Positions 1 to 64,000 of a DNA stretch of 64,000 nt are shown piece by piece; the first letter of the stretch is position 1, and the number at the start of each line of letters is the position of its first letter. This DNA is from Cyanidioschyzon merolae. Taxonomy: Eukaryota. The stretch lies in assembly GCA_000091205.1 (NCBI GenBank), contig AP006499.2. One strand, written 5' to 3'. Below the pieces are notes generated by a model, which did no database searches, was not told the DNA's origin, and worked only from the letters and a program-made list of their open reading frames with translations. The position numbers and the translations under genes were made by a program.

Positions 1-1100
1 CAGCGCCGAGTGCCGCATCGACACCATCGCTGGGAACTCCGCGCAACTCGTTTGCAGCATTGCAGGACGAGCAGATGCCGCTCTCTCCGGAGCCAACCAG
101 TGGAACAGACGAGGTCGATTCAGAGCAGCCAGCTGCTGGAATTGCGGAGCGTTCTGAGCGGTCAAGCGCTCATCCTTCTGCGACGCAAGCCGATGAGATG
201 GAGAAGATACCCGAATGGGAACCCAACCGAGTCGAGCGGCGGGCCAAGACCATTTACGACGAATGGATGGCATTGCGCGACGTGAAAGAGGCGCGTCTTG
301 CGCTGGCTGAAGTGCCGCCTCGCTCGAGAGCAGCGCTCGTAGCGAACATCGTCCAGCGTTCGTTAGATCTCTCTGGCGAACAACGCGAGCACCTGCTACG
401 GCTCTTCACCGAGACGGTGCATGCGCGACTCGTTCCCCTGGATGACATCGCCACAGCGGAACCTGTCGCGAATGACACTCGAAGCGGTGCCGATGCATCC
501 GCACGAGTAGCACCAGATCAGCAGACGCCTCTACCCGGAGAGCATTCCAACTCGTCACTGGTGCGACCACTGGAACCCATGCACCTTCGGAGGGCGACGA
601 CGCTGATCTTGGCAGATCTAGAGGATTTGGTCATTGATCACCCGCGAGCGCTCTCGTTTTTGGCACACTGGCTTGCCCACTGTCTCGTGCAGACAACGGT
701 TGCTGCCGATACTCAAGAGCAGCGTGCCCAGCCGCAGGGCGCGGGCGTGAGTCTCTGGGGCCGCCCCGTCACCGCCCGTGATGCCGCTGCAGCGCTACGC
801 GAGCTTCTGCTTCCAGTTGTTGACTCGTGGCTGGCAAACGGCTCCGACTTGGCGTTACCGCTGGTTGCACACACTGCCGATGCCCTGCGGACACGCTCAC
901 CACTCTTCACCGACGACCAGCTCGCGGCGTTTTTGAGGGCGCTTGCGCTCCCCTGGGCCGCATGGGCTACTGCTGCTACTGGTGCTTCTGGTGCATCAGC
1001 GACCGATCAGGATGTATCTCGCCATATTCGCGCGGAGTTTGCTCGCGTCGGACTCGAAACCGTATGGTCCAATGTCGCCTCTGCTGCTGCTGCGGACTGA
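1..1100 (+). CDS. C-terminal fragment of a MIF4G/MA3-domain protein (eIF4G/PDCD4-like); the 5' end lies outside the window
   Basis: The reading frame is open from the window edge, and the listed ORF at 60 starts on TTG. The segment RRAKTIYDEWMALRDVKEARLALAEVPPRSRAALVANIVQRSLDLSGEQREHLLRLFTE fits the MA3 helical-repeat pattern, and an Ala-rich tail follows. The domain assignment is from memory of the family consensus. Confidence 0.4.
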   Translation, partial: APSAASTPSLGTPRNSFAALQDEQMPLSPEPTSGTDEVDSEQPAAGIAERSERSSAHPSATQADEMEKIPEWEPNRVERRAKTIYDEWMALRDVKEARLALAEVPPRSRAALVANIVQRSLDLSGEQREHLLRLFTETVHARLVPLDDIATAEPVANDTRSGADASARVAPDQQTPLPGEHSNSSLVRPLEPMHLRRATTLILADLEDLVIDHPRALSFLAHWLAHCLVQTTVAADTQEQRAQPQGAGVSLWGRPVTARDAAAALRELLLPVVDSWLANGSDLALPLVAHTADALRTRSPLFTDDQLAAFLRALALPWAAWATAATGASGASATDQDVSRHIRAEFARVGLETVWSNVASAAAAD

Positions 1101-1817
1101 GGAGCGCTGCGACCTGGGCCAGCACCGGACTCGGCGACAGCGGATGCGGCTGCTCGCCGCCATACCCTATCCTCTAGTTGTCGCATCAGAAAACGTATAA
1201 ACTGAAATTGGGAACTGGTTTCCGGACGCAGGCCTACCATGAGCACAAGCCGTGGCCGTGGAGGTGCCGCCCGAGCAACCAACTGCCGCACCAGGAGCGT
1301 GGCGGTAGCGTCCAGCCGGTTGCCCAGCAGGATGCGTACGGGATCGTCTGCCGCGTCCGTCTCATTCGCCACAAGAACGCTACTTATTCGCCCGGTCTGC
1401 GTGATGATAACCAGCCAAGCGTCGGTAAAACACTGCACGAAGAAAGTGGTTTCTGTCGTCTCCCACGCCGTTTTCCACGTCCAGTGCGGCAGATGCAACG
1501 AGTCGACGACTGGGACACGGCTTCCTGTCTGTCCAGGAGCTGTGTCTGGGTGGCAAGGCTCACCCTGAACCATCCTCGTGCGCAGTGCTGCTGTAGCGGC
1601 GTCTGCAGTCGAGTCAAAGCAGTGCACCGTGTTTCGGGGAAGAGGGCGGTGCACGCGCCCGCTCAGGAATGCGTAGATAGGTTGACGGGATATCTTTAAC
1701 AAGTGTGTATTGCTCGGGGACGCATACGACTCGAAAGCGCGTGTCGAACACAGACGCTTGATACCCTGGCTATCGTCTGTTCACCCAATTTTAACGCAAC
1801 CTCGATGTGATGTAGAG

Positions 1818-3245
1818 CGGGAGACCGAAATCACGACGCAATGTATGGAATAGATCGGAGACGAAATGCATGTAGGATATATTGATTCCTGCATAGTGCA
1901 AGGAGGACTGCTTCTCTGATTCAGGTCCGTCGTACCACAGTACTCAGACGGTTGAGAAGCACTGAAAGAAAGTAGATGCGCTCTGCTCCAAATACGGGTA
2001 TTCTCGATGAATGCTTGCGGTCAACGGAAGAAAACCGACGTGTTCATCATCTGACGGGAAGCAAAAGCGACGATCGTAGCCGCAACAGGCGTCAATGATT
2101 CAGAATAGCGTATTCATGGAATCCAGGATACACTGGCAGACAGTCGCAATAGAGTCCTAGGTCACGCACGGCCGTCTTCCACCGAAATCGCAACGATTAC
2201 AGCATTCCTGTAACGTCGCGATCGGTATGAGGCATAGGGAGGTCAGTTTGTTTTTCCCAGTCGTTGAGACTCGCTTTTGACGAAACGATCCGAATAGACA
2301 TGAGTGTTTGCGGATAAGGGAGCCCGTTGTATGGACGATCGAACTCGATCAGAACGATGATATCTTCGTCTGGTGCGGCTGCAGCGGATTCACTTGGCGA
2401 CCTCGGGTTCGCTCGCAGAGGAGACTCGTAGAACAGCACCAAGCACTTGGTCGGATCCTTGAAGATTTCGCCCTGACGTTTGACGACGTTCTTCTATTCG
2501 ACAACGTGACATTTCACCATTCCCGTTGCGTTCGGGCTCTTGTCGCATCTATGTGAGTAGATTTGCTCCCCATTCCTCCGTGCACTCCGCGGTTGAACCT
2601 CATAGAACGAATGTTTTCTATCGTGAAACGTATTGATCATTCCACTGGCTGATTCGCTGAAGCGTTCTGCACTCGGTGACATCGGGGCATGTGTCGCCTT
2701 TCTTCGAGATTTCCTTCTTCCCCTGACGATGTCCTTACCTAACGGCATATACAAGTGCGTCCGATTTGAAGACATGAAAACTCTAGTGGAAACGTATCGA
2801 CATGAAAGTCGGAGATCCTGGTGGGTCTGTATCGCCGGCTGTCGAAAAACAAAGAAAAAAAGCCCTCTTCTCACCAACCATTAAGAGGAGACGACCGAGT
2901 TACAAAGACGACGGACAAGAGGGGAGATCGACGACAAAAAAAAATTTTTTTCGGCCTACAGGACGATAACGAGAATCCAGTGCCACAGAGGACACGAGTT
3001 CGTTCGGGGAATCCTTGCACTGATGAGTTCCGCCAGCGTCAATTCTTGCATGGAGTTCGTGAATCGAGCCTTCAACGCTGCCATCCATATCAGACGATGT
3101 GCGGTGCTGAGGACGACCGCTGATGATATGAGGTGATCTACCTTTCTGGGGCAGCCTTTGATCCTAGAAATGCACAAAGAAATGCTAAAATCAATAGCAG
3201 GCTGCCGGGCAAAATAGGCTGGGAAGCGTCTGCGATTGGGTATTC
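1818..3245. mobile_element. Copy A of a ~1.4 kb repeated element carrying a degenerate TnpB/Fanzor-like (IS605/OMEGA-family nuclease) remnant; inverted relative to copy B at 46410-47743
   Basis: Positions 1818-2745 are the reverse complement of 46816-47743 at about 97% identity, with coordinates summing to 49561; this was checked through shared ORFs 2197..2442(-)/47119..47364(+) and 2494..2877(-)/46801..47067(+). From 2746 to about 3245 the similarity to copy B continues but is diverged and carries indels. GC is lower than in the flanking genes. Confidence 0.5.
2633..3123 (+). pseudogene. Frameshifted TnpB/Fanzor-like nuclease C-terminal fragment (copy A), with Asp replaced by Ala in the RuvC-III motif
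   Basis: Frame 2 from 2633 reads N-V-LIIPLADSLKRSALGDIGACVAFLRDF, which resembles the TnpB segment ...NVKGM..LAKSISDAGWGEF.. that follows RuvC-II. At 3062..3091 a different frame reads NRAFNAAIHI, matching the RuvC-III signature xRDxNAAxNI but with D replaced by A. No intact long ORF spans the element. Confidence 0.4.
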
Positions 3246-4349
3246 ATTTCACTCTCCAGGGACGTAGAGCTTTTTTGTTTTGCCGATCACGTGGGATCCC
3301 AACCAAGAACGTCCAATTAGACGAATGGATGCTTTACTGGGCATGCACCGCAAACGCTGCAGGTGCGAACTGTGCAGCGCTGGTCGAAAAACAGCGTCGC
3401 ACAGCGTAGCAGGGCGGACTCATACAGGTCAACGGTTTTCGTGCATCATCAGCGGTCGACGGAAACTCGGGAAACACACACGCGAATCGCGGTGGCACCG
3501 GTAGCAAAGCGCTATACCCGCAACGACAGGCACCTTGACCAGCAAACGATGCATAGGATGCAAAGCAATGCATTTCGAAGTGGGCAGTTGTCCGGACGTT
3601 CCCGTACCGCCTCGTTGAACGAAACCAAAAGCGCGGTGCCGGGTATCATCACGAAGCCGCAGCACACGTCCTGATTCGGTGTCTCAGAAAGCAGCGACGA
3701 TGCGCTTAAACCCTCGACTCAAAGCCTTTCACAAGGTTGCGGGTTGCAAGATCCATAGTGCCGTTTGCATGACTTCACCTCTGTTAAGAGCGTTGCATCC
3801 GGCGAGTTGCAACGAACGCCACCAGCGACACGGCACAGCAGACGCTCCGGAAGGGGTGACGCAGCGGCCAAGGTACACCGCTGGAACCATCAGATATTTT
3901 CATCACTGAGAACTATCGACGAATCGAAGCTCACGCCCGTGCATCCACGTCCTTGAAAACAATCTCAGTTCAAACGAAGCCGCCTGGAAAAAGCCGCACA
4001 GCTGACCTGGGCAGCTGCAGCACCGACACCAGCGCCCGCGTCCTCCCCTCGAAGCTATGTGTAGTGAACGTCGCTGCGGAAGCGCCAAAGAACCATAGTG
4101 TCCAGGGTATGCCGTTTCGCGAGCGCAACGAAGAACTGTTGAGAGCAAAAGTGCCTTGCCGCGTAGGCGCTCACTGCGCAGACCCGAAAAGCAGCAGTTT
4201 CAACTGAGTATCAGCGACAGCGTCTCGCCGCACCTCTTGGCTGTTTCTCGTGACGGCAAAGTCGGTTGCGTGGAGGGACTGCGTCAGAGAACGCGTCCGT
4301 CCTGCAGTTCAGCGCTTTCCTGACTTGAGGGCGGGGTTAAGGACCTGGA

Positions 4350-7300
4350 ATGACAGACGCTGACCTGGCGGCATCGAGTCACCCGCTGTGGCCTCGCTGG
4401 AAAGGACTGGTTCGTTTTCTCCGTTCAAGCCGAGGTGCACTGCCCTCAGCGCAACCAGCGGCGAGACTACTCCGAACGTCGCATCGCTTGACCCGGACGC
4501 TAACAGACGAAGCGGATGTGCAGTTGGATGTCAGCGGGTCTCGCTTTCTGCTGACGAGGCGCATCCCTGACGTGGAGCCAAACCGTTTTCAGTGGCTCAT
4601 CTACGTGGGCGACTGCAGCACAAGCCCAGGTACAGTCGATCGTGACCCCGCAGGTCATCTGCTCCGCCTTTGGACGGCTGAACCGCTAGTCCCCGCAAAA
4701 AGCTCCGGCAAAAAGCGTCGTTGGCCTTGGCAGCGGCGGGACGATGCTCCAGACTGGCGGTATGTGTTCGCTCTCGATCCTGCGGGGCGGTTTGTCTACG
4801 GTCTCGCGGTGTCCGACTGCACCTCATGTCGCGTAGACTGGGCGAGCATCGAAACGCTCAACTCCAACGGAATGAGAGAGGAGGCAGTAGCAGCCTCAGT
4901 AAAGAGTCGATGGCTCCGACTGGGCCCGGGCGAAGACCTCCCCGAGTCATCCACCCATGGCGATCGCCTCGTTCACTGGTGTATTCAACCGGCAACGCAG
5001 CACGCCAGAGGCAACGGTGAACCTGCTAGCCAGGTGGTGTCCAGTGCTGCGCCAATCGGTTGCAAAGTCGAGGAGGCTGGCATGCCTCGCGAGACTGCTG
5101 CATTCCATGTCTATACAGCAGCGGGCTGGCACGCTTGCTGGACGCTGGATCGTGTCTCTGGGACACCGTCGTCACGGCCAGTGCTGGTTGAGAGCCTCGA
5201 TGCGCGTATCTGCTACGGCTGGCAGCAACAGCAATCCGAGAGCAGGTGTCTCGAGAGCTGGTTGCTTGCCTATCGAGAGCGCGATGCATCGCCGAAAGAG
5301 TGGCTGTTATTTTCTGGGTCTCCACTGTGCCAGCGTGCAGTTTGGAGCGATCCCAGCGGTTTTCTGGCGGAGGAGATTGACTTTGCGGTCGTTTTTGCAC
5401 ATGGTGCATTTCTGCTATGTGGCAGTCACACGAGGAAACGAGTCGCGCTCTTTGACCTGCGGCCTGGTGGATCACATCCGCTTCGCTGGACACGTGCATC
5501 AATGGAGCAAGAGCAGGAGCAGCAGGTGGCGGCATTGGTGTTATGGGCAGTGCCCTGGGGCTCCGATAGCGTCCTAGTCGCCATCTCGCATGAGAATGGA
5601 GATCGAAGCGATCCGAGTGTTGTTGGTCGCCTCGAATGCTGGCGCTGGGACTTGCTCGACCCAGGAACGACCTCTGAGCCTGAACGCTTGTTCGTCATCG
5701 ACTGGACGAGCCTGGTGCGGGATACGGACGCAGATGTGGGGTCAGCGCCGCCTCCCAGCGAGTATGGATGTGCAGCATCGACGCTCGCTCCGAATGTACA
5801 GACTGGTGCAGACTCGAATGCCACCGCGAGCGCCACCACAACGACAGCAGCACTGGAAGCGCAAACACCAGCACGCCGGTATCGCTGGACGTGGCTTGGC
5901 TGGCGCGTGCCCAGGAAGCAGGCTTTAAGGCAGCCTGCTGAAGCGTTGGATCCAGCAGCACCAACGCTCGTACAGATGTGTGCGGTGGGGGCTGCACAAG
6001 CGCTAGCGCTTCTCGTCGACCAGCATCACGGCTACGTGGTCTACCTCGAGCAGCCAGATCGCGCTAGTGCCCTGGCAGAAGTGCTTCTGGAGCACGACTC
6101 AGACACTTGTACCGCGCTGATGCAAGCGATGCACATTCCAGCGCCCATGGAGGCACTTTTGCGTTGGCGATGCTCACCACGCGACGCTGATGCAGCCAGG
6201 GCACTCGTCGCTGCACTTCCGACCGAGTGGCGCTGGGCTGCAGCCTACGAGGCTATCCAGAACCGCGCAGCAACGCTGAGTGCAGCACGCGTTCTGCTGC
6301 GGGCTGTGAACGCTGCCCAGGTTCCGCGTATGGTAGCAGAGGTTGCAGGTCTTTCCGCAACGCTCGTGAGTGAACGAGCGTTCCTGATCAGTGCGCTCTC
6401 CGCGGATGCCTTATCCGCCGAGCATTGTCGCGTTGCCCTTCTGCTGCACCAGCGGGCTGGCTGGGACGTTGTGCTCGAGTACCTCGGCGCGTGCAGTGCA
6501 ACCGCAGCGCTTCGAGTGCTGCTCCTCGATGAACAGGAGGTGTCGCAGCAGCAGCAGCCGTCCATCTTGGACCGGGTCTGGAAGGCAACACCGCTGACCG
6601 CGGATCCACAGCAATGCACTGCACTTATCGAGGCCAAGTTTCAACAGGATCGTGACCCGCTCAAGACCGTAGACTATTTCAGGGAACATGCCGGGCGCCT
6701 CGACGACGCCACCGGCTCTCTGCGTTTGGTTCATCGACTCCTCGCCGCAGTCATGACCGTTCTGGACGCTTCACAGGCGAGTCTGGAGCCAGCCTCATCG
6801 GTAGCGAGTGCGCGTTCAAGCGCCACCGAGTTCCTACAACAGACGCTACGCCTACGCGAGGCGCTACAGTGGGAGCAGTTGCAGCCACAGGTCGAAAACT
6901 TGTCCTTATTGGAATTTGCACGCATGGATGCGCTTCAGGTACTGGAGCGCCTCCTCAAGGCCAGTCTTCAGGCAATGCAGACCGGGCGCGCACTCCAAGA
7001 GGCGTCCATGCTCAGGGAGGTGCTCGAAAGCGACCTGGTGATGCATATGCTCGAAGGCGTCCGGGCGCTCGATGCACACCAGTTCTTGGAATCGGCGCTG
7101 GAGGCTGCGTTCATGAACGACGCAAGGCCGCTGGATACCAGGTTCGGCGCTGTGCAGATCGAGGGATGGTGCAATGTGCTCTGCGAGCTCCTGGAAGCGT
7201 CGCGTTCGTGCAAACTTTGTCGGAAACTTGACTGGCGGGACGCGTATTTCCAGAACTGGTGCTGGTCTTGGCTTGCTCGAGCGCTTCTCATCCGCGTCGC

Positions 7301-10300
7301 GCTGACCCGGTCGCAGGTTGCACGACTCGCTGCAGCGCTGCGTGCACACGACGAAGCGGAGCCCATGCTGGAGAGCATTGCGCTCAGTGAAATGCTCTCC
7401 AGCGATACACCGGATCCTTACGAGCGTCTGCAACTGCGACAATGGCTCTGGCAGGCACGACAGGAGCAGCTGCAGCGGCCTTCTTCGCGACTAGTCGCTG
7501 GGGAGTGGCGAAAGCGGTTGATTTCAGGTTACGCTACCGCTGCTGGTATGCAGGCATCGGACTCGCTGGATCGTTTAGAGGCGCTTCTGGAGATACATGG
7601 ACTGCAGCTGGACTGCAGGGAGCGGCTGAGCGGTCTCCTGGCCGCTTATCGCCGAAATACCGCACTGGTGACGCACCTGGTTGCTTGCATCGAGCAGTGC
7701 GGCGCGAGTGAGGTTACGGACGCTGCGAGCCTGCTCTGGCAGGTGGCGCTCTTCTGCTTCAAAGAGGAATCGTATCCGGTGTCGTGTACGGAGCAGCTGC
7801 TCCAGTACGGGGCAAAAACGTGGCGAAGCGGATCGCCAGCGCTCCAAGCTCGCATACGGGCGCTCTTACAGACCGCACGAATGGTGCTCGCGCTCCAGGA
7901 GCTGGGCTTGCCCACGTTGCATCCACGGCGTCTGGCTTGGGAAGCACGTCCAGCGGCTTGGCTGTGGCACTTTTCCGAGCTCATTCAACGCTCTGAAACA
8001 CGCGCCGGTGAGCCGGAGCTGCAGCAGGTTGCAGCACTGGGTCACTTGGACACCGCAACGGCATGGTTGCTGGCGCGTCGAACGCCCGACACGCCCTCAG
8101 TTTTGGACTCGATGATGTACTATCCACCCGATGCGGTTGCTTGGCTACGCAGCAACTGCCGAGAAGCAGCGCTGCACAGCAGTTTACAACGCGGCTACTC
8201 GAATGATGACATGGATGCGTCCCGTTATCGTCTATCGCGTCTGTGGGGTACGCTGGCACGTCGCCTGCTGGACGAGGCCGAGCCGTTTCGACCCCAGGTC
8301 CAGCAACTCATTTTTGACCAGCTCACAGCGAAAGGCGCTCTGCCGCTGGACCTCGCCTGGATTCAGCGCTACTACGGAGGCGAGCCCAGCGTCGACCACG
8401 CCGTGCAGGTTGCTTGCACCGCGCCCGTTTCAACGATTGCTGCAGAGGCGTGGCGGTATCGCTTGACCGTACCAGCGATCCTGTATAGGTACCCGCTGGA
8501 ACAGCTGGACCCGACATCCTGGCTCGATACGAGCATCGCGCTCTGGATCCTCCGTCAGCCAGCGGATACCCCGGTGGGGCGCGCACCATTCCTTCCACCC
8601 GCTGGGGATGTGCGTCTGCACACCTGCGGCATGTTGCAGCACTGGGCAAGCGAGCCAGCTATGCCAACAGCTGCGCAAGCGCTGGTGCTCAAATTTCAGC
8701 GAGCTGCTGAGGCTTTCTGCGAGGCTTTCCGCTGGGTTTCACAGGTGATGCAGCACCCGGCGCTCGAGCAAGATACGGATCTGTGCGAGCGCTATGTCCG
8801 TCGCTTCCTTGAGGATGCAAGTTACCGCGAGACGGTCGTCGTAGCAGCACTAGCGCATACGACTGATGAGGGACGGCTTGCCGTCTTGATCCAACCGGAG
8901 ATTGACGCTGCCGCTCGGCTTGGGGTATCGTCGGCGCAGTGCCGCTTGGAGCATGTTCGGTGGTGTTTCGAACAGGCACAGCGAGCTGGTGCTGCTGCTG
9001 GTGCTGCTGGTGCTACTGCTGCTGCTGCTGGTGTCGTCGACGTCGTCGAGGCCACAGCGCCCCGCTCACCGATACGCGGAAGCACGCTGTCGTCGGTGGA
9101 GTCACCGGCGCGTTGGCACCAGGAGCACGCCCTTGTGACGTTGCTGGTGCAGCACGATGGACTCGGGCAGGCGCTGCTTGCACTCACGAATGAGCATCTG
9201 GAGGCTATGGCACAAAAGGCGCCGCATCCGCTAGTGTATTTGGTGCTGGCGTCCACGGAACGACATCCGCGAGCAGTTGCGCTATCCGAGGCATTGCGTG
9301 AGCACGTCGTCGATATGGCGTTGGATTGGGCGTCACTGTGGCTACTGTTTACTGCGAATGCGGATGCATACGGGCCCCTGGCAACCTACCTGTGCGAGCG
9401 CTCCGCAACGGACCCGGAAGCTGGCCTACAGCTCTGGCGCCTCGTAGCGATATGTGTATCGACGCCAGCGCCGCTCTTGGCTGCGGCGGTCGAAGGGTTC
9501 CTCTCACGCGCCTCATCAGCGGAGCAAGTTTATCGGTGGCTTCTCGAGACCACGCGACACGATGACGATGCCGTTCGACACGAGCTTCTCGGCGTCTGGG
9601 CCGCGGCACTCGTACAATGCGGAGGACGATCAGTAGGAACAGCAGCAGCAGAGCGCAGCCGTATTTTCGAATGGATCGACGGATTCCCGCTCGATACCAT
9701 GCGAGGCGGTGAGGAGCTTCAGTGCGAGTCTCAGTTTCTCGTGTTCTTTGTTCGACGTGTTCTTGAATATATGGAGGCGCTTTGGAACGATCGCGTCCTA
9801 GCGAGCGCGCGGGTGTCAGCAATGCTCTGTGAGCGCTACGCTTCTGCATGCTCAGCGGCGTTCCAGGCGAGTCTCGGCAGCGGGGAATTGTCGCCAGCAG
9901 TGCTGAACACTCAGGATAGCTCGCTCGGCGCTCGTGCAGAGCGCTCCGCAGACCGGCTGGTTGTGGAGCAGACGTTAGCGTGGCTGCGGACGTTGTCGAC
10001 AGCGGAGCTGCAGCAGTGGCAACCGCGACTGCATGCCATTTTCGCTATCGCGGACGCTACGGTATCCTTGACGGTTCCCGAAGCGGCCGTTCCAGCACGT
10101 GACGAGGCACAGCGCCGTGTCGAGCAGGAGGAGTCCAACGCGGACGCATCACCCGTTTTGACTAGTGATAGCGCGTCGAACGAGTCCACGGAAGATTCCA
10201 TTGTGGCAGGTATCTTACGTGGTAACATCTGGCAAGCAGGTTCGACGTTATTACAGCGTCGTCGTTGGTCATTGGTATATGGCAACACACCAGAGGCGGC

Positions 10301-10451
10301 GCTTGTGCTTCTCCAGCGTCACCTGGAGGAGGCGCTCGCGACGTCGTCAAGTGGTGTGGAGGCGTCACGTTTCGCGTCACGCTCTGAAGTGCTGCGTGCG
10401 CTGGCTGTCGTATCCGAGTGGCGCACGGCGCTCGGGCTACCGGATACTTGA
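4350..10451 (+). CDS. Giant hypothetical protein (2033 aa), Ala/Leu-rich with low-complexity tracts; no domain recognised
   Basis: An uninterrupted 6.1 kb ORF beginning with ATG at 4350. It is far too long to be a chance ORF even at this GC content. It contains a (GCT)n-encoded poly-Ala run near 8990-9040. Confidence 0.6.
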   Translation: MTDADLAASSHPLWPRWKGLVRFLRSSRGALPSAQPAARLLRTSHRLTRTLTDEADVQLDVSGSRFLLTRRIPDVEPNRFQWLIYVGDCSTSPGTVDRDPAGHLLRLWTAEPLVPAKSSGKKRRWPWQRRDDAPDWRYVFALDPAGRFVYGLAVSDCTSCRVDWASIETLNSNGMREEAVAASVKSRWLRLGPGEDLPESSTHGDRLVHWCIQPATQHARGNGEPASQVVSSAAPIGCKVEEAGMPRETAAFHVYTAAGWHACWTLDRVSGTPSSRPVLVESLDARICYGWQQQQSESRCLESWLLAYRERDASPKEWLLFSGSPLCQRAVWSDPSGFLAEEIDFAVVFAHGAFLLCGSHTRKRVALFDLRPGGSHPLRWTRASMEQEQEQQVAALVLWAVPWGSDSVLVAISHENGDRSDPSVVGRLECWRWDLLDPGTTSEPERLFVIDWTSLVRDTDADVGSAPPPSEYGCAASTLAPNVQTGADSNATASATTTTAALEAQTPARRYRWTWLGWRVPRKQALRQPAEALDPAAPTLVQMCAVGAAQALALLVDQHHGYVVYLEQPDRASALAEVLLEHDSDTCTALMQAMHIPAPMEALLRWRCSPRDADAARALVAALPTEWRWAAAYEAIQNRAATLSAARVLLRAVNAAQVPRMVAEVAGLSATLVSERAFLISALSADALSAEHCRVALLLHQRAGWDVVLEYLGACSATAALRVLLLDEQEVSQQQQPSILDRVWKATPLTADPQQCTALIEAKFQQDRDPLKTVDYFREHAGRLDDATGSLRLVHRLLAAVMTVLDASQASLEPASSVASARSSATEFLQQTLRLREALQWEQLQPQVENLSLLEFARMDALQVLERLLKASLQAMQTGRALQEASMLREVLESDLVMHMLEGVRALDAHQFLESALEAAFMNDARPLDTRFGAVQIEGWCNVLCELLEASRSCKLCRKLDWRDAYFQNWCWSWLARALLIRVALTRSQVARLAAALRAHDEAEPMLESIALSEMLSSDTPDPYERLQLRQWLWQARQEQLQRPSSRLVAGEWRKRLISGYATAAGMQASDSLDRLEALLEIHGLQLDCRERLSGLLAAYRRNTALVTHLVACIEQCGASEVTDAASLLWQVALFCFKEESYPVSCTEQLLQYGAKTWRSGSPALQARIRALLQTARMVLALQELGLPTLHPRRLAWEARPAAWLWHFSELIQRSETRAGEPELQQVAALGHLDTATAWLLARRTPDTPSVLDSMMYYPPDAVAWLRSNCREAALHSSLQRGYSNDDMDASRYRLSRLWGTLARRLLDEAEPFRPQVQQLIFDQLTAKGALPLDLAWIQRYYGGEPSVDHAVQVACTAPVSTIAAEAWRYRLTVPAILYRYPLEQLDPTSWLDTSIALWILRQPADTPVGRAPFLPPAGDVRLHTCGMLQHWASEPAMPTAAQALVLKFQRAAEAFCEAFRWVSQVMQHPALEQDTDLCERYVRRFLEDASYRETVVVAALAHTTDEGRLAVLIQPEIDAAARLGVSSAQCRLEHVRWCFEQAQRAGAAAGAAGATAAAAGVVDVVEATAPRSPIRGSTLSSVESPARWHQEHALVTLLVQHDGLGQALLALTNEHLEAMAQKAPHPLVYLVLASTERHPRAVALSEALREHVVDMALDWASLWLLFTANADAYGPLATYLCERSATDPEAGLQLWRLVAICVSTPAPLLAAAVEGFLSRASSAEQVYRWLLETTRHDDDAVRHELLGVWAAALVQCGGRSVGTAAAERSRIFEWIDGFPLDTMRGGEELQCESQFLVFFVRRVLEYMEALWNDRVLASARVSAMLCERYASACSAAFQASLGSGELSPAVLNTQDSSLGARAERSADRLVVEQTLAWLRTLSTAELQQWQPRLHAIFAIADATVSLTVPEAAVPARDEAQRRVEQEESNADASPVLTSDSASNESTEDSIVAGILRGNIWQAGSTLLQRRRWSLVYGNTPEAALVLLQRHLEEALATSSSGVEASRFASRSEVLRALAVVSEWRTALGLPDT

Positions 10452-10478
10452 ACAGTATGAGCGCGTTGCCGAAACATA

Positions 10479-10502
10479 ATGATGATGATGATGATGATGA
10501 TG
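10479..10502. repeat. (ATG)8 microsatellite
   Basis: The sequence atgatgatgatgatgatgatgatg lies immediately 3' of the 4350..10451 ORF. Confidence 0.9.
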
Positions 10503-10681
10503 CGATGATCTCTGATGAACAGCATCTCGATACGAATTGGGTATACCCGATCGCGCACTTGATATCCAGCGATGGTGAACGCGTATCGCGAAGCTAGTTT
10601 TCTGATGCATAGCACATCTTGATACGAATTGGGTATACGCGATAGCACACTTGCTATGAACGATGCACACATCCAAAGCAT

Positions 10682-10705
10682 AGCAGCAGCAGCAGCAGCA
10701 GCAGC
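10682..10705. repeat. (AGC)8 microsatellite
   Basis: The sequence agcagcagcagcagcagcagcagc lies in the convergent 3' intergenic region. Confidence 0.9.
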
Positions 10706-11058
10706 GGTAACCAGGCAGCGGTTACCGGTTTGCACGACCCGTGCGCACCGTAACGCCCCATGACATGTGCGTTCCGCTTTGTGAACCGTATGGCATCGAA
10801 GGGGCGCGTGTGTCGTGCACGCACAGAGATACCCGTAATGTTCGCTTGGTGGCCTTTTGTGTGTGAGTGACCGGTACCTGCGCCCGGAAAGGAAACCGCG
10901 CAACCGACTTTTACGATACTGGGACTCTTCGACGCATCAACACGAGATCGCGGACACAGCACAGTAGCCTCGAGCGCCTTGTCATGTAAAGCACGCATTC
11001 GTTATTCTGGACCTTTTACACCACATGGATTCAGGACTCCTTCCCTAGACAGCTATGC

Positions 11059-11667
11059 TTAAGAGGCGATTTTCTTGACAAAATTCGCGAATCGCTCTCC
11101 CTGGATTTCCGCCAAACGAAGCTCCATCTCGCTTGGTTGCCGCGACCCGTCGGGTCCGGCAAAGGTCGACGCGCCGTACGGCGTGCCCCCGTGAACCTGA
11201 CTCATATCCATCATGCTGGGATCTGCATAGCCGAGTGGAACGAAAATCATGCCGTGGTGCACAAACCGTGTTAGAGCGGTCAGCGCTGTGGTCTCCTGTC
11301 CGCCCTGCATGGTGGACGTCGAGACAAAAATACCCGCGGCCTTGCCTTGGAGCGCACCAGACATCCAGAGCCTGCCCGTTGCATCCCAGAACGCACTCAT
11401 CTGCGCCGGGGACTGTCCGTACCTTGTCGGGTAACCGAATAAAATTCCGTCATATTCAGCGAGCTTCGCCGGGTCCTGAAGCACTGGAATATCTTCCGGC
11501 TTTGGCGGTGCGTTCATCTTCTTCAGGACCTCTTCGGGCAGGGTCTCCGGCACCCGCATCAGGTCACAGTGCACGCCAGCCTTTTTCACACCTTGCACCT
11601 CATGACGCGCCAACTGCGTAATGTGGCCGTACATGGAGTAGATAAGCACGAGAACTTTGGGCGCCAT
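11059..11667 (-). CDS. WrbA-type flavodoxin-like NAD(P)H:quinone oxidoreductase
   Basis: The segment MAPKVLVLIYSMYGHITQLARHEV...GILFGYPTRYG...GKAAGIFVSTSTMQGGQETTALT...GMIFVPLGY is a collinear match to the WrbA/NQR flavodoxin fold. The first in-frame ATG is at 11665-11667. The upstream 89 codons of the listed ORF begin on GTG and contain no ATG. Confidence 0.85.
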   Translation of the reverse strand: MAPKVLVLIYSMYGHITQLARHEVQGVKKAGVHCDLMRVPETLPEEVLKKMNAPPKPEDIPVLQDPAKLAEYDGILFGYPTRYGQSPAQMSAFWDATGRLWMSGALQGKAAGIFVSTSTMQGGQETTALTALTRFVHHGMIFVPLGYADPSMMDMSQVHGGTPYGASTFAGPDGSRQPSEMELRLAEIQGERFANFVKKIAS

Positions 11668-13701
11668 TTGCTGTTTTCTGTCGTTTGCCGCTGTCGTCAC
11701 AGGCTGCGTCGCTGCACTCGTACCGGTTTGCTGCACAGGATTTGACTCGTGCTTTGCACTTGATTTCTTGGGGTGCGTTCCCTCGTCCGTTGATTTAGAA
11801 GAGCTGTGAACACTGAATCCACAGAGGTTCCCTATTTTGACAGCGTCAGTCTCGATACAACACCGTTGAGAAATAATCAAAGAGCAAACAAACGTTCGTT
11901 GCCCGGTAGCTGAAAAGGTCCAGCGCCAGCGCACAATGTGTTTCTGGACGCATCGCGATGCTGCGTCGATGCGCAGCCGTCATTCCTGCGGTCCATCCGG
12001 TTGCGACATTTATGAATAAAAGGGACACACAGCGGTGGTGCTTGTTCCCTGGCATTTGTGCACAGTCACGCTGAGATACCGACGCGCTTTGCAGCAGCAT
12101 GACAAGGGAATGGAGATCGTGTGCATGACGCAAGCAAGCAGCCAAGCAAGCAGTTAGGTTCGTAGGCATCTGCAAGCATTTCATCATGAAATGGACCGAG
12201 TCTTCTAGCTAGGGTGACCATTCGAAACATTCGTTCTATTCCTAGTGTCACCAAGAGAAGCCACTGCGGGATTTTCAAGTGCCTGCTTCTTTCATTCCTC
12301 TCTCTCTCGTCTTCGGCTCTAAATACCGCGGTTTCTATTGCTGTTCCAGACCTGTAGTGAACTGCAGAATGAAGTTGATGGCAGCATGAACTTTTCGATG
12401 TTGCCGCGTCCGGCTGCTGTCGACGCATGCCATCCACAGGCAGTACGTGCAATCGAAGTATCTTCTTCGTATGGAGCCTGGGCGTACCCGTCGCAGCGGC
12501 GACCCGTGACTTTGAGTAGACGTTCTGATATGCCCACGATACCGCTTCCTCTGAACAGCGCCCTGTGGCGCGTCCACGCATGCTTTATTTCTCGGGACGA
12601 GCCCGTTCCGAGCTGAAAAGACACCCGTCGAGACTTGCCACCGTTTCCGCACCCGACTTGACGCTATATGATCCAGAGATTCTTTCGGAAGATCCACATG
12701 ACAAACGCGCTGTCCACTGCAAGCACAGGCGCACGATGTTCTATGCTGTACAGGATTTGCAGAACGCGATGTTGTCCATGGTGAAACGAGCACCGGACGG
12801 AATATCCTGCCTGCAGAGCCAATCGAGAAGTTTCGATCCGTCCACGCCTCGTTCGTGCGAACCGGAAGCGCACCCTGCACTTCAAAGGATCGCTGTGTTG
12901 ATTCACGTCCGAGTCCAAGAACCCATTTCCATGCAAACAGCAGAGACAGGAACCTCTGGAAAGCATATTCTATGAGAGGGATTACGCGGGAATCGAACGC
13001 TGTTTCCCTAATACCCACAAAGAGAGCGACTTGTGACCTTTACAATGGAATCGATTACTTCACGTTAGAAGGTTCAGTGGACTTTCGTTCTGAGCTTGTG
13101 ACCGAGTCCGCAAGGAACGACGTCGCCTATCTTACCTTGTGCATCGAGCAGTGTGCACTACTGGCCCAGCACGTTGCCTTGAGTGCGAAAGAAGGAAAAA
13201 TTCAAGCATGTGTGAACTGCGCGTGGTACACGTAGGCCAAGAAGCTTTGAGGCTTGAACGTATGCATTAGCTAAAGAAATTGGTCTTTTACGAACTCTTG
13301 TTAAGAGGCGTCGTGCGTCACCTCGTTACCGACGACGTCACGAATGCTGGCAGCTAGGTGTCAGAGGAGCTACCCAAAAACACAGCGGAGAAGCCTCAGA
13401 CCACGTGACAGATCCGTAAGCCCGCATTGCTACACGTCGAATATCGATGCTGTACATCTACAACCAGTTCGGAAAACTCCGTCATGCAATCAAAAGTCGA
13501 CTAGTTCCATGGTGCATTTTCATGTGACACGGGTATCCACTGGCGGGCACGCTCGTGCTCCCCGAGTTGCAACTAGTGCGGTGCGCTTTTCTGGTGCACG
13601 CCGGGGGCGTCGGTTCCCAGGAAACCGCACGCCCGAATCTCGCTCCTTCATACACGTCCGAGTTCTGACCTAAATCTAGTCTTCGCTTGGATGGCGAGTT
13701 T

Positions 13702-14469
13702 ATGGATGAAATTAGCTACCCGCCGTCAGAGGATACCTATCTTTTGATCGACGGCTGTCGGAGCTGGTTTCAGGAGCACGGAATCCGAGCAGCACACCCG
13801 AGAACGCGACCTGTGCTCGTCCTCGAAGTCGGGTGTGCGGCTGCTTTCGTCTTGGAAGCGCTAGCGACTGATGTTGCTTGGCTGGACGGTCCTCAGGCGT
13901 CTTCGCACGCTGAAAACTGCGGGCTCTTGCCACTGCTTCCGTTTTTCATCGGCAGCGACGTCAACCTGGCGGCACTGTACCAGGCCCAGCGGCGACTCGC
14001 TGCGACCCTTCCCATTGATCTCGTCTGCGGCAGCCTTATGACTGCATTGCGAGCAGATGTTTTCGATTTGGTGCTTTTTAATTCTCCATACGTGGAGACC
14101 AGCGCAGATGAGCTCGCAGAAGCCCAACGGTGTCGGGACCTGCGTGCAGCCTGGGCTGGTGGTTGGCTTGGTCTTCAAGTGGCTGCAGCGCTCATTCGTC
14201 AGTTTATGGTAACGCCAACAGCGGCACTGACATCCGAGCATCATGCGTCTGCATGGCTGCTTCTTGTGACGCAAGACCGTACCTGGTGGCATCGAGCGTT
14301 TAGCAATCAGTTTGCGTTTTTCGTAAAGCAACGACGTGCCGGGGACGAGCGCTTGCTCGTGCTGGCGTTATCGCGCTCGCAGGCGAGTCTCTGGTACAAG
14401 TGGATCTGGCAGGAGTTACGCGCTGTTGACGACAGCGATCGGATGAGTGCGCTAGTTGACATGGAGTAG
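13702..14469 (+). CDS. Mtq2/N6AMT1-like (HemK-related) glutamine/N6-adenine methyltransferase-family protein with divergent catalytic motifs
   Basis: SYPPSEDTYLLIDG aligns with N6AMT1 VYEPAEDTFLLLDA; LVLEVGCAAAF aligns with ICLEVGSGSGV (motif I); DLVLFNSPYVET aligns with DLLVFNPPYVVT (motif IV); AAWAGGWLG aligns with AAWAGGRNG. The listed ORF starts on TTG at 13687, and the first ATG is at 13702. Confidence 0.7.
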   Translation: MDEISYPPSEDTYLLIDGCRSWFQEHGIRAAHPRTRPVLVLEVGCAAAFVLEALATDVAWLDGPQASSHAENCGLLPLLPFFIGSDVNLAALYQAQRRLAATLPIDLVCGSLMTALRADVFDLVLFNSPYVETSADELAEAQRCRDLRAAWAGGWLGLQVAAALIRQFMVTPTAALTSEHHASAWLLLVTQDRTWWHRAFSNQFAFFVKQRRAGDERLLVLALSRSQASLWYKWIWQELRAVDDSDRMSALVDME

Positions 14470-15742
14470 CGTGTGCATGCGAAGTGCGTCCTCGGGAGCG
14501 GCTCGGGCTGGCGGCGCTCCGAGCACGGTGTCGTTTACGTGGTGGAGGATTCGCGAATCACGGACGCGGCCAAGGAAGAGCGTGAAACCTGGGCATGTTG
14601 ATTGCTGAGGCGTGAAAGCGCTGAGCCCGTGGCGCTTGTCTCGCGCAACACTGCGGGTTTATGGATGCACCGGACGACGCCGGCGACTGGATGACAGCGA
14701 CGTGTCCGGACCGTGGCGGAACGCGCGCTTACTGCAACGTGCAGACCCTGAGCATTGCATGTGAGGAGACGACCCGCACAGGTCATCGATACCGAGGTGC
14801 TGTCTACAATCGCGTTTGAATGGTGGTGTTAGTGCTAGCAGTAGCAGTAGCGGTGGTGGTGATGGTGGTGGTTAAACTCTCGGTGATGACGTGGCGAACG
14901 GACATACCGCTTGACAGTTCCTGTGAAGATGCTTGTGAGGCGCGCGGATGCCGCGCATGCCTATACACGCGTTGTATCCAGTTTCCAAAGCGCTATCCAC
15001 GCTCTCGGATTGAACAATCGAACCAGGGATGTCCTGGATGCGCGCGAGCACCACCAGTGATACTTGAACAGTCCCCGACTCGTCAAGAGATGCTATCACG
15101 TTCAGCCTGGATCGATCGATCGATCGCTACTGTCACCTACTGAATGCCGAGCATGCCGCAAGCGCTTGCTCTTGTGCTGGAGATGCTGCCGCTGCTGACC
15201 TTCAAATGCAGAATGGCTCTGCCACACCGTTTCGGACGTTCGTTCCGGGATTTTCAGGGCACGCACGAACAACGACCTAGTGCGGCGGGAGCACGGACAC
15301 GCCACCAGGCACTCCGGTGCCCGCGCTTGCACTGCGTCTAACGTTCGAATGACACGTAGCTGCGCAGCCAGCATACCCTAGACGTGGTGCAGGATCGGCA
15401 GCTGCGACTCGCCTCGCACTCTCGTGATGCTTCGTCATGCTGCATGGGGAGGCGGTGCAGGCCTTTCGCGCCAGCGGCGATGCTTTGCTGGTCGGTGCCG
15501 GCTACGGGTACCGCTTCGTCGTGCACATGCTTGCACCTGGTGCACCTGGTGCCTCGTTCGACCTGGAGCCAGCGCGTTCTTGCGATGGTGCGCGACCGAC
15601 AGCAGGTGTACTGTCACACGTGCGCCAGGCCGAGGATCGTGTGCGCTGCTGATCGTGTTGATGGTATCCACGGTGTGCATACATGCATACGTACGTATGT
15701 ACCTACGTACGTACACTCATGCGTACATGGATGTACGCACAG

Positions 15743-18700
15743 CTACGGGGCGAGTGCAACAGCTGAACGCAGCGGCGAATCACCAGATCGCTGCCTCGTC
15801 TCAGCGAATGGCACATCTCTTTTGGTCGTGAAAAACGGTCCAGGTAAGCGGATCGGGCCGGGGAACTCAGCGAGATCCCATCGCTTGTGGGCTTGCTTCT
15901 GCTTCAGAATGTCGGTACATAGCAGCGCTAGCTCGTGCACGCGCTCAGTCATGATCTGGGTTGCGAGGTTCAGATCCTGAGCGATCGGTTCGCCGACAAT
16001 CATACTAGAACGTCGATGACGGCCATGGGTTTCTCCGTTTCCGCCACCGATCAGCGGCGGCACAGGGGGTGGAATCTCACTCGCCGACACCAAACGAAGA
16101 AGCTGCATCAGGATACCAACGTGTTGTTCATGTTCTAGGAGTGTGTCCAGGATAAAACTGAGATACTTGCGATTGTCTGCGAATGCGTTCTGTGCATCAA
16201 TAAGATAATCAGGATGATGGGCGAGCAGGTGCAGCACATAGGGCAACACACACTCTGGCATCAGGGCGAGATAGGAAACGGCCGCCTCGGTGGCAGTCGC
16301 GAGTGCCTGTTGCTCGAGGCTTCGGACTAGCTGGCGTCGTTGGCGAATCAGCGCCGTCAAGTACCAGCGCGCATTGGTGACATTCTCTCGCTCCGGATCG
16401 ATGGCTGCAAGTACCAGGCCCGCCATCCAGTGCCACGGCAGGAGCCCGCACGCCAGTCCGCGGAAGAGCTTGAGCGCAAAATCGTGACGGATCTCGAAAA
16501 TCGGATCCTGCATGAGTAGGCAGACCATGTGCCGCTCCGCTGGCAGCAATGCCTGGTCGATGGTGCGTATTCGGGCGAGCTTCAGGATGGACTTGGCCGC
16601 GTAGTAGCGCAAACGCGCACACGGTTCGCTATCCAAGACAGCGTCCGATACGGGCACGGGCGCGCTCACGAGTTCATCTGCGGACTTCGAGTGCCTGGTC
16701 AGGGCTTTCCAGTCGCCCTGCTGCAGGACCAGCAACAGGACTGCGTGAAGGAAACGATCCACGCGTTCTGGGCTCGCGAGCTGCTGTCCTTGAGCGGTGC
16801 TCCATCCTGCGCGCACCTGGAGCGACGAAGCCGCTGGGTCGTGTGCGTCCGCTTCCAGCGAATGCCCGTGCGCATTCGACCGCTGCGCAGACGCGTTTCC
16901 AGGCAGTGCGGTAAATCCGCTCATCAGGATGCTGCATGCGGCAATAATACTAGCTACGGTGAGAGGCTCGCCCACATCGGGTGGTCTCTCGGTCAGCAGC
17001 TGAAGACAAACGTCAAGAATCTGGATTTGCGTTGGAACTGGTACCGTGTTCGGTGCACAGCGGACGATCTTTGCCATGGTTGTCAGAGCGCAAGCACACT
17101 CGTCATAGTTCCCGCTTTTCAGCGCCTCGAAAGAACGAGATTCCAGCTGAGGAACGATTCGCTCCCAGGACGGCGTCAATGCGTCTGATGCCCAGAGTGT
17201 TGCAAGAACGCTGGCTGCTAATTTGATGCAGCGTAGACTGCGGAAGCTGCGCTCTTCCGCGACCTGTCCGAGCAGATACGTCTCCAGGCACCGTGCTAGA
17301 CTGTGCCTGCACTCGATTCCCATGTTCATCAAGCACGGACCAAGTGTGGATAGGACGCGCAGCGCAGCCTGATGCGGCACTGCCGCGACGAGCCTCGTTA
17401 GCGTAGCCTCATGGAACGCGCCACCATAACACGATGCCGCCTCGAGTAGCAGCGCACACTCCACGGAAGCGGCGTTAGCGCCCTCGGGCTGGCCCAAAAC
17501 GATATCCACCAGCATATGAACGTCCGATGGGCGCCCCAAACAAGGCACCATCCGAAGCAAGACGAGCGCCTGGAACCACTCAGCTGCCGCTTTGCTTCGG
17601 CGGGTCAAGCGTTCTACGGTATCACGAATCAAGGGCAGCGAATTTGTCGAGTACTCGCTGCCAGGATCGTGGAGCAAAAGACGCAGATTTTGGAATACAC
17701 GTTCATCCCGCCCTAACATGACATCGAGAAGCAAACGAACGCCGCACACTTGGTCCTCAACATTGCAAACAGTGGCCGGCTTGCCCAGACTACGAGCTAG
17801 TCGATCCAATAGACTGGCAGCAGTGTCTGAGAAGCTTCTCTCCGAGAGGCGGCAACGCTGCCGCGCCTCATCACGCATATCCAAGAGTGCACGCATGTCC
17901 CGCTGAAACTGCGCGCGTGCACGCATCATGAGGCGCAGTGCATCATTCGCGGGAAACGCAGTCCATCCGTGCACCCCAAAGGAGCGATTGATCCGCTGTG
18001 CGTGCGGATCCTGCAGGGCCTCACGCCAGCACGACAGCGCATCAGCGATGCTCATTCGCGGGTCGTAGAACAGGGCTTCGATTTGAACGATCGAGCCTAT
18101 CATTTCATCCGTGGGCACGTTGCCTGCGCACCCGACCTGCGTTAATTGAATATACGAGGCGAGCAACTCTCGCACAAGCTGTGATATCCACTCGTGTACC
18201 TTCGGCGGTATCGAGTCCCGTTCATCGATTGTTTCAGAGGCAGTGTTCTGGACCTGCTCGTGGTGCCATCGTAGAAACGCGCGATAGAGGCGGGAAAGTC
18301 CTTGAATCGCAGTATGCCGCACAGCAGCGCGCTTGTCACGAGCTCGGCTGAGACAAGTCGTACTCGCCAGTGGCAGGTGCGCGACAATGCGCAGCGCCAA
18401 GCGAGCAGCACGATGCTCGCTGGAGAGTACCGTTCGCACAGCTGCGAGGCGCACCTGCTCGTCTTGGTCAAGCATGCGATCCTGCAGGCCGCGATCCAGT
18501 TCGTTGAGCATCTGCTCAACGAGCGGATTCGCCGTTCCGGTGACAACTTTCGATTCTGCGGGGCCGTCCTTCACCGAGAGCGCTCCTTGATCCACATGGC
18601 GATGCAGCTGAATGAGGAGATCATGGACTGCGCACACTGTACCAGCCCGCACCCCTGCTTCGACGTCCTGGAACCGTTCCAGCAAGTCAAGGAACAAGGA

Positions 18701-19849
18701 TCTGCTGACTGTATTGGAATCGTTGAAGAGGGTACCGCTTCCGCTGATATTGGAAAAGTGCCGAGCGAAAAGCTTTGCGATGAGCTGCACACAGCGCAAT
18801 CTGGTCTGGGTGTCGCGCGCCCGTGACTCGGCGGATAGGTCCGGCAGGACACCTTGGAGAACACCCGGTGCGGTGAAGTAGAGCGATTCGATCAGACTGT
18901 ATCTCTTCTCAGCAGGTAGTTCTCTCAGATACCTCACCAGCGGATCCTTAAGTACCTCTGACGCGCGTTGGACGATCTGCTCGGCAATGTTGCGCGCACT
19001 GAACCGCCAGGTATGCACGGATGATGGCTTTTCAGACAGCATCTGGGACTCTGTTGCAGCGAGGAAGACAGACGGCAGCTGAACGTTCAGGGCTGTGAGA
19101 ACCGGATCGAGTACGCGAGTGATCGTATCGAGCGATCCTGTCCATGGATCCGTCTCTTGCGCTTGTTCAACTAAAGTGGAACTAATAATTTCCGCAATTT
19201 GCATTTTGCACCGATAACTTAGCGTAATGTTGCTTGCAGCGCTCATAAGCAGCTCCACGAGAGAGCCCACTTGACATGCATGCGCGAGCACAAAAACCTT
19301 AGTTTTCGCAGCGAGCTCGAGAACTCGGAGACTCCAGCGATGCCCCTCTGCAACTTCACCTGTTTGGGACGTAGGCACCGAGCCACTGCTCGCTGAGCAG
19401 GGTTCGGGGCCGTCAGCGCCTTCCGTCACCGGTCGGCCGCTTTGGTGAGTGACAGGGATACGCAAGTCCTCGAGTGTTTGGATACAGACTTGAAGCACGT
19501 CCTGAAATGTCTCGTCGTCGAACGGGATTTTCGGTGCCGAGATACGCAGGCACTCGAGAAGCACGCACGCAAGGACGCCACGCATAGGTGGTTGAGCACG
19601 CTTCAAAGGGTTCAGTGACGCCAGCCGAGCTACTGCCTGGCACCACTGTTGCCAAACTGACCGTTTGAGTAAAGGCTCCCCAACAGGCGTGTGCAGCTGA
19701 GGCACTTTACAAAGTACCGTTTCCCAAATATGAGAAAGGCGTGTGCACACTGTGTCTCCATGTTTGACGCGTCCACGATCGCAGTCGCAAGACTTCAGTG
19801 CTTCTATAGCTGCGTGTACGATTCCCTCTGTATCTTCTTCGGTGCCCAT
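15743..19849 (-). CDS. Large hypothetical alpha-helical (HEAT/ARM-like) protein, about 1368 aa; family not identified
   Basis: An uninterrupted 4.1 kb ORF. The listed start is GTG at 19861, and the first ATG codon is at 19847-19849. The sequence is Leu/Ala-rich with a repetitive helical character. No catalytic motif was recognised. Confidence 0.55.
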   Translation of the reverse strand: MGTEEDTEGIVHAAIEALKSCDCDRGRVKHGDTVCTRLSHIWETVLCKVPQLHTPVGEPLLKRSVWQQWCQAVARLASLNPLKRAQPPMRGVLACVLLECLRISAPKIPFDDETFQDVLQVCIQTLEDLRIPVTHQSGRPVTEGADGPEPCSASSGSVPTSQTGEVAEGHRWSLRVLELAAKTKVFVLAHACQVGSLVELLMSAASNITLSYRCKMQIAEIISSTLVEQAQETDPWTGSLDTITRVLDPVLTALNVQLPSVFLAATESQMLSEKPSSVHTWRFSARNIAEQIVQRASEVLKDPLVRYLRELPAEKRYSLIESLYFTAPGVLQGVLPDLSAESRARDTQTRLRCVQLIAKLFARHFSNISGSGTLFNDSNTVSRSLFLDLLERFQDVEAGVRAGTVCAVHDLLIQLHRHVDQGALSVKDGPAESKVVTGTANPLVEQMLNELDRGLQDRMLDQDEQVRLAAVRTVLSSEHRAARLALRIVAHLPLASTTCLSRARDKRAAVRHTAIQGLSRLYRAFLRWHHEQVQNTASETIDERDSIPPKVHEWISQLVRELLASYIQLTQVGCAGNVPTDEMIGSIVQIEALFYDPRMSIADALSCWREALQDPHAQRINRSFGVHGWTAFPANDALRLMMRARAQFQRDMRALLDMRDEARQRCRLSERSFSDTAASLLDRLARSLGKPATVCNVEDQVCGVRLLLDVMLGRDERVFQNLRLLLHDPGSEYSTNSLPLIRDTVERLTRRSKAAAEWFQALVLLRMVPCLGRPSDVHMLVDIVLGQPEGANAASVECALLLEAASCYGGAFHEATLTRLVAAVPHQAALRVLSTLGPCLMNMGIECRHSLARCLETYLLGQVAEERSFRSLRCIKLAASVLATLWASDALTPSWERIVPQLESRSFEALKSGNYDECACALTTMAKIVRCAPNTVPVPTQIQILDVCLQLLTERPPDVGEPLTVASIIAACSILMSGFTALPGNASAQRSNAHGHSLEADAHDPAASSLQVRAGWSTAQGQQLASPERVDRFLHAVLLLVLQQGDWKALTRHSKSADELVSAPVPVSDAVLDSEPCARLRYYAAKSILKLARIRTIDQALLPAERHMVCLLMQDPIFEIRHDFALKLFRGLACGLLPWHWMAGLVLAAIDPERENVTNARWYLTALIRQRRQLVRSLEQQALATATEAAVSYLALMPECVLPYVLHLLAHHPDYLIDAQNAFADNRKYLSFILDTLLEHEQHVGILMQLLRLVSASEIPPPVPPLIGGGNGETHGRHRRSSMIVGEPIAQDLNLATQIMTERVHELALLCTDILKQKQAHKRWDLAEFPGPIRLPGPFFTTKRDVPFAETRQRSGDSPLRSAVALAP

Positions 19850-22800
19850 GCTTATGAGCACGAGACGGCAGTTCGTTTCTCAGCGAAGCGCGCTACTCGA
19901 CAGTGGGCAGCGACCGCGTCGCGCAAACAACACGCGCGATCCGCCAGGAACTTTCGCGCCAAAATTCTCGGGCGCTTCCCAGACGATCGGGTTCAGTGTT
20001 GCCTCGGGCCAGCGATGTTCCTCTATGGGTCGACGCGCGATTTCCTTGGATCGATAACCCCGCAAAATCTCCACCATGCATTAGGCGTCAGAATCGAAGT
20101 CCACATCACCGTCGCCTGTAGGATTGCTGCTTTATATTTCAGGAAGGGCGTAGTGCTTTTCATCAGAGCACGATGCTCGTCATCTGAAGCATCATGCGTC
20201 GTATCCGCCGCGTATGCAACTCTCTGTGATCGGTGCGCTTGAATCAGACTGTATTTGTATGGGGAAAATATGCCGCCTACAAGCAGCAGTGGAACTGCGT
20301 CTCCGGAACGGTCCTATCTAGCTGCATTTGGATTGGGGGAATCACTCACCAGCGAACGACTGCAGATTTCTGCGAAAAGAGCGCTTGCCGATTGCTTCGG
20401 GGTGCATACGCTGGGACGCTACCTCAGCGCTGTTGCTAAGAGCAGCTTCCCCGCCGCCTGACCTGACGGAGTGCACGCCCGGCTCCGACTCGAATGCGAC
20501 AAAAGCGAGCGCGACACCGTGCTTCGAACGCTGATTCGATATGGCGGGGCTCGAGCGTCATTGCGTTCCTCGAGCGTGGACGTATGTACGACTAGGTGCA
20601 TCTTTTGGATGCAACCGAGCGGCTCTTGAGTCTTCATTTGGGATCAATTGTCATTTCTTGGATGATAAAGGGTTTCGACATGCCAGATTGCATAAGGATT
20701 TTCCATCGAGACTCCGTGTGCTCCATGCAATATTCAATACCTGGATCCCATGAGGTGCTTCGACCCGAGCGATCTCGTTTGAGTGCATATGCTCGGTGAT
20801 AGTGTATATTTAGTTATAAAAAATAATGGAATACCGTTCTCGTTCATGAATGTTCCATGAAAAGCGTGTTCGGTATACATTTATGCGGCGCTCCAGTATC
20901 GCTCGATCACTGATTGCACCACCTGACTGCCGTGGTACATGCGGGAATCCAGTGCCCCATTTCCTGTCCCCTAGTTTTTTCATAGAACTTTTTCAACATT
21001 TCATCCGAATTTCTACACGGGGAACTAGATGATTCCGTCGAAATTTCGCTCGACACAAACGCTCTGAAAGCTCCTGAGGCACGTGCCATCCATTCATGTT
21101 GACGATTGAGAATCCAGTCCCGCTGCAGGAACTGCTTTCGCGCATGGCTGCTGATAGCGTCACACCATAACATGCCACTTGCCCTGGTCTCCATCACCAC
21201 CTGACGTTCAGTCAGCTTACCCTACACCATCTCGTGCTTCCATCTCCGTTTCACGCTCTTCTTATCTACCGTTTTCAGTGTCCACTCGCGCTCGTGATGC
21301 GTTGACATGGTCCTCAGTTCATCAACGAGAACCGATCAGCATCGTTTCCTGCACTCGGTGTTCGCTCTCGTCGACGGAGCAGGAGCGAGTCCCTTGCGTG
21401 CTGCACCAGGTCCAGCGCCATAGGCCACGAGCGATCGACGGTGCTTAACGGTCATTTCCTTTTCCAATTCATGGAAGAACGCGGCAAGTGCTCGATTCTT
21501 GACTCCGCGCAACCGAAACCGTTAACGACTCCAGCATGGACTCATGCACTCCAACCAAGGATCGTCCAGATGATCCATTTGGACGATGATTGGCTCTCGG
21601 AGATGGGCGTACGAGGCTTCTCCGTCTGCTCAGTAGGGCGCTCAGAGCATCGAGTTGTGTTTTGACGCAGCCATTCCGTCGGCTGGTTTGCCTCCTGACC
21701 CCCATAATGCCAGACTCCCGGTCCCGCCGAGCCCTGAAACTTTGAGCGGCTTCATCTGGTTTCTGTTCAGGCATTTGTGCTCTCGTTCTAGAGTTGCAGC
21801 GACGTCCACGACGCTCTTCAACAGGGGATCCGCATTCGCCATGCAGCCTTTATCTTCATCTACTTTGAACGCTCCGAATTGAGCCTCTTCGCTCGACCCA
21901 GGTCTATGTTTCGTACTCTTCATCCAGATTGTTATTCTTGGGGTCTCTATCACCCCTGTAAACTTCTTTCCATTTCCTCGCAGTCAACGGAAGATCTTGA
22001 ACGACCTTCGCAGACGCTCGTCCCGATGCATTTTGCACGCTTTCTGGTTTTTCGCAGAGGCCAGCCTCGTTTTTAACTTGTCGTTCACCCAGCGGATGAC
22101 ATAGTTTGAGACGCGATTCTCCAATTTTTTTTCAATCCTCGGGGTTCGTACGCACTGGGACGACGCTCGGAGAGAAACTCGCCTCGGCAATGCACGTATC
22201 CATTACTCGTCCATTACCTTTTTGTCGCCTTCTCAGGCGCGGGCACGCCAGCTGAACGGAGCGCGCTTTCGACGTCCTCACGGGCACGAGTAGAGAAGCA
22301 ATACAGCATTTCAGGATTGGCGAAGGTAGAGAACTGTGCGTAGAAGAAGGGCACGGCGGATGCGAACGACTCCTTTATGAAGCCGGTAATGCGAAGACAA
22401 CCTTTGGCAACTGTCGAGACGCTTTCGACGCACTTGATCGGTGGAAACTAAGCTCGTACGAAATGCAGCGCAACACGATTCTCATGCGCGAGTTGCCCCA
22501 CGGAGTTTGAACGATAGAAAGCCAAGTTGTTTGCAAGCAGGACAGAGGAACCTGGAAAAGGGTATACAGGAAGAGGGCTGCGACGAAGTACGGGGTGATG
22601 AACGATGTTCTCCATTTGGCGGTGTATGGGCGACCAAACTTGTGAATCATCAACGAGGCTGTTGTTTTAGGAAAGCTCGGTTGCTCTTTCTATACCTATC
22701 AGGCTTCTATGCATAGCATGCAGGTCTTCAACTCGTGGTTTCTAGCCAATCTGCGCCTCTGGACAAGCGCAAAACGTCGTCGATCCCCAGGCCCCGGACT

Positions 22801-22919
22801 GGAGCACGCGCGAACAAAGGCGCGCGTCGCTCCGCGGAACGCTCGTGAACGATGCGCGCTGGCTCGAAGGCACCAGAACAGTGCTCCCGTGGACGTTTTG
22901 ACTGTGCAGTGGTCCTAGC

Positions 22920-23273
22920 ATGAGTGCCATCGAAGGTGCTTCCAAGGGCGCTATCCCCGTCGAGGGAGAGCGTGCTGTAGAGTCGGGGTCTCAGTATCCG
23001 AAGAAGCGATTCGAAGTGAAACAGTGGAACGCTGTGGCGGCGTGGAGTTGGGACCTACGCGTGGATAACTGCGCCATCTGTCGCAATCATATCATGGACC
23101 TTTGTTTGGAGTGCCAGGCTGATCCCCAGAACGCACGCGCGAGTGAATGTGTTGTGACCTGGGGTATCTGTAACCACGCTTTCCACAGTCATTGTATCAA
23201 CAAGTGGCTAGAGACGCGGAACGTGTGCCCGCTGGACAACCGACCTTGGCATAAACTGAAAGAAGGTCGGTAG
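22920..23273 (+). CDS. RBX1: RING-box protein RBX1/ROC1 (cullin-RING E3 ligase subunit)
   Basis: [40 protein letters not shown]...[34 protein letters not shown] matches RBX1 almost residue for residue, including the RING-H2 Cys/His ligands. The start is ATG at 22920. Confidence 0.92.
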
Positions 23274-24065
23274 TTGGCGCTGGTTCTGGGCTTTTCTTCC
23301 TCCTCGGAGGTTCCAGAGCGGCAGACGAGCTGTATGGCAGCTAACTCGGTTCAGGTTCAGGGGCGGCGCGCGCCCTTGAACCGCTGACTAGCAACAAACG
23401 GACAAGGCAGCCGAGGCTGTTTCTTTGACTGGCTGCTGGAAAAGCAGCAAACATGCCAACTAAAGTGCGAAGCGTTTGTTATGAAAGCGTCTTATCATCA
23501 CAGTCTGTTATCTCTTGGCGTACATGGTACCCACCGGGGAGCGAGGCGCATGCAGCGAGCATCGCATGCGCCTGACCGCTTTTCGACAGCAATGTTTTCC
23601 GCGTCCATAGAAGCATTGCTCGGGGTTGTGCATGTTATGTTGCAGTACTGCGGCCGAGTACCCGCCAGCACACCATATTTGCGTCTTGGTCACGTTCAAG
23701 ACCTGCAGGTATTCGGCTTAGATGAGAATGGCAGCCGTTCCGGTACCATCGGAACGAACGCAGGCATCGCATCGAGGAACACCGCGAAACGACCTTTTCT
23801 GATGCAGTCAGCTGCGCTCATCTATCAGACCAGGGTGGGGTGACTCTCAAGGCGTCCAGGCTCTTGCATTTGGAACATAGACCTTTTTCCTGATTGCACG
23901 GGATCAAGCGGTTTGGTCATCCCCGAATCAGTAAAAATCGTTTACATGCACGCTTTTTCAAGTCCGGTGGTACCCTGTTTCCGAAGCCGAGAAGTTCAAG
24001 CCTCCGATCAGGTGACCTCTGATTTTTGCTGGAGTACGCACCAAACATCGGTCAGCTCAAATTCT

Positions 24066-25430
24066 TTAGCGAAGCTCGGCCACGTCCGACATCTCCAAAC
24101 GGATACATTCACGCACCTGATTCTGAATACGATTGATTTCTTCGTCGGTTAGAGAGCGGTCCGGGCTCCGGTATGTGATCCGATAGCAGATGCTCCGTCG
24201 CTTCGTTTTGGGATGGACAAATTCATCCACTCGCGAAATGTCCTCCACAAGATCACCGGCTAGATTTCGCACGAGCTCGCAGAGATCATTCTCGTGGAAC
24301 AGACGGCCACTTGTGCTGCCGTTCCCGTCGCTGGCCTCGGGTTGGTCCTTCACCCACATAGATACGTCCTTGTAGACGGGTGGATACTTACTATACGGTT
24401 GAAACTGCGTGATGACTCCGTCCTGAAACTGCTTGATGAAACGCTTGTCTGAGCTCCAGAATAATCGGATGTCGGGTACATCGAACAGCACCATGGCGAG
24501 TCGCTCGAGGCCGAGCCCAAACGCCCAGCCCGAGTGCTTAGCGGGATCCACGTCGCCAGCCCGCAGCACATCGGGTTGAATCACACCGCAACCGAGTACC
24601 TCGAGCCAGTCGCCTTGCCACAGCACCTCTAATTCGAGCGAGTGTCGCGTAAACGGAAACTCGGCGTCGACCCATCTGACCGGGATCGGTGCTGCATCGG
24701 CGTCACTCAAAGCGGACGTCCTCGGGGATTTGTCCGCTTCGGAGTTCTTCGGCCAGCGAAAGAGGTACTGCGCCAGCCCGTACAGCGTCTCCTTCAGGTC
24801 TTCCAGGACCCACGCTTCAGACGGCGCATCCGCAAAAACGCGCACACCATCCATTTGATGAAAGATTGGATAGTGCTTTTTATCGATGGAATCGCGTCGA
24901 TAGACATCTCCTGTGACGAGGAACGCGCGGTAGCCCTGCCGCAGCAGCTCCGTATCATGTGCAGTCGTATGGGCACGCAGCACCGTCGCCTCATCCAGGT
25001 AGTACGTGTCTGTCGGACGGCGGGACGGGTGGTCCGGAGCGACCAGCAGTTCGTCAAAGCAAGCGCGCGTACTGACGATCGGCGGCAAGTCATGAAACTT
25101 TGCAAACTGAACCGGTGGTCGCCCTTGCTTCGCACCTAGCTCGTTTTCAAAATAAGCTTCGATGATTTTTCGCAGCGTGCACAGCGGATGATGCACGCGG
25201 TTGTGGAGCTTTTCTGATGGGGTTGCTTTCGCTTTCTCCAAAATGTGCGGCGGAATATTGCTCTTCGTTATGGTGGACTGTGCGCGGAGTGCTCGAGCGC
25301 CGCGCCCTCGTGACAGGTGACGGGCGAGCGTTCCGTGTGTGCTGTTCACCGCAGGCAACCAAAGTCGTTGTGCTGGGACCGTCCGCCATCGCTGTGCTAC
25401 GATGAACCCAATACCCCAGTTTTCCACCAT
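24066..25430 (-). CDS. Organellar (mitochondrial-type, monomeric) phenylalanyl-tRNA synthetase
   Basis: Class II aaRS motifs in FARS2-like order: PDHPSRRPTDTYYL..., LLRAHTTAHDTELL, GDVYRRDSIDKKHYPIFHQMDGV, GWAFGLGLERLAMVLFDVPDIR, and a C-terminal anticodon-binding region. The N-terminus is Arg-rich (...RHLSRGRGARALRA), consistent with a presequence. The listed ORF starts on TTG at 25448, and the first ATG is at 25428-25430. Confidence 0.85.
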   Translation of the reverse strand: MVENWGIGFIVAQRWRTVPAQRLWLPAVNSTHGTLARHLSRGRGARALRAQSTITKSNIPPHILEKAKATPSEKLHNRVHHPLCTLRKIIEAYFENELGAKQGRPPVQFAKFHDLPPIVSTRACFDELLVAPDHPSRRPTDTYYLDEATVLRAHTTAHDTELLRQGYRAFLVTGDVYRRDSIDKKHYPIFHQMDGVRVFADAPSEAWVLEDLKETLYGLAQYLFRWPKNSEADKSPRTSALSDADAAPIPVRWVDAEFPFTRHSLELEVLWQGDWLEVLGCGVIQPDVLRAGDVDPAKHSGWAFGLGLERLAMVLFDVPDIRLFWSSDKRFIKQFQDGVITQFQPYSKYPPVYKDVSMWVKDQPEASDGNGSTSGRLFHENDLCELVRNLAGDLVEDISRVDEFVHPKTKRRSICYRITYRSPDRSLTDEEINRIQNQVRECIRLEMSDVAELR

Positions 25431-26710
25431 AGGAACAGCGTGAAACAACTCGAGAGCCTTGTCCTCCAGTATCTATTTACGCCTAATCGGTACCGAACGC
25501 TAACGTTGCTCGCTGTGAAACACCCCGATACAAACTGGAGTGCGTTCCCCGAAGCGACGTCTATCGTGTGTTGCGTGCCGCACGAGTTGAGGCACGGCTC
25601 ACTACTGTCGATGAATTGTAGACGAGACGCACCGCCGCAAGCAGCCATGCCTCGGTCCAGTGAAGCCATGGGGCTTGCGTTCGCCACGACGGCCATAGAC
25701 TCATACTAGTATAAAATTGGACAGGTCCATTTTGCGAAACCCCGACAGATACACATCTGAATACCAGCATCCGCGGACGTTTTTTCTGCGATCATTTCCT
25801 TTTCCTTTCATGCAGCTCCGTCTTTGAATGCGCGGGTCTCTCTTTTGCCTCGAGATCCATTGCCAGCAGTCGACGGATGTTGATCGGAGCTTTCAACTTC
25901 TCATCTCGCTGCTTCCACTACTGTCAATGAATCTCATGCGCAGGCGGTTACTGAGATCCGCCCTTCGCTTCCCATATTCATCTTCTTTGTATGCAGACTC
26001 GGTGTGCGCCTCGCGCCGGTGACACTTGTGTGTGGTCAGGTGTTTCGGTATGGTCAGCGTACCTCCTTCGCATCCTCTTCCGAGAGTCACCCAGCGGTAC
26101 ATGAAGGCTCTTTTCATCGCTCGGTACATGCGCTTTTCTAACACAGAAGGCTCCATCGGGCGCGCTACCCCATTTTACGCGCCCAGCATCATTTCCCTTG
26201 ATCACGCGATTTTATCAATCGGATCCTTTCAGCCAGTATGCTGCATACTGCACGTGCGAGCGCATGCGATTCCAGTAAACAGAGGATTTGTGGCAGGGAA
26301 TGTTGTCCATAATAAAAACCCTGTTCGGGAATGCAGATATAGGTTGGCGAAGCATTCGAGAATTTCCGATCTCTCTACGCGACCTACAAGTAAACCGATG
26401 ACGCGCTCTCCGCTGAAAGCAATCGCTACGTTAACGAAGGTCCGGATCTAAGACTCTTTTGCCATAGAAACAGGGCAAACGACAGAGTCTGTGCTTGCGA
26501 ATCCTGTAATGGATATATAGCTGCTGTGGAATCTCGTTTCGTCGACTGCCACAAGGAGCGAAGCATCTATATTCCGAACAAAATCCAGGATTTGACGTCA
26601 CAAGTTCCGTGAACCTCGACCCGAGCTTGTGATCAGGTCGTTTATCGAGCGGCTCGAATGACTGCGCCATCAAGCTGCATTCAAACAAACATAGGGAACG
26701 CTTCAGGAAT

Positions 26711-27180
26711 GCGCGATTAAAGCACGCTACGCATAACGAATTCGAAAGCATGAACGCTTGCATCTTTGCATTGGATGACGATATCGGTTATTTCAGCTTC
26801 AAGAATACGCGATTAAAGCACGCTACGCATAACGAATTCGAAAGCATGAACGCTTGCATCTTTGCATTGGATGACGATATCGGTTATTTCAGCTTCAAGA
26901 ATACGCGATTAAAGCACGCTACGCATAACGAATTCGAAAGCATGAACGCTTGCATCTTTGCATTGGATGACGATATCGGTTATTTCAGCTTCAAGAATAC
27001 GCGATTAAAGCACGCTACGCATAACGAATTCGAAAGCATGAACGCTTGCATCTTTGCATTGGATGATGATATCGGTCATTTCAGCTTCAAGAATACGCGA
27101 TTAAAGCATGCTACGCATAACGAATTCGAAAGCATGAACGCTTGCATCTTTGCATTGGATGACGATATCGGGTATTTCAC
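26711..27180. repeat. Tandem minisatellite, 96-bp unit x about 4.9 copies
   Basis: Near-identical units start at 26713, 26809, 26905, 27001 and 27097. Because 96 = 3 x 32, the array yields a spurious ORF (26750..27229) repeating MNACIFALDDDIGYFSFKNTRLKHATHNEFES. The unit contains the cgaattcg palindrome. Confidence 0.9.
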
Positions 27181-28193
27181 GATGCCTTGTTCGAGTGCGT
27201 CACGATTCATCTTGATTCCGGCAAGGTAAAAAGCCCTGCGGCAACTCGTCGATAAAACCAGCCCTAAAATACAACCGAGTATCCTGAAGCTGCGTATGTA
27301 CCCGTACGCTCATATTCCAGAACTTCAAAAGTCAAAGCCGTACATCCAAAGCAAGTTTGTCAAAGACGTGCAAGCAGGAACAAATTGAGCAGCTTAGTGT
27401 TCGATGAGCAGCTGACACGACTGCAGGCCCCGATTTCACGTGATCCGCTCCGTGAACTCCTGCGTTTCAGGGCGATTTTTTTTCATTGACAAAACGTTTA
27501 CTTAGGCCAGCGTTCTCCGATTATGCGCATTTTCCTTTTCTTACTTTTTTGTGTGTTTTTTTGCGCGGTGAGGTATCCATCAACCCCTACCTTCACGTTA
27601 CATTACCTATACTTCTTCTCGGATATTCTGGTCGTTTCATATGTCCTATCGTGTGTGCCTAGTGCCTGCCGAAAGCGACAGCAGTAGCGCCTATAGCGCC
27701 GGTGTGGTCGCTGCACGGAGACAGAACGACGTTGCCGTACCACACAGAGGGCGTCGGCTCGAGGGTTTCCGGGCGATGCTCTGATCGGCCGCGCACAATG
27801 GATGGACATGAAAATCCATTTTTGTATAGTCTCCACGAGTGCGCCGTTTGCGAGCGATGAACGCTCCGGGCTGCACTGCCGCCGCAGCGACACGGAGGCG
27901 CAGCGACCTGCAAGCGCCTACAGACGTCGAAACACATTCGTTGCAGACCGAGTAAGACCATGGACGAGATAAGCACATTGCCACCAAAACGAGTGTCGCT
28001 TCAAACTGTAAAAGATTCCATTGCGAAAGAGTGGACGACGAAGGAGCTGCGCACACAGAACCTCAAGTTCGTTCGGAACCTAGCTTTTTTCATTGGAGCG
28101 ATCTACGTTTTTCGCAAGTACGGCAAGTGGATGGAAATCTAGTCCAGCTCACCTACCGTGCTAAAACACACTTGTGCGAGTGTGTTCTATAAT

Positions 28194-29579
28194 ATGGAGC
28201 AGGTATCAGGGACAGAGTCGCCGGCGAGGAGGCAGGGTTCTGTTCCTCCACAGCTTGAGTCAACGGCGGCAGGTTTCCCGGCCGCAGGCCACCGGGACGC
28301 TCCGGCATTCGCAACGCTCGGCGCGCTGGCACGTGAACGCATTGCACGGACAAGCGTTTCGCACCGGCAGCTTGCCCGTGAGAGCGGCAGCGTGTCCGAA
28401 GAAAGTGAGCGGCGCCCCAGTGCTGATGCACTTGCTTGGCAGCACTGCTGCTGGCGGGCGCCGACTGAGCGTTCGGACGCCGTAGCGCTCTTCAGTTTGT
28501 CGGAGGTGTTCCTATTGATCCGGAGTGAGTACGCGCCACAGTCTGTTTATGGGTGGCTAATGCTGACGCATATGCTTCGAATGCCACCGGAAACGCTCGC
28601 TCGCGAGGCTGTGATCGACCCGGAAATCAGAGCAGAACAGGCATCAGTTGGCGACGAAAATAGGACGTATGGTGGTTTTCTGGAGCTTGTGCTTTTCATG
28701 CACGTGGGGGTCGCTTTGCGGGATGCACTGCACTCGCGAAATCGCAACGTGAACGAGGCTGCCCTGGAATGTCTGGCGCATTTGCTGCATCGTCTCTTCG
28801 ATAGCGACGTGCTTGCTTTTGTTGACGGGTGTGTCTTCGAAGATGACAAGGACCAGATAGGCGACGATTACAATGAAGAGGCATTGATAGACCTTTGGGC
28901 TTCCATGGAGCTCCGGAACGACTCCGATAACCCGAGCTCCCGCGCCAAACATGGAGACAACGACAACGATACCGTTGATGAGGATGCAGAGGTCGGTGCT
29001 GCCGGTTCCACCGCCATGGGCAGCAATCTCTATGAAGACTACCGCCCTACGTCCCATGACTGGGTTATCGAAATGGTGACCACCGGTCTGGTTCCGGTTC
29101 TGCTCGGACTTTTCCAGAGCAAACTGCGACAGCATGTGATCGATCCCCGGGTAACCAGATTGAGTTACTTCCTGATATGGGTGCTGCACCCGTGTCTACG
29201 ACTAGATGAGGGCGCGAGCATCTTGAAACAATTGCTCTCCATTGCACTTGCTTTGCTGGAACGTGTCGGATCCGCTGAACCCCAGCAGACTACCAACAGC
29301 GAAACGGGACCTTTGGCGGCGGCAGCGCAGTCGGCCCTGATGCATAGCCTACGAGCAGCCGCCGTACTTGCCATGGATGAGCGTCTCGACATCGAGGAAT
29401 CTGTCCAACACGTAATGGAGGCGAAGCTTCAGCTATGGTTGAATCACTTGGACCTTGAAAACAAGCTGGGACGCCAAGTTGCGAGAAGCATGCAGGCGCT
29501 CGTGTCCATCATGACACGAAACCGTCGCCAAGTAACAAGTTTGTCGCAGTCCGTAAACAATGAGCTTCAGTACTCGTGA
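28194..29579 (+). CDS. Hypothetical protein (about 460 aa), no domain recognised
   Basis: A long ORF; the listed start is GTG at 28158 and the first ATG is at 28194. It sits convergently with the gene at 30163-32262 and has an acidic low-complexity stretch in the middle. Confidence 0.45.
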   Translation: MEQVSGTESPARRQGSVPPQLESTAAGFPAAGHRDAPAFATLGALARERIARTSVSHRQLARESGSVSEESERRPSADALAWQHCCWRAPTERSDAVALFSLSEVFLLIRSEYAPQSVYGWLMLTHMLRMPPETLAREAVIDPEIRAEQASVGDENRTYGGFLELVLFMHVGVALRDALHSRNRNVNEAALECLAHLLHRLFDSDVLAFVDGCVFEDDKDQIGDDYNEEALIDLWASMELRNDSDNPSSRAKHGDNDNDTVDEDAEVGAAGSTAMGSNLYEDYRPTSHDWVIEMVTTGLVPVLLGLFQSKLRQHVIDPRVTRLSYFLIWVLHPCLRLDEGASILKQLLSIALALLERVGSAEPQQTTNSETGPLAAAAQSALMHSLRAAAVLAMDERLDIEESVQHVMEAKLQLWLNHLDLENKLGRQVARSMQALVSIMTRNRRQVTSLSQSVNNELQYS

Positions 29580-30162
29580 GCAGGCTCGGCGGCCTGGCAA
29601 ACGTATTGCGGCCTCGGGGGCCGCAAGAAGCCGCGATGGCGATGCACGCCCGGGAAACGCCAGCGCCTTTCTGTGCGCTGCTTTCCAGCAGGAGATCACG
29701 TGGCGACTCCTGGCTACTGGCCGGTAGCCGGATACTTGTAGCTGATACTTGTTTATCGGTACCGCGCGCTTGTCTCCACTGCACCGTTACACATACCGCC
29801 CGAAGGCCGATGAGACTCACTCGACAACGCGCATCGTGGAGCATACGCTTTGCAATGCATTTCGAATGAAGGTCATGGAGCTCGCGCCCCATTGATGCAG
29901 GTACTTGAACCGCGAACCCTTATGGTGGCCATAGAATCGGTAAGGCGGGCGTTACCGACGCGAGGCATCCACGACGCTGAACGGGATCTCGCAAACGCAC
30001 CTTTCACGGCGGCATTCGGATACCGAAAGCTACGAGGCGTACTCCCTTGTGACTGCGATCCCGACACGATCCCCGGGAACAAGGAGCGCAGCCCTGTTCG
30101 GACCACACACAATGGAACGAAATGCCCAACACCCGTGCCTTGTTGCAGAAGTTGATCGCGTA

Positions 30163-32262
30163 TCAGACAGACAGGCAGGCTTCCGCGTTGTCCGGCGAAG
30201 CGCTCTCGAAAACGTCCCATAGAAACTGCTGGGCAGGTTGAACGACTGCGGAAACGGTATCACTGTGTATGGCGCTGAGGACGGCGTGTGCAACGTCACC
30301 GGCACGCACCTGCACGAATGTGGTATGCGTCTCGGGGTCGTGCGCGTTCCCGCAACCTTCCTCGACACCAGGACCTGAGACGCTTACAAGAGGGGCTCGC
30401 GTGGGAACCGCATCCTTCGATGGTTGACTGCTGGAGCGCATTCGTTGTCTGTAGAGCGCCACAAGTTGTCTTGTGGGTTGGTCAAGACGATCCAGGTAGC
30501 CGACTTGTTCAAAACTCGACAAGGCAACTTGGTGAACCAGGAAAAGTACCAACCACGGAAAGCGGGGCAGTGAACGCCACACCATAGCACGTTGCATCAA
30601 CAGGTCAATGTACGTATGCTGCGCAGTGACCGAATCGTCCACAGGTTCCAGGAGCAGGTGCCAGCGCAGGATGCCGCCGCTTGGGGTGTGTACGCCCACC
30701 CCGCCAGCATCAATGCCACGTTGAAGTGGCAGACACAGAAGCGCCCCATCGAGAACACCATAATCATCTCCGCTTGCATCCAAGATCTGCTTGCATAGCG
30801 TGGCTCGCGTCAGTCGGGTGCGCGATGTTCGCGATGCCTGACCAAGCTCAAACATCAGTTGGGTAAGCAGCGAGACCACAGCACGCTTATACGCTGCTCC
30901 GTGGGCGTTGTCGAAGATGACCGCTCTGAGGGTCTGCATCGCGAGTTCCCCGCAATGCTCTGCGAGCAGGAGCGCGTCATCAGCCGCATACGAAGTATGA
31001 CGCGCGTCTAAACCCTCACTAAGGCGAAATTCGTGCAAAGGACGTACCAGACGCTCATAAAAACCAGCAGCAAAAGAAGCACCCGCATGGAAAACGGCAG
31101 ATGCATTCGTTTCTGCTTGCCGTGGCGGTATTCGCACATTCCACAACTTGCTCTCACTGCAGCATATGAGGAACATCAGTTCCCACGCCCTCAGCGTTGA
31201 TAATCGTTGCAGCAGTCCCAGACCTGGTAACTCCGTCATGAGTTCTATGATATTCAGGAGGTCTCCGAAGTAGGCAAGTGCGCGCGTTTGATCGTCAAAA
31301 GCTGCTGAAGCGCGACGAAAGCCTTCGAAAAGCATGAAAGCCACACAAGTCGCTGAGGCAAACCACGGTGACGCGGGCTCCCTGAGTCGGACCGCCGCTC
31401 GCCACCGCTGGATCGCGATCATGCTATGCAGAACGTGCTCATGACGCCTGCACGGGACGCTTGGTCTTGCGGTTCTGTCCATGGAGCCTGAACGCTCTGC
31501 GTCTGTTAACAGACAAAGGCTCGAAACTAGGACGTGCCAAATCTCGACCAGACCAGGTTCTACTTGTAGGTTGCGAAAGCGCTCGACGAAAAAAGCGGCA
31601 TCCGATAATTGGATGGCCTCTCGAAGCAGCGAGTTTAGGACGAAACGGCTGCTCATGTCTTCTGTGGGTATCGGAAAAGGTTCTCTATGCGTTTGGGGAT
31701 ATCGCACGGGTGCGCCACGGAGCGAGACACGTGCTCGTTCGCTGCGACTGTCGGCTATGTCAGGCCGTTCGTCCATGCTCCACGTTACGGGTAACTTAGA
31801 ACCGGTCCCCGTTGCAATGGTATCCTGCGAAGGCGCCAGTATACCTTCGGAAACCTCTGCGGAATACTTTCCATGAAGCCAAAGCAGCATATCTATTGCA
31901 GTTCGTAGTCGTACCACGGCATAGTACGGTAGGTAGTAACGAGCACCCCGCAGCTGATCCCGTGAAAGCCGCCCAGCGTCGGTGCGAGCATCTCGGGGAC
32001 GTTCCGATAGAACATTGAAAACTTCCTGAACAAGGCGCTGCAGTTGCTCCACCTCGGTGCCAGAGGATAGCACGAACGCAGGTGCGAGCCCTTCGGCAGA
32101 CGCTTCTCGCTGCTGGGAAGCGTACGCTGCTCCTAGACGCTCACGCTGCCGTCGATAGTGTTGGCGCTCAGCGAGCGCCTCCGATAAGCGTTCTCGAAAC
32201 GCTTTCAGGTGTCGCCAGTGTGCCGGGATGGAGGGCCACAGCTTGTCGCTAACACTGGCCAT
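30163..32262 (-). CDS. Hypothetical protein (about 700 aa), no domain recognised
   Basis: An uninterrupted 2.1 kb ORF; the listed start is TTG at 32304 and the first ATG is at 32260-32262. Confidence 0.5.
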   Translation of the reverse strand: MASVSDKLWPSIPAHWRHLKAFRERLSEALAERQHYRRQRERLGAAYASQQREASAEGLAPAFVLSSGTEVEQLQRLVQEVFNVLSERPRDARTDAGRLSRDQLRGARYYLPYYAVVRLRTAIDMLLWLHGKYSAEVSEGILAPSQDTIATGTGSKLPVTWSMDERPDIADSRSERARVSLRGAPVRYPQTHREPFPIPTEDMSSRFVLNSLLREAIQLSDAAFFVERFRNLQVEPGLVEIWHVLVSSLCLLTDAERSGSMDRTARPSVPCRRHEHVLHSMIAIQRWRAAVRLREPASPWFASATCVAFMLFEGFRRASAAFDDQTRALAYFGDLLNIIELMTELPGLGLLQRLSTLRAWELMFLICCSESKLWNVRIPPRQAETNASAVFHAGASFAAGFYERLVRPLHEFRLSEGLDARHTSYAADDALLLAEHCGELAMQTLRAVIFDNAHGAAYKRAVVSLLTQLMFELGQASRTSRTRLTRATLCKQILDASGDDYGVLDGALLCLPLQRGIDAGGVGVHTPSGGILRWHLLLEPVDDSVTAQHTYIDLLMQRAMVWRSLPRFPWLVLFLVHQVALSSFEQVGYLDRLDQPTRQLVALYRQRMRSSSQPSKDAVPTRAPLVSVSGPGVEEGCGNAHDPETHTTFVQVRAGDVAHAVLSAIHSDTVSAVVQPAQQFLWDVFESASPDNAEACLSV

Positions 32263-34900
32263 ACGTTGCCCGACTGCGTGCTCAGTGGGCGTCACTGCAA
32301 GCAACGCTGGTACAGATCCACCGTGAAACCAGACTTTTCCAACGATTGTGAACGACGAAGTGGTGAGATATGTTTGTCCGGGTGGCGCTCGAAGCTAGCC
32401 CGCACCAGGCCCTGGACTACCGGCATGCGTCTATTGCCAGTCGCATGCGTCATTTTTTCGTAGTGCGCATCAGAGCATCCACGTTCAGAACAAGAGACGA
32501 TTTCGTTCAAAGTGCGGCGGAATCAGGGCCTCGTGAATACGTGGCGAGGTTGAGATACCTGCTGCGATGGTTTATTCGTTTGCAACTTTTGCTCGCCGCA
32601 GACTACGCCTATTTCAGCGTAAAACAAGATAGGTTGCGTGATACGAATACATACGTTCAGGTGTTGGACGCTACCAGCTGTCATCAATACCAGCCTTTGC
32701 TGGCGTTTTCTGCATCTGGATTGTTTTCCGATTCCTTATCTCCGACTTTGAATGCGTCGGTCTGTCGTTTCGCGCCACGTCTCCTGTCAGAAGTAGAAGG
32801 ATGTCGACGGCAGCGTTAAGGTTCTACTTCGCTGCATCCGGCTGTTGTCAACAAATTGCATACACAGACGCGAGCTGCGATCTATGCTTCGCTTGTGATT
32901 TGCCTGTTCTTTAGTTACAGTCTCAGTGCGCGCTTCGCAGCGGTACCACTCGAATGCAGGCAGGTGGTCGTTTCTGTCGACGGCACGTCATCCTCCTCCG
33001 AGAGGCATTCTGTGGTGCGCGAGGGCCTTCTTCACCGCTCGTTACGTGCCCTTGACGGAACCAGAAGGCTCATCTCGATGCTTTCCTCAGTTTCCGCGCC
33101 TGGTGCCATACTATACAAGGAGGGGCTTCTCCTTGGCTATGCTCTCTGCGAGTATTCTTCCCGCTGGACGTGCAAGCCCGCGCTATTCCACTCAATGGAT
33201 AATTTATGGGTTGCTATGTTACTAATGATGAAATATGTAATGCAACGAAAATCCAGAATTACGTGGAAGAACTCGAGCAGTGTCGATCCGTCCTTGCTCC
33301 CTTCGTGCACAGCGACGATTCACCCTCGCGTGGAAGCCATGTCGGCGATGACTCAAGTCCGAGTCCGCGACCCTTTTCCACCTAAACAGAGGCGACGGCA
33401 GCATCTGCGGCATATCCCATGACAGGTACAAGAAAGCTGTGGAATGCAGTTCCACCGATGGCAGCGACGAGATGGAGATTCTCTCTTCCAAACAGGGTCG
33501 ATTTTTTGTCGTGACAAGATCAGCGAACTCTCAGAATGAACTCATGTTGAAGCCGTCTAGGGACCGCGTCAATTTCTGGTCGTCAATCCAGTAGCGCGAA
33601 CAGTTGCGTTCACGAGTTGCCATGAAAAAGAAAGCTGAAGCACTTGAAGAAGCGTGATTTGGGCATCTTTTTCATCACGAACTGAAAGGGGTCGAGTCTT
33701 TTACTGTTTGACCAGATGATCAGATCAGTCGTTTTACGAAGCCTTTTTCAAGGGCGTCAGGAATCATCTTGGTTCCAATAATGTATCGAATTCCAGAGGC
33801 AGAGCGTCGAAGGCGTCTCTCCGAAAAGACCACCGTGCATCGAAAAACTGCCTGTGAATCCGTGAGCCCCGATTACGGTACAAAAATCATTGGGGTTGTA
33901 CGTCTAAAAAAGTTCGGAAAAATTCATTTGATATGAAAACAGCTAGCAGTTCAGTGTGCGATTTTAGTCCGACATGAATGTAGTATTCACGCCAAAAGGA
34001 AGCGTCTATTGCAGCAGTTTTCTCCGGAACGCTGCGTAATGCTAAATCTGGTTTCCGTCCTTTCCTAAAGCATCGCTATCAGTCTCAGCTTCAGAGCTGC
34101 GCCTCCATGTGGCTCCCAGAATGGAGAGCTGATTCTCTGCTGCCAATCTAATCGTGAAAACAATGGGCAGTACTTGCATTCGCCTCAGAGGGAGCCCCTC
34201 CAGGGAAGCGCATACGTTTTGGAAACGTTCAATCAGCGTGGCCGCTAGCTGAGGCACCGAACACTGCAGAACCGTTTCGGCGAGAAGTGGAGTGCTCATC
34301 CCCATCTTGGGAGTTTACACTCAGTACACGAACTCTAACAAGATAGCCACGCGAAGAGGTACACCCTCTGCACGTTTTCGACGGCACTACAAGTGACCGG
34401 CGATACCTCTATCCCAACGTTGCTTTTGAGCACGAACTTGCTCCAGCGCTGCGGCTCGTGAGACAAACGCTTCATTCGCTGGGAGCAGCATAATTTGAAT
34501 TTCACTCGGGGAAACGGCTCGTGGGGCACCTTCTTCGCTCTGCAGCCTTGCCAGCTGCAAAACTCTTCACAGGTGCGACTTGTTCTTGCGAGGAGCCCTA
34601 TCGCGCCGTACAGGTCGCTGGCTCGCGCTCCCGCAACTCGGAGCTCAAACTCTGCCTATTGAAACCTCACTTCTCTCCCAATTACAAGACCCCCAGATTC
34701 CACGACAAAGTCCCAGTGCCTGAAACGCGAGTCGGCACCAGTGATTCACCCAATTCACTCACTGCTTATCATGAAAGCTGGAGAGAAGGCGCACAGCGCG
34801 CGATCTCTCCATCGGCGAGCGTCAGCGAGCTGCTCGAGACGCGAACCCCTGTGGCAGAACGTCGATTGGGAACGTTCTTTGGTCTGGTGTGGCTCGAGGT

Positions 34901-35674
34901 ATGGCGTACCGCGGACTTCACGCCTTGTCACAGCCAGCTTATTTAGAGGACTTTATAAACTCAGTTTCGAACCTTCCCCAGGAGTTACGCGACAAATATG
35001 GACGAATGGGAGAGCTCGATGCGCTCGTGCAGCGGTTGAAGAACGAAGCTGACGCGCTCGTTCGGGAGCTGCTGCGAAAGCCTGGCAGTTCAGACCCCGA
35101 CCGAGGTCGCGACACCACTTCGCTGCAGCAAATGGGAACAAAACTTGAGCAGCTGCAAGCTCAGTGTGTAAAGCTCAATCAGGAGAAATTGCAACTCGCC
35201 GAGACGGCGTACAACACGGTGGACCAGCACGTGCGAGACTTGGACACAAAACTGCGGGAATATGAGGCATACCTGCGCCGGGAAGGCCAGTGGCCCGACG
35301 ACCTTCAGAGCCTGGTTGTGAACACCGACCATACGAAAATGGCGTCGATGAAGAACGCTGCTGCTGCTGCTGCGGCAGCACATACTGCAGCGGCTCCTGC
35401 CACGACAGCGCGCTCGACGCAAAAGGCGCCCTCCAAAGGTCAACGCAAGAGTGGCGAACCATCGACATTGCATATCATGGATGATATGCCGATCGATCCG
35501 AATGAACCGCGATACTGCTACTGCCAGAATGTCAGTTACGGGCAAATGGTTGCTTGCGAGAGCGGCGACTGTCCATACGAGTGGTTCCATTTCGAATGCG
35601 TCGGCCTCACTGAACCCCCGAAAGGCGAGTGGATTTGTCCCGACTGCCGAGCCAGAACAGGTCGCGTTCGGTAG
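34901..35674 (+). CDS. ING-family (inhibitor of growth) PHD-finger protein
   Basis: The N-terminal ING/coiled-coil region (YLEDFINSVSNLPQELRDKYGRMGELD...) and the C-terminal PHD finger (PNEPRYCYCQNVSYGQMVACESGDCPYEWFHFECVGLTEPPKGEWICPDCR) closely match ING1-5. The listed ORF starts on GTG about 12 nt upstream. Confidence 0.85.
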   Translation: MAYRGLHALSQPAYLEDFINSVSNLPQELRDKYGRMGELDALVQRLKNEADALVRELLRKPGSSDPDRGRDTTSLQQMGTKLEQLQAQCVKLNQEKLQLAETAYNTVDQHVRDLDTKLREYEAYLRREGQWPDDLQSLVVNTDHTKMASMKNAAAAAAAAHTAAAPATTARSTQKAPSKGQRKSGEPSTLHIMDDMPIDPNEPRYCYCQNVSYGQMVACESGDCPYEWFHFECVGLTEPPKGEWICPDCRARTGRVR

Positions 35675-36620
35675 CGTACCGGGCAACGCACGCTGCTGAG
35701 CGTGATTGTTGACTGGGAGTATACGGCGCTCGCGCGACGAACGCTACACGCAAACGGGGCAAGCGTACCGGAGTGCGGGCAAGGCGCTTGGGTTTGGATT
35801 GCCACGAACCTATGCATCTGCACCGGCGATGCTATAAGATAAATACCCTGTCTTTAGTGCTCAGGCGAGTGCCCGTTTGATGAGATCGAAAACGACTCTG
35901 GGAGTAGAGTGAGCGTGTTCGCGCCCTGCAATCATCGAATCGAGGCAGGGAAACGGCGTGAGATTGCGCACGACTGCCGCTGGACAGGGGCGCTCGCGAA
36001 CACCCTCTTTCGGACGCTGCACCGGGCGGGTCGTCTCGCGCGCACGGCATCGCAACACCTCGCAGGCACCGACGCTGGATCCGCGGATCAGGTGCTTGCT
36101 CGAAGGACAGCACACGGGTTAGGCATATCGCCTGGATGGCATCCATTTCGGGAAGCACGTCCGTGGGTGACGCGCAACTTTGCAGCAGAGCTGTACAGCT
36201 TTTTCTATTGATTCAGTGAGCTTGAAGTATCGGCAAGTCAAGCGTCTGTCACTGCAGTGTGAGCGCTTCGCTTCGCCCGTCCCAGCGGGATGCATATCGA
36301 GTCGATGCGCATACGGAATTCTTTCGAGGGCCGCGGAGCGTGTGCGTGCACCCGGATCACGTGAAGCGCTGGGATCTCGCTGCATGCGCTGATGCCTGGT
36401 TGCTCGCCATCCGGTGGCGCTGTGGCCCTGCGTGCGCCTCCGATCAGCGCAGGATGGAAGCGCGTCGCGCTGGCGACGCCATTTTGGCGGGAATATTGCA
36501 AAGAAGCGCACGCAGTATATCGACACGTATGCGTTGCATCAACGATGCAACGAGCGCCGCATGGACACCAAGGCGGCCACTGGGGAATACCTGTGCCTGG
36601 GGGGCGAACCTCGGTCTCTG

Positions 36621-37859
36621 TTAGAGACCGTTCACGGGGACGGTCGCCGGGGCGCGGGCTCGGAAAAGCTGGCAGCTCACGGTCAAGGGTCGCACGACCA
36701 CTGGTGTGTGTGGGGCAACCAAGCAGGCCATTCCCGGTGAAAGGCGATAACTGTGGTCGATCCCGTGTTGGGAAATTTGTGCCTCGCCTTCTACATCGAG
36801 CAGGATGGAATAACTTGCTGATGACTCTAAATGCAAGTCCGCGGATTCCTCTCCGTGGCGTTCCAGTTCAAGACACTCGAGTTCGAATTCGCAGACCGGG
36901 GCGAGGAAGCGATTCTGAGCATCCCGTTGCAAAATTTGCACCGGGTCTTTGCAGCGATACGTGAGCATCTTGCACAACGTCTCGACGTCCTTATGTTTGT
37001 CGGTCAGTCCCGCCCGAACAACATTATCGCTAGTCGCCATGATTTCCACACAGTCTCCCTCTAGGTACGCGTGTGGCTCATTCGGTTCGATGAAAATGGC
37101 TTGACCAGGTTCTAACCTCACATGATTGAGCAGGAAAGCAGCGAAAATGCCGGCATCGTTTGGGTACTGCTTGAGGAGTCGTAGCGCGAGTGCATGCTCC
37201 GCATCCAGAACATCGGCGGCCTCTAACCGCTGGCGGAGCTGGTGCGCTTGTTGCCGCGAAACGTCTTCGTTTCGCATGAGGGATTCGAAGAGTTTTCGGA
37301 GTCCGTCCGGTGCAGATGGTGAGGAGCAAAACGTTTCCGCATACGCCCCACAAGCGCCACGAAACTCAGGGACCTGCTTCAGTGCTCGGACTATCTCCGC
37401 TACTGGTCGAAAACCGAGGAGCGCCTCGAACTGCCCTGGTCCAAGGCAAACACACATTTCTGGCTTGTGGTTGCCGTCTTTGTAAAGCTCAGGAAACTGC
37501 TTATGCAAAACTTTCGCCAGCGCAATATCCGGGTGCGCCTGAATAGAAAGCGCCCGCTCCACGCTCAGCACTTTCAGAAGAAACGGCAGCGAGCCTGCAG
37601 GAACAAAGATTGAAACGGGAACGCTTTCGTTGGCCTCGGTAACGACGGAGGCCTCTCCAGACGGGTGCGCGCCGAGCCAGAGTTCCGCGTAGGAAACGGA
37701 CTCCGAGACTCGTTCCGACTCCAGTGTCCCTTGAGCGACTGCGTAACGGGCAACCCGCGACCCCATACCACGTCGACCCCAGGCGTAGGTCTGGACGTGG
37801 CCTCGCAGGAGCCAAATACCCTGCTGTTGGCGTTTCGCGTCCACGGAAAGTGCCACCAT
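36621..37859 (-). CDS. Mannose-6-phosphate isomerase, type I
   Basis: VQTYAWG, YAELWLGAHPSGEA, LPFLLKVLSVERALSIQAHPD, GNHKPEMCVCLGPGQFEALLGFRPVAEIV and EPNEPHAYLEGDCVEIMATSDNVVRAGLT are collinear with human MPI and yeast PMI40, including the Zn-ligand positions. The start is ATG at 37857-37859. Confidence 0.88.
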   Translation of the reverse strand: MVALSVDAKRQQQGIWLLRGHVQTYAWGRRGMGSRVARYAVAQGTLESERVSESVSYAELWLGAHPSGEASVVTEANESVPVSIFVPAGSLPFLLKVLSVERALSIQAHPDIALAKVLHKQFPELYKDGNHKPEMCVCLGPGQFEALLGFRPVAEIVRALKQVPEFRGACGAYAETFCSSPSAPDGLRKLFESLMRNEDVSRQQAHQLRQRLEAADVLDAEHALALRLLKQYPNDAGIFAAFLLNHVRLEPGQAIFIEPNEPHAYLEGDCVEIMATSDNVVRAGLTDKHKDVETLCKMLTYRCKDPVQILQRDAQNRFLAPVCEFELECLELERHGEESADLHLESSASYSILLDVEGEAQISQHGIDHSYRLSPGMACLVAPHTPVVVRPLTVSCQLFRARAPATVPVNGL

Positions 37860-38821
37860 CTTGTGCAGATTAGAAACCCCAGAAGAAAAGTAACCGAAAA
37901 GAAGCGTAACGCGGTATGGTTAGATATTGAAGAACTCGTAGAATTGAATATGTGAAATGCTGTTGCCGCGTGAATGGCCGATGCGTTGAATCCTAGACAA
38001 AAAAGACACGTCATGCTGGAATGCCACATAGGCGCCCTCAGCGCACGCCCAAACGTTTTCAGGCTTTCTCGTGGAAAAACCGGTATACGCCGAGGACGAG
38101 TTTCACAGCGGCCTCACGGATAGTGCGAGCTGAGCGAACGCGGACTGGATTGTTCAAGGCGACTGCACCGAGCAGAAACGCGTTTCCCCGGGTAACCTGA
38201 ACCCCGTTGGAGCTCGCGCTCTGGCTTTCGTGCGCAGCCAAACGAGTCTGCAATCGCACCCGAGCTTGACCCAAGTATGTGTCCTGGTGCAGAGCGGTTG
38301 GACTTGGCGCCCGGAGCGACAGATCGACGCGAACGCGCAGTCGAGTGGCTCCTGTTCCAGTCTCGGTTGCAGGAGCACTCGAAGAGAGCGCCGCTGACGC
38401 GCCCTGTGGCCCGGAGTCCTCTCGAGGAGCGACTGCAGGCTTTCCTACCGGAGATGCAAGCTGAAAACGCAGCATTGTTTGAGAAGATGCGAAAAGGCAC
38501 AGCTGTCGCCGTCGATACTGACTTCAGCACAGCAGATGCGCCTGAGGACGAGTGCGATGTTCCAACTGTTGAAGTGCTTCTGGTCACAGCTTCTGCTCAT
38601 GCCCAAGATACAGTAGAAGCTGCCGCACCGCAACGTCTGGTGCAAGTTCTGGGCCAGGGAGACGCCGAGCAGTGCCTGATGACCGGTGAGCAACCTCGAG
38701 CGACGCCCATGGAGGCGCCCGTCGGCAAGGCTCCACATCCAGGTGCCGCTTCACGCATGCGGAAAGCGAACCGCCATGATGAGCCTTAGGGAATCGCTTT
38801 GGAAAATAAGAGGTTCTGCGT

Positions 38822-39943
38822 TTACAAGAGCGGCGTTCGGAGCAAGTCGTAGCAGCTGTAGGCCAATAGGCCGTAGAGAACCGATACACACAGCAGGTAC
38901 TGCCAAGAACGTCGTGTTTTCCGCGGCAAACGATCCAGAGCAAGCATTAGCGCAGCGGTCAGAATGTACCGAGCGGCGTGGATGAAGCCCTCCGCAGCAA
39001 GTGCGTCCGGAGGAACAGGCCCCCGTCGACGAGCGTATGGGTTTGTGCTCCGAACTCGAATACGCTCGCCATCCCAGACGAACAGAGGCGTTCCTTGAAT
39101 GATCCATCCATGGCCACCGCCAAGCGCAAATGCGTAAAGAAGCAGCACAAAAGCGAGCCATGTTCCCGTTCGCTGATACCATCGCCACCGCCAGCCCAAA
39201 TAGAGTCCAGCGACGAACAGAGAGAGTACCAGTAGCCAATGGCGTCGCAAGGTTGGCACGACGTAGACAGGTCCACCGACACGAAGGCGCAGCGGTGGTT
39301 GCCTCCCGAGGCGTTGCATATCGGCATTCACTTGCCGCATAACCCATTCGGCGAAAGCCTTGCGATCCATCCCATCGCCAGCCGGAGGAGGTCCCGGGCG
39401 GAAACGAGCGTACTCTGCGTCAGGAGCGATGTCGGCATTCGCTGGAATGTAGAGAACTGAGGGCAACAGAGGGATTTTCAGTTTCTGAAGCCAGGGCACG
39501 AACTCGTTTCGGTTCTTTGAGGTCAAGTCGACCATGAGGGTAAACACTGGGAGCTGGCCTCTAGCTTCGTACCGGGCGTTTGAGCGCTTCACGAGGCGGG
39601 CGACCAGCTCGAGGTTGTGGCGCATGTATGCACAGAGGCCGCAGTTGGACTCCTGCTCCGTCGCCGTGACGAACAACAAGACTCCAAAAGGTCGCTCTTT
39701 TGATCCGAAGACAGTACGCTCCAGGCTAGATGCTCGTCGGACAGGAATGACGCCCGTTTCATAGTTTTGACGCAAGTCCTTCAAACGTTGCACAACTTCG
39801 GTTGCAGCGCTGGCGGTAGAAGCTGCAGCAGCAGCACCGAAAGCGGCCTGGTTTCCAGGTGCGCCCTTCGGTTCCACGCTTACGCAGCACATACATAGAG
39901 CGAGTAAGAGTGCCGTCCAGCCGAAAGCTTTTCGCGCAAGCAT
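38822..39943 (-). CDS. OST3/OST6 family protein (TUSC3/MagT1-like oligosaccharyltransferase subunit)
   Basis: Signal-peptide-like MLARKAFGWTALLLALCMCC is followed by a thioredoxin-like luminal domain with a CxxC motif (VLLFVTATEQESNCGLCAYMRHNLEL, compare TUSC3 [23 protein letters not shown]), then four predicted transmembrane helices. The listed ORF starts on GTG at 40105; the first ATG is at 39941-39943. Confidence 0.65.
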   Translation of the reverse strand: MLARKAFGWTALLLALCMCCVSVEPKGAPGNQAAFGAAAAASTASAATEVVQRLKDLRQNYETGVIPVRRASSLERTVFGSKERPFGVLLFVTATEQESNCGLCAYMRHNLELVARLVKRSNARYEARGQLPVFTLMVDLTSKNRNEFVPWLQKLKIPLLPSVLYIPANADIAPDAEYARFRPGPPPAGDGMDRKAFAEWVMRQVNADMQRLGRQPPLRLRVGGPVYVVPTLRRHWLLVLSLFVAGLYLGWRWRWYQRTGTWLAFVLLLYAFALGGGHGWIIQGTPLFVWDGERIRVRSTNPYARRRGPVPPDALAAEGFIHAARYILTAALMLALDRLPRKTRRSWQYLLCVSVLYGLLAYSCYDLLRTPLL

Positions 39944-41089
39944 CGAGTTTAATATGATTAGATGATCGGCAGTGTCGTTGCACAGGTAGCCTTGCGCAAC
40001 TCGAGTAAACACATCCAGCAAGCACTCGGGCTTGTTGGACGTTGTCTGCCGCTGTTGGACCTCTCGTGACCCTACGCACCTTGCAGGCCTCCTTTGATCC
40101 AGCACTAGACTGACGCTTTCTCAAAAAGGCCGCAGATGAAAGCACCAGATCTTCGTTACGCTGTTCTTTCTGAGCACGCCCGACGGCGAGCGCGCCGCAA
40201 CGGTTCCATCTCCAGTGGGGGGTACAACGGGGGCGGCACCCAGCGGACGTTGGCAGAGGCACGTTTCCGAAATTGGTATCAGGTGTGCCCCCGAAGACCC
40301 GAATTTCTTCCGTTCATCGTGGGAAGCATTCGTCTATCATTAATTTCATCGAAAGCGAATCGTTTCCGTTTAGAAAAGCGCAAATTACGCATCATCAGGC
40401 CATCGTATACGCGACTGTGGCGCTCTCTGGCCGGCATAGGCGCGCGCTCCGACAACGCTGCTATGGGGTCTGTTGATGCGCTTGATTGCCTCGTAGAAAG
40501 CAGTCCAGGCGAAATCCAGGTGTCGCCCAAATGGTGACGTCAGCCCATGGTCATTGCATTTGGATTAGACTGGAGGAACTAGCGCCTGCAGGTTTGAAAG
40601 TGCGCCCTGTCCTGCAGACGCTTCGAATACGACATCTCGACAGTATCGCTCCGCGAGTCATGGGTAAAGCACAGGACGAAACGCTTCAGCGTGCCGTCCA
40701 TCCGTATTTCACATGATTCGAGGCTTCGTCCTGAACAGTAGCCGTGTCTGAGCGGGAGGACGCGCCTTGGTTATGTATGCTAGCGGATCAAGTCGTGTCA
40801 TGCAGGCATCATCAATGCTCAGCGGACCATTGGATAAGCATTTTGGGAACAGATATGGGATAGCATCCCGCAGAAGAAGCGCAGCACTCTGGAGTACCTC
40901 TGCCCCGGTGTCCATGAACGCAGGTTCGTGGAGCGCGCTGTGCATTTCACGAAACAAACTACATCTCGACGTGCCATATGGACCCTTCCGTTGCCGATCA
41001 ATCCCGCTGGCGCAGCGGTTCGTGACGTGCTTTCAGCGGGCGCGCAGACGCTACGTCCTCTACTTCACCACTCGTCCCAGTCCATGCAA

Positions 41090-41527
41090 CTATGCATCCT
41101 GCATGTTATTCAGAGCGCCCTCAAGTTCAGCATTGATCGTGGCGAACTGATTCTGGTTAATGTGATTTTGCTCCAAGCCGGTTTCATTCGGCATGATCTG
41201 AGCGCCCATGGAGTGCATGACAGCGGCTTGACTCTGGAGACCGCTCATCATCGAAGCCATCCCAGACTGAGCGGTAGAAGTAGCACTCGATGTGCCTGTG
41301 ACTGGAAGCACCGTTTGCGCTCCTGGTCCGAACCGCACAGAGAAGGCGCCCAGCGGTGACACCGACGCCCTCGGCAGCGCGCTCCAGTCCTGTCTTGCCG
41401 GAGACGGCACTGCAGCGACGGATCCGATCGAAGGTTCAGGTTGTGCTGCGGTGCAAATGGACCCGAGGTGCAACAGTAGCCACGCAACAAGCAGGATCAC
41501 GTTGCGCAACGAATGGATAGAGGCCAT
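41090..41527 (-). CDS. Candidate small secreted protein (145 aa; signal peptide plus Ser/Ala/Gln-rich low complexity)
   Basis: The N-terminus MASIHSLRNVILLVAWLLLHLGSICTAAQPEP looks like a signal peptide. There is no homology support, and it lies in the 2.6 kb divergent intergenic region. Confidence 0.25.
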   Translation of the reverse strand: MASIHSLRNVILLVAWLLLHLGSICTAAQPEPSIGSVAAVPSPARQDWSALPRASVSPLGAFSVRFGPGAQTVLPVTGTSSATSTAQSGMASMMSGLQSQAAVMHSMGAQIMPNETGLEQNHINQNQFATINAELEGALNNMQDA

Positions 41528-42722
41528 TTGAAAGGACAGATCCTAGCTACAAAGACGCAAATAGGTATTGGCGCTAAACGAAGACCCAGAAGTTGCTTTC
41601 AACGCTGGGGCACTGACGAGAACAGGGTCCGCGCGTTCACCTGTCGTGAGAAAGAGGACACGCGTCCACCCAGAGCGCTGTCAAGCGCAGCGCACTCCTG
41701 AACGCTTAAAAGCCACTGCGCGCCCACGAGCCCGCTTTCCAAACTCTCAGCACGTTCCTCTGTGCGTAACAATGTTATTTACCAGAAAAAAACGCTTCGT
41801 CTGACTTGAGCAGCGCCTCGTCTCAAACCTTCCACTACAGAGTTTTTCCTACAAGTCGCATTTTAGCTATTTGTGACGCCCGCATCCCAAAGCGCGTTGC
41901 TTCCGTGCGCGCCCCGCACACGGATGCCGCCGCTGTTTAGCATGCGTGTCCGCGGCGTCGAATGCCGCCGCATGCCGAATGAACAGTCTACCAGCGATTG
42001 GGACATAATGGACACCGCCGCTCGAGTCGCCGCTGATCCACCAGCACCACGACATGGACCGGGGGCCTCCCTGGACTGCGCGATAGCAAGCGACATCCGG
42101 GAAGGCGCGCACCACTCTACGCCCCAGCTCCGAGTTCCATTGTTCATACTTCTCATCGGATATGCTGGTCATGTCGTGCGTTCTGTTGTGCCCTGAGTCT
42201 GCAGTGAGCGTTCACTAAAGCGCCCATAGCGACACTGCGAACGCTGCACGGAGACAAAGCGGCTTTGCCAAGCCACTGAGGGGAAGTTGGCTCGAGAAGC
42301 GGCTGCGCATCAAGCGTTACAGGAAAACTCCACTGGAGTTTCGGCAGTGCGAATACCAACATTCCTGGATCGACCAAGCCTCTGTTCACGAGGAGGCAGC
42401 ATCCTCGCATTAGAGCAACGTGGTCCTGGTTCTTGGGGAGCGGAGCTTGCTTCCCTGGGCATTCGTAGCGCTCAGGCATCGGGGAGCGTATCCGGTCAGG
42501 TGTGTTGTGATGTCAGCGCCATGGGGGCAGATGGCGTGCGCGCGCTCCCGCGTCGGCCGCAGCATAGCGTTGACAGCAGGAAACTGCGCGCTTCCATACA
42601 ACGAAGTCTGTACCTGGAAACACTGGTGTTTGTGTCTCGGCACCAGAGACTGAGTACGTGAAGCACTGAGGAATCTTGAATATATAGCAGTGATCCTTGA
42701 ACGAGTCCAAGGTGTAGTACAC

Positions 42723-45700
42723 ATGACGGTGGAAGGCTCTTTAAAGGGCGACGCTGCTGCACCCGTGGCAGACGCGGAGCCTGCAGCGTCTCCTCGGAAC
42801 GAACCGGAAGCAGCGCCTGGTCCGCCCTCACCGGACACGTCGAGGCGACTCAACCATGAATTGGCGAAACAAAATGCAGAAGTTGCAAGAGACACACAGT
42901 GGTCGACGCGTCAACGCCTCAAGTACCTGGTTTTGAGGTACGATATCTTCGCACACTTTTTATCGAGCGGATCACTCGCGAAGCAGAAACTTGTGGAAGC
43001 TGCCGGCTCCGTGGAAACCGCTTCTCCCGGAGAAGGAGCAGCGGGAGGTACTCCCGGTCGGCGTCGTCTGACGGAACGCGAAGAGGACGCGCTCCTGCTT
43101 GAAGCGGACGAGGAAGGGCATAGCGAGTCGGTACACTTGACGGTGCAGCCACCAGGCATACGTGGAACGATGCGGCCATACCAGATCGAGGGCCTAAACT
43201 GGCTAGTCCGACTGCATCAGCACGGCATCAACGGCATTCTTGCGGACGAAATGGGTCTCGGCAAGACGCTGCAGACCATTGCCCTGCTAGCGTTTCTGAA
43301 GGTATACAAAGGCATCCGCGGACCGCACTTGGTGATCGCGCCCAAGTCCACGCTCGGGAACTGGAATCTGGAGTTTGAGAAATTCTGCCCAGATTTCCGC
43401 GTCGTTCGTTTTCACGGGGACCAGGAAGAGCGAGCCCGAGTAGCCGCGTCGCAGCTCATTGTGAATCGGTTTGACGTTTGCGTTACCAGTTATGAGATTG
43501 CGATCCTTGAAAAGGCGGTGCTGCGTAAGTTTCATTGGCGTTATCTCATTATTGATGAAGCGCACCGCATCAAGAATGAGAACTCAGTACTCAGCCAGGT
43601 GGTGCGCATGTACAATTCTCAGAATCGTCTTTTGATCACCGGTACACCGCTGCAAAATAACTTGCATGAGCTCTGGGCGCTGTTGAATTTTCTGCTCCCT
43701 GATGTGTTCAGCTCTTCGGAGGATTTCGACGCCTGGTTTGAGCAAGTAGAGGGAACCACTGAGGAGGACGCCAAGGCAGAAATGGTTCGTCAATTGCATG
43801 CCGTTCTTCGGCCGTTTCTCCTGCGTCGCCTCAAGTCAGAAGTAGCGCGAGAGCTGCCGCCGAAAAAGGAGAGAATCGTATTCGTTCGCTTGACGAAAAT
43901 GCAGCATGAGTTGTATCGGTCCCTGCTTAAGAAAGATGTGGATGCAATTAGCGGGCAAGGCGGCGACCGCGCTCGACTGCTGAACATCCTAATGCAGCTG
44001 CGCAAGTGCTGCAATCACCCGTATCTATTCGAAGGCGTTGAAGATCGCACCTTGGATCCGTTTGGTGAGCATGTTGTGCAGAACAGTGCAAAATTGGCGT
44101 TGCTAGACAAACTGTTACCTCGCTTGCGCGCTGAGGGGCATCGGGTTTTGATCTTTTCTCAGATGACGCGTATGCTGGACATTTTGGAGGACTACTGCTG
44201 TGAGCAGATGCGAGGGTATCCGTACTGCCGTATCGACGGCTCGACGGATAGCGAAACGCGCGAGCGCATGATCGAGGAATTCAACGCAGAAGGAAGCGAC
44301 AAGTTTATCTTCTTGTTATCGACGCGCGCCGGGGGTCTCGGCATCAATCTGGCCTCAGCTGATACCGTGATTCTGTATGACTCAGACTGGAATCCGCAAG
44401 TTGATTTGCAAGCGATGGATCGTGCCCACCGCATTGGACAGAAGCGGCCTGTTACGGTGCTGCGTCTCATTTGTGAGTCAACAGTCGAAGAGCGCATTCT
44501 GCGCCGAGCCTTAATGAAGCTCAAGATAGACAACATGGTCATCCAGCAGGGCAGGCTGGTGGAGGGCCAGAAAGCGCTTGCTCGAGGCGAAGTGCTCGAC
44601 ATGATTCGATTCGGTGCAGATTCCTTCTTCCGAGCGGACGCACAAGACTTCAAAGACGAGGACCTGGATGAAATCCTGCAACGCGCCGAAGCAAAGACCA
44701 AAGAGGTAACCGAAAGCATGGAAGAAGAGGCTCGGAAACGGAGCCAGCATGGGCTCAACCTCATGGATTTCAAAATGAGCGATGACGTCGGCTCCGTCTA
44801 CCAATTCGAGGGAAAGGACTGGTCGGCAGAGGCAGCGTCATCGGCTAAGAATTTCTTCTTCCTCGATGTGGGCAAGCGAGAGCGCCGGAACACAATCAAA
44901 TCCTACGATGAAGCGGCCTACTTCCGCGAAGCACTGTATCACGGCGGTGCCAGCGGCGATGTAGGTAGCACCCAACCACAACCAAAGCAGCGCATGCGCC
45001 TGCCGCCCGAACCCAAAGTCTATGACTGGCAATTCTTCAACGTCGATCGCATCATGGAGTTGTACGAGAAAGAGCGCCAAATAATTGATGAATACAATCG
45101 AACATGCGAGAATCTGACTGAAGATCAGATGCCGCCGGAGCCGGAGCCTCTTTCGCCGAGCGAACGTGCGGAGCTCGAGCGTCTGCTTCAAGAAGGTTTC
45201 AGTAACTGGCGGTATCGCGAGTTCCAGCAGTTTCTGCGGGCTTGTGAGCGCCACGGCCGCCACAACATAGAAGCGATTGCTGCCGATCTCGCACAGGTGA
45301 AAACCTTCGACGAAGTTAAGGAGTATGCGGAAGCGTTTTGGAGACTGGGTCCGGACCATATCCGTGACTGGCCACGCCTCCTTGAGCAGATCGAGCAAGG
45401 TGAAGCACGTGTGGCCAAGCGGGAAGAGATGGAGCGAGCGCTGCGGAACAAAATAGCACGTTATGCGGATCCATGGAACGAGCTCGAGTTACCCGCTTCT
45501 GTCCAAGGTAAGGTGTTCTCCGATGAGGAGGATCGCTTCCTTCTCATTATGGTGAATAACCTCGGTTACGGACGCTGGGAGGAGCTCAAGATGGAAATTC
45601 GTCGCAGCTGGCGTTTCCGTTTTGACTGGTTGATCAAATCTCGCTCAGCTGTAGAACTGAAGCGGCGTGTTGACGTCCTACTCCGAGCTATTGAACGGGA

Positions 45701-46046
45701 GAATGCCGAGTTCGAAAAAGCCGAAGCTGCAGCCGCGAATCGTAAGAAGCACGCCCAGGTTCGTAGCGTACGTCGCGTCAAATCCGAGGCAAGTTCGAGC
45801 GAAAAGGAAAGCGCACACAACGACAGCCGCACCACAAAGCGTGCAGCGGCAGGGAAAGCGTCTGAGCAGAAGCCCACGGCAAACGCCAAGCGTAAGGCAT
45901 CGTCAAGCACCGTGACGACCTTGGACTCCACGTCCAAGCGCTCGAAACGCCCCAACACCGACTCCGTGACCGCGACGAGCGAGAAGCGCTCTACCGGACC
46001 CATCGAACGGTACGCTCGTCGCAAAGGCACTACAAAAGCAGCCTGA
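42723..46046 (+). CDS. ISWI-type SNF2-family chromatin-remodeling ATPase
   Basis: Helicase motifs GILADEMGLGKTLQTIALLAFL, DEAHRIKN and LLITGTPLQNNLHELWALLNFLLPDVF are present, plus the C-terminal helicase domain (LIFSQMTRMLDILEDY...DWNPQVDLQAMDRAHRIGQKRPV) and the HAND-SANT-SLIDE region. The listed ORF starts on GTG at 42690; the first ATG is at 42723. Confidence 0.9.
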   Translation: MTVEGSLKGDAAAPVADAEPAASPRNEPEAAPGPPSPDTSRRLNHELAKQNAEVARDTQWSTRQRLKYLVLRYDIFAHFLSSGSLAKQKLVEAAGSVETASPGEGAAGGTPGRRRLTEREEDALLLEADEEGHSESVHLTVQPPGIRGTMRPYQIEGLNWLVRLHQHGINGILADEMGLGKTLQTIALLAFLKVYKGIRGPHLVIAPKSTLGNWNLEFEKFCPDFRVVRFHGDQEERARVAASQLIVNRFDVCVTSYEIAILEKAVLRKFHWRYLIIDEAHRIKNENSVLSQVVRMYNSQNRLLITGTPLQNNLHELWALLNFLLPDVFSSSEDFDAWFEQVEGTTEEDAKAEMVRQLHAVLRPFLLRRLKSEVARELPPKKERIVFVRLTKMQHELYRSLLKKDVDAISGQGGDRARLLNILMQLRKCCNHPYLFEGVEDRTLDPFGEHVVQNSAKLALLDKLLPRLRAEGHRVLIFSQMTRMLDILEDYCCEQMRGYPYCRIDGSTDSETRERMIEEFNAEGSDKFIFLLSTRAGGLGINLASADTVILYDSDWNPQVDLQAMDRAHRIGQKRPVTVLRLICESTVEERILRRALMKLKIDNMVIQQGRLVEGQKALARGEVLDMIRFGADSFFRADAQDFKDEDLDEILQRAEAKTKEVTESMEEEARKRSQHGLNLMDFKMSDDVGSVYQFEGKDWSAEAASSAKNFFFLDVGKRERRNTIKSYDEAAYFREALYHGGASGDVGSTQPQPKQRMRLPPEPKVYDWQFFNVDRIMELYEKERQIIDEYNRTCENLTEDQMPPEPEPLSPSERAELERLLQEGFSNWRYREFQQFLRACERHGRHNIEAIAADLAQVKTFDEVKEYAEAFWRLGPDHIRDWPRLLEQIEQGEARVAKREEMERALRNKIARYADPWNELELPASVQGKVFSDEEDRFLLIMVNNLGYGRWEELKMEIRRSWRFRFDWLIKSRSAVELKRRVDVLLRAIERENAEFEKAEAAAANRKKHAQVRSVRRVKSEASSSEKESAHNDSRTTKRAAAGKASEQKPTANAKRKASSSTVTTLDSTSKRSKRPNTDSVTATSEKRSTGPIERYARRKGTTKAA

Positions 46047-46409
46047 ATAGCTCAGAACGTTTTCCACAGGTTAAGATTGATGCGTGGTACGAGTAGTCTT
46101 CACGGAAACGCGCAGTGATCGGCAATCAATGCGTCGATTCCCGTTCCGCTCGGAGAACCAGCCCCGCACATGGTGCTCAGCGTATCCGAGCGATCTGGTG
46201 CTGCCTCTATGCTGTGAACTTGTGGCGTCAGACATGGTGCTTAGGCGTTTTATGTCCAACGCAACGACATGGCGACGAATGCGTGTATGGAGCGAGCGTG
46301 CCGCTCTCGAGACGCGTTCCTTTCGAGCAGTGCTTCAACGCTGCCGACTACCTTGCCCACGATATCGTTGACGGACGAGGGTTCATGGAACAAGAATGGT
46401 TCGCCACCA

Positions 46410-46928
46410 TCAAGGGTAAATGTATCTACCCGCCCGCAGACGCTTACCAATCTTTTTCAACTGGCCGCCTGCTATCGACTTGCGCTTCTTTTTAGACGCT
46501 TCGAGGATCAGAGGTTGTCCCACAGAGTTAAATCGCGTCAGCTTCTCGGGTCTCGTGTTCAGCACCGCACATCGACTGATGTGGATGGCGGCGTTAAAGT
46601 CCCGGTTGATGAACTCCATGCTTTTGTCGCCTCTGCTTGATCTCATCAATAAAAGGATTCCTGGAACTAGGGCCTTCAGTTCGGGTTGCTGCTCTGTCAG
46701 CTTTCGGTGCTTTTCTATCGCCGACGCGCTCCGCGGCTTTTTCTCCATCTCGAGCTTCTGGAGTGCACGCCCCAGCTCATCCCTTGGATTGTTAAAATGA
46801 ATGCATTTCATTATGCCGTTAGGTAAGGACATCATCAGGGGAAGAAGGAAATCTCGAAGAAAGGCGACACATGCCCCGATGTCACCGAGTGCAGAACGCT
46901 TCAGCGAATCAGCCAGTGGAATGATCAA
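46410..46928 (-). pseudogene. TnpB/Fanzor-like nuclease C-terminal fragment (172 codons) with the RuvC-III motif NRDFNAAIHI; the N-terminal two-thirds are missing or disrupted
   Basis: The ORF reads MIIPLADSLKRSALGDIGACVAFLRDF...RSSRGDKSMEFINRDFNAAIHISRCAVL. The motif at 46578..46607 on the minus strand matches the TnpB/Cas12/Fanzor RuvC-III consensus (D/N)RDxNAAxNI. The upstream LAxSLxxSAxGDIG segment resembles the TnpB LAKSISDAGWGEF helix. No zinc-finger CxxC pairs are present, and upstream frames contain stops. Confidence 0.45.
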
Positions 46929-47743
46929 TACGTTTCACGATAGAAAGCATTCGTTCTATGAGGTTCAACCGCGGAGTGCACGGAGGAATGAGGGGCAAAT
47001 CTACTCACATAGATGCGACAAGAGCCCGAACGCAACGGGAATGGTGAAATGTCACGTTGTCGAATAGAAGAACGTCGTCAAACGTCAGGGCGAAATCTTC
47101 AAGGATCCGACCAAGTGGTTGGTGCTGTTCTACGAGTCTTCTCTACGAGCGAACCCGAGGCCGCCAAGTGAATCCGCTGCAGCCGCACCAGACGAAGATA
47201 TCATCGTTCTGATCGAGTTCGATCGTCCATACAACGGGCTCCCTTATCCGCAAACACTCATGTCTATTCGGATCGTTTCGTCAAAAGCGAGTCTCAACGA
47301 CTGGGAAAAACAAACTGACCTCCCTATGCCTCATACCGATCGCGACGTTACAGGAATGCTGTAATCGTTGCGATTTCGGTGGAAGACGGCCGTGCGTGAC
47401 CTAGGACTCTATTGCGACTGTTTGCCAGTGTATCCTGGATTCCATGAATACGCTATTCTGAATCATTGACGCCTGTTGCGGCTACGATCGTCGCTTTTGC
47501 TTCCCGTCAGGTGATGAACACGTCGGTTTTCTTCCGTTGACCGCAAGCATTCATCGAGAATACCCCTATTTGGAGCAGAGCGCATCTACTTTCTTTCAGT
47601 GCTTCTCAACCGTCTGAGTACTGTGGTACGACGGACCTGAATCAGAGAAGCAGTCCTCCTTGCACTATGCAGGAATCAATATATCCTACATGCATTTCGT
47701 CTCCGATCTATTCCATACATTGCGTCGTGATTTCGGTCTCCTG
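46410..47743. mobile_element. Copy B of the ~1.4 kb repeated element with a TnpB/Fanzor-like remnant; inverted relative to copy A
   Basis: Positions 46816-47743 are the reverse complement of 1818-2745 at about 97% identity. From 46415 to 46815 it is diverged but homologous to 2746-3245 (for example ...gatagcaggcggccag... against ...aatagcaggctgccgg...). It sits 370 bp downstream of the ISWI stop codon. Confidence 0.5.
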
Positions 47744-49119
47744 CTATGCACTGCAAAACAGCATTCGATTCCACTTTGCGGGGATGAAACGAAATCGAGT
47801 TGGAGTACCACAGGAAATCGGCACGTCTCTGGCTCTGAATCGCCGTGCAACAAAGCCGAAATGCAAACTGCTGCCGATGGTACTGACGTGACCACTCATC
47901 CGCCAGCGTTGTGTTTCTGTCGATGGACGCTCGGTGTGATGCGCAACATCTGTTCGAGAAACCGGGCTGACGTCCATCTGCTCAAGGCCAGCTTTCGCGA
48001 TGCCGCCTGGTGCGCACGCCAGCTCCTAGTCGTCCTCCACGGGCACGAGTGACGGCATCCGACCTGGTCTCGTATCCGTAAGAAAAGCCGCTGCGGTCGG
48101 GTCATCGACTCGAGAACTTGCGCATCACGAGCGTTTTCAAATCGGGGCATACAACAGCGACGACGACACGCGGTTCACGCGGGAACGCAGAAAAAGGCCC
48201 AGGATCTACGAGGACAAGTTTGGTTACTGGAACATGGAGCCAGGACCTGGGACGATGGATGCTTTCCCGATCGCTGATATCAAGGTCGCCATCGGGTATC
48301 CGGGGTTCGCATCAACGGTTTGTCGATGAGAGAGACCTCAGGGCGTGTTGAAACAGAACGTCCACATTTCTGTCCTATATGGACATATGCACGCACAGCC
48401 ATGGAATCGTGTCGTGCACACGCGCAATCCTCGCCCAGATGGACAGGCGATATTCGCAGCAGCCGTGGAGTCCGAGCCTCCACATTTGCTCATCCGATGG
48501 AGAGCACCTTTTACAGCTGCCATAGATCCCGTAGATGTCATTTCGATCACGGATGCACGCCCATTGACGCGACGATGGCGACTGCAATCAAAGCGCAACA
48601 CAAACAGCGCCGATGGACGCGCAAGGCACATCCAGAGGACTGCCGTTCACCCCGACGATACCCCGCAACTGTCGTGCAAACGGTTCCACGTACACGTACC
48701 TGCCACTTCTCGGAGACAAACAGAAGTATCATCGATCGAAGCGAGCGCTTCTGATCGCGAACAGCGCCATGTCACCGATACAAGCTTCAACGAGAAGCGC
48801 GCACGACCTCTCCCCTCCCGAGATAACCGCACGTTCCGCATCCTATCCAGGCAGCAGGACAGCATCGCTGACAAAAGCGCGCGTTTCACAGGATCGCTGA
48901 AGCAACCACCACCACCAGCACCAGCACCAGCACCACCACCACCACCACCACACCAAGCTACGATCTTTACGCCAAAAGGCAGGCAGAGATAAGGAGGCAG
49001 GCAGCCGCCTCTCAGCTCTGAACGATGACGCCATTGACGCATGCGATGAGGAGAAACATCCAGATTTGGCGCGCTCCGTATGCATGCAAGGCGCTGCGCT
49101 CGCATCCGTCTGGGTAGCG

Positions 49120-50424
49120 TCATGAGAGGAAGCGCGTGTTCGCTGCAGCCCACTCGAACAGCAGCGGATGCGCTTTATAAGCTAGATAGACGAAAACCAA
49201 CACCCCAATGTAGGCCGGGCGCAGCATCTCTTGTATTGCGACACGTGGCGACTGCTTCCCTTGCAGCATACTCCAGAAGGGCCAGAGGCTTGTTCGCTCA
49301 GCAAACGCGTCCCAAGTTGCGGCACCAAATCGTTGACGGAGTCGACGATCACCGTGCCAAGCGGCTATAAAGTGATGGCCGATGAGTGCACAACTAACCG
49401 TAATCGCCATCGAACTCCCTATCCAGGCGCCGTGGGCCAGGCACCAGAGGAACTGGCCCCACAGCTGCGGGTGGCGCGTCACACGCATGATACCCTGCTC
49501 GAAGAGGCGGACTGTTGGCCGCTTGATTGCGGATACTTGCGCTAGGTCCAGCGTCGCTGGATACAGAAACAGGAAGGATATGGCGCTTACGACCCAGACC
49601 ATTTCGTGAAAGAAAGGAAAATGTGCGGGGAGGTCCTGTTGCAACCAACTGAAACTGATGCCGTCACGTCGATGAGCTAGGAAGTAGGCCACGGTTACAC
49701 CAGCTGTTGGTAGGGACATGAACGCGAAGAGCACGCGGTAGAGACGCTCGCCGAGAAGCTCAGCGGCCCTGGGGCGCAATGCAGCACCACCAGAGTGCAG
49801 CACAGCGAACACGGTATACAGAACTAGCATTCTTAAGTGCGTGTCGAGGTTGACCTGGTCATGCCAACTCCAGTAGGTCGGCAGTAACCATCCGAGTCCG
49901 AAGAAAGCGCAACCCAGCCACAGTGCAACCTGTGACTCGCGTCGACCTCTTGATGTCTGTTGAGCTGCAGCGGTCTCTGCGGAATGCCCCGAGTCGACGT
50001 TGCTCATGCGGCACGGGGACCGGCTCAGAGCGAACAAGAAAGCATTCGCTTCGTAGCGCCTGTAGTGATACGATCCTCGTTTTGCTGCTGCAGGTACTGC
50101 TGTTATGCCAGCTCGTGGCGCACAGAGGAGCCAGGATCGCCGTCGACTTGCGGTGAGTCCGACTGGAATAAAGCAGAGCGCCTTTGCTGGCATCTGACCG
50201 CTGAGGTGTCGCTTCTGAGGACTCGCCCGGAGGCGCTCCAATGCCTGGGCGCTCCGAACACCCCGGCGCTCAAGCGTGAAACCTGCGCGTACGCTAAACC
50301 AAGCGCAAAGAGCGGGGCGAGTTCCGGACCATGACGTCGCCAGAGGTATCAAAGTCGGCGCTTCGCCAGGTCTGCGTTTATGCGCATTCATCCTCCGTAG
50401 CACACGGCGGTCTTCGGTACTCAT
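49120..50424 (-). CDS. NnrU-family membrane protein resembling 15-cis-zeta-carotene isomerase (Z-ISO), with a long Arg-rich N-terminal extension
   Basis: The C-terminal 230 aa are polytopic with IMRVTRHPQLWGQFLWCLAHGAWIGSSMAITVSCALIGHHFIAAWHGDRRLRQRFG...TSLWPFWSMLQG, the His-containing pattern of NnrU/Z-ISO. The listed ORF starts on TTG at 50460; the first ATG is at 50422-50424. The true start could be as far downstream as about 50007 (MSNVDSG...). Confidence 0.5.
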   Translation of the reverse strand: MSTEDRRVLRRMNAHKRRPGEAPTLIPLATSWSGTRPALCAWFSVRAGFTLERRGVRSAQALERLRASPQKRHLSGQMPAKALCFIPVGLTASRRRSWLLCAPRAGITAVPAAAKRGSYHYRRYEANAFLFALSRSPCRMSNVDSGHSAETAAAQQTSRGRRESQVALWLGCAFFGLGWLLPTYWSWHDQVNLDTHLRMLVLYTVFAVLHSGGAALRPRAAELLGERLYRVLFAFMSLPTAGVTVAYFLAHRRDGISFSWLQQDLPAHFPFFHEMVWVVSAISFLFLYPATLDLAQVSAIKRPTVRLFEQGIMRVTRHPQLWGQFLWCLAHGAWIGSSMAITVSCALIGHHFIAAWHGDRRLRQRFGAATWDAFAERTSLWPFWSMLQGKQSPRVAIQEMLRPAYIGVLVFVYLAYKAHPLLFEWAAANTRFLS

Positions 50425-51019
50425 ATCCGGATTGCAGCAAAGCGAACCTGGAACGCCCAATATACTTCAGTCTTTTCGGTATGAAACCAATGTAGTGCAA
50501 CCTATTCAGACTTCGATTTATCTGATCACAGGTTATCGGGTCCGATACAAGTGGTTGGAAAGCGAATTTTTCGCAGCGCTCGCACACAACCCGTCGCTCC
50601 AAAGCGTTTCTTCACCGTGTTCTGGGCAGTTCGCGCGAGCGCTGCTCGCTCTCCGGGACCCTGACTCGATACGTGCCGTCTCTTGCGCGCTCTGGACGCT
50701 TCTTCTCACGAGAAGCACCGCTGAGGCACGCTGTAAAGCGCAACACGCTAGTGCGAAGCGCTGGAACCGTCACTCTCGAAGCGCCTCCTGAGGGGAAACG
50801 CTTTTCGATGCGCGTTCCGCGAGCCTCCTTCGAAAAGATAACGCAATCGAACCTATTCTTCTACTACTCGGGTACCTCGGAAAGCACCGTTCGAGTTCGT
50901 CTAGTGTTCCCAAAAGTTGACCCGAGTCCCGCCTCGGGCTCCGCTGGTGAGGCAGCAGGCAGTAGCGGGAACGGCGCGACGCGTTTCGCCGCCCTCGCTG
51001 TAGCCAGCTTGCGCCATAC

Positions 51020-54000
51020 ATGAAGCCGGCATTACCAGTATCCGCTGAAGCGCTTTCTTTCGTTCAAACTTTCAACTTAGCGAATTCTAATATGTTGCTG
51101 GGCTTTGTCACCAGCCCGTGGTGTGGCACAAATACTCGCTGGCAAGGCTTTGGACTGCACAAGAGAGCTTGCAGGGCCTCGTCAGCGCACTGCGTTCAGC
51201 GGCGTACCGCAAAGCGCGCTCACTGGCGCTGCGTCGATGCGGCTCCGGTCTCTGAGCGTCCTGATCAAGAGTCATCACAACCAATTTCACAGATTATTCG
51301 GTTCTATCGTTATCTAGGTTTGGATCCGTTGGCGATGAGCGCAGCCAAAGTGGCTTACCGTCAGGCCGCGACGTATATGGGGCTTTTGCCCGAGCCGATT
51401 CCCTCCTTCAGCGTTGAACGAGAGGATTGCTTCTATGTTCTCTGGGATACGAAGGCAGGCGATATCACAGAGACCGAGTTGGGTGCCTTGCGCTGGCTAC
51501 TCTCCGAGACCTTTGAGCCGGAGCGCTTCCGAGAGGGTGTACCCTTCTTGAACCAACGCGTACTCGAGTTTGGTCCGCGTCTCAACTTCCAGACAGCGTG
51601 GTCGTCGAATGCAGTGAGTATTTGCCAGGCGTGCGGCCTCAGGAACGTGCGAAGAATTGAGCGAAGCCGTCGTTATTTTCTAGAGCCAGAAGTACCATCC
51701 AATGCACTCGCTGGGGAAGCGCACCAAATCCTCTCGAGCACGCACTTCCAAGACGCGTTATTCGAACGCCTCCACGATCGTATGACCGAGCAGCTCTATA
51801 AGGAGCCTCTTCGCTCTCTGGACACACACATGAAACCCGCGGACGTGTATCGCATTCCGCTGCTGCAAGAAGGCGAAGGCGCCTTGCGACGTGCCAGCGA
51901 GGAACTCGGTCTCAGCTTCGATGACTGGGACATCCACTACTACGCCCAGATGTTTCGTGAGCTTGGACGGGATCCAACGAATGTAGAGCTTTACGACATT
52001 GCCCAGTCCAACTCGGAGCATTCACGACACTGGCTCTTCCGCGGGATCGTGGTGATCGACGGCCACGAAATGCCGTATTCGCTCATGGACTTGGTACGGG
52101 AGCCGCTGCGTCGACATCCCGGCAACTCGGTATTGGCCTTTTGCGATAATGCCTCGACCATAAGAGGCCTCGGTCCGGTGCCCGTCCTGATACCGTCCAG
52201 ACCCGATGCACCATCACCCTATCTTCTACACGACATGGATTACGATGCCTTGATGACGGCGGAAACACACAACTTTCCGTCGGGGGTTGCGCCTTTCGCT
52301 GGTGCCGAAACAGGAGCCGGAGGTCGCATTCGTGATACCGCTGCCACTGGGAGAGGCTCCCTGGTTATAGCAGGAACAGCAGGGTACAGCGTGGGAAACC
52401 TCCAGATTCCAGGTTATCCGTTGCCTTGGGAAGACGGCTCGTTTGCGTACCCCGAGAACCTGGAATCGCCACTGAACATCTGTATCCAGGCGAGCAACGG
52501 AGCCAGCGACTATGGCAACAAGTTCGGCGAGCCGCTCATCCAAGGTTTCTGTCGTTCGTTTGGCCTACGGGTACTGTCCCAGAACCAGCGACGGGAATAC
52601 GTCAAACCGATCATGTTTAGCGGTGGTGTCGGTATGATGGATCACCAGCACGCCCACAAACAAGCACCAGAGTGCGGCATGCTTGTGGTGAAAGTCGGAG
52701 GCCCTGCGTATCGGATCGGCTTGGGAGGTGGCGCTGCCTCCTCGATGCTCCAAGGCGAGAATCAGTCGCACTTGGATTTCGATGCCGTCCAACGTGGTGA
52801 TGCAGAAATGGAGCAACGAACGTATCGAGTGCTGCGGGCGTGCGTGGAACTCGGACCCAACAACCCGATTGTGAGTTTGCACGATCAAGGTGCCGGTGGT
52901 AACTGTAATGTTGTCAAGGAGCTGATCTACCCGCTGGGGGCTCGCATCGATGTCCGACGCGTGATTCTCGGGGATCAGTCGTTGTCGGTGTTGGAAATAT
53001 GGGTTGCGGAATATCAAGAGCAGTTCGGTTTGTTGCTACGCCCATCATCGCTTCCCTGTTTTGAGAAGCTCTGCGAGCGAGAGAACGTGCCCCTAGCGGT
53101 GCTCGGCGAGATAGACGGCAGTGGGCGCATCACGCTCTACGACAGTCTTCGAGACGAAGTAGTGGTCGACCTGGACCTCGAACGCGTTCTCGGCAAGTTG
53201 CCTCGCAAAGTGTTTCGCGACTCGCGAGCGTCACGTACCCGCCCGACTCCTCTGGCTCTGCCGTTTCTCAACGCATCGACACTACGGACGGAGTCGCCAG
53301 CGGAACTTTTGCGCATACTCGATCGGATGCTGCGTCTCGTGTCGGTCGGGAGCAAGCGATTCCTAACCACCAAAGTGGATCGATCCGTGACCGGTCTGAT
53401 TGCTCGACAACAAACTGTGGGTCCAGTGCAGCTGCCGCTCGCGGACGTTGCCGTCGTCGCACAGAGTCACTTCAGCACCTACGGAACTGCGATCGCTATC
53501 GGGGAGCAATGTGTGAAAGCGCTCATCTCACCGGCAGCGATGGCTCGAATGGCGGTTGCGGAGATGCTCACCAATATGGCTGGAGCGCGGATCAGCGCTT
53601 TTACGGATATCAAGTGCGAAGGCAACTGGATGGCCGCGGGCAAGCTACCCGGCGAGCTCGTTGATATGTACGAAGCAGCCGAAGCGCTCAGCGACACGCT
53701 CACAACACTCGGTATCGGCATCGATGGTGGCAAGGATAGCGTCAGCATGGCTGCACGGTGCCCGGGCGAGCGTGATCCCGTCCGGGCACCTTTAACGCTC
53801 GTCCTCAGCGGCTATGCGCCTGTTCCGGATGTGATGCAGGTCTTGACGCCGGACCTCAAACGTCCCGGTGAAAGCGTCATCATTCTGATTGATCCGAGTC
53901 GCGGTGCACGTCGTCTCGGTGGAAGTGCGCTGGCCCAGGTGTATGGGCAGGTCGGTGACTCTTGCCCGGATCTTGATGATCCTGTGCTGCTGCGTCAAGC

Positions 54001-55351
54001 CTTTGAGGCTGTGCAGATGCTCCAGGATCGCCAGCAGGTGCTTGCGTATCATGATCGTTCCGATGGTGGCTTGTTGGTTGCGCTTCTGGAAATGGCGTTT
54101 GCCGGCAACTGCGGCCTTGACCTGCTGGTGGATGCCCAGGACGTTGGCGAGCTTTTCGCCGAAGAGGTTGGGATGCTGGTGGAGATCGCCGCCTCCGATG
54201 CGCCCTCGGTGCTGGAGTGGCTACGCTCCCTGGACTCGCGAAGGCCGCTCCCGTGTCGACTGGTTGCCCGAACCCGTCGCGACACGCAGCTGCATTTTCG
54301 TGCAGGTGCTGCTGCTGCTGCTGCTGCTGCACTAGAGCGTCAGCCGTTGCTGGATCTGGAAGTACGCTTCGCTGCGCACTTGTCCGCGGATATGCGCGAC
54401 TTGCGGGCGCTCTGGGAGGAAACGTCCTTCCAACTGGAGGCGCTGCAAGCGAACCCCATTTGCGTGGAGGCCGAACGTCAGGCCTGTTACGATCGCCGGG
54501 GCCTCACATACGTCGTCCCGTATACAACCGAGCCAACGAATCTGCAAAACTATCCACGTACACAGCTCTCACCGCCACGAGTAATGATTTTGCGTGAGGA
54601 GGGCTCCAATGGCGATCGTGAGATGGCAGCAGCGTTTCAGCTGGCGGGCTTCGAGGTGCACGACGCCACCATGCGCGACATTCTTGCTCGTCGCGTTACT
54701 CTCGATGCTTTTCAGGGTATTGCGTTTGTAGGTGGCTTCAGTTTCGCGGATGTCCTCGGTTCAGCGAAAGGCTGGGCGGGTGTCATTCGTTTGCGTTCTG
54801 AGGTGGCTGCGCAGTTCGAGCGCTTTCGGCATCGACCGGATACGTTTTCGCTCGGCGTTTGCAACGGTTGTCAGCTGATGGCGCTGCTCGGCTGGGTACC
54901 GGGGCGTTTCGTACGAAACGAGTCGGAACGATTTGAGTCACGCTTCAGCTTGGTACGTATTAATCCGGATCATCCATCCATCATGTTACGAGGTATGGAG
55001 AACGCAGTTCTTGGTGTATGGGTCTCGCATGGCGAAGGTCGGGCAATCTTCCCGGCTGGTGATCGACCGTCCGTTATCCCCATGCAATATGCGGACGATC
55101 TTGGTCGTGCGGTCTCAGTTACCGACAAGAATCGTGGCTACCCGTTCTGTCCGAATGGGAGTGTGGAAGCCGTCGCGGCGGTTGTGAGTGCCGACGGGCG
55201 GCACCTGGCCATGATGCCGCATCCGGAACGGACCATACATCTATGGAACTGGGCGCATCTGCCGGAGGATTATCGTCGTAAGTGGAAGGTATCGCCGTGG
55301 TTGCGTCTTTTCCAGAACGCGCGACAATGGTGCGAGGAGCTTGCCAGCTGA
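51020..55351 (+). CDS. purL: Phosphoribosylformylglycinamidine (FGAM) synthase, large single-chain type
   Basis: The 1443 aa protein has an N-terminal domain, an AIR-synthase-like FGAM synthetase core (HNFPSGVAPFAGAETGAGGRIRD, GEPLIQGFCRSFG, MMDHQHAHK) and a C-terminal class I glutamine amidotransferase (PRVMILREEGSNGDREMAAAFQLAGFEVHDATM, GGFSFADVLGSAKGWAG, CNGCQLMALLGW, MMPHPER). The start is ATG at 51020, and the first 90 aa or so are Arg-rich and presequence-like. Confidence 0.92.
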   Translation: MKPALPVSAEALSFVQTFNLANSNMLLGFVTSPWCGTNTRWQGFGLHKRACRASSAHCVQRRTAKRAHWRCVDAAPVSERPDQESSQPISQIIRFYRYLGLDPLAMSAAKVAYRQAATYMGLLPEPIPSFSVEREDCFYVLWDTKAGDITETELGALRWLLSETFEPERFREGVPFLNQRVLEFGPRLNFQTAWSSNAVSICQACGLRNVRRIERSRRYFLEPEVPSNALAGEAHQILSSTHFQDALFERLHDRMTEQLYKEPLRSLDTHMKPADVYRIPLLQEGEGALRRASEELGLSFDDWDIHYYAQMFRELGRDPTNVELYDIAQSNSEHSRHWLFRGIVVIDGHEMPYSLMDLVREPLRRHPGNSVLAFCDNASTIRGLGPVPVLIPSRPDAPSPYLLHDMDYDALMTAETHNFPSGVAPFAGAETGAGGRIRDTAATGRGSLVIAGTAGYSVGNLQIPGYPLPWEDGSFAYPENLESPLNICIQASNGASDYGNKFGEPLIQGFCRSFGLRVLSQNQRREYVKPIMFSGGVGMMDHQHAHKQAPECGMLVVKVGGPAYRIGLGGGAASSMLQGENQSHLDFDAVQRGDAEMEQRTYRVLRACVELGPNNPIVSLHDQGAGGNCNVVKELIYPLGARIDVRRVILGDQSLSVLEIWVAEYQEQFGLLLRPSSLPCFEKLCERENVPLAVLGEIDGSGRITLYDSLRDEVVVDLDLERVLGKLPRKVFRDSRASRTRPTPLALPFLNASTLRTESPAELLRILDRMLRLVSVGSKRFLTTKVDRSVTGLIARQQTVGPVQLPLADVAVVAQSHFSTYGTAIAIGEQCVKALISPAAMARMAVAEMLTNMAGARISAFTDIKCEGNWMAAGKLPGELVDMYEAAEALSDTLTTLGIGIDGGKDSVSMAARCPGERDPVRAPLTLVLSGYAPVPDVMQVLTPDLKRPGESVIILIDPSRGARRLGGSALAQVYGQVGDSCPDLDDPVLLRQAFEAVQMLQDRQQVLAYHDRSDGGLLVALLEMAFAGNCGLDLLVDAQDVGELFAEEVGMLVEIAASDAPSVLEWLRSLDSRRPLPCRLVARTRRDTQLHFRAGAAAAAAAALERQPLLDLEVRFAAHLSADMRDLRALWEETSFQLEALQANPICVEAERQACYDRRGLTYVVPYTTEPTNLQNYPRTQLSPPRVMILREEGSNGDREMAAAFQLAGFEVHDATMRDILARRVTLDAFQGIAFVGGFSFADVLGSAKGWAGVIRLRSEVAAQFERFRHRPDTFSLGVCNGCQLMALLGWVPGRFVRNESERFESRFSLVRINPDHPSIMLRGMENAVLGVWVSHGEGRAIFPAGDRPSVIPMQYADDLGRAVSVTDKNRGYPFCPNGSVEAVAAVVSADGRHLAMMPHPERTIHLWNWAHLPEDYRRKWKVSPWLRLFQNARQWCEELAS

Positions 55352-56751
55352 TCGCACCGAGGTACGCTCGAAGGCGGTTCACCTGGTGCGCTTTCGGATG
55401 CTACTCGAGGATGCAAACGGAGACGCAACGAGTAGCCCGCTTGTCGCTGCCGCCGCCGCTGCTGCTGCTGCTTCTGCTGGTTGTGGTGGATAGGGTGATG
55501 GTCATGGTGCGCACGCGCTTACGTTTCAAACGTTGCTGAGAGCTGCACCCTAAAGAGCGCCGCTGTTGCTACGATCTTCTTGGCTTCGGGGTGTGAGCGT
55601 GCAAGCCGCACTGCGTATCGCGATGCGTCCCGCTGGACACCACAGACATCAGGAGGCCGCGAGTCGATATACTTAGTGGTATGACAAAGCCGTTCTTTCT
55701 CCGTGCTACGCTCGTACGCGTGCTGCAGCACGAATGCAGATGCTCATGGACGATGCGGGGTAGGGTAAAACCCACGACACCATCAGCATCATCGACAGGA
55801 GGTCTGGGTCATGAAAGTTGGGAAACAGGGCGTAGAATGCTGCTGGGCGCTTTCCCGGATGCCGATATTCACCACGCAGCCACGAGAATACCTGGTCGAC
55901 GTAAATATTCTGTTGATCGGAGAAAACAATACCAGCGTCCTCTGCCCGGCTTGTCGCCGGTATGCACCCATCGAGGAGCGTGTGATTCGGTGGAACGACC
56001 CCAGACACCTGAAGCAATGACCCGGGATGAACGCTCGAAGCTTGCCTGGGCCTTGGAAGCGCACTCGTGCCCTGGAGTCAGCATCGATACGAAGAAGAGC
56101 GCTGCATTGCCCGACTGATTATGTTGCGGCATTCGCAGCAGACGATGATTCCTGTGCGCTTCGTTGCTTATGGATTATCTGGTTCCTTTTTTCAGTGGTG
56201 ACATGCTTAGCGAGTGGCAAGGTATGGTCAGCGCTGACTGCACATCACACGGCTGCATTGCCGGATTGGAAATACATCCAAGAGCGGCATGCTCATTCAT
56301 GTTAGCCGGCTGGAAGAAACGCATGGAACACGCAGACGCGCGTGTGCGTCTCCTGAAACACTGCAGCAAACCGCAGCAGCTTCATGATGATCCAAGAAGC
56401 AAGCAAAATACCTGGCATGCTGTTGAGCGCTGAGCGCTCTGACGCACGAAATACCACGTGCTTGGATCGCACACCGAAGGTGTCATGATAAAGCGATGCG
56501 TCGTGGGGTATTCACCGAGTTGTCGATTTCTGTGCGAGCAATATCCGGAGCACTTGCTTTTTTCGAATTTATATATAACGATGCGGGGTCGAGTATGCGA
56601 TACACACGCTTTGTTCATGGATGCTCGCTTGCGGGGCAAGTCATGTTTGGTGTGCGTCGTGCGCACGACGCTGGCGGTTGCTAACCTGTCTGTGTGGCGA
56701 GGTATCGTCGCTGTCCGCCAGATACGTGGATCGCGATGCCGTAACGCCCTC

Positions 56752-57124
56752 GGAAGCACGTTTCGTAGGTGCTCAGCCCTATTGAATGATGATGTATCAT
56801 GAGCGTTCATGCAGAAAGCACGTTTCGTAGGTGCTCAGTCCTATTGAATGATGCAGTATCATGAGCGTTCGTGCAGAAAGCACGTTTCGTAGGTGCGCAG
56901 CCCTATTGAATGATGAAGTATCATGAGCGTTCATGCAGAAAGCACGTTTCGTAGGTGCTCAGCCCTATTGAATGATGCAGTATCATGAGCGTTCATGCAG
57001 AAAGCACGTTTCGTAGGTGCTCAGTCCTATTGAATGATGCAGTATCATGAGCGTTCGTGCAGAAAGCACGTTTCGTAGGTGCTCAGTCCTATTGAATGAT
57101 GCAGTATCATGAGCGTTCGTGCAG
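56752..57124. repeat. Tandem minisatellite, 62-bp unit x about 6 copies
   Basis: The unit gcagaaagcacgtttcgtaggtgctcag(c/t)cctattgaatgatg(c/a)agtatcatgagcgttc(a/g)t recurs at 56811, 56873, 56935, 56997 and 57059. Each unit contains a short hairpin (agcac-N9-gtgct) and a catg palindrome pair. Confidence 0.9.
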
Positions 57125-60100
57125 TGCCCAGGCTGTCCGTTTCCTGAGTCTCGACGCGACGCAACTGCCGTGCTGGATTGCTGATCCGTTCGACTCTAGT
57201 GCCTGGTTCCAGACTTCAAGAATTCCCGCTCTTCACTGATGTTTTGTCATCGAAAGTCGTTACCGATTCAGCCCAGTATCCACTTTGAATACGAAATGAT
57301 TCCCTCGAATGGTCGCTCTCGATACAAAGTTGCTGGATGCTCCCGGAGCACGGAATATTCCCGGATATGTTGATCGGAGCGCTCTTGTCGTGATGCAGAA
57401 TGTGCTTATGTGGATGATTGCTGGTGCCAGCACAACATGGCAAGCCTCTCATCATCGATTATCTCCCTGTCTGGCACTCGGTCGGCTCACCGTAGACCAC
57501 CCGGTGTGTCGGGCTGTGTTCCAATTTCTTTTTCTCCAGCAGTTTCAGCGTGCACTCGAGCGCCTCGCATCTGTACTGCATCATGAACGCATCCATGAGA
57601 ATCTTCTGGAATCGATTCCTGCATCCGCTCGACGCGCTCTTCGAAGGGCCACTGGTGCAACCGATGTTTGCTATAGAGTGCCCATCGCCAGAAGCTACCA
57701 ACAACGGTCGACACGACTAGCAGGTCATTTTCTTTTGCAAGTCCTCAAACAAAAAGTGGTGAATGCGCGCTTCTTGCTTCCGTGGAGCGTAAATCGTTGG
57801 CGGCTTCAGTTGCGTTTGGCGTGCCCTTGGTCGAGATCGTCCGCAAGAGCCGTTTGGACGCGTATGCACGCTCTCGTAAAATAGAGCGTACAAAGCATCC
57901 GCCGCTGCACACTCGGGTGCGTCGAGCAGCGAGCTTATTCCTCATGCCGTCATTCCAAGTGTTGGTATGTGTCCAGGAGTCTGCCATGCGCGAGGTTTGG
58001 CGATCACGTGCCCTGGAACAGTTAAGCGGTATCACGTTCCTTCCTCTTGAGGTCTTTGGTTGCGTCTTCGTGATCTAAACGCACAGCAACTGCGACGATG
58101 TTCTTAAACTCAAGAAGCCCGCTCACCAGAGAATCTTTCTACCTTGAACGGTAACCAGTGGGTTGCTTTGTGTCACGTATGCCAGTGCTTCCCAAAAAGC
58201 GCATGCAGACTGGTATTCCATTGGTCTGCACCATCCTGATAAACTGCTTCCTGTTCCTTGCTGTAACCGAGATACCTTGAACGAACGCCACCAATGCTCT
58301 TCACAATAATATCCCTGAGCTTCATGCATGCTCCTAGGGACCAGCCGTCGCTCACTAAGGAGGCGACACCGCACAGCGCAGTACAGAAGTACATACGGTG
58401 ATGTCATGGACTTGGATCTGAAATGTAGGGACTCAGTTACGGGGATACTTTGGGATGCCTGGGCGCTCGCATATGGAGGCTAGGACCATTTTGCTCTGAT
58501 TTTGAAGCTTACGATTCAGGTTTAGGTAGCAGGGCAAGATGCAAGGAAGGCAGGCATCACCTGGCAAGTATCCTATGGGTACAGCGTCCGTCGATGCGAG
58601 GCTATGAACTACCCGATGCGCGTGGACGGTGAGAAACGACGCTCGCTCTGGTAAAGAGGTCACTTTCGAACTCGCTACCACCTCGAGCTCTTCCGTCGCA
58701 ACTTGCGCATTATTCGGCTTCATCGCCACCCGAAGAACCCGTTGCAAAACTTCACATTGTTCTTGCCTACGAAGACGAGGCCACCAAGGGCGCAACGCTG
58801 ACAGCGTGCGCTTCGTGAAGCGCTCGAAATTGACCCGCATCTGTCCTTGGTGTTGATGTTGTTCTTGTACTTTTTCGTATCGTAATTGGAGATACTCCGA
58901 TTGGCGTCACGATGCGACCATACGACAAGCTATTCAGGGCGACACGAGCACGACTCTACGATGCTATGATCAGGCTGTACTGCATTCCGCGTCCCGCGAG
59001 TCAGTTGTGTTGTCGGATGCGGGTTTCGTTGAAGATTTCTCGCGTTATGTGGGTATCATTCAGTTCTGTGTCAGGAAATGCTGCGAATCGTTGTTTGGCG
59101 AGCTGTTCCATGGCGAGACAAACTGGGTGAGCCTTCTTCGATCGAGAAGCTACGCGACATGTGATGATGTCATGCATTCCACGTTTAGGAAGATGCTCCC
59201 GGTTGATGTGTTTGAATAAGAAGACATTGACAAAGGTTTCAGACTGATCTCCGCAATGCGGCAGGTTCTCCTGTCCTATGCCTCCGCGGTTCGTTTTCAT
59301 AAGGATCCTCCTCTTCCATCACAAGTGATCCCTTTTTCTCTTTCGCTTGGCGGCGTAGCATAGATATGATCGCTAGACACCATATCGGGTTATTTTTCGA
59401 GCGATTCAGACGCACTGGGCGGACAGTGCCACTGAAACCCGCATTTCGTATGCATATATATAGATATGTAGTATACCCTACGAAGCTTGCCGTCACCTTT
59501 CCGGTCGCGAGCACGCCCACGGACTGAAGCGCACTTCTGCGGTTCCTCACCTGCTCGGGCAGACGACCGACCCAGCAGAGCAGAGCTCATGAAATTAGAG
59601 AAGCAATTGCCCAAGAACTGCGTTACGGATGCAATCAACTCGATGATCGATGCAAGAGCATCAATGGTGCATGTGACAACAGCGAAAACGCTTTCAACTG
59701 GATTGAGTCGTAGAGAGTACGCTGGGAAGCTGTGTCGGTTTAACGCCAACCTCAGCTGCATGCTCTTTGACCTCTTCTGCGTGATAGGAAACGATGAAAA
59801 CCATGAAGAGTTCGGAAGAACTCGGTAATGGGCATTCACGAAGCGGTTCCCGACGAAGATTTTGCCGTTGAACGATCCTAATCGTTGAAGGCTATCTAGG
59901 CGACCACACTGGTGATCCGCTAACTGGGCCGCTGTTGTCGGCATGCTCGCGTGCCTCTTCTTCACGAAAAGTGATTTGTTTTCTGTTTGAGTTCTCGCAT
60001 ACAGGTCAACCTTCTCATCCCTGTAAAGTCGTATCGAGTGAGACGAGCATGTATCCCTCTTGCAACAAGCGTTCGTTAGTCTGTACGCATTCAACAGAGT

Positions 60101-60685
60101 GCTTTTCAGCTTACGACACTCCCCTGTTGAAGCGCGTGTTTTTCCTTCCCGTTTTCGCGTCGCTTCATCACACATCGTGTCTACGGAATGGAAACCTCGC
60201 ATCTAGGAGCTTCTTTGATGTTACCTATTAGAGCACGTATCGAAAGGAATGCGTTCACCAGGAAACAGTCGTCTACATAGAGTTTGCCCTGCTCTGTTTC
60301 CAATGCACGCCGAACACGATAAGCTCCATGAGGGGCGTGGTTCATCTACCTGCTGATCATAGAAGAGATGACGTCGACAAGAAAGCTCGTTGGTCTCCAA
60401 GCAAACCGTTATTGCATAGAGTGTCACCGCGAACTTTCTCCACTCTAAAAGATGCATTCCGTAGTTGAATACCTGCGAGAAAGAACAAACGCAAACATCA
60501 ATGTCTATCTGGCACAGGCATGCCAGAATTCCGGGCCCTCAGCACACCACTTCCTGGTTTTCCTCGTGTTGAGGGATTTCCGCCAGCGTCCTTCTGCGGG
60601 GCTTGACGCGACAGCAGAGAGCCGCTTTTCTCGGAGCAGAGTTTGAACGAGAGCGCGTACCTATAGGTTTAGGGTGAACTGGATC

Positions 60686-63496
60686 ATGAACGAACACACA
60701 GAGAGCGACACGGCGCGTGCATGCCCTGTTCCAGGAGCACTGGATCCGCCACCACGGGCGACGGCTCCGACCGCCTTCAACGAAACAGCACCAGAGAGCA
60801 CAGCTTCAGGAACACTAGGGTGGGAAGTTGCCGAGCGGGAAAGCCATCCGATTGGTGAAAGCTCCAGTCGTCGCAAATCTGCAACGCTGAGTGGGTGGTC
60901 TCTGATGAACTTGGACGCGCGACATATGCAGTGGCGACGCGAATGCTTACCGCTTCTCTACGATTGGTTTCTATGCTGGCCAATGGTGTGGGTCCTTGGC
61001 GGCGTCCAGTGGGGCCCGCGTCTACAGGTGCTACGAGCGTTTCTAGCGGACGACCCGGGAACGGGCACGGCTGGCCCGCTCATAGCAGCGAATGCAACCG
61101 AGACAACCGACTCATCCGAGCTTCCAAGCACCAAGCGACGCTCAGCCAAGTCTTTCGGTATTAGACTGGAACCGATTTCCCGACTTGATCAGAGCACTTT
61201 TGAACGCCAGGAACTATACTTCAGCGAGCGCACTGGACCTACCGTTCCCGATGCACCGTCCGAGCCGAACACGCTTCTCGTCGCTGAGTGTTGTATCGCG
61301 CGGGAGAACTTCATGCGCGCTTCCGACATCGGCAATGCCTGGAATACGGATCTTTATTCGAGTTGTGGCAGCGGGTCCGGCGCTCATGACGTCCCTCTTG
61401 CGGAGAGAGCAGCATCAGCTCGACGAGCACGAGAGCATCGCGAGCACACCCTGCGCTGTCGTCTGGAGGAACTGGAAGAGCAAGCACGCGCTGCTAAGGA
61501 TGCACTGGTAGCAGCGGGTATCCACACGAATCACTCGAGCGAGGACGTATCGGGATCGATGGTGTCCTCAAACGGCGGTGTATGTGCTCAGGCGCGGGCG
61601 GTACTGGAAGCCTTCGCCGAGCTCTTGCGCTTGCCCGAGTGCGAGCGTCTGGTGCGGTCGACTTCTGAACAGGTTTATCAGGAGTTGTACGATGCAGTGA
61701 TTGGTAAATGCGCGTCTGAGAATGCGCTGCAAGCGAGCGTAACTAGTGGGTATTCGCTGGAGGCTCTGCGGACCAAAAGAGCACAGCAAAGCCGCTTCCA
61801 CAATCCGATGCTTCCGTTCCATACAAGGGTGCCGCACGGCATCTCGATAGCCGTACCGATTGCCAACATGCGTCGGAAAGGGGTGCTACCGTCGACGATG
61901 CCGTCACCGGAACTGAACGAGGGTCATCGCGGTCCAGAGACGGAAAGTCTGAGTAGCCAGTCGGGTCCTCTTCGCGACAGCGTTCGCCTCGACTACGACG
62001 AATATCTGGGTGAGGTGATCAACTTGACTCCAGAGGAGTTCGATGACAACAATGTTCCGGTGGGGTCGCGTCGTGACGGCCTCAGCGGCATGGGGGGCAT
62101 TTACGTGGTCAACGAGGATGGAAGTTCCGGCTGTTGGGCTCGTGACTCGAGCGCATTCACGGGGGGTATTGTCGTACGTCGCCGACGTCGAGCAAATGCG
62201 TCTAATGCGTTTGGTGCTGCTGCTAGTGCTGCTGGTGCTGCAGCTGCGACTGAGGAGCACTCACAACACGCTCAAGACAACGGGGTTCGAGTCTTCTACG
62301 ATGAGTTTCGGGTGCGGAAACGACTTATCCATCCGGGGGAAGTCAATCGAATTCGGTACCTGGGGATGACATTCGATCCAAACGTGAATCACGAGGACTG
62401 CTTTCCGGCCGATGCTCTCGAGGACGATGTGGAATCGGAACCGGTTCAGACGACACAGTGTGCGCGCTGGATCGTCACCCATACCGATGCACCTGAGCTG
62501 ATGGTCTGGAATGTGAACGAGCAGGTTCACCGACCCGATAACGACAAGTTACGTCCAAACGTACCTGATCTCGTGCTGGTTGGCCACACATCGGAGGCGC
62601 CCTACGCCATCGATACAACCTTTGGCGGGGACGTATTTCCAGACGCTTTTCTGGTGGCTTCAGGCGGCTCCGATCATCAGGTTCTAGTCTGGCGCCTAAC
62701 ATCCGACCTGTTGCTGGAGTCGCGCGAACAGAAACGTGCAACCGTCACCGACACCATCGACGATCTCAGCGGTTCGCTTCATCCGGTAAGGCATGCAGCG
62801 CGCTACACAATGAACGTAGCACCGACGCATCGTCTGTTCGGTCATTCGGCAACGGTGGAAGATGTTTGTTTTCATCCAATTAACCCCAGTCTACTGGCAT
62901 CCTGTGGGGATGACGGGTGCCTGTTGTTGTGGGATTTGCGCGCCCCGCCACGACCTATCGGGGGCGTCCGTCGTGCGCACGCTGGCGACGTGAACTGCCT
63001 GGACTGGTCGCGAGATCGTAACGCCCGCTACATGATAACCGGTGGCGAGGACGGTGTTGTACGACTCTGGGATACGCGTGCGATGAGCAGTTGGGCTATT
63101 GAGGGCACACTGCATCGAAAGAGCCAACCCGCAGAGCCGCTCTATGAATTCATGGCGGATGATCGGTTTGGTGGTGCTGTGTCCTGTGTTCAGTGGAATC
63201 CGCTGGATCCACGCTACTTCCTGTCCGCTGCGGAGACCGAGGTCATTGTCTGGGATACCGAAACAATGGATATTCTGTTCAGGCATGCTGGCCATCGAAC
63301 TCGAATCCAGGAGGCGTACTGGAATCCGTACATTCCATGGGTAATCATGACGACGAGTGAGGCTGGCGAGAGTGAGGCCGACGGCACACCCAGCATGGTT
63401 AGTCTGTGGCGTGTCCTTGATCTCGTCCATATGCACGATGCACAAGTGGCGGCAGAGTTCGATGTGTGGCAGAACACGGTGGCTCAGTCGGTTTAG
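60686..63496 (+). CDS. RbAp46/48-MSI1-Hat2-family WD40 histone-binding protein carrying a roughly 400-aa insertion
   Basis: The N-terminal H4-binding helix (HMQWRRECLPLLYDWFLCWPMVWVLGGVQWGP) matches RbAp48 [33 protein letters not shown]. The C-terminal 400 aa align blade by blade with RbAp48: GEVNRIRY, LVLVGHTSEAPYAIDTT, FGHSATVEDVCFHP...LWDLRA, RAHAGDVNCLDWS...RLWDTRA, AGHRTRIQEAYWNPYIPWVIMTTSEAG. The listed ORF starts on GTG at 60674; the first ATG is at 60686. Confidence 0.8.
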   Translation: MNEHTESDTARACPVPGALDPPPRATAPTAFNETAPESTASGTLGWEVAERESHPIGESSSRRKSATLSGWSLMNLDARHMQWRRECLPLLYDWFLCWPMVWVLGGVQWGPRLQVLRAFLADDPGTGTAGPLIAANATETTDSSELPSTKRRSAKSFGIRLEPISRLDQSTFERQELYFSERTGPTVPDAPSEPNTLLVAECCIARENFMRASDIGNAWNTDLYSSCGSGSGAHDVPLAERAASARRAREHREHTLRCRLEELEEQARAAKDALVAAGIHTNHSSEDVSGSMVSSNGGVCAQARAVLEAFAELLRLPECERLVRSTSEQVYQELYDAVIGKCASENALQASVTSGYSLEALRTKRAQQSRFHNPMLPFHTRVPHGISIAVPIANMRRKGVLPSTMPSPELNEGHRGPETESLSSQSGPLRDSVRLDYDEYLGEVINLTPEEFDDNNVPVGSRRDGLSGMGGIYVVNEDGSSGCWARDSSAFTGGIVVRRRRRANASNAFGAAASAAGAAAATEEHSQHAQDNGVRVFYDEFRVRKRLIHPGEVNRIRYLGMTFDPNVNHEDCFPADALEDDVESEPVQTTQCARWIVTHTDAPELMVWNVNEQVHRPDNDKLRPNVPDLVLVGHTSEAPYAIDTTFGGDVFPDAFLVASGGSDHQVLVWRLTSDLLLESREQKRATVTDTIDDLSGSLHPVRHAARYTMNVAPTHRLFGHSATVEDVCFHPINPSLLASCGDDGCLLLWDLRAPPRPIGGVRRAHAGDVNCLDWSRDRNARYMITGGEDGVVRLWDTRAMSSWAIEGTLHRKSQPAEPLYEFMADDRFGGAVSCVQWNPLDPRYFLSAAETEVIVWDTETMDILFRHAGHRTRIQEAYWNPYIPWVIMTTSEAGESEADGTPSMVSLWRVLDLVHMHDAQVAAEFDVWQNTVAQSV

Positions 63497-63879
63497 ACGT
63501 GCACTGGGGATTGGTAAAGCGATCTGAAATACGCTTGCTTTCGTCCATGAATGCGTAGAACGGGGTGAGCGGTACTGCCTAAGCGCATGAACTTTGCGAA
63601 AAGTATTGAGCAAGTACACCTGGAATAAGACCGCATCGGAGGCAAGGTAGTGTGTTCGTGTGCGCGAAGTCGCATTCTTTTCCTACGATGTATTGCGTAT
63701 ACGTAGCGTCCATAGCTCATCCTCAGGCAAGGATGCGTCACTTGTCCTGAACCCCAGCATACCGAAAGCCTCTGGACGGTGTCGGTTGCGGTGTCTCGAA
63801 TCGGTAGAGAAGCATCGAAAGGCGTCAGGCAGCATGCGTACACATAATCGCGAGCTCTTCCGGTTGCTACGTTCGCTGT

Positions 63880-64000
63880 ACTTGCATCTATTGGGTATTT
63901 CTATCCAATGTCAGGCAGCATTGCAGCTCAGTATCGTCATAGCGACTCTACTTGCATCCATTGGGTATTTCTATCCAAGGTCAGGCAGCATTGCAGCTCA
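63880..64000. repeat. Tandem repeat of about 69 bp (about 1.8 copies, truncated by the window end)
   Basis: The sequence tacttgcatc(t/c)attgggtatttctatccaa(t/g)gtcaggcagcattgcagctca occurs at 63880 and again at 63949. Confidence 0.7.

Follow-up and report, generated by a model that had tools for sequence, protein, structure and literature searches.

A probable dead chimeric transposon remnant, part transposase relic and part Fanzor1 fragment, upstream of CMQ349C in Cyanidioschyzon merolae

On chromosome 17 of Cyanidioschyzon merolae 10D, a repeat copy in the intergenic DNA upstream of CMQ349C (copy A, 1816-3242, plus strand) is very probably a dead, chimeric transposon remnant, a claim that we make jointly with the origin and gene-conversion model described below. 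Positions are those of the window, the whole 64,000-nucleotide stretch of DNA that was analysed, which contains exact matches to C. merolae 10D CMQ349C, FGAM synthase and mannose-6-P isomerase. Read 5' to 3', copy A consists of a transposase relic, the 5' UTR and first few dozen codons of a Fanzor1 gene (2753 to ~2900), a deletion scar, and the last ~95 codons of the Fanzor1 gene. A second copy on the opposite strand (copy B, 47745-46427, minus strand) would derive from the same chimeric ancestor through a different internal deletion, one that joined positions ~897 and ~2737 of the CMe-1A consensus.

The 5' module of copy A (1816-2749, plus strand; blastn and MAFFT) is 934 bp long and 98.7% identical to that of copy B (47745-46812, minus strand; blastn, MAFFT and Pfam DDE_3). 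Judged from its sequence, the module is a decayed Tc1/IS630-type DDE transposase gene, placed in copy A at 1841-2745 (plus strand). The frame-corrected translation of the copy A relic matches Pfam DDE_3 (PF13358) at E 1.9e-9 and 38.0 bits, and that of copy B at 35.9 bits, against a cut-off of 28.6. The relic of copy A starts with a Met (MYGIDRRRNAC, 1841-1873). Its first catalytic site reads VVETRF (2260-2277), with Val for Asp as in copy B, its second Asp lies in LFDNVTF (2494-2514), and the third residue is the Glu of RLNLIE (2590-2607), 34 residues from the second Asp; LADSLKRSALGDIG (2645-2686) forms the C-terminal tail. Motifs of the DE-T, DN..H and NP(I/V)E types are thereby found in the order and with the D-to-E spacing of Tc1/IS630 DD34E transposases. 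Unlike these, the relic has Val for the first Asp, several stops and at least two frameshifts, and it shows neither a detectable HTH nor terminal repeats: Pfam returned no HTH or DDE match on its N-terminal part or on the relic of a third copy (L010, see below), and nothing convincing was found by way of terminal inverted repeats or TA duplications around A and B. The catalytic D, D, E/D triad is incomplete in A and B, and the third copy keeps VDETRF.

The 3' parts of both copies belong to a family that is itself already known. CMe-1A is represented by ~150 copies that are ~80% identical to a 3169-bp consensus encoding a 734-aa Fanzor1; no associated transposase was given for it, and its class was called unknown (Bao & Jurka 2013, Mob DNA 4:12, PMC3627910). 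A and B are two of its ~150 decaying copies in a model alga whose genome is fully sequenced, and their 3' parts are the last 95-120 codons of the 734-aa protein. They come from the same organism as the consensus, share 73-75% nucleotide identity with it (aa 610/632-728) and include the RuvC-III motif region, with the 5' UTR and start codon retained in copy A as well. They differ in being further from the consensus than the ~80% identity given for the family, in having lost ~80-85% of the ORF, and in carrying the Tc1/IS630-type relic in place of the TE-N2_CMe-like 5' 868 bp of the consensus. Indeed, consensus positions 1-868, including the 5' 635 bp shared with TE-N2_CMe, have no match inside A or B.

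The junction joins the relic end to AAGTGCGT..., and in copy A the stretch at 2753-2862 (plus strand) corresponds to consensus 869-972 (blastn, 70% over 110 nt, E 5e-8 to 5e-10). It comprises the CMe-1A 5' UTR, the start ATG at 2802 and the first Fanzor1 codons, which read MKVGDPGGSVSPA... where the consensus reads MEKEVEDPGGPVSPA...; segment 2787-2966 resembles CMe-1 aa 3-44 (phmmer, E 0.0056). Where the Fanzor ORF has lost its large internal part, a strongly decayed, unassigned spacer with an A9T7 run remains (2863-2947, plus strand). In permutation tests, 2880-3001 (most of the spacer plus the next 54 nt) gave no significant alignment to copy B (z = -1.8) or to consensus 2726-2850 (z = -0.1) and 986-1110 (z = 0.7), and as regards origin it looks like shuffled sequence. 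The C-terminal Fanzor1 fragment follows at 2948-3242 (plus strand), equivalent to CMe-1 aa ~632-726 and consensus nt ~2845-3086, with a coding piece of ~95 codons (2948-3232) and 44.8% identity to CMe-1 over 96 aa (tblastn, E 1.6e-17). At the nucleotide level, 3002-3109 corresponds to consensus 2850-2960, and consensus 3040-3084 is matched as well. Two stops, TGA (3134-3136) and TAG (3215-3217), lie in frame after the motif; in total, copy A has three in-frame stops and a ~590-codon deletion.

Copy B preserves a 174-codon stop-free frame (46413-46934, minus strand), which runs through the transposase tail, ~28 nt of CMe-1A 5' UTR (consensus 869-897) and 119 Fanzor codons (aa 610-728). Its segment 46780-46436 corresponds to consensus nt 2737-3084, and the 3' part as a whole matches the consensus at 73% over 351 nt (blastn) and E 1.5e-29 (tblastn). 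The ORF is adjoined by BAM82218 and BAM82219. Between the copies, 3002-3242 of A aligns with 46667-46427 of B at 71% over 241 bp (E 8e-29), so the two 3' regions are truly homologous, as the original prediction had presumed, and not similar through low complexity. In neither copy did tail alignment reveal a recognisable counterpart of the final ~80 nt of the consensus.

What first drew attention to copy A was a RuvC-III motif with Ala at the catalytic Asp, and translation reproduces it: NRAFNAAIHI at 3062-3091 (plus strand; AAT CGA GCC TTC AAC GCT GCC ATC CAT ATC), where GCC (3068-3070) stands in place of the consensus GAC (D672) through a single A-to-C transversion. Copy B reads NRDFNAAIHI (46607-46578, minus strand; AAC CGG GAC ...), with its Asp codon GAC at 46601-46599. 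The consensus motif of CMe-1 is NRDFNAAINI, and its last Asn has become His in both A (CAT) and B. Measured against RD-x-N-A-A-x-N-I, the motif of copy B keeps the Asp and has a His, and that of copy A, with Ala and His, is recognisable and not intact. In all six frames, the translated window contains exactly two matches to the pattern R[DA].N[AG][AS].[NH][IVM], versus 0.03 expected from 200 Markov simulations.

Among all 1560 ORF segments of the window, phmmer matched A and B to the CMe-1 consensus at E 3e-10 and 2.6e-33. A search with the CMe-1 family profile found 1251 representative proteins, 43 of which, ~600-740 aa long and with an invariant D/E/D, make up profile A4. This profile contains no window sequence, but the earlier profile used to recruit its members did include the ORF of copy B; profile A4 matches A at E 4.1e-7 and B at E 1.3e-11. 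It also matches the solved Fanzor1 structures of Parasitella parasitica (9cf0, E 3.6e-18), Spizellomyces punctatus (8gkh, 2.8e-10) and Guillardia theta (9cer, 2.5e-5), spanning RuvC-I, II and III. Given the phmmer matches to CMe-1 and the profile match to the solved structures, the motif is rightly read as a genuine RuvC-III of a TnpB-like (Fanzor1) protein. The Fanzor/TnpB link of the fragments depends on the published consensus and on this transitive profile. No significant TnpB/Fanzor domain came up when Pfam was run on the 3' ORFs of A and B, P0001, the P0002 N-terminus and the CMe-1 consensus; PF07282 is matched by nine of the 43 A4 members and weakly (E 0.15-0.5, last 11 positions) by full-length CMe-1. 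In the PDB, no Fanzor/TnpB match was found for the sequences of the B ORF, the CMe-1 consensus and the P0002 N-terminus or for the narrow profile A2, and only the broader A4 reached the Fanzor1 structures. On A and B, a C-terminal profile built from green-algal Fanzor1 proteins (Bao & Jurka supplement) reached only E ~1, and an AlphaFold2 model of P0006 (23-sequence alignment) was unusable at pLDDT 32.6.

The wider CMe-1 family resembles the solved Fanzor1 proteins and TnpB at RuvC-I (DPG), RuvC-II (DEFRT) and RuvC-III (NRD..A.N), and differs from them in a degenerate zinc finger, HH..C...C instead of two CxxC pairs. A and B differ far more, as they keep the RuvC-III end only and have no recognisable guide RNA or element right end. 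The region of the RuvC-I Asp (G-x-D-P-G; D431 in CMe-1) is absent from both. The RuvC-II Glu (VDEFRTS; E603) is absent in A, and in B homology begins at ~aa 610, just past that motif. Between RuvC-II and RuvC-III, where the C4 zinc finger/TNB would lie, neither copy has CxxC pairs, and an intact ORF of ~600-750 aa is present in neither. An Rfam scan of 1500-3700 returned nothing relevant (there is no guide-RNA model for CMe-1A), and a tRNA scan likewise. Because RuvC-I and RuvC-II are absent from both copies, neither could make a nuclease. For the same reason, and because the fragment is ~25% off consensus bases, the Asp-to-Ala change has no functional meaning and is one of many neutral substitutions. 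The Asp at D672 is kept in the CMe-1 consensus and in more than 100 metagenomic relatives. The original proposal that the Asp is ancestral stands for the family; the accompanying view of the 1.4-kb repeat as one gene does not.

Could the whole 1.4-kb repeat nevertheless be a single TnpB/Fanzor-like gene that in A was killed by the Asp-to-Ala change together with a frameshift within the RuvC-III region? In favour are the genuine motif with its Asp/Ala difference and the Fanzor1 origin of the 3' part. Against it, the 5' 934 bp match a DDE_3 transposase relic, and only aa ~3-44 and ~632-726 of 734 remain in A and 610-728 in B, which makes this improbable. The predicted break in frame was not borne out, as the LADSLKRSALGDIG segment (ORF start 2633) and the motif (3062) share a reading frame, both 2 mod 3. 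They are interrupted by an in-frame TAA (2882-2884, plus strand) that separates the transposase-tail ORF (2633-2881) from the motif-bearing frame segment, and LADSLKRS belongs to the tail of the decayed transposase relic, not to the Fanzor/RuvC protein. The real discontinuity in copy A is structural, between transposase relic and RuvC protein, and its Fanzor pieces (from ATG 2802 and at 2948-3232) lie in different frames because ~590 codons between them are missing. That both copies are pseudogenised, and differently so, was correctly foreseen. There is next to no chance that NR(D/A)FNAAIHI is instead a decayed third catalytic motif (SPDLNPIE-like) of a DDE transposase, for all the superficial D-x-N-x-x-I-H likeness to the DLNPIEH of Tc1/mariner and the DDE_3 relic upstream. 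We rejected this candidate as the transposase has its own third motif, RLNLIE, with DD34E spacing, and the motif region aligns to CMe-1 aa 610-728 and to the Fanzor1 profile.

A third copy (L010/L001) lies on another chromosome of a C. merolae-like strain, where it adjoins homologues of BAM80821/BAM80822; no synteny with the window was found. It starts within ~10-25 nt of the start of copy A, is colinear with copy B over 1089-1195 bp at 67% identity, shares the 5' end and deletion junction, and carries a complete CMe-1A 3' end. The ancestor of these chimeras was probably a transposase-plus-Fanzor1 element of the kind represented by PUl-1 of Pythium, from which internal deletions would have removed most of the Fanzor gene, leaving remnants to decay neutrally. 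For the tails, that of stop-ridden copy A among them, dN/dS is 0.4-0.56, and for the transposase tail it is 0.7-0.9. Since one metagenome scan for further relic-bearing loci returned only the known locus (L010 = L001), and no copy of the CMe-1 family with both the relic and a full-length Fanzor ORF was found, the full-length chimeric ancestor is one that we infer.

The Mariner-associated Fanzor1 elements PUl-1 and PUl-2 (Pythium ultimum) and PGv-1 (Bao & Jurka 2013) have, like the proposed ancestor, a ~930-bp DDE_3-type transposase gene directly upstream of Fanzor1 on the same strand, a short spacer lying in between. Pfam assigns the PUl-1 transposase to DDE_3 as well, and its pairwise similarity to the relic is weak (28% over 58 aa, E 1e-4); in a tblastn search of the window with this transposase, the relic was unmatched at E up to 10. 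These elements further differ in being intact and bounded by TA duplications and terminal inverted repeats of 24-33 bp, whereas both genes are dead in A and B and none of these termini were found, and in a D-to-E spacing of 43 versus 34 in the relic. The window also contains a second decayed transposase-then-Fanzor1 pair, nearly full-length, at 60202-57300 (minus strand).

The transposase relics of A and B are 98.7% identical and their tails 71%. The two copies are inverted repeats that lie 45 kb apart, and continuing ectopic gene conversion between them probably keeps the relics nearly identical. Another strain (L003, L011) has the 10D allele of locus A at locus B, and vice versa, at 2567, 2570, 2614 and 2727, if these two separate contigs of one metagenome sample are taken to come from a single strain; differences at 2750-2759 are locus-specific in every strain. 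The tract of high identity stops no more than 3 nt from where relic and CMe-1A meet (2749 vs 2753), a surprising coincidence for a conversion tract, and modules might have been swapped there instead. Chimeras with 5' modules in common are frequent among Fanzor elements (Bao & Jurka 2013, PMC3627910), which would suit either module swapping by recombination or the site-specific insertion of a young 934-bp non-autonomous element at ~868 of two old CMe-1A remnants. We nevertheless consider such a history, free of gene conversion, unlikely: L010 has the same junction yet a uniform ~67% identity across both modules, and relic alleles shared and swapped between A and B across strains are a signature of continuing exchange, not of a single insertion. 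Selection on a domesticated mini-protein, with A as its dead paralogue, is a still poorer prospect and very improbable. The short chimeric frame is open in B (174 codons), where it is found at the same locus in several natural strains, and in a paralogue (P0001, 213 aa) only 67% identical. Nevertheless, dN/dS in the tail (~0.5) is no lower than in stop-ridden A and is ~0.9 in the transposase-tail part, the ORF is unannotated in the NCBI 10D reference proteome, all catalytic residues but one are lost, and no Pfam domain was found.

Our preferred model, of a chimeric ancestor, internal deletion and continuing conversion, invites a wider reading that we hold only tentatively, at somewhat less than even chances. 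The chimeras may preserve the original vehicle of CMe-1A, a Tc1/IS630-type DD34E transposon with its transposase directly upstream of Fanzor1, of which the pair at 60202-57300 would be an independent example, and A and B may exchange sequence today and could flip the 44-kb segment in some strains. The Asp-to-Ala change itself is of little weight, as it lies in a fragment devoid of the other two catalytic motifs. For transposon biologists, two results are of modest value. The junction between relic and Fanzor1 5' UTR, fixed in three copies, suggests a plausible way to classify a family of hitherto unknown vehicle, and it extends the association of Mariner and Fanzor1 to a red alga. The swapping of alleles between A and B across natural strains illustrates cleanly, on a small scale, how dispersed repeats evolve in concert within a very compact genome.

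Translation of both copies bears out the RuvC-III motif as the original prediction read it, with Asp in copy B and Ala in copy A. Copy A has NRAFNAAIHI (3062-3091, plus strand; AAT CGA GCC TTC AAC GCT GCC ATC CAT ATC) and copy B NRDFNAAIHI (46607-46578, minus strand; AAC CGG GAC TTT AAC GCC GCC ATC CAC ATC), and across all six translated frames of the 64-kb window a loose form of this motif is found at exactly two places, versus 0.03 occurrences expected from Markov simulations of the window. The Asp codon is GAC in copy B and in the consensus of the C. merolae element CMe-1A, and GCC in copy A, a single transversion; the last Asn of the motif is His in both copies. The 3' regions are homologous, with 71% identity across 241 bp (A 3002-3242 and B 46667-46427; E 8e-29). 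A non-aligning stretch separates them from a 5' block of 934 bp with 98.7% identity and 12 differences (A 1816-2749 and B 47745-46812). The frameshift proposed for copy A is instead a stop codon: LADSLKRSALGDIG (2645-2686) shares one reading frame with the motif, parted from it by TAA at 2882-2884, with further stops past the motif at 3134-3136 and 3215-3217. The equivalent frame of copy B is open for 174 codons (46934-46413).

Three long ORFs of the window are exact C. merolae 10D proteins (CMQ349C, FGAM synthase and mannose-6-phosphate isomerase). The DNA upstream of CMQ349C contains copy A, and copy B is flanked by BAM82218 (SWI/SNF ATPase) and by BAM82219 (NnrU-domain protein). Of the two copies, only the ORF of copy B was queried, and it has no match among NCBI-sourced proteins. 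A combined query led to two metagenomic proteins, P0001 and P0002, and the N-terminal part of P0002 to over 135 relatives laid out like Fanzor1 (GADPGNTN, VDEFRTS, NRDFNAAINI).

CMe-1A is present in ~150 copies with ~80% identity to a 3169-bp consensus, encodes a 734-aa Fanzor1, lacks terminal inverted repeats, is of unknown class and shares its 5' 635 bp with TE-N2_CMe (Bao & Jurka 2013, PMC3627910). Its consensus DNA and protein were taken from the supplementary files of that paper; the Fanzor1 ORF occupies consensus positions 906-3110. By blastn, A 2753-2862 matches consensus 869-972 (5' UTR, ATG at window position 2802 and first codons), A 3002-3109 and again to 3234 matches 2850-2960 and 3040-3084, and B 46780-46436 matches 2737-3084. 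At the protein level, tblastn aligns A with consensus aa 632-726 (E 1.6e-17) and B with aa 612-726 (E 1.5e-29). When the consensus protein was compared by phmmer with the window's stop-to-stop segments, 1560 in total, the best match was B (E 2.6e-33, aa 610-728), followed by A (E 3e-10, aa 633-687); the N-terminal piece of A was also matched (aa 3-44, E 0.0056). Copies A and B are fragments of a Fanzor1 family already described for this genome, and the suggested TnpB/Fanzor origin of the RuvC-III remnant is real. The consensus has the catalytic residues D431, E603 and D672, the last encoded by GAC, in line with the ancestral Asp that the original prediction correctly proposed. Of these positions, only 672 lies in the fragments; with the remainder of the active site gone, the Asp-to-Ala change carries no functional weight. 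Judged from sequence, neither copy is a functional Fanzor.

Does the CMe-1 family, the proteins of CMe-1A elements, belong to Fanzor1? Single-sequence and narrow-profile searches of Pfam and PDB gave no significant match to Fanzor or TnpB, and an AlphaFold model (pLDDT 32.6) was unusable. Searching exhaustively with a profile of the family alignment retrieved 1251 representative proteins, many of them 600-740 aa long. In an alignment of 43 of these, the RuvC-I Asp and RuvC-II Glu are invariant and the RuvC-III Asp nearly so, and nine of the 43 match Pfam PF07282 (Cas12f1-like TNB). The 43-sequence profile matches the solved Fanzor1 proteins of Parasitella parasitica (9cf0, E 3.6e-18), Spizellomyces punctatus (8gkh, E 2.8e-10) and Guillardia theta (9cer, E 2.5e-5), in alignments that pass through DPGR, DEFRT and NRD. 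These structure matches, the PF07282 matches and the conserved catalytic residues place the family, by profile comparison, in Fanzor1. The same profile, which is free of window sequences although its members were recruited with one that included the copy B ORF, matches both copies (A, E 4.1e-7; B, E 1.3e-11). In the zinc finger region (P0004-P0023; consensus aa 601-672), the C. merolae CMe-1 family has two Cys and two His only, whereas other Fanzor1 have C4; RGLLWC in relatives, for instance, is RGLLAL in CMe-1.

The 5' 934 bp resembles Fanzor in no frame. Its frame-corrected plus-strand translation matches Pfam DDE_3 (PF13358) with E 1.9e-9 and 38 bits (curated cut-off 28.6 bits). In copy A this relic starts at 1841 (plus strand) with MYGIDRRRNAC and has VVETRF at the first catalytic site (2260-2277, plus strand), where Asp has become Val; the paralogue at metagenome locus L010, in contrast, retains VDETRF. 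The second-Asp motif LFDNVTF (2494-2514, plus strand) and the third motif RLNLIE (2590-2607, plus strand) place 34 residues between the second Asp and Glu, the DD34E spacing, and the plus-strand C-terminal tail includes LADSLKRSALGDIG, the segment named in the original prediction. The module matches in length the whole transposase gene (~308 aa) of PUl-1 from Pythium, likewise DDE_3. Pairwise comparison shows weak similarity to that transposase (28% over 58 aa, E 1e-4), a window-scale tblastn with it gave no match in the relic, and no terminal inverted repeats were found around the copies. The 5' 934 bp is a dead DDE transposase gene joined to a Fanzor1 fragment.

The chimera has a third copy, on a different chromosome, in a C. 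merolae-like strain (L001, the same locus as L010, which has more flank), beside homologues of BAM80821 and BAM80822. It is colinear with B over 1089-1195 bp (67% identity), starts within ~10-25 nt of the A/B start point and has the B-type junction (relic, then consensus 869 to ~897, then 2737 onward), reaching the very end of the consensus with 84% identity over 2737-3168. Copy A keeps consensus 897-972, missing from B, and B keeps 2737-2849, not detectable in A, so neither derives from the other. Both would descend from a longer ancestor, a transposase gene ahead of CMe-1A sequence running from position 869 to its end, an arrangement shared with the Mariner-Fanzor1 elements PUl-1 and PGv-1. 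A metagenome scan found no full-length copy of transposase plus CMe-1A, so this step is one that we infer. In a C. merolae-like strain, a further CMe-1A derivative with an internal deletion, L002 (3197-3635, minus strand), joins consensus 843-934 to 2903-3019 without a transposase relic; 'ends-only' CMe-1A derivatives therefore arise repeatedly.

Substitution patterns give no sign of selection maintaining the B ORF. Tail dN/dS, against the consensus or between copies, is 0.40-0.56, and the open frame of B has no lower values than A with its many stops; in the transposase tail dN/dS is 0.7-0.9.

Other natural strains are represented by L003 for locus A (99.1% identity to the window over 17.5 kb) and by L011, L012 and L016 for locus B; L003 and L011 are contigs from the same metagenome sample. 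Metagenome contigs often break inside the relic (2400-2749; 47161-46812). In its last 306 bp, A and B of 10D differ at four sites (2567, 2570, 2614 and 2727), all with the opposite assignment in the strain that L003 and L011 are taken to represent, and the L016 B locus has the A allele at four further A/B differences (2400, 2416, 2421 and 2443). Just past the relic boundary, at 2750-2759, differences are locus-specific in all strains compared. Because alleles are shared and swapped between paralogous loci across strains, the pattern bears the signature of continuing ectopic gene conversion of inverted repeats. That the 98.7% tract stops no more than 3 nt from the relic/CMe-1A junction is a slightly uncomfortable coincidence for gene conversion, and we keep module swapping by recombination between elements as a rival. 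Exchange between A and B, inverted repeats 45 kb apart, could also invert the intervening 44 kb.

Further Fanzor-related remnants occur in the window. A second, more complete transposase-then-Fanzor1 pair occupies 60202-57300 (minus strand). Its 270-aa ORF (60202-59393, minus strand) has a Tc1/mariner-like third motif, FPAYSLRLNPVESVF, and is the window's top match to a PUl-1/PUl-2 transposase HMM, but at E 0.095; a Pfam scan finds nothing in it. It ends exactly at the start of a decayed, nearly full-length Fanzor1 (59318-59004, minus strand, profile positions 25-101, E 5e-10; colinear pieces down to ~57300). A third Fanzor1 relic (21983-20910, minus strand), of a divergent family with 28% aa identity to CMe-1, is a C-terminal half (profile positions 316-580) with many stops, its best segment at E 2.2e-10. 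The first ~250 bp of CMe-1A, common to the non-autonomous TE-N2_CMe, recurs with 67-80% identity at 27586-27764 and 42098-42296 (plus strand) and at 48324-48193 and 55878-55672 (minus strand), one of the four fragments lying ~450 bp upstream of copy B. A possible further remnant (25917-25795 and 26025-25744, minus strand) has an RD..A.INIRRLL-like peptide (E 0.013, green-algal Fanzor1 C-terminal HMM) and 67% nucleotide similarity to the region upstream of the L002 Fanzor.

Only two points are mildly new: the evidence for concerted evolution of the relic pair, and the transposase-Fanzor1 junction, which may hint at the vehicle of a family of unknown class.

Follow-up and report, generated by a model that had tools for sequence, protein, structure and literature searches.

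Inverted remnants of a composite CMe-1-type transposon in Cyanidioschyzon merolae with a 930-bp module probably homogenised by recurrent gene conversion

Arm-to-arm gene conversion keeps inverted duplicates alike, as in the palindromes of the human Y chromosome and the inverted repeats of plastids, and non-allelic homologous recombination between inverted repeats causes inversions, as with int22h in human F8 and the Ty-mediated inversions of yeast. CMe-1 of C. merolae, a family whose superfamily was left unclassified by Bao & Jurka (PMC3627910), encodes a Fanzor1 protein and is modular: the 5′ 635 bp of CMe-1A are 95% identical to TE-N2_CMe, with copies ~80% identical to the consensus. PUl-1 of Pythium ultimum, described in the same paper, is a Mariner/Tc1-type Fanzor1 element bounded by terminal inverted repeats of 24 bp, with TA target duplications. 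From that study (Bao & Jurka 2013, Mob DNA 4:12, PMC3627910) came the CMe-1A consensus and the 734-aa CMe-1 Fanzor1 protein, with which two inverted repeats found in the window, i.e. the whole stretch of 64,000 nt analysed here, were compared. Each repeat is a dead composite transposon, in which a 930-bp DDE module is followed by an internally deleted CMe-1 Fanzor1 gene.

The genes of the window are the CMQ genes of C. merolae 10D on chromosome 17. Exact protein matches to 10D were obtained for CMQ349C, mannose-6-phosphate isomerase, FGAM synthase, ISWI and an NnrU-domain protein, and an origin of the window from a bacterium or a virus was rejected. Rfam and tRNA scans of the window yielded nothing, and a phage database search with the repeat gave no match. 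The features were as follows (L, left copy; R, right copy).

1820..2749, plus strand: L core, the homogenised 930-bp 5′ module of the left composite transposon copy; gap-free 98.8% identity with the R core, sharply bounded
2443..2634, plus strand: decayed DDE transposase fragment in the L core (IS630/Tc1-mariner type); Pfam DDE_3 PF13358
2753..3400, plus strand: L tail, an internally deleted CMe-1-type Fanzor1 gene (3′ end approximate, ~3400); blastn and tblastn to CMe-1
3401..46435, no strand: bracketed single-copy segment, ~43 kb; also found as one 44.7-kb metagenome contig with its two ends in the two cores
46436..46811, minus strand: R tail, a CMe-1-type Fanzor1 C-terminal remnant; blastn and tblastn to CMe-1
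46812..47741, minus strand: R core, the homogenised 930-bp module of the right copy; 98.8% identical to the L core, bridged by contigs L029, L030 and L031
46927..47118, minus strand: DDE transposase fragment in the R core, mirror of 2443-2634; gap-free correspondence x <-> 49561-x and translation
48166..48324, minus strand: fragment of the CMe-1A / TE-N2_CMe 5′ module (consensus 4-160); local alignment, z = 26.6

The bracketed segment spans CMQ349C (4350-10451) to an ISWI-type SNF2 ATPase (42723-46046); mannose-6-phosphate isomerase is encoded at 36621-37859, and a gene of the OST3 family also lies within. The protein accessions BAM82205 (CMQ349C) to BAM82218 (ISWI) form an unbroken series, from which 14 genes are inferred; the initial annotation had counted 13, and the bracketing stands with the number now put at 13-14. 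The fragment at 48166..48324 shares the strand of the R core, from which 425 nt separate it on the outer side, and is only a candidate part of the R element.

A repeat search within the window returned inverted arms at 1811-2767 and 46794-47750 (957 nt, 98% identity) and a second inverted pair at 3002-3242 and 46427-46667 (241 nt, 71% identity). By blastn, 1816-2749 aligned with 47745-46812 without gaps at 98.7%. Base-by-base comparison set the homogeneous tract at 1820-2749 and 46812-47741, with 11 differences in 930 positions (98.8% identity, or 1.18% difference within 10D), zero indels and identical runs of up to 261 nt. By its length and identity alone, this gap-free match cannot have arisen by chance, and arms of this kind are long and similar enough for homologous recombination. 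The arms are separated by 44,062 nt and mirror each other via x <-> 49561-x. Identity falls to background at 1819/1820 and at 2749/2750, with L/R differences dense immediately beyond 1819 and 2750, and no residual raised identity was detected past the tract edges on either side (z = -0.8 and -1.0). To within ~3 nt, the tract stops where the core module meets the CMe-1 module. From the core to the 71% block there are 252 nt in L vs 144 nt in R, a length difference of 108 nt. These measurements bear out what had been read from the letters in the initial annotation: inverted repeats of ~930 bp at ~97% identity, slightly below the measured value, coordinates summing to 49561 without indels, now confirmed base by base, and a more diverged flanking part with indels of ~80-100 nt that carries a RuvC-III remnant.

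The diverged parts were assigned to CMe-1 by both nucleotide and protein comparison. In blastn, positions 869-972 and 2850-2960 of the CMe-1A consensus matched the L tail at 2753-2862 (70%) and 3002-3109 (74.8%), and positions 2737-3084 matched the R tail at 46780-46436 (72.7%, E 5e-46). In tblastn, CMe-1 residues 632-726 matched L 2948-3232 (45% identity, E 1.6e-17) and residues 612-726 matched R 46778-46437 (56% identity, E 1.5e-29). The RuvC-III motif lies inside these protein matches, as NRDFNAAIHI at 46578-46607 in the R tail and as NRAFNAAIHI, with loss of the catalytic Asp, at 3062-3091 in the L tail. Pfam and NCBIfam models gave no match on the Fanzor fragments. The L tail comprises 5′UTR-like sequence, a start codon at 2802 (MKVGDPGGSVSPA...), ~50 N-terminal codons, then the C-terminal RuvC-III region and 3′ sequence. 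An intact Fanzor1 ORF of ~734 aa is absent from both copies, L retaining the ~50 N-terminal and ~95 C-terminal codons with stops, and R ~115 C-terminal codons. The composite make-up of the repeats had been missed in the initial annotation.

The published 5′ module of CMe-1A (consensus 1 to ~870, TE-N2_CMe-related) is missing from both copies, and the 930-bp core stands in its place. The R tail meets the consensus directly at ~2737, ~30 nt past the core, the Fanzor N-terminus being deleted. A stretch of ~20 nt is only suggestive of both copies joining the core to CMe-1 at consensus ~870. The two tails are ~71% identical to each other. Set against the CMe-1A consensus, they have 64 derived substitutions and two indels in common, indicating that they are sisters or belong to one subfamily. 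The endpoints of the internal deletions differ between them, and the Fanzor parts are no longer collinear.

The core itself showed no similarity to the CMe-1A consensus, the alignment score being at shuffle level. Its only recognisable domain is the DDE fragment, which includes 'LLFDNVTFHHS' and 'LPIPPCTPRLNLIERMFSIVKR', is interrupted by a stop codon and matched Pfam DDE_3 PF13358 with 36-38 bits (cutoff 28.6) over profile positions 67-132 of 146 only. The NCBIfam IS630 model scored 37.8 bits on the core, below its cutoff of 100. The fragment was 27% identical to the PUl-1 Mariner transposase over 62 aa (E 4e-4); with these 62 aa as the alignable part, a full transposase could not be reconstructed by this comparison. 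'WTIELDQ' is a possible candidate for the first-Asp region. The label of transposase module is thus partly inferred, the recognisable DDE domain making up the last third only. Scans with Pfam and NCBIfam in all frames of both copies found no HTH or OrfB/TnpB domain beside the C-terminal third of DDE_3, and no recombinase domain was detected in or beside the repeats. No terminal inverted repeats join the 5′ end of the core to its 3′ end or to the 3′ end of the tail, and repeated motif matches were at chance level (8 found vs 5.8 expected). Homologue searches with the DDE-like and Fanzor-like ORFs recovered these loci alone, in near-identical metagenome copies; no distant intact relatives and no third context appeared. 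A switch operated by a site-specific invertase, of the inverton or shufflon type, was rejected: there is no adjacent recombinase, and the arms are remnants of a transposon in a eukaryotic host.

Exchange between the two cores was followed in ~35 contigs from other strains (metagenome and SRA assemblies) anchored in locus-specific sequence. Both states of the sites 2710 T/A, 2715 T/C, 2727 C/T and 2614 T/C were found at both loci; sites 2614-2727 lie within k-mer reach, at most 137 nt from the locus-specific tails. Deeper haplotype blocks (2567/2570/2614, 2543/2587/2588 and 2278/2365/2368) were also common to both loci, but assembler chimerism is possible there, alleles more than ~140 nt from the anchors being unsafe because in collapsed repeats metagenome assemblers may pop bubbles or build chimeric paths. 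On the R side, divergence from 10D was 0.18% in ISWI, 0.26% in the tail and 1.6-2.8% in the core; on the L side it was 0.5-0.6% in the gene, 0.4-0.6% in the spacer, 0.15-0.8% in the tail and 1.2-4.1% in the core. Between strains the core is therefore 3-10 times more diverged than the neighbouring tail, spacer and genes, and the step from 0.15-0.8% to 1.2-4.1% occurs at the borders of L/R identity. The R cores of other strains differed from 10D-R and 10D-L at 17/20, 15/20, 26/23 and 21/22 of the 930 sites, i.e. they are equidistant from the two. Paralogues are closer than orthologues, with 11/930 differences between L and R within 10D and 15-26/930 between the R cores of other strains and 10D-R. 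Shared polymorphisms, raised core divergence between strains and R cores equidistant from both 10D copies are together the mark of recurrent exchange, and the pattern is one of concerted evolution by gene conversion between the copies. The same three observations uphold the earlier suggestion that the uneven divergence arose by partial gene conversion. A third, more diverged donor copy could account for the high diversity of the core between strains and for the clustering of differences.

These data also bear on two explanations that do without exchange. Purifying selection on a functional core (a domesticated gene, regulatory element or RNA) would fit the contrast between 98.8% identity in the core and 71% in the tails. 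Stop codons, however, run through all reading frames of the core, the L core having them in every frame; no Rfam family was found in it, it is absent from relatives, and no other part of the region varies as much between strains. Functional conservation was rejected on the last of these grounds, and we regard it as highly improbable. The very least credible explanation is an error of the reference assembly, by collapse or duplication of the region, for which nothing specific speaks, although repeats are classic sites of misassembly; many metagenome and SRA assemblies independently contain all four junctions (outer-R/core, core/R tail, core/L tail and the full R bridge).

The repeats are probably dead inverted copies of one composite DNA transposon, whose 930-bp module has been homogenised by recurrent non-allelic gene conversion. 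The two copies lie inverted in two intergenic regions 44 kb apart, with their 3′ ends inward. Their Fanzor parts have drifted to ~71% identity and, through different internal deletions, lost collinearity; the 930-bp module has stayed collinear and would be held at ~99% identity by conversion. Exchange is presumably confined to the 930 bp between the unique 5′ flank and the Fanzor junction with its many indels, because homologous recombination requires uninterrupted homology.

Alternatively, the core might be a young unit, recently mobilised or duplicated beside two old, diverged CMe-1 remnants. It might have inserted with a preference for the 5′ junction of CMe-1 or have arrived in a one-off repair or template-switch event, and its identity would be due chiefly to youth, topped by some later conversion. 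A younger secondary duplication of the core only had been offered as an alternative in the initial annotation. The same sharp edges without residual homology outside would be expected of a discrete young unit, the module junction falls at the 3′ edge, and the CMe-1 family is modular. Against this, the shared substitutions and indels of the sister tails fit one composite ancestor better than two landings, the consensus position at which the core is joined is seemingly the same in both copies, and the core has no terminal inverted repeats. It is present at both loci in every strain examined, and a 24-mer scan of JGI metagenome contigs revealed no third context, only the L and R contexts in two contigs, with three matching stretches in all. 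Since the L and R cores of 10D are closer to each other than orthologous cores are, conversion would be needed anyway, and we consider a young unit rather unlikely. Far more speculative is the idea that intact CMe-1 Fanzor1 RNA-guided nucleases elsewhere in the genome cut at or near the dead copies and thereby drive exchange in the 930-bp module and occasionally inversion, or, in a milder version, that the lost autonomous partner of CMe-1, an IS630/Tc1-mariner transposase, survives in the core; this is very doubtful.

Under homogenisation by recurrent conversion, a crossover between the arms would flip the intervening 43.5 kb, and both orientations might segregate among C. merolae strains, as the initial annotation had proposed. 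The arms are long, 98.8% identical and demonstrably exchanging; homologous recombination is efficient in C. merolae, where it is exploited for gene targeting (PMC3764038), and a sexual cycle exists (PMC3764038; PMC13353863). Furthermore, site 2727 is C(L)/T(R) in 10D and T(L)/C(R) in Ga0080006_1184279, as two successive crossovers would yield, but 2727 belongs to a CpG, where parallel mutation could give the appearance of a reciprocal exchange. Contigs L029, L030 and L031, which are independent and all of those bridging R (3/3), join ISWI, tail, core and outer-right flank collinearly in the reference orientation, although the three joins could in principle be assembler choices. No inverted junction occurred among the ~35 contigs, and none of them bridged the L repeat, every L-side contig ending inside the core. 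Contig L032, an apparent structural variant upstream of ISWI, was discarded as a chimera with an unrelated WD40 gene. In a telomere-to-telomere (T2T) comparison of 10D and MS1 Ha3 one inversion was reported, the rearrangements being illustrated on chromosomes 3 and 19 only and not on 17 (PMC13353863).

Gene order in related species likewise went against the proposal. In two more distant relatives (ISWI identity 82% and 75%), ISWI and NnrU are convergent neighbours with 922 nt and 17 nt between them, and no core or CMe-1 sequence is present there. This shows that the reference orientation is ancestral and that the R copy, at least, was inserted after the lineage split from its nearest sequenced relatives. 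The genomes checked thus contained the reference orientation only; the sample is small and rare or local inversions are possible, but a polymorphism of orientation among strains appears unlikely.

A known transposon family and a known process make this a case of ordinary, if neat, repeat evolution. The population data document non-allelic gene conversion acting on 0.93 kb of a transposon, in a red alga with a recently shown sexual cycle, and a known process thereby explains a puzzling pattern of divergence. A CMe-1-family Fanzor1 directly downstream of a DDE remnant is the architecture of the oomycete Mariner-type Fanzor1 elements and offers a lead for classifying CMe-1, a family whose mobilising enzyme was unknown. 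If the core were its IS630/Tc1-mariner partner, CMe-1 would be placed in that superfamily, and cutting by Fanzor, if true, would amount to nuclease-stimulated non-allelic gene conversion in a natural eukaryotic population. The repeat pair is also a natural reporter of conversion and inversion rates in a model with efficient gene targeting, and for annotation it matters that the repeat breaks essentially all short-read assemblies at both points.

Compared with CMe-1A of C. merolae (PMC3627910), the tails match both the consensus and the Fanzor1 protein including RuvC-III, L keeps the start of the Fanzor1 ORF, and terminal inverted repeats were found neither here nor in the published element. 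The ~71% identity between tails is expected for an old family with copies ~80% identical to the consensus. In contrast to CMe-1A, a ~870-bp 5′ region is replaced by the 930-bp DDE module, most of the Fanzor ORF is lost and the tails carry shared derived characters. As in PUl-1 (PMC3627910), a DDE transposase of ~300 codons would be followed by Fanzor1 on the same strand; the DDE motif ends ~40 codons short of the end of the core, a spacing matched in the 308-aa transposase of PUl-1, and the core, at 930 nt, has about the length of the ORF for that transposase. The terminal inverted repeats of PUl-1 were not found here, no TA target duplication could be shown, and apart from the alignable 62 aa the core is unrecognisable. 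The repeats resemble those behind the int22h and Ty inversions in being inverted, ~1 kb long and ~99% identical around single-copy genes, but no inverted arrangement was observed here. Unlike the arms of Y palindromes and plastid inverted repeats, those described here are 0.93 kb long, 44 kb apart and transposon remnants without dependent function; like them, they combine near-identical arms with diverging flanks, paralogues more similar than orthologues, shared polymorphism and sharp boundaries.

A repeat search of the window revealed inverted arms at 1811-2767 and 46794-47750 (957 nt, 98%) and a weaker inverted pair at 3002-3242 and 46427-46667 (241 nt, 71%). By blastn, 1816-2749 and 47745-46812 aligned gap-free at 98.7%, and base-by-base comparison delimited a homogeneous tract, 1820-2749 against 46812-47741, in which 11 of 930 nt differ and beyond which, past 1819 and 2750, differences become dense at once. 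The inverted repeat with coordinates summing to 49561, as described in the initial annotation, is real, this being the sum for the delimited tract. The left copy (L) lies on the plus strand and the right copy (R) on the minus strand, so that their 3′ ends face into the segment between them. Tested against shuffles, local alignment showed no homology persisting beyond the tract, neither over 220 nt of the outer flanks (z = -0.8) nor over the 80 nt past the 3′ edge (z = -1.0). The spacing from the tract to the 71% block is 252 nt in L as against 144 nt in R.

The long ORFs of the window were exact matches to C. merolae 10D proteins in the protein collection, and Pfam domains concurred. Consecutive accessions (BAM82205-BAM82218) run across the bracketed segment, and this numbering suggests 14 annotated genes. 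The letter Q in the gene nomenclature denotes chromosome 17. The genes used as landmarks, together with two ORFs to the left of L, are as follows.

Landmark genes and outer-left ORFs
60-1100, plus strand, outer-left ORF, MA3-domain-like (Pfam)
1007-1702, minus strand, outer-left ORF, PAC3 proteasome-chaperone-like (21.1 bits, cutoff 21.2)
4350-10451, CMQ349C (exact protein match)
36621-37859, mannose-6-phosphate isomerase, PMI (exact protein match)
42723-46046, ISWI-type SNF2 ATPase (exact protein match)
49123-50424, NnrU-domain protein (exact protein match)
51020-55351, FGAM synthase (exact protein match)

The two outer-left ORFs overlap by ~90 nt on opposite strands, and neither had a match in the protein collection with any ATG start tried.

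The core, i.e. the homogenised 930-bp module of each copy, has stop codons in all frames. Its stretch 2443-2634 matched Pfam DDE_3 with 36-38 bits (gathering cutoff 28.6), over profile positions 67-132 only, and an NCBIfam IS630 transposase model well under the cutoff. Against the transposase of PUl-1, a Mariner-type Fanzor1 element of Pythium ultimum, just 62 aa could be aligned (27% identity, E 4e-4), and no terminal inverted repeats were found for the composite element. The putative DDE fragment thus scores above the Pfam cutoff, but those other IS630/Tc1/mariner hallmarks that could be tested are not shown by it.

The CMe-1A consensus DNA and its 734-aa protein were taken from the supplementary files of Bao & Jurka 2013 and mapped onto the window. 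CMe-1A is an old C. merolae Fanzor1 family of ~150 copies, each ~80% identical to the 3,169-bp consensus; the family lacks terminal inverted repeats, is of unknown class and has its 5′ 635 bp in common with a second element, TE-N2_CMe (Bao & Jurka 2013, PMC3627910). The R tail, adjoining the core, corresponds to consensus 2737-3084 (72.7%) and to CMe-1 protein residues 612-726 (56% identity, E 1.5e-29), and the L tail to consensus 2850-2960 and residues 632-726 (E 1.6e-17). L also retains consensus 869-972, comprising 5′UTR and the first Fanzor1 codons, with the start codon at 2802 (MKVGDPGGSVSPA...). The RuvC-III remnant noticed earlier beside the core could be located within these tails, which match the CMe-1 Fanzor1 C-terminus; it gave no profile match in Pfam or NCBIfam, and a large protein database returned only itself. 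The motif reads NRAFNAAIHI in L (3062-3091), with loss of the catalytic aspartate, and NRDFNAAIHI in R (46578-46607), where the aspartate is kept; both Fanzor1 genes are truncated, regardless of its state. Because the tails match CMe-1 and the core showed no similarity to the CMe-1A consensus on either strand, each repeat is read as a composite in which the core, bearing a transposase remnant, precedes a CMe-1-type Fanzor1 gene that has undergone internal deletion.

The passage from core to CMe-1 appears to fall at ~873-892 of the consensus in both copies, a placement based on only ~20 nt, and L and R seem to be joined to CMe-1 at one common position. The deletion endpoints differ: L keeps the N-terminus and picks up again near consensus 2790-2800, and in R consensus ~2737 is joined some 30 nt past the core. 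In a three-way alignment with the consensus, 64 derived substitutions and two indels were common to both tails, indicating that they are sisters or members of one subfamily which later diverged heavily (82 copy-specific changes in L, 48 in R).

For comparison between strains, ~35 contigs from hot-spring metagenome and SRA assemblies were used, found via flanking-gene variants in the protein collection. They are ~99% identical to the window and therefore belong to the same species. Almost all stop inside the core, as expected of a two-copy repeat in short-read assemblies, and one contig of 44.7 kb comprises the whole inner segment, with each end within a core. Metagenome contigs may be chimeric; in L032 (Logan SRR29605740), positions 1-1304 encode an unrelated WD40-repeat protein and join abruptly at window 42602, most likely as a chimeric assembly. 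Sites were considered safe when a locus-specific tail lay ≤137 nt away, a distance over which an assembly with k=141 is unable to change from one copy to the other. At the safe sites 2710 (T/A), 2715 (T/C), 2727 (C/T) and 2614 (T/C), both states occurred at both loci; in the population, the sites at which the two 10D copies differ do not identify the locus. Deeper blocks (2567/2570/2614, 2543/2587/2588 and 2278/2365/2368) were also common to both loci, with assembler chimerism being possible there. Divergence from 10D stepped up exactly where the tract begins and ends: on the R side from 0.18% in ISWI and 0.26% in the tail to 1.6-2.8% in the core, and on the L side from 0.5-0.6% in CMQ349C, 0.4-0.6% in the spacer and 0.15-0.8% in the tail to 1.2-4.1% in the core. 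The L and R cores of 10D differ from each other at fewer positions (11/930) than do orthologous R cores between strains (15-26/930), and the R cores of other strains are equidistant from 10D-R and 10D-L (17/20, 15/20, 26/23 and 21/22 differences).

Polymorphisms common to the two loci, paralogues more alike than orthologues and a domain with sharp borders together make up the classic signature of concerted evolution through non-allelic gene conversion, and they bear out the partial gene conversion proposed in the initial annotation. The tails would have come to lie outside the conversion domain as independent deletions and indels ruined their collinearity. Alternatively, a younger unit might have been copied beside two old tails, which agrees with the 3′ tract edge nearly coinciding with the module junction. 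The tails are sisters, however, the core/CMe-1 junction is apparently common to both copies, and neither protein homologue searches nor the metagenome contig scan yielded a third core context. Exchange between the copies is needed whether conversion or a younger unit is assumed. In 10D, the L/R differences are bunched (3 in 28 nt at 2416-2443 and 3 in 48 nt at 2567-2614), in contrast to stretches of 184 and 261 nt without any difference. Such clusters resemble imported patches, for which a third, more diverged core copy elsewhere in the genome could be the donor.

Polymorphism in the orientation of the segment, which had also been suggested, was not seen and is currently unsupported. R was fully bridged by three contigs from three JGI samples (window 42396-49011 in L029, 42514-47986 in L030 and 42574-47994 in L031), a small sample that may represent one population; all three are collinear with the reference through ISWI, R tail, core and outer-right flank. 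No inverted junction was seen among the ~35 contigs, all bridging contigs being at R. A relative with 82% ISWI identity (GCA_041825655.1 and two JGI contigs) has the order PMI, OST3, ISWI (+), NnrU (-), FGAM synthase, as in 10D; its ISWI-NnrU spacer is shorter (922 nt; 3,074 nt in 10D), and neither core nor CMe-1 sequence was found in it. ISWI and NnrU also lie side by side, convergent and 17 nt apart, in a relative with 75% ISWI identity. Since ISWI and NnrU are adjacent and convergent in both relatives, the reference orientation is ancestral at this junction and, as their spacers are without the element, the R copy is an insertion specific to this lineage. A repeat expansion has been reported for Cyanidioschyzon, with repeats at 12.7% of the genome compared with 0.59% for Cyanidiococcus (PMC9812998), and the insertion agrees with it. 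A 2026 paper on telomere-to-telomere assemblies of the strains 10D and MS1 Ha3, 0.71% diverged, describes a single inversion and a single reciprocal translocation, depicted for chromosomes 3 and 19; none was reported on chromosome 17, where a whole-genome dot plot could miss a 43-kb inversion (PMC13353863). Crossovers between the arms are mechanistically plausible, because this alga combines efficient homologous recombination (PMC3764038) with a sexual cycle (PMC13353863).

Further Fanzor-related and tandem sequences were detected in the window.

Other Fanzor-related and tandem sequences
21114-21992, minus strand, a second, much more divergent Fanzor1-like sequence (tblastn, CMe-1 residues 363-673, 28% identity, E 9e-24)
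26700-27179, tandem array of five 96-nt units (97% identity), with the TE-N2-like fragment at 27586 following ~400 nt downstream
27586-27764 and 42098-42296, plus strand, CMe-1A/TE-N2_CMe 5′ fragments (67-80% to consensus ~5-256)
48166-48324 and 55672-55878, minus strand, CMe-1A/TE-N2_CMe 5′ fragments (67-80% to consensus ~5-256)
56754-57124, tandem array of six 62-nt units (96% identity), with a Fanzor1-like fragment directly after
57366-57704, minus strand, Fanzor1 C-terminal-like fragment (CMe-1 residues 565-679, 34% identity, E 9e-9)

No ORF of at least 120 aa is left at 21114-21992, which makes this sequence, located within the bracketed segment, a pseudogene from another Fanzor1 lineage. 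Many metagenome contigs start at the 42098-42296 fragment, just upstream of ISWI, as expected of a multi-copy element. The 48166-48324 fragment shares its strand with the R copy and lies 425 nt beyond it on the outer side. In a contig of the relative (L042, GCA_041825655.1), 32 nt at 8443-8474 are 87.5% identical to CMe-1A consensus 222-253; the match precedes the ISWI orthologue by ~1.5 kb, roughly at the site of the window's TE-N2-like fragment, and could represent either an ancient insertion present in both lineages or a conserved motif.

The process, conversion between the arms of inverted repeats, is already well known. As remnants, the tails belong to the published CMe-1 family; the core lies outside its published consensus. 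Mariner-type Fanzor1 elements such as PUl-1 (PMC3627910) show the same order, a DDE transposase followed by a same-strand Fanzor1, but the alignable part of the core is limited to the 62 aa, and terminal inverted repeats were not found here. Modestly new is the position of a CMe-1 Fanzor1 gene directly behind a DDE transposase remnant, an arrangement that hints at the lost autonomous partner of the CMe-1 family.
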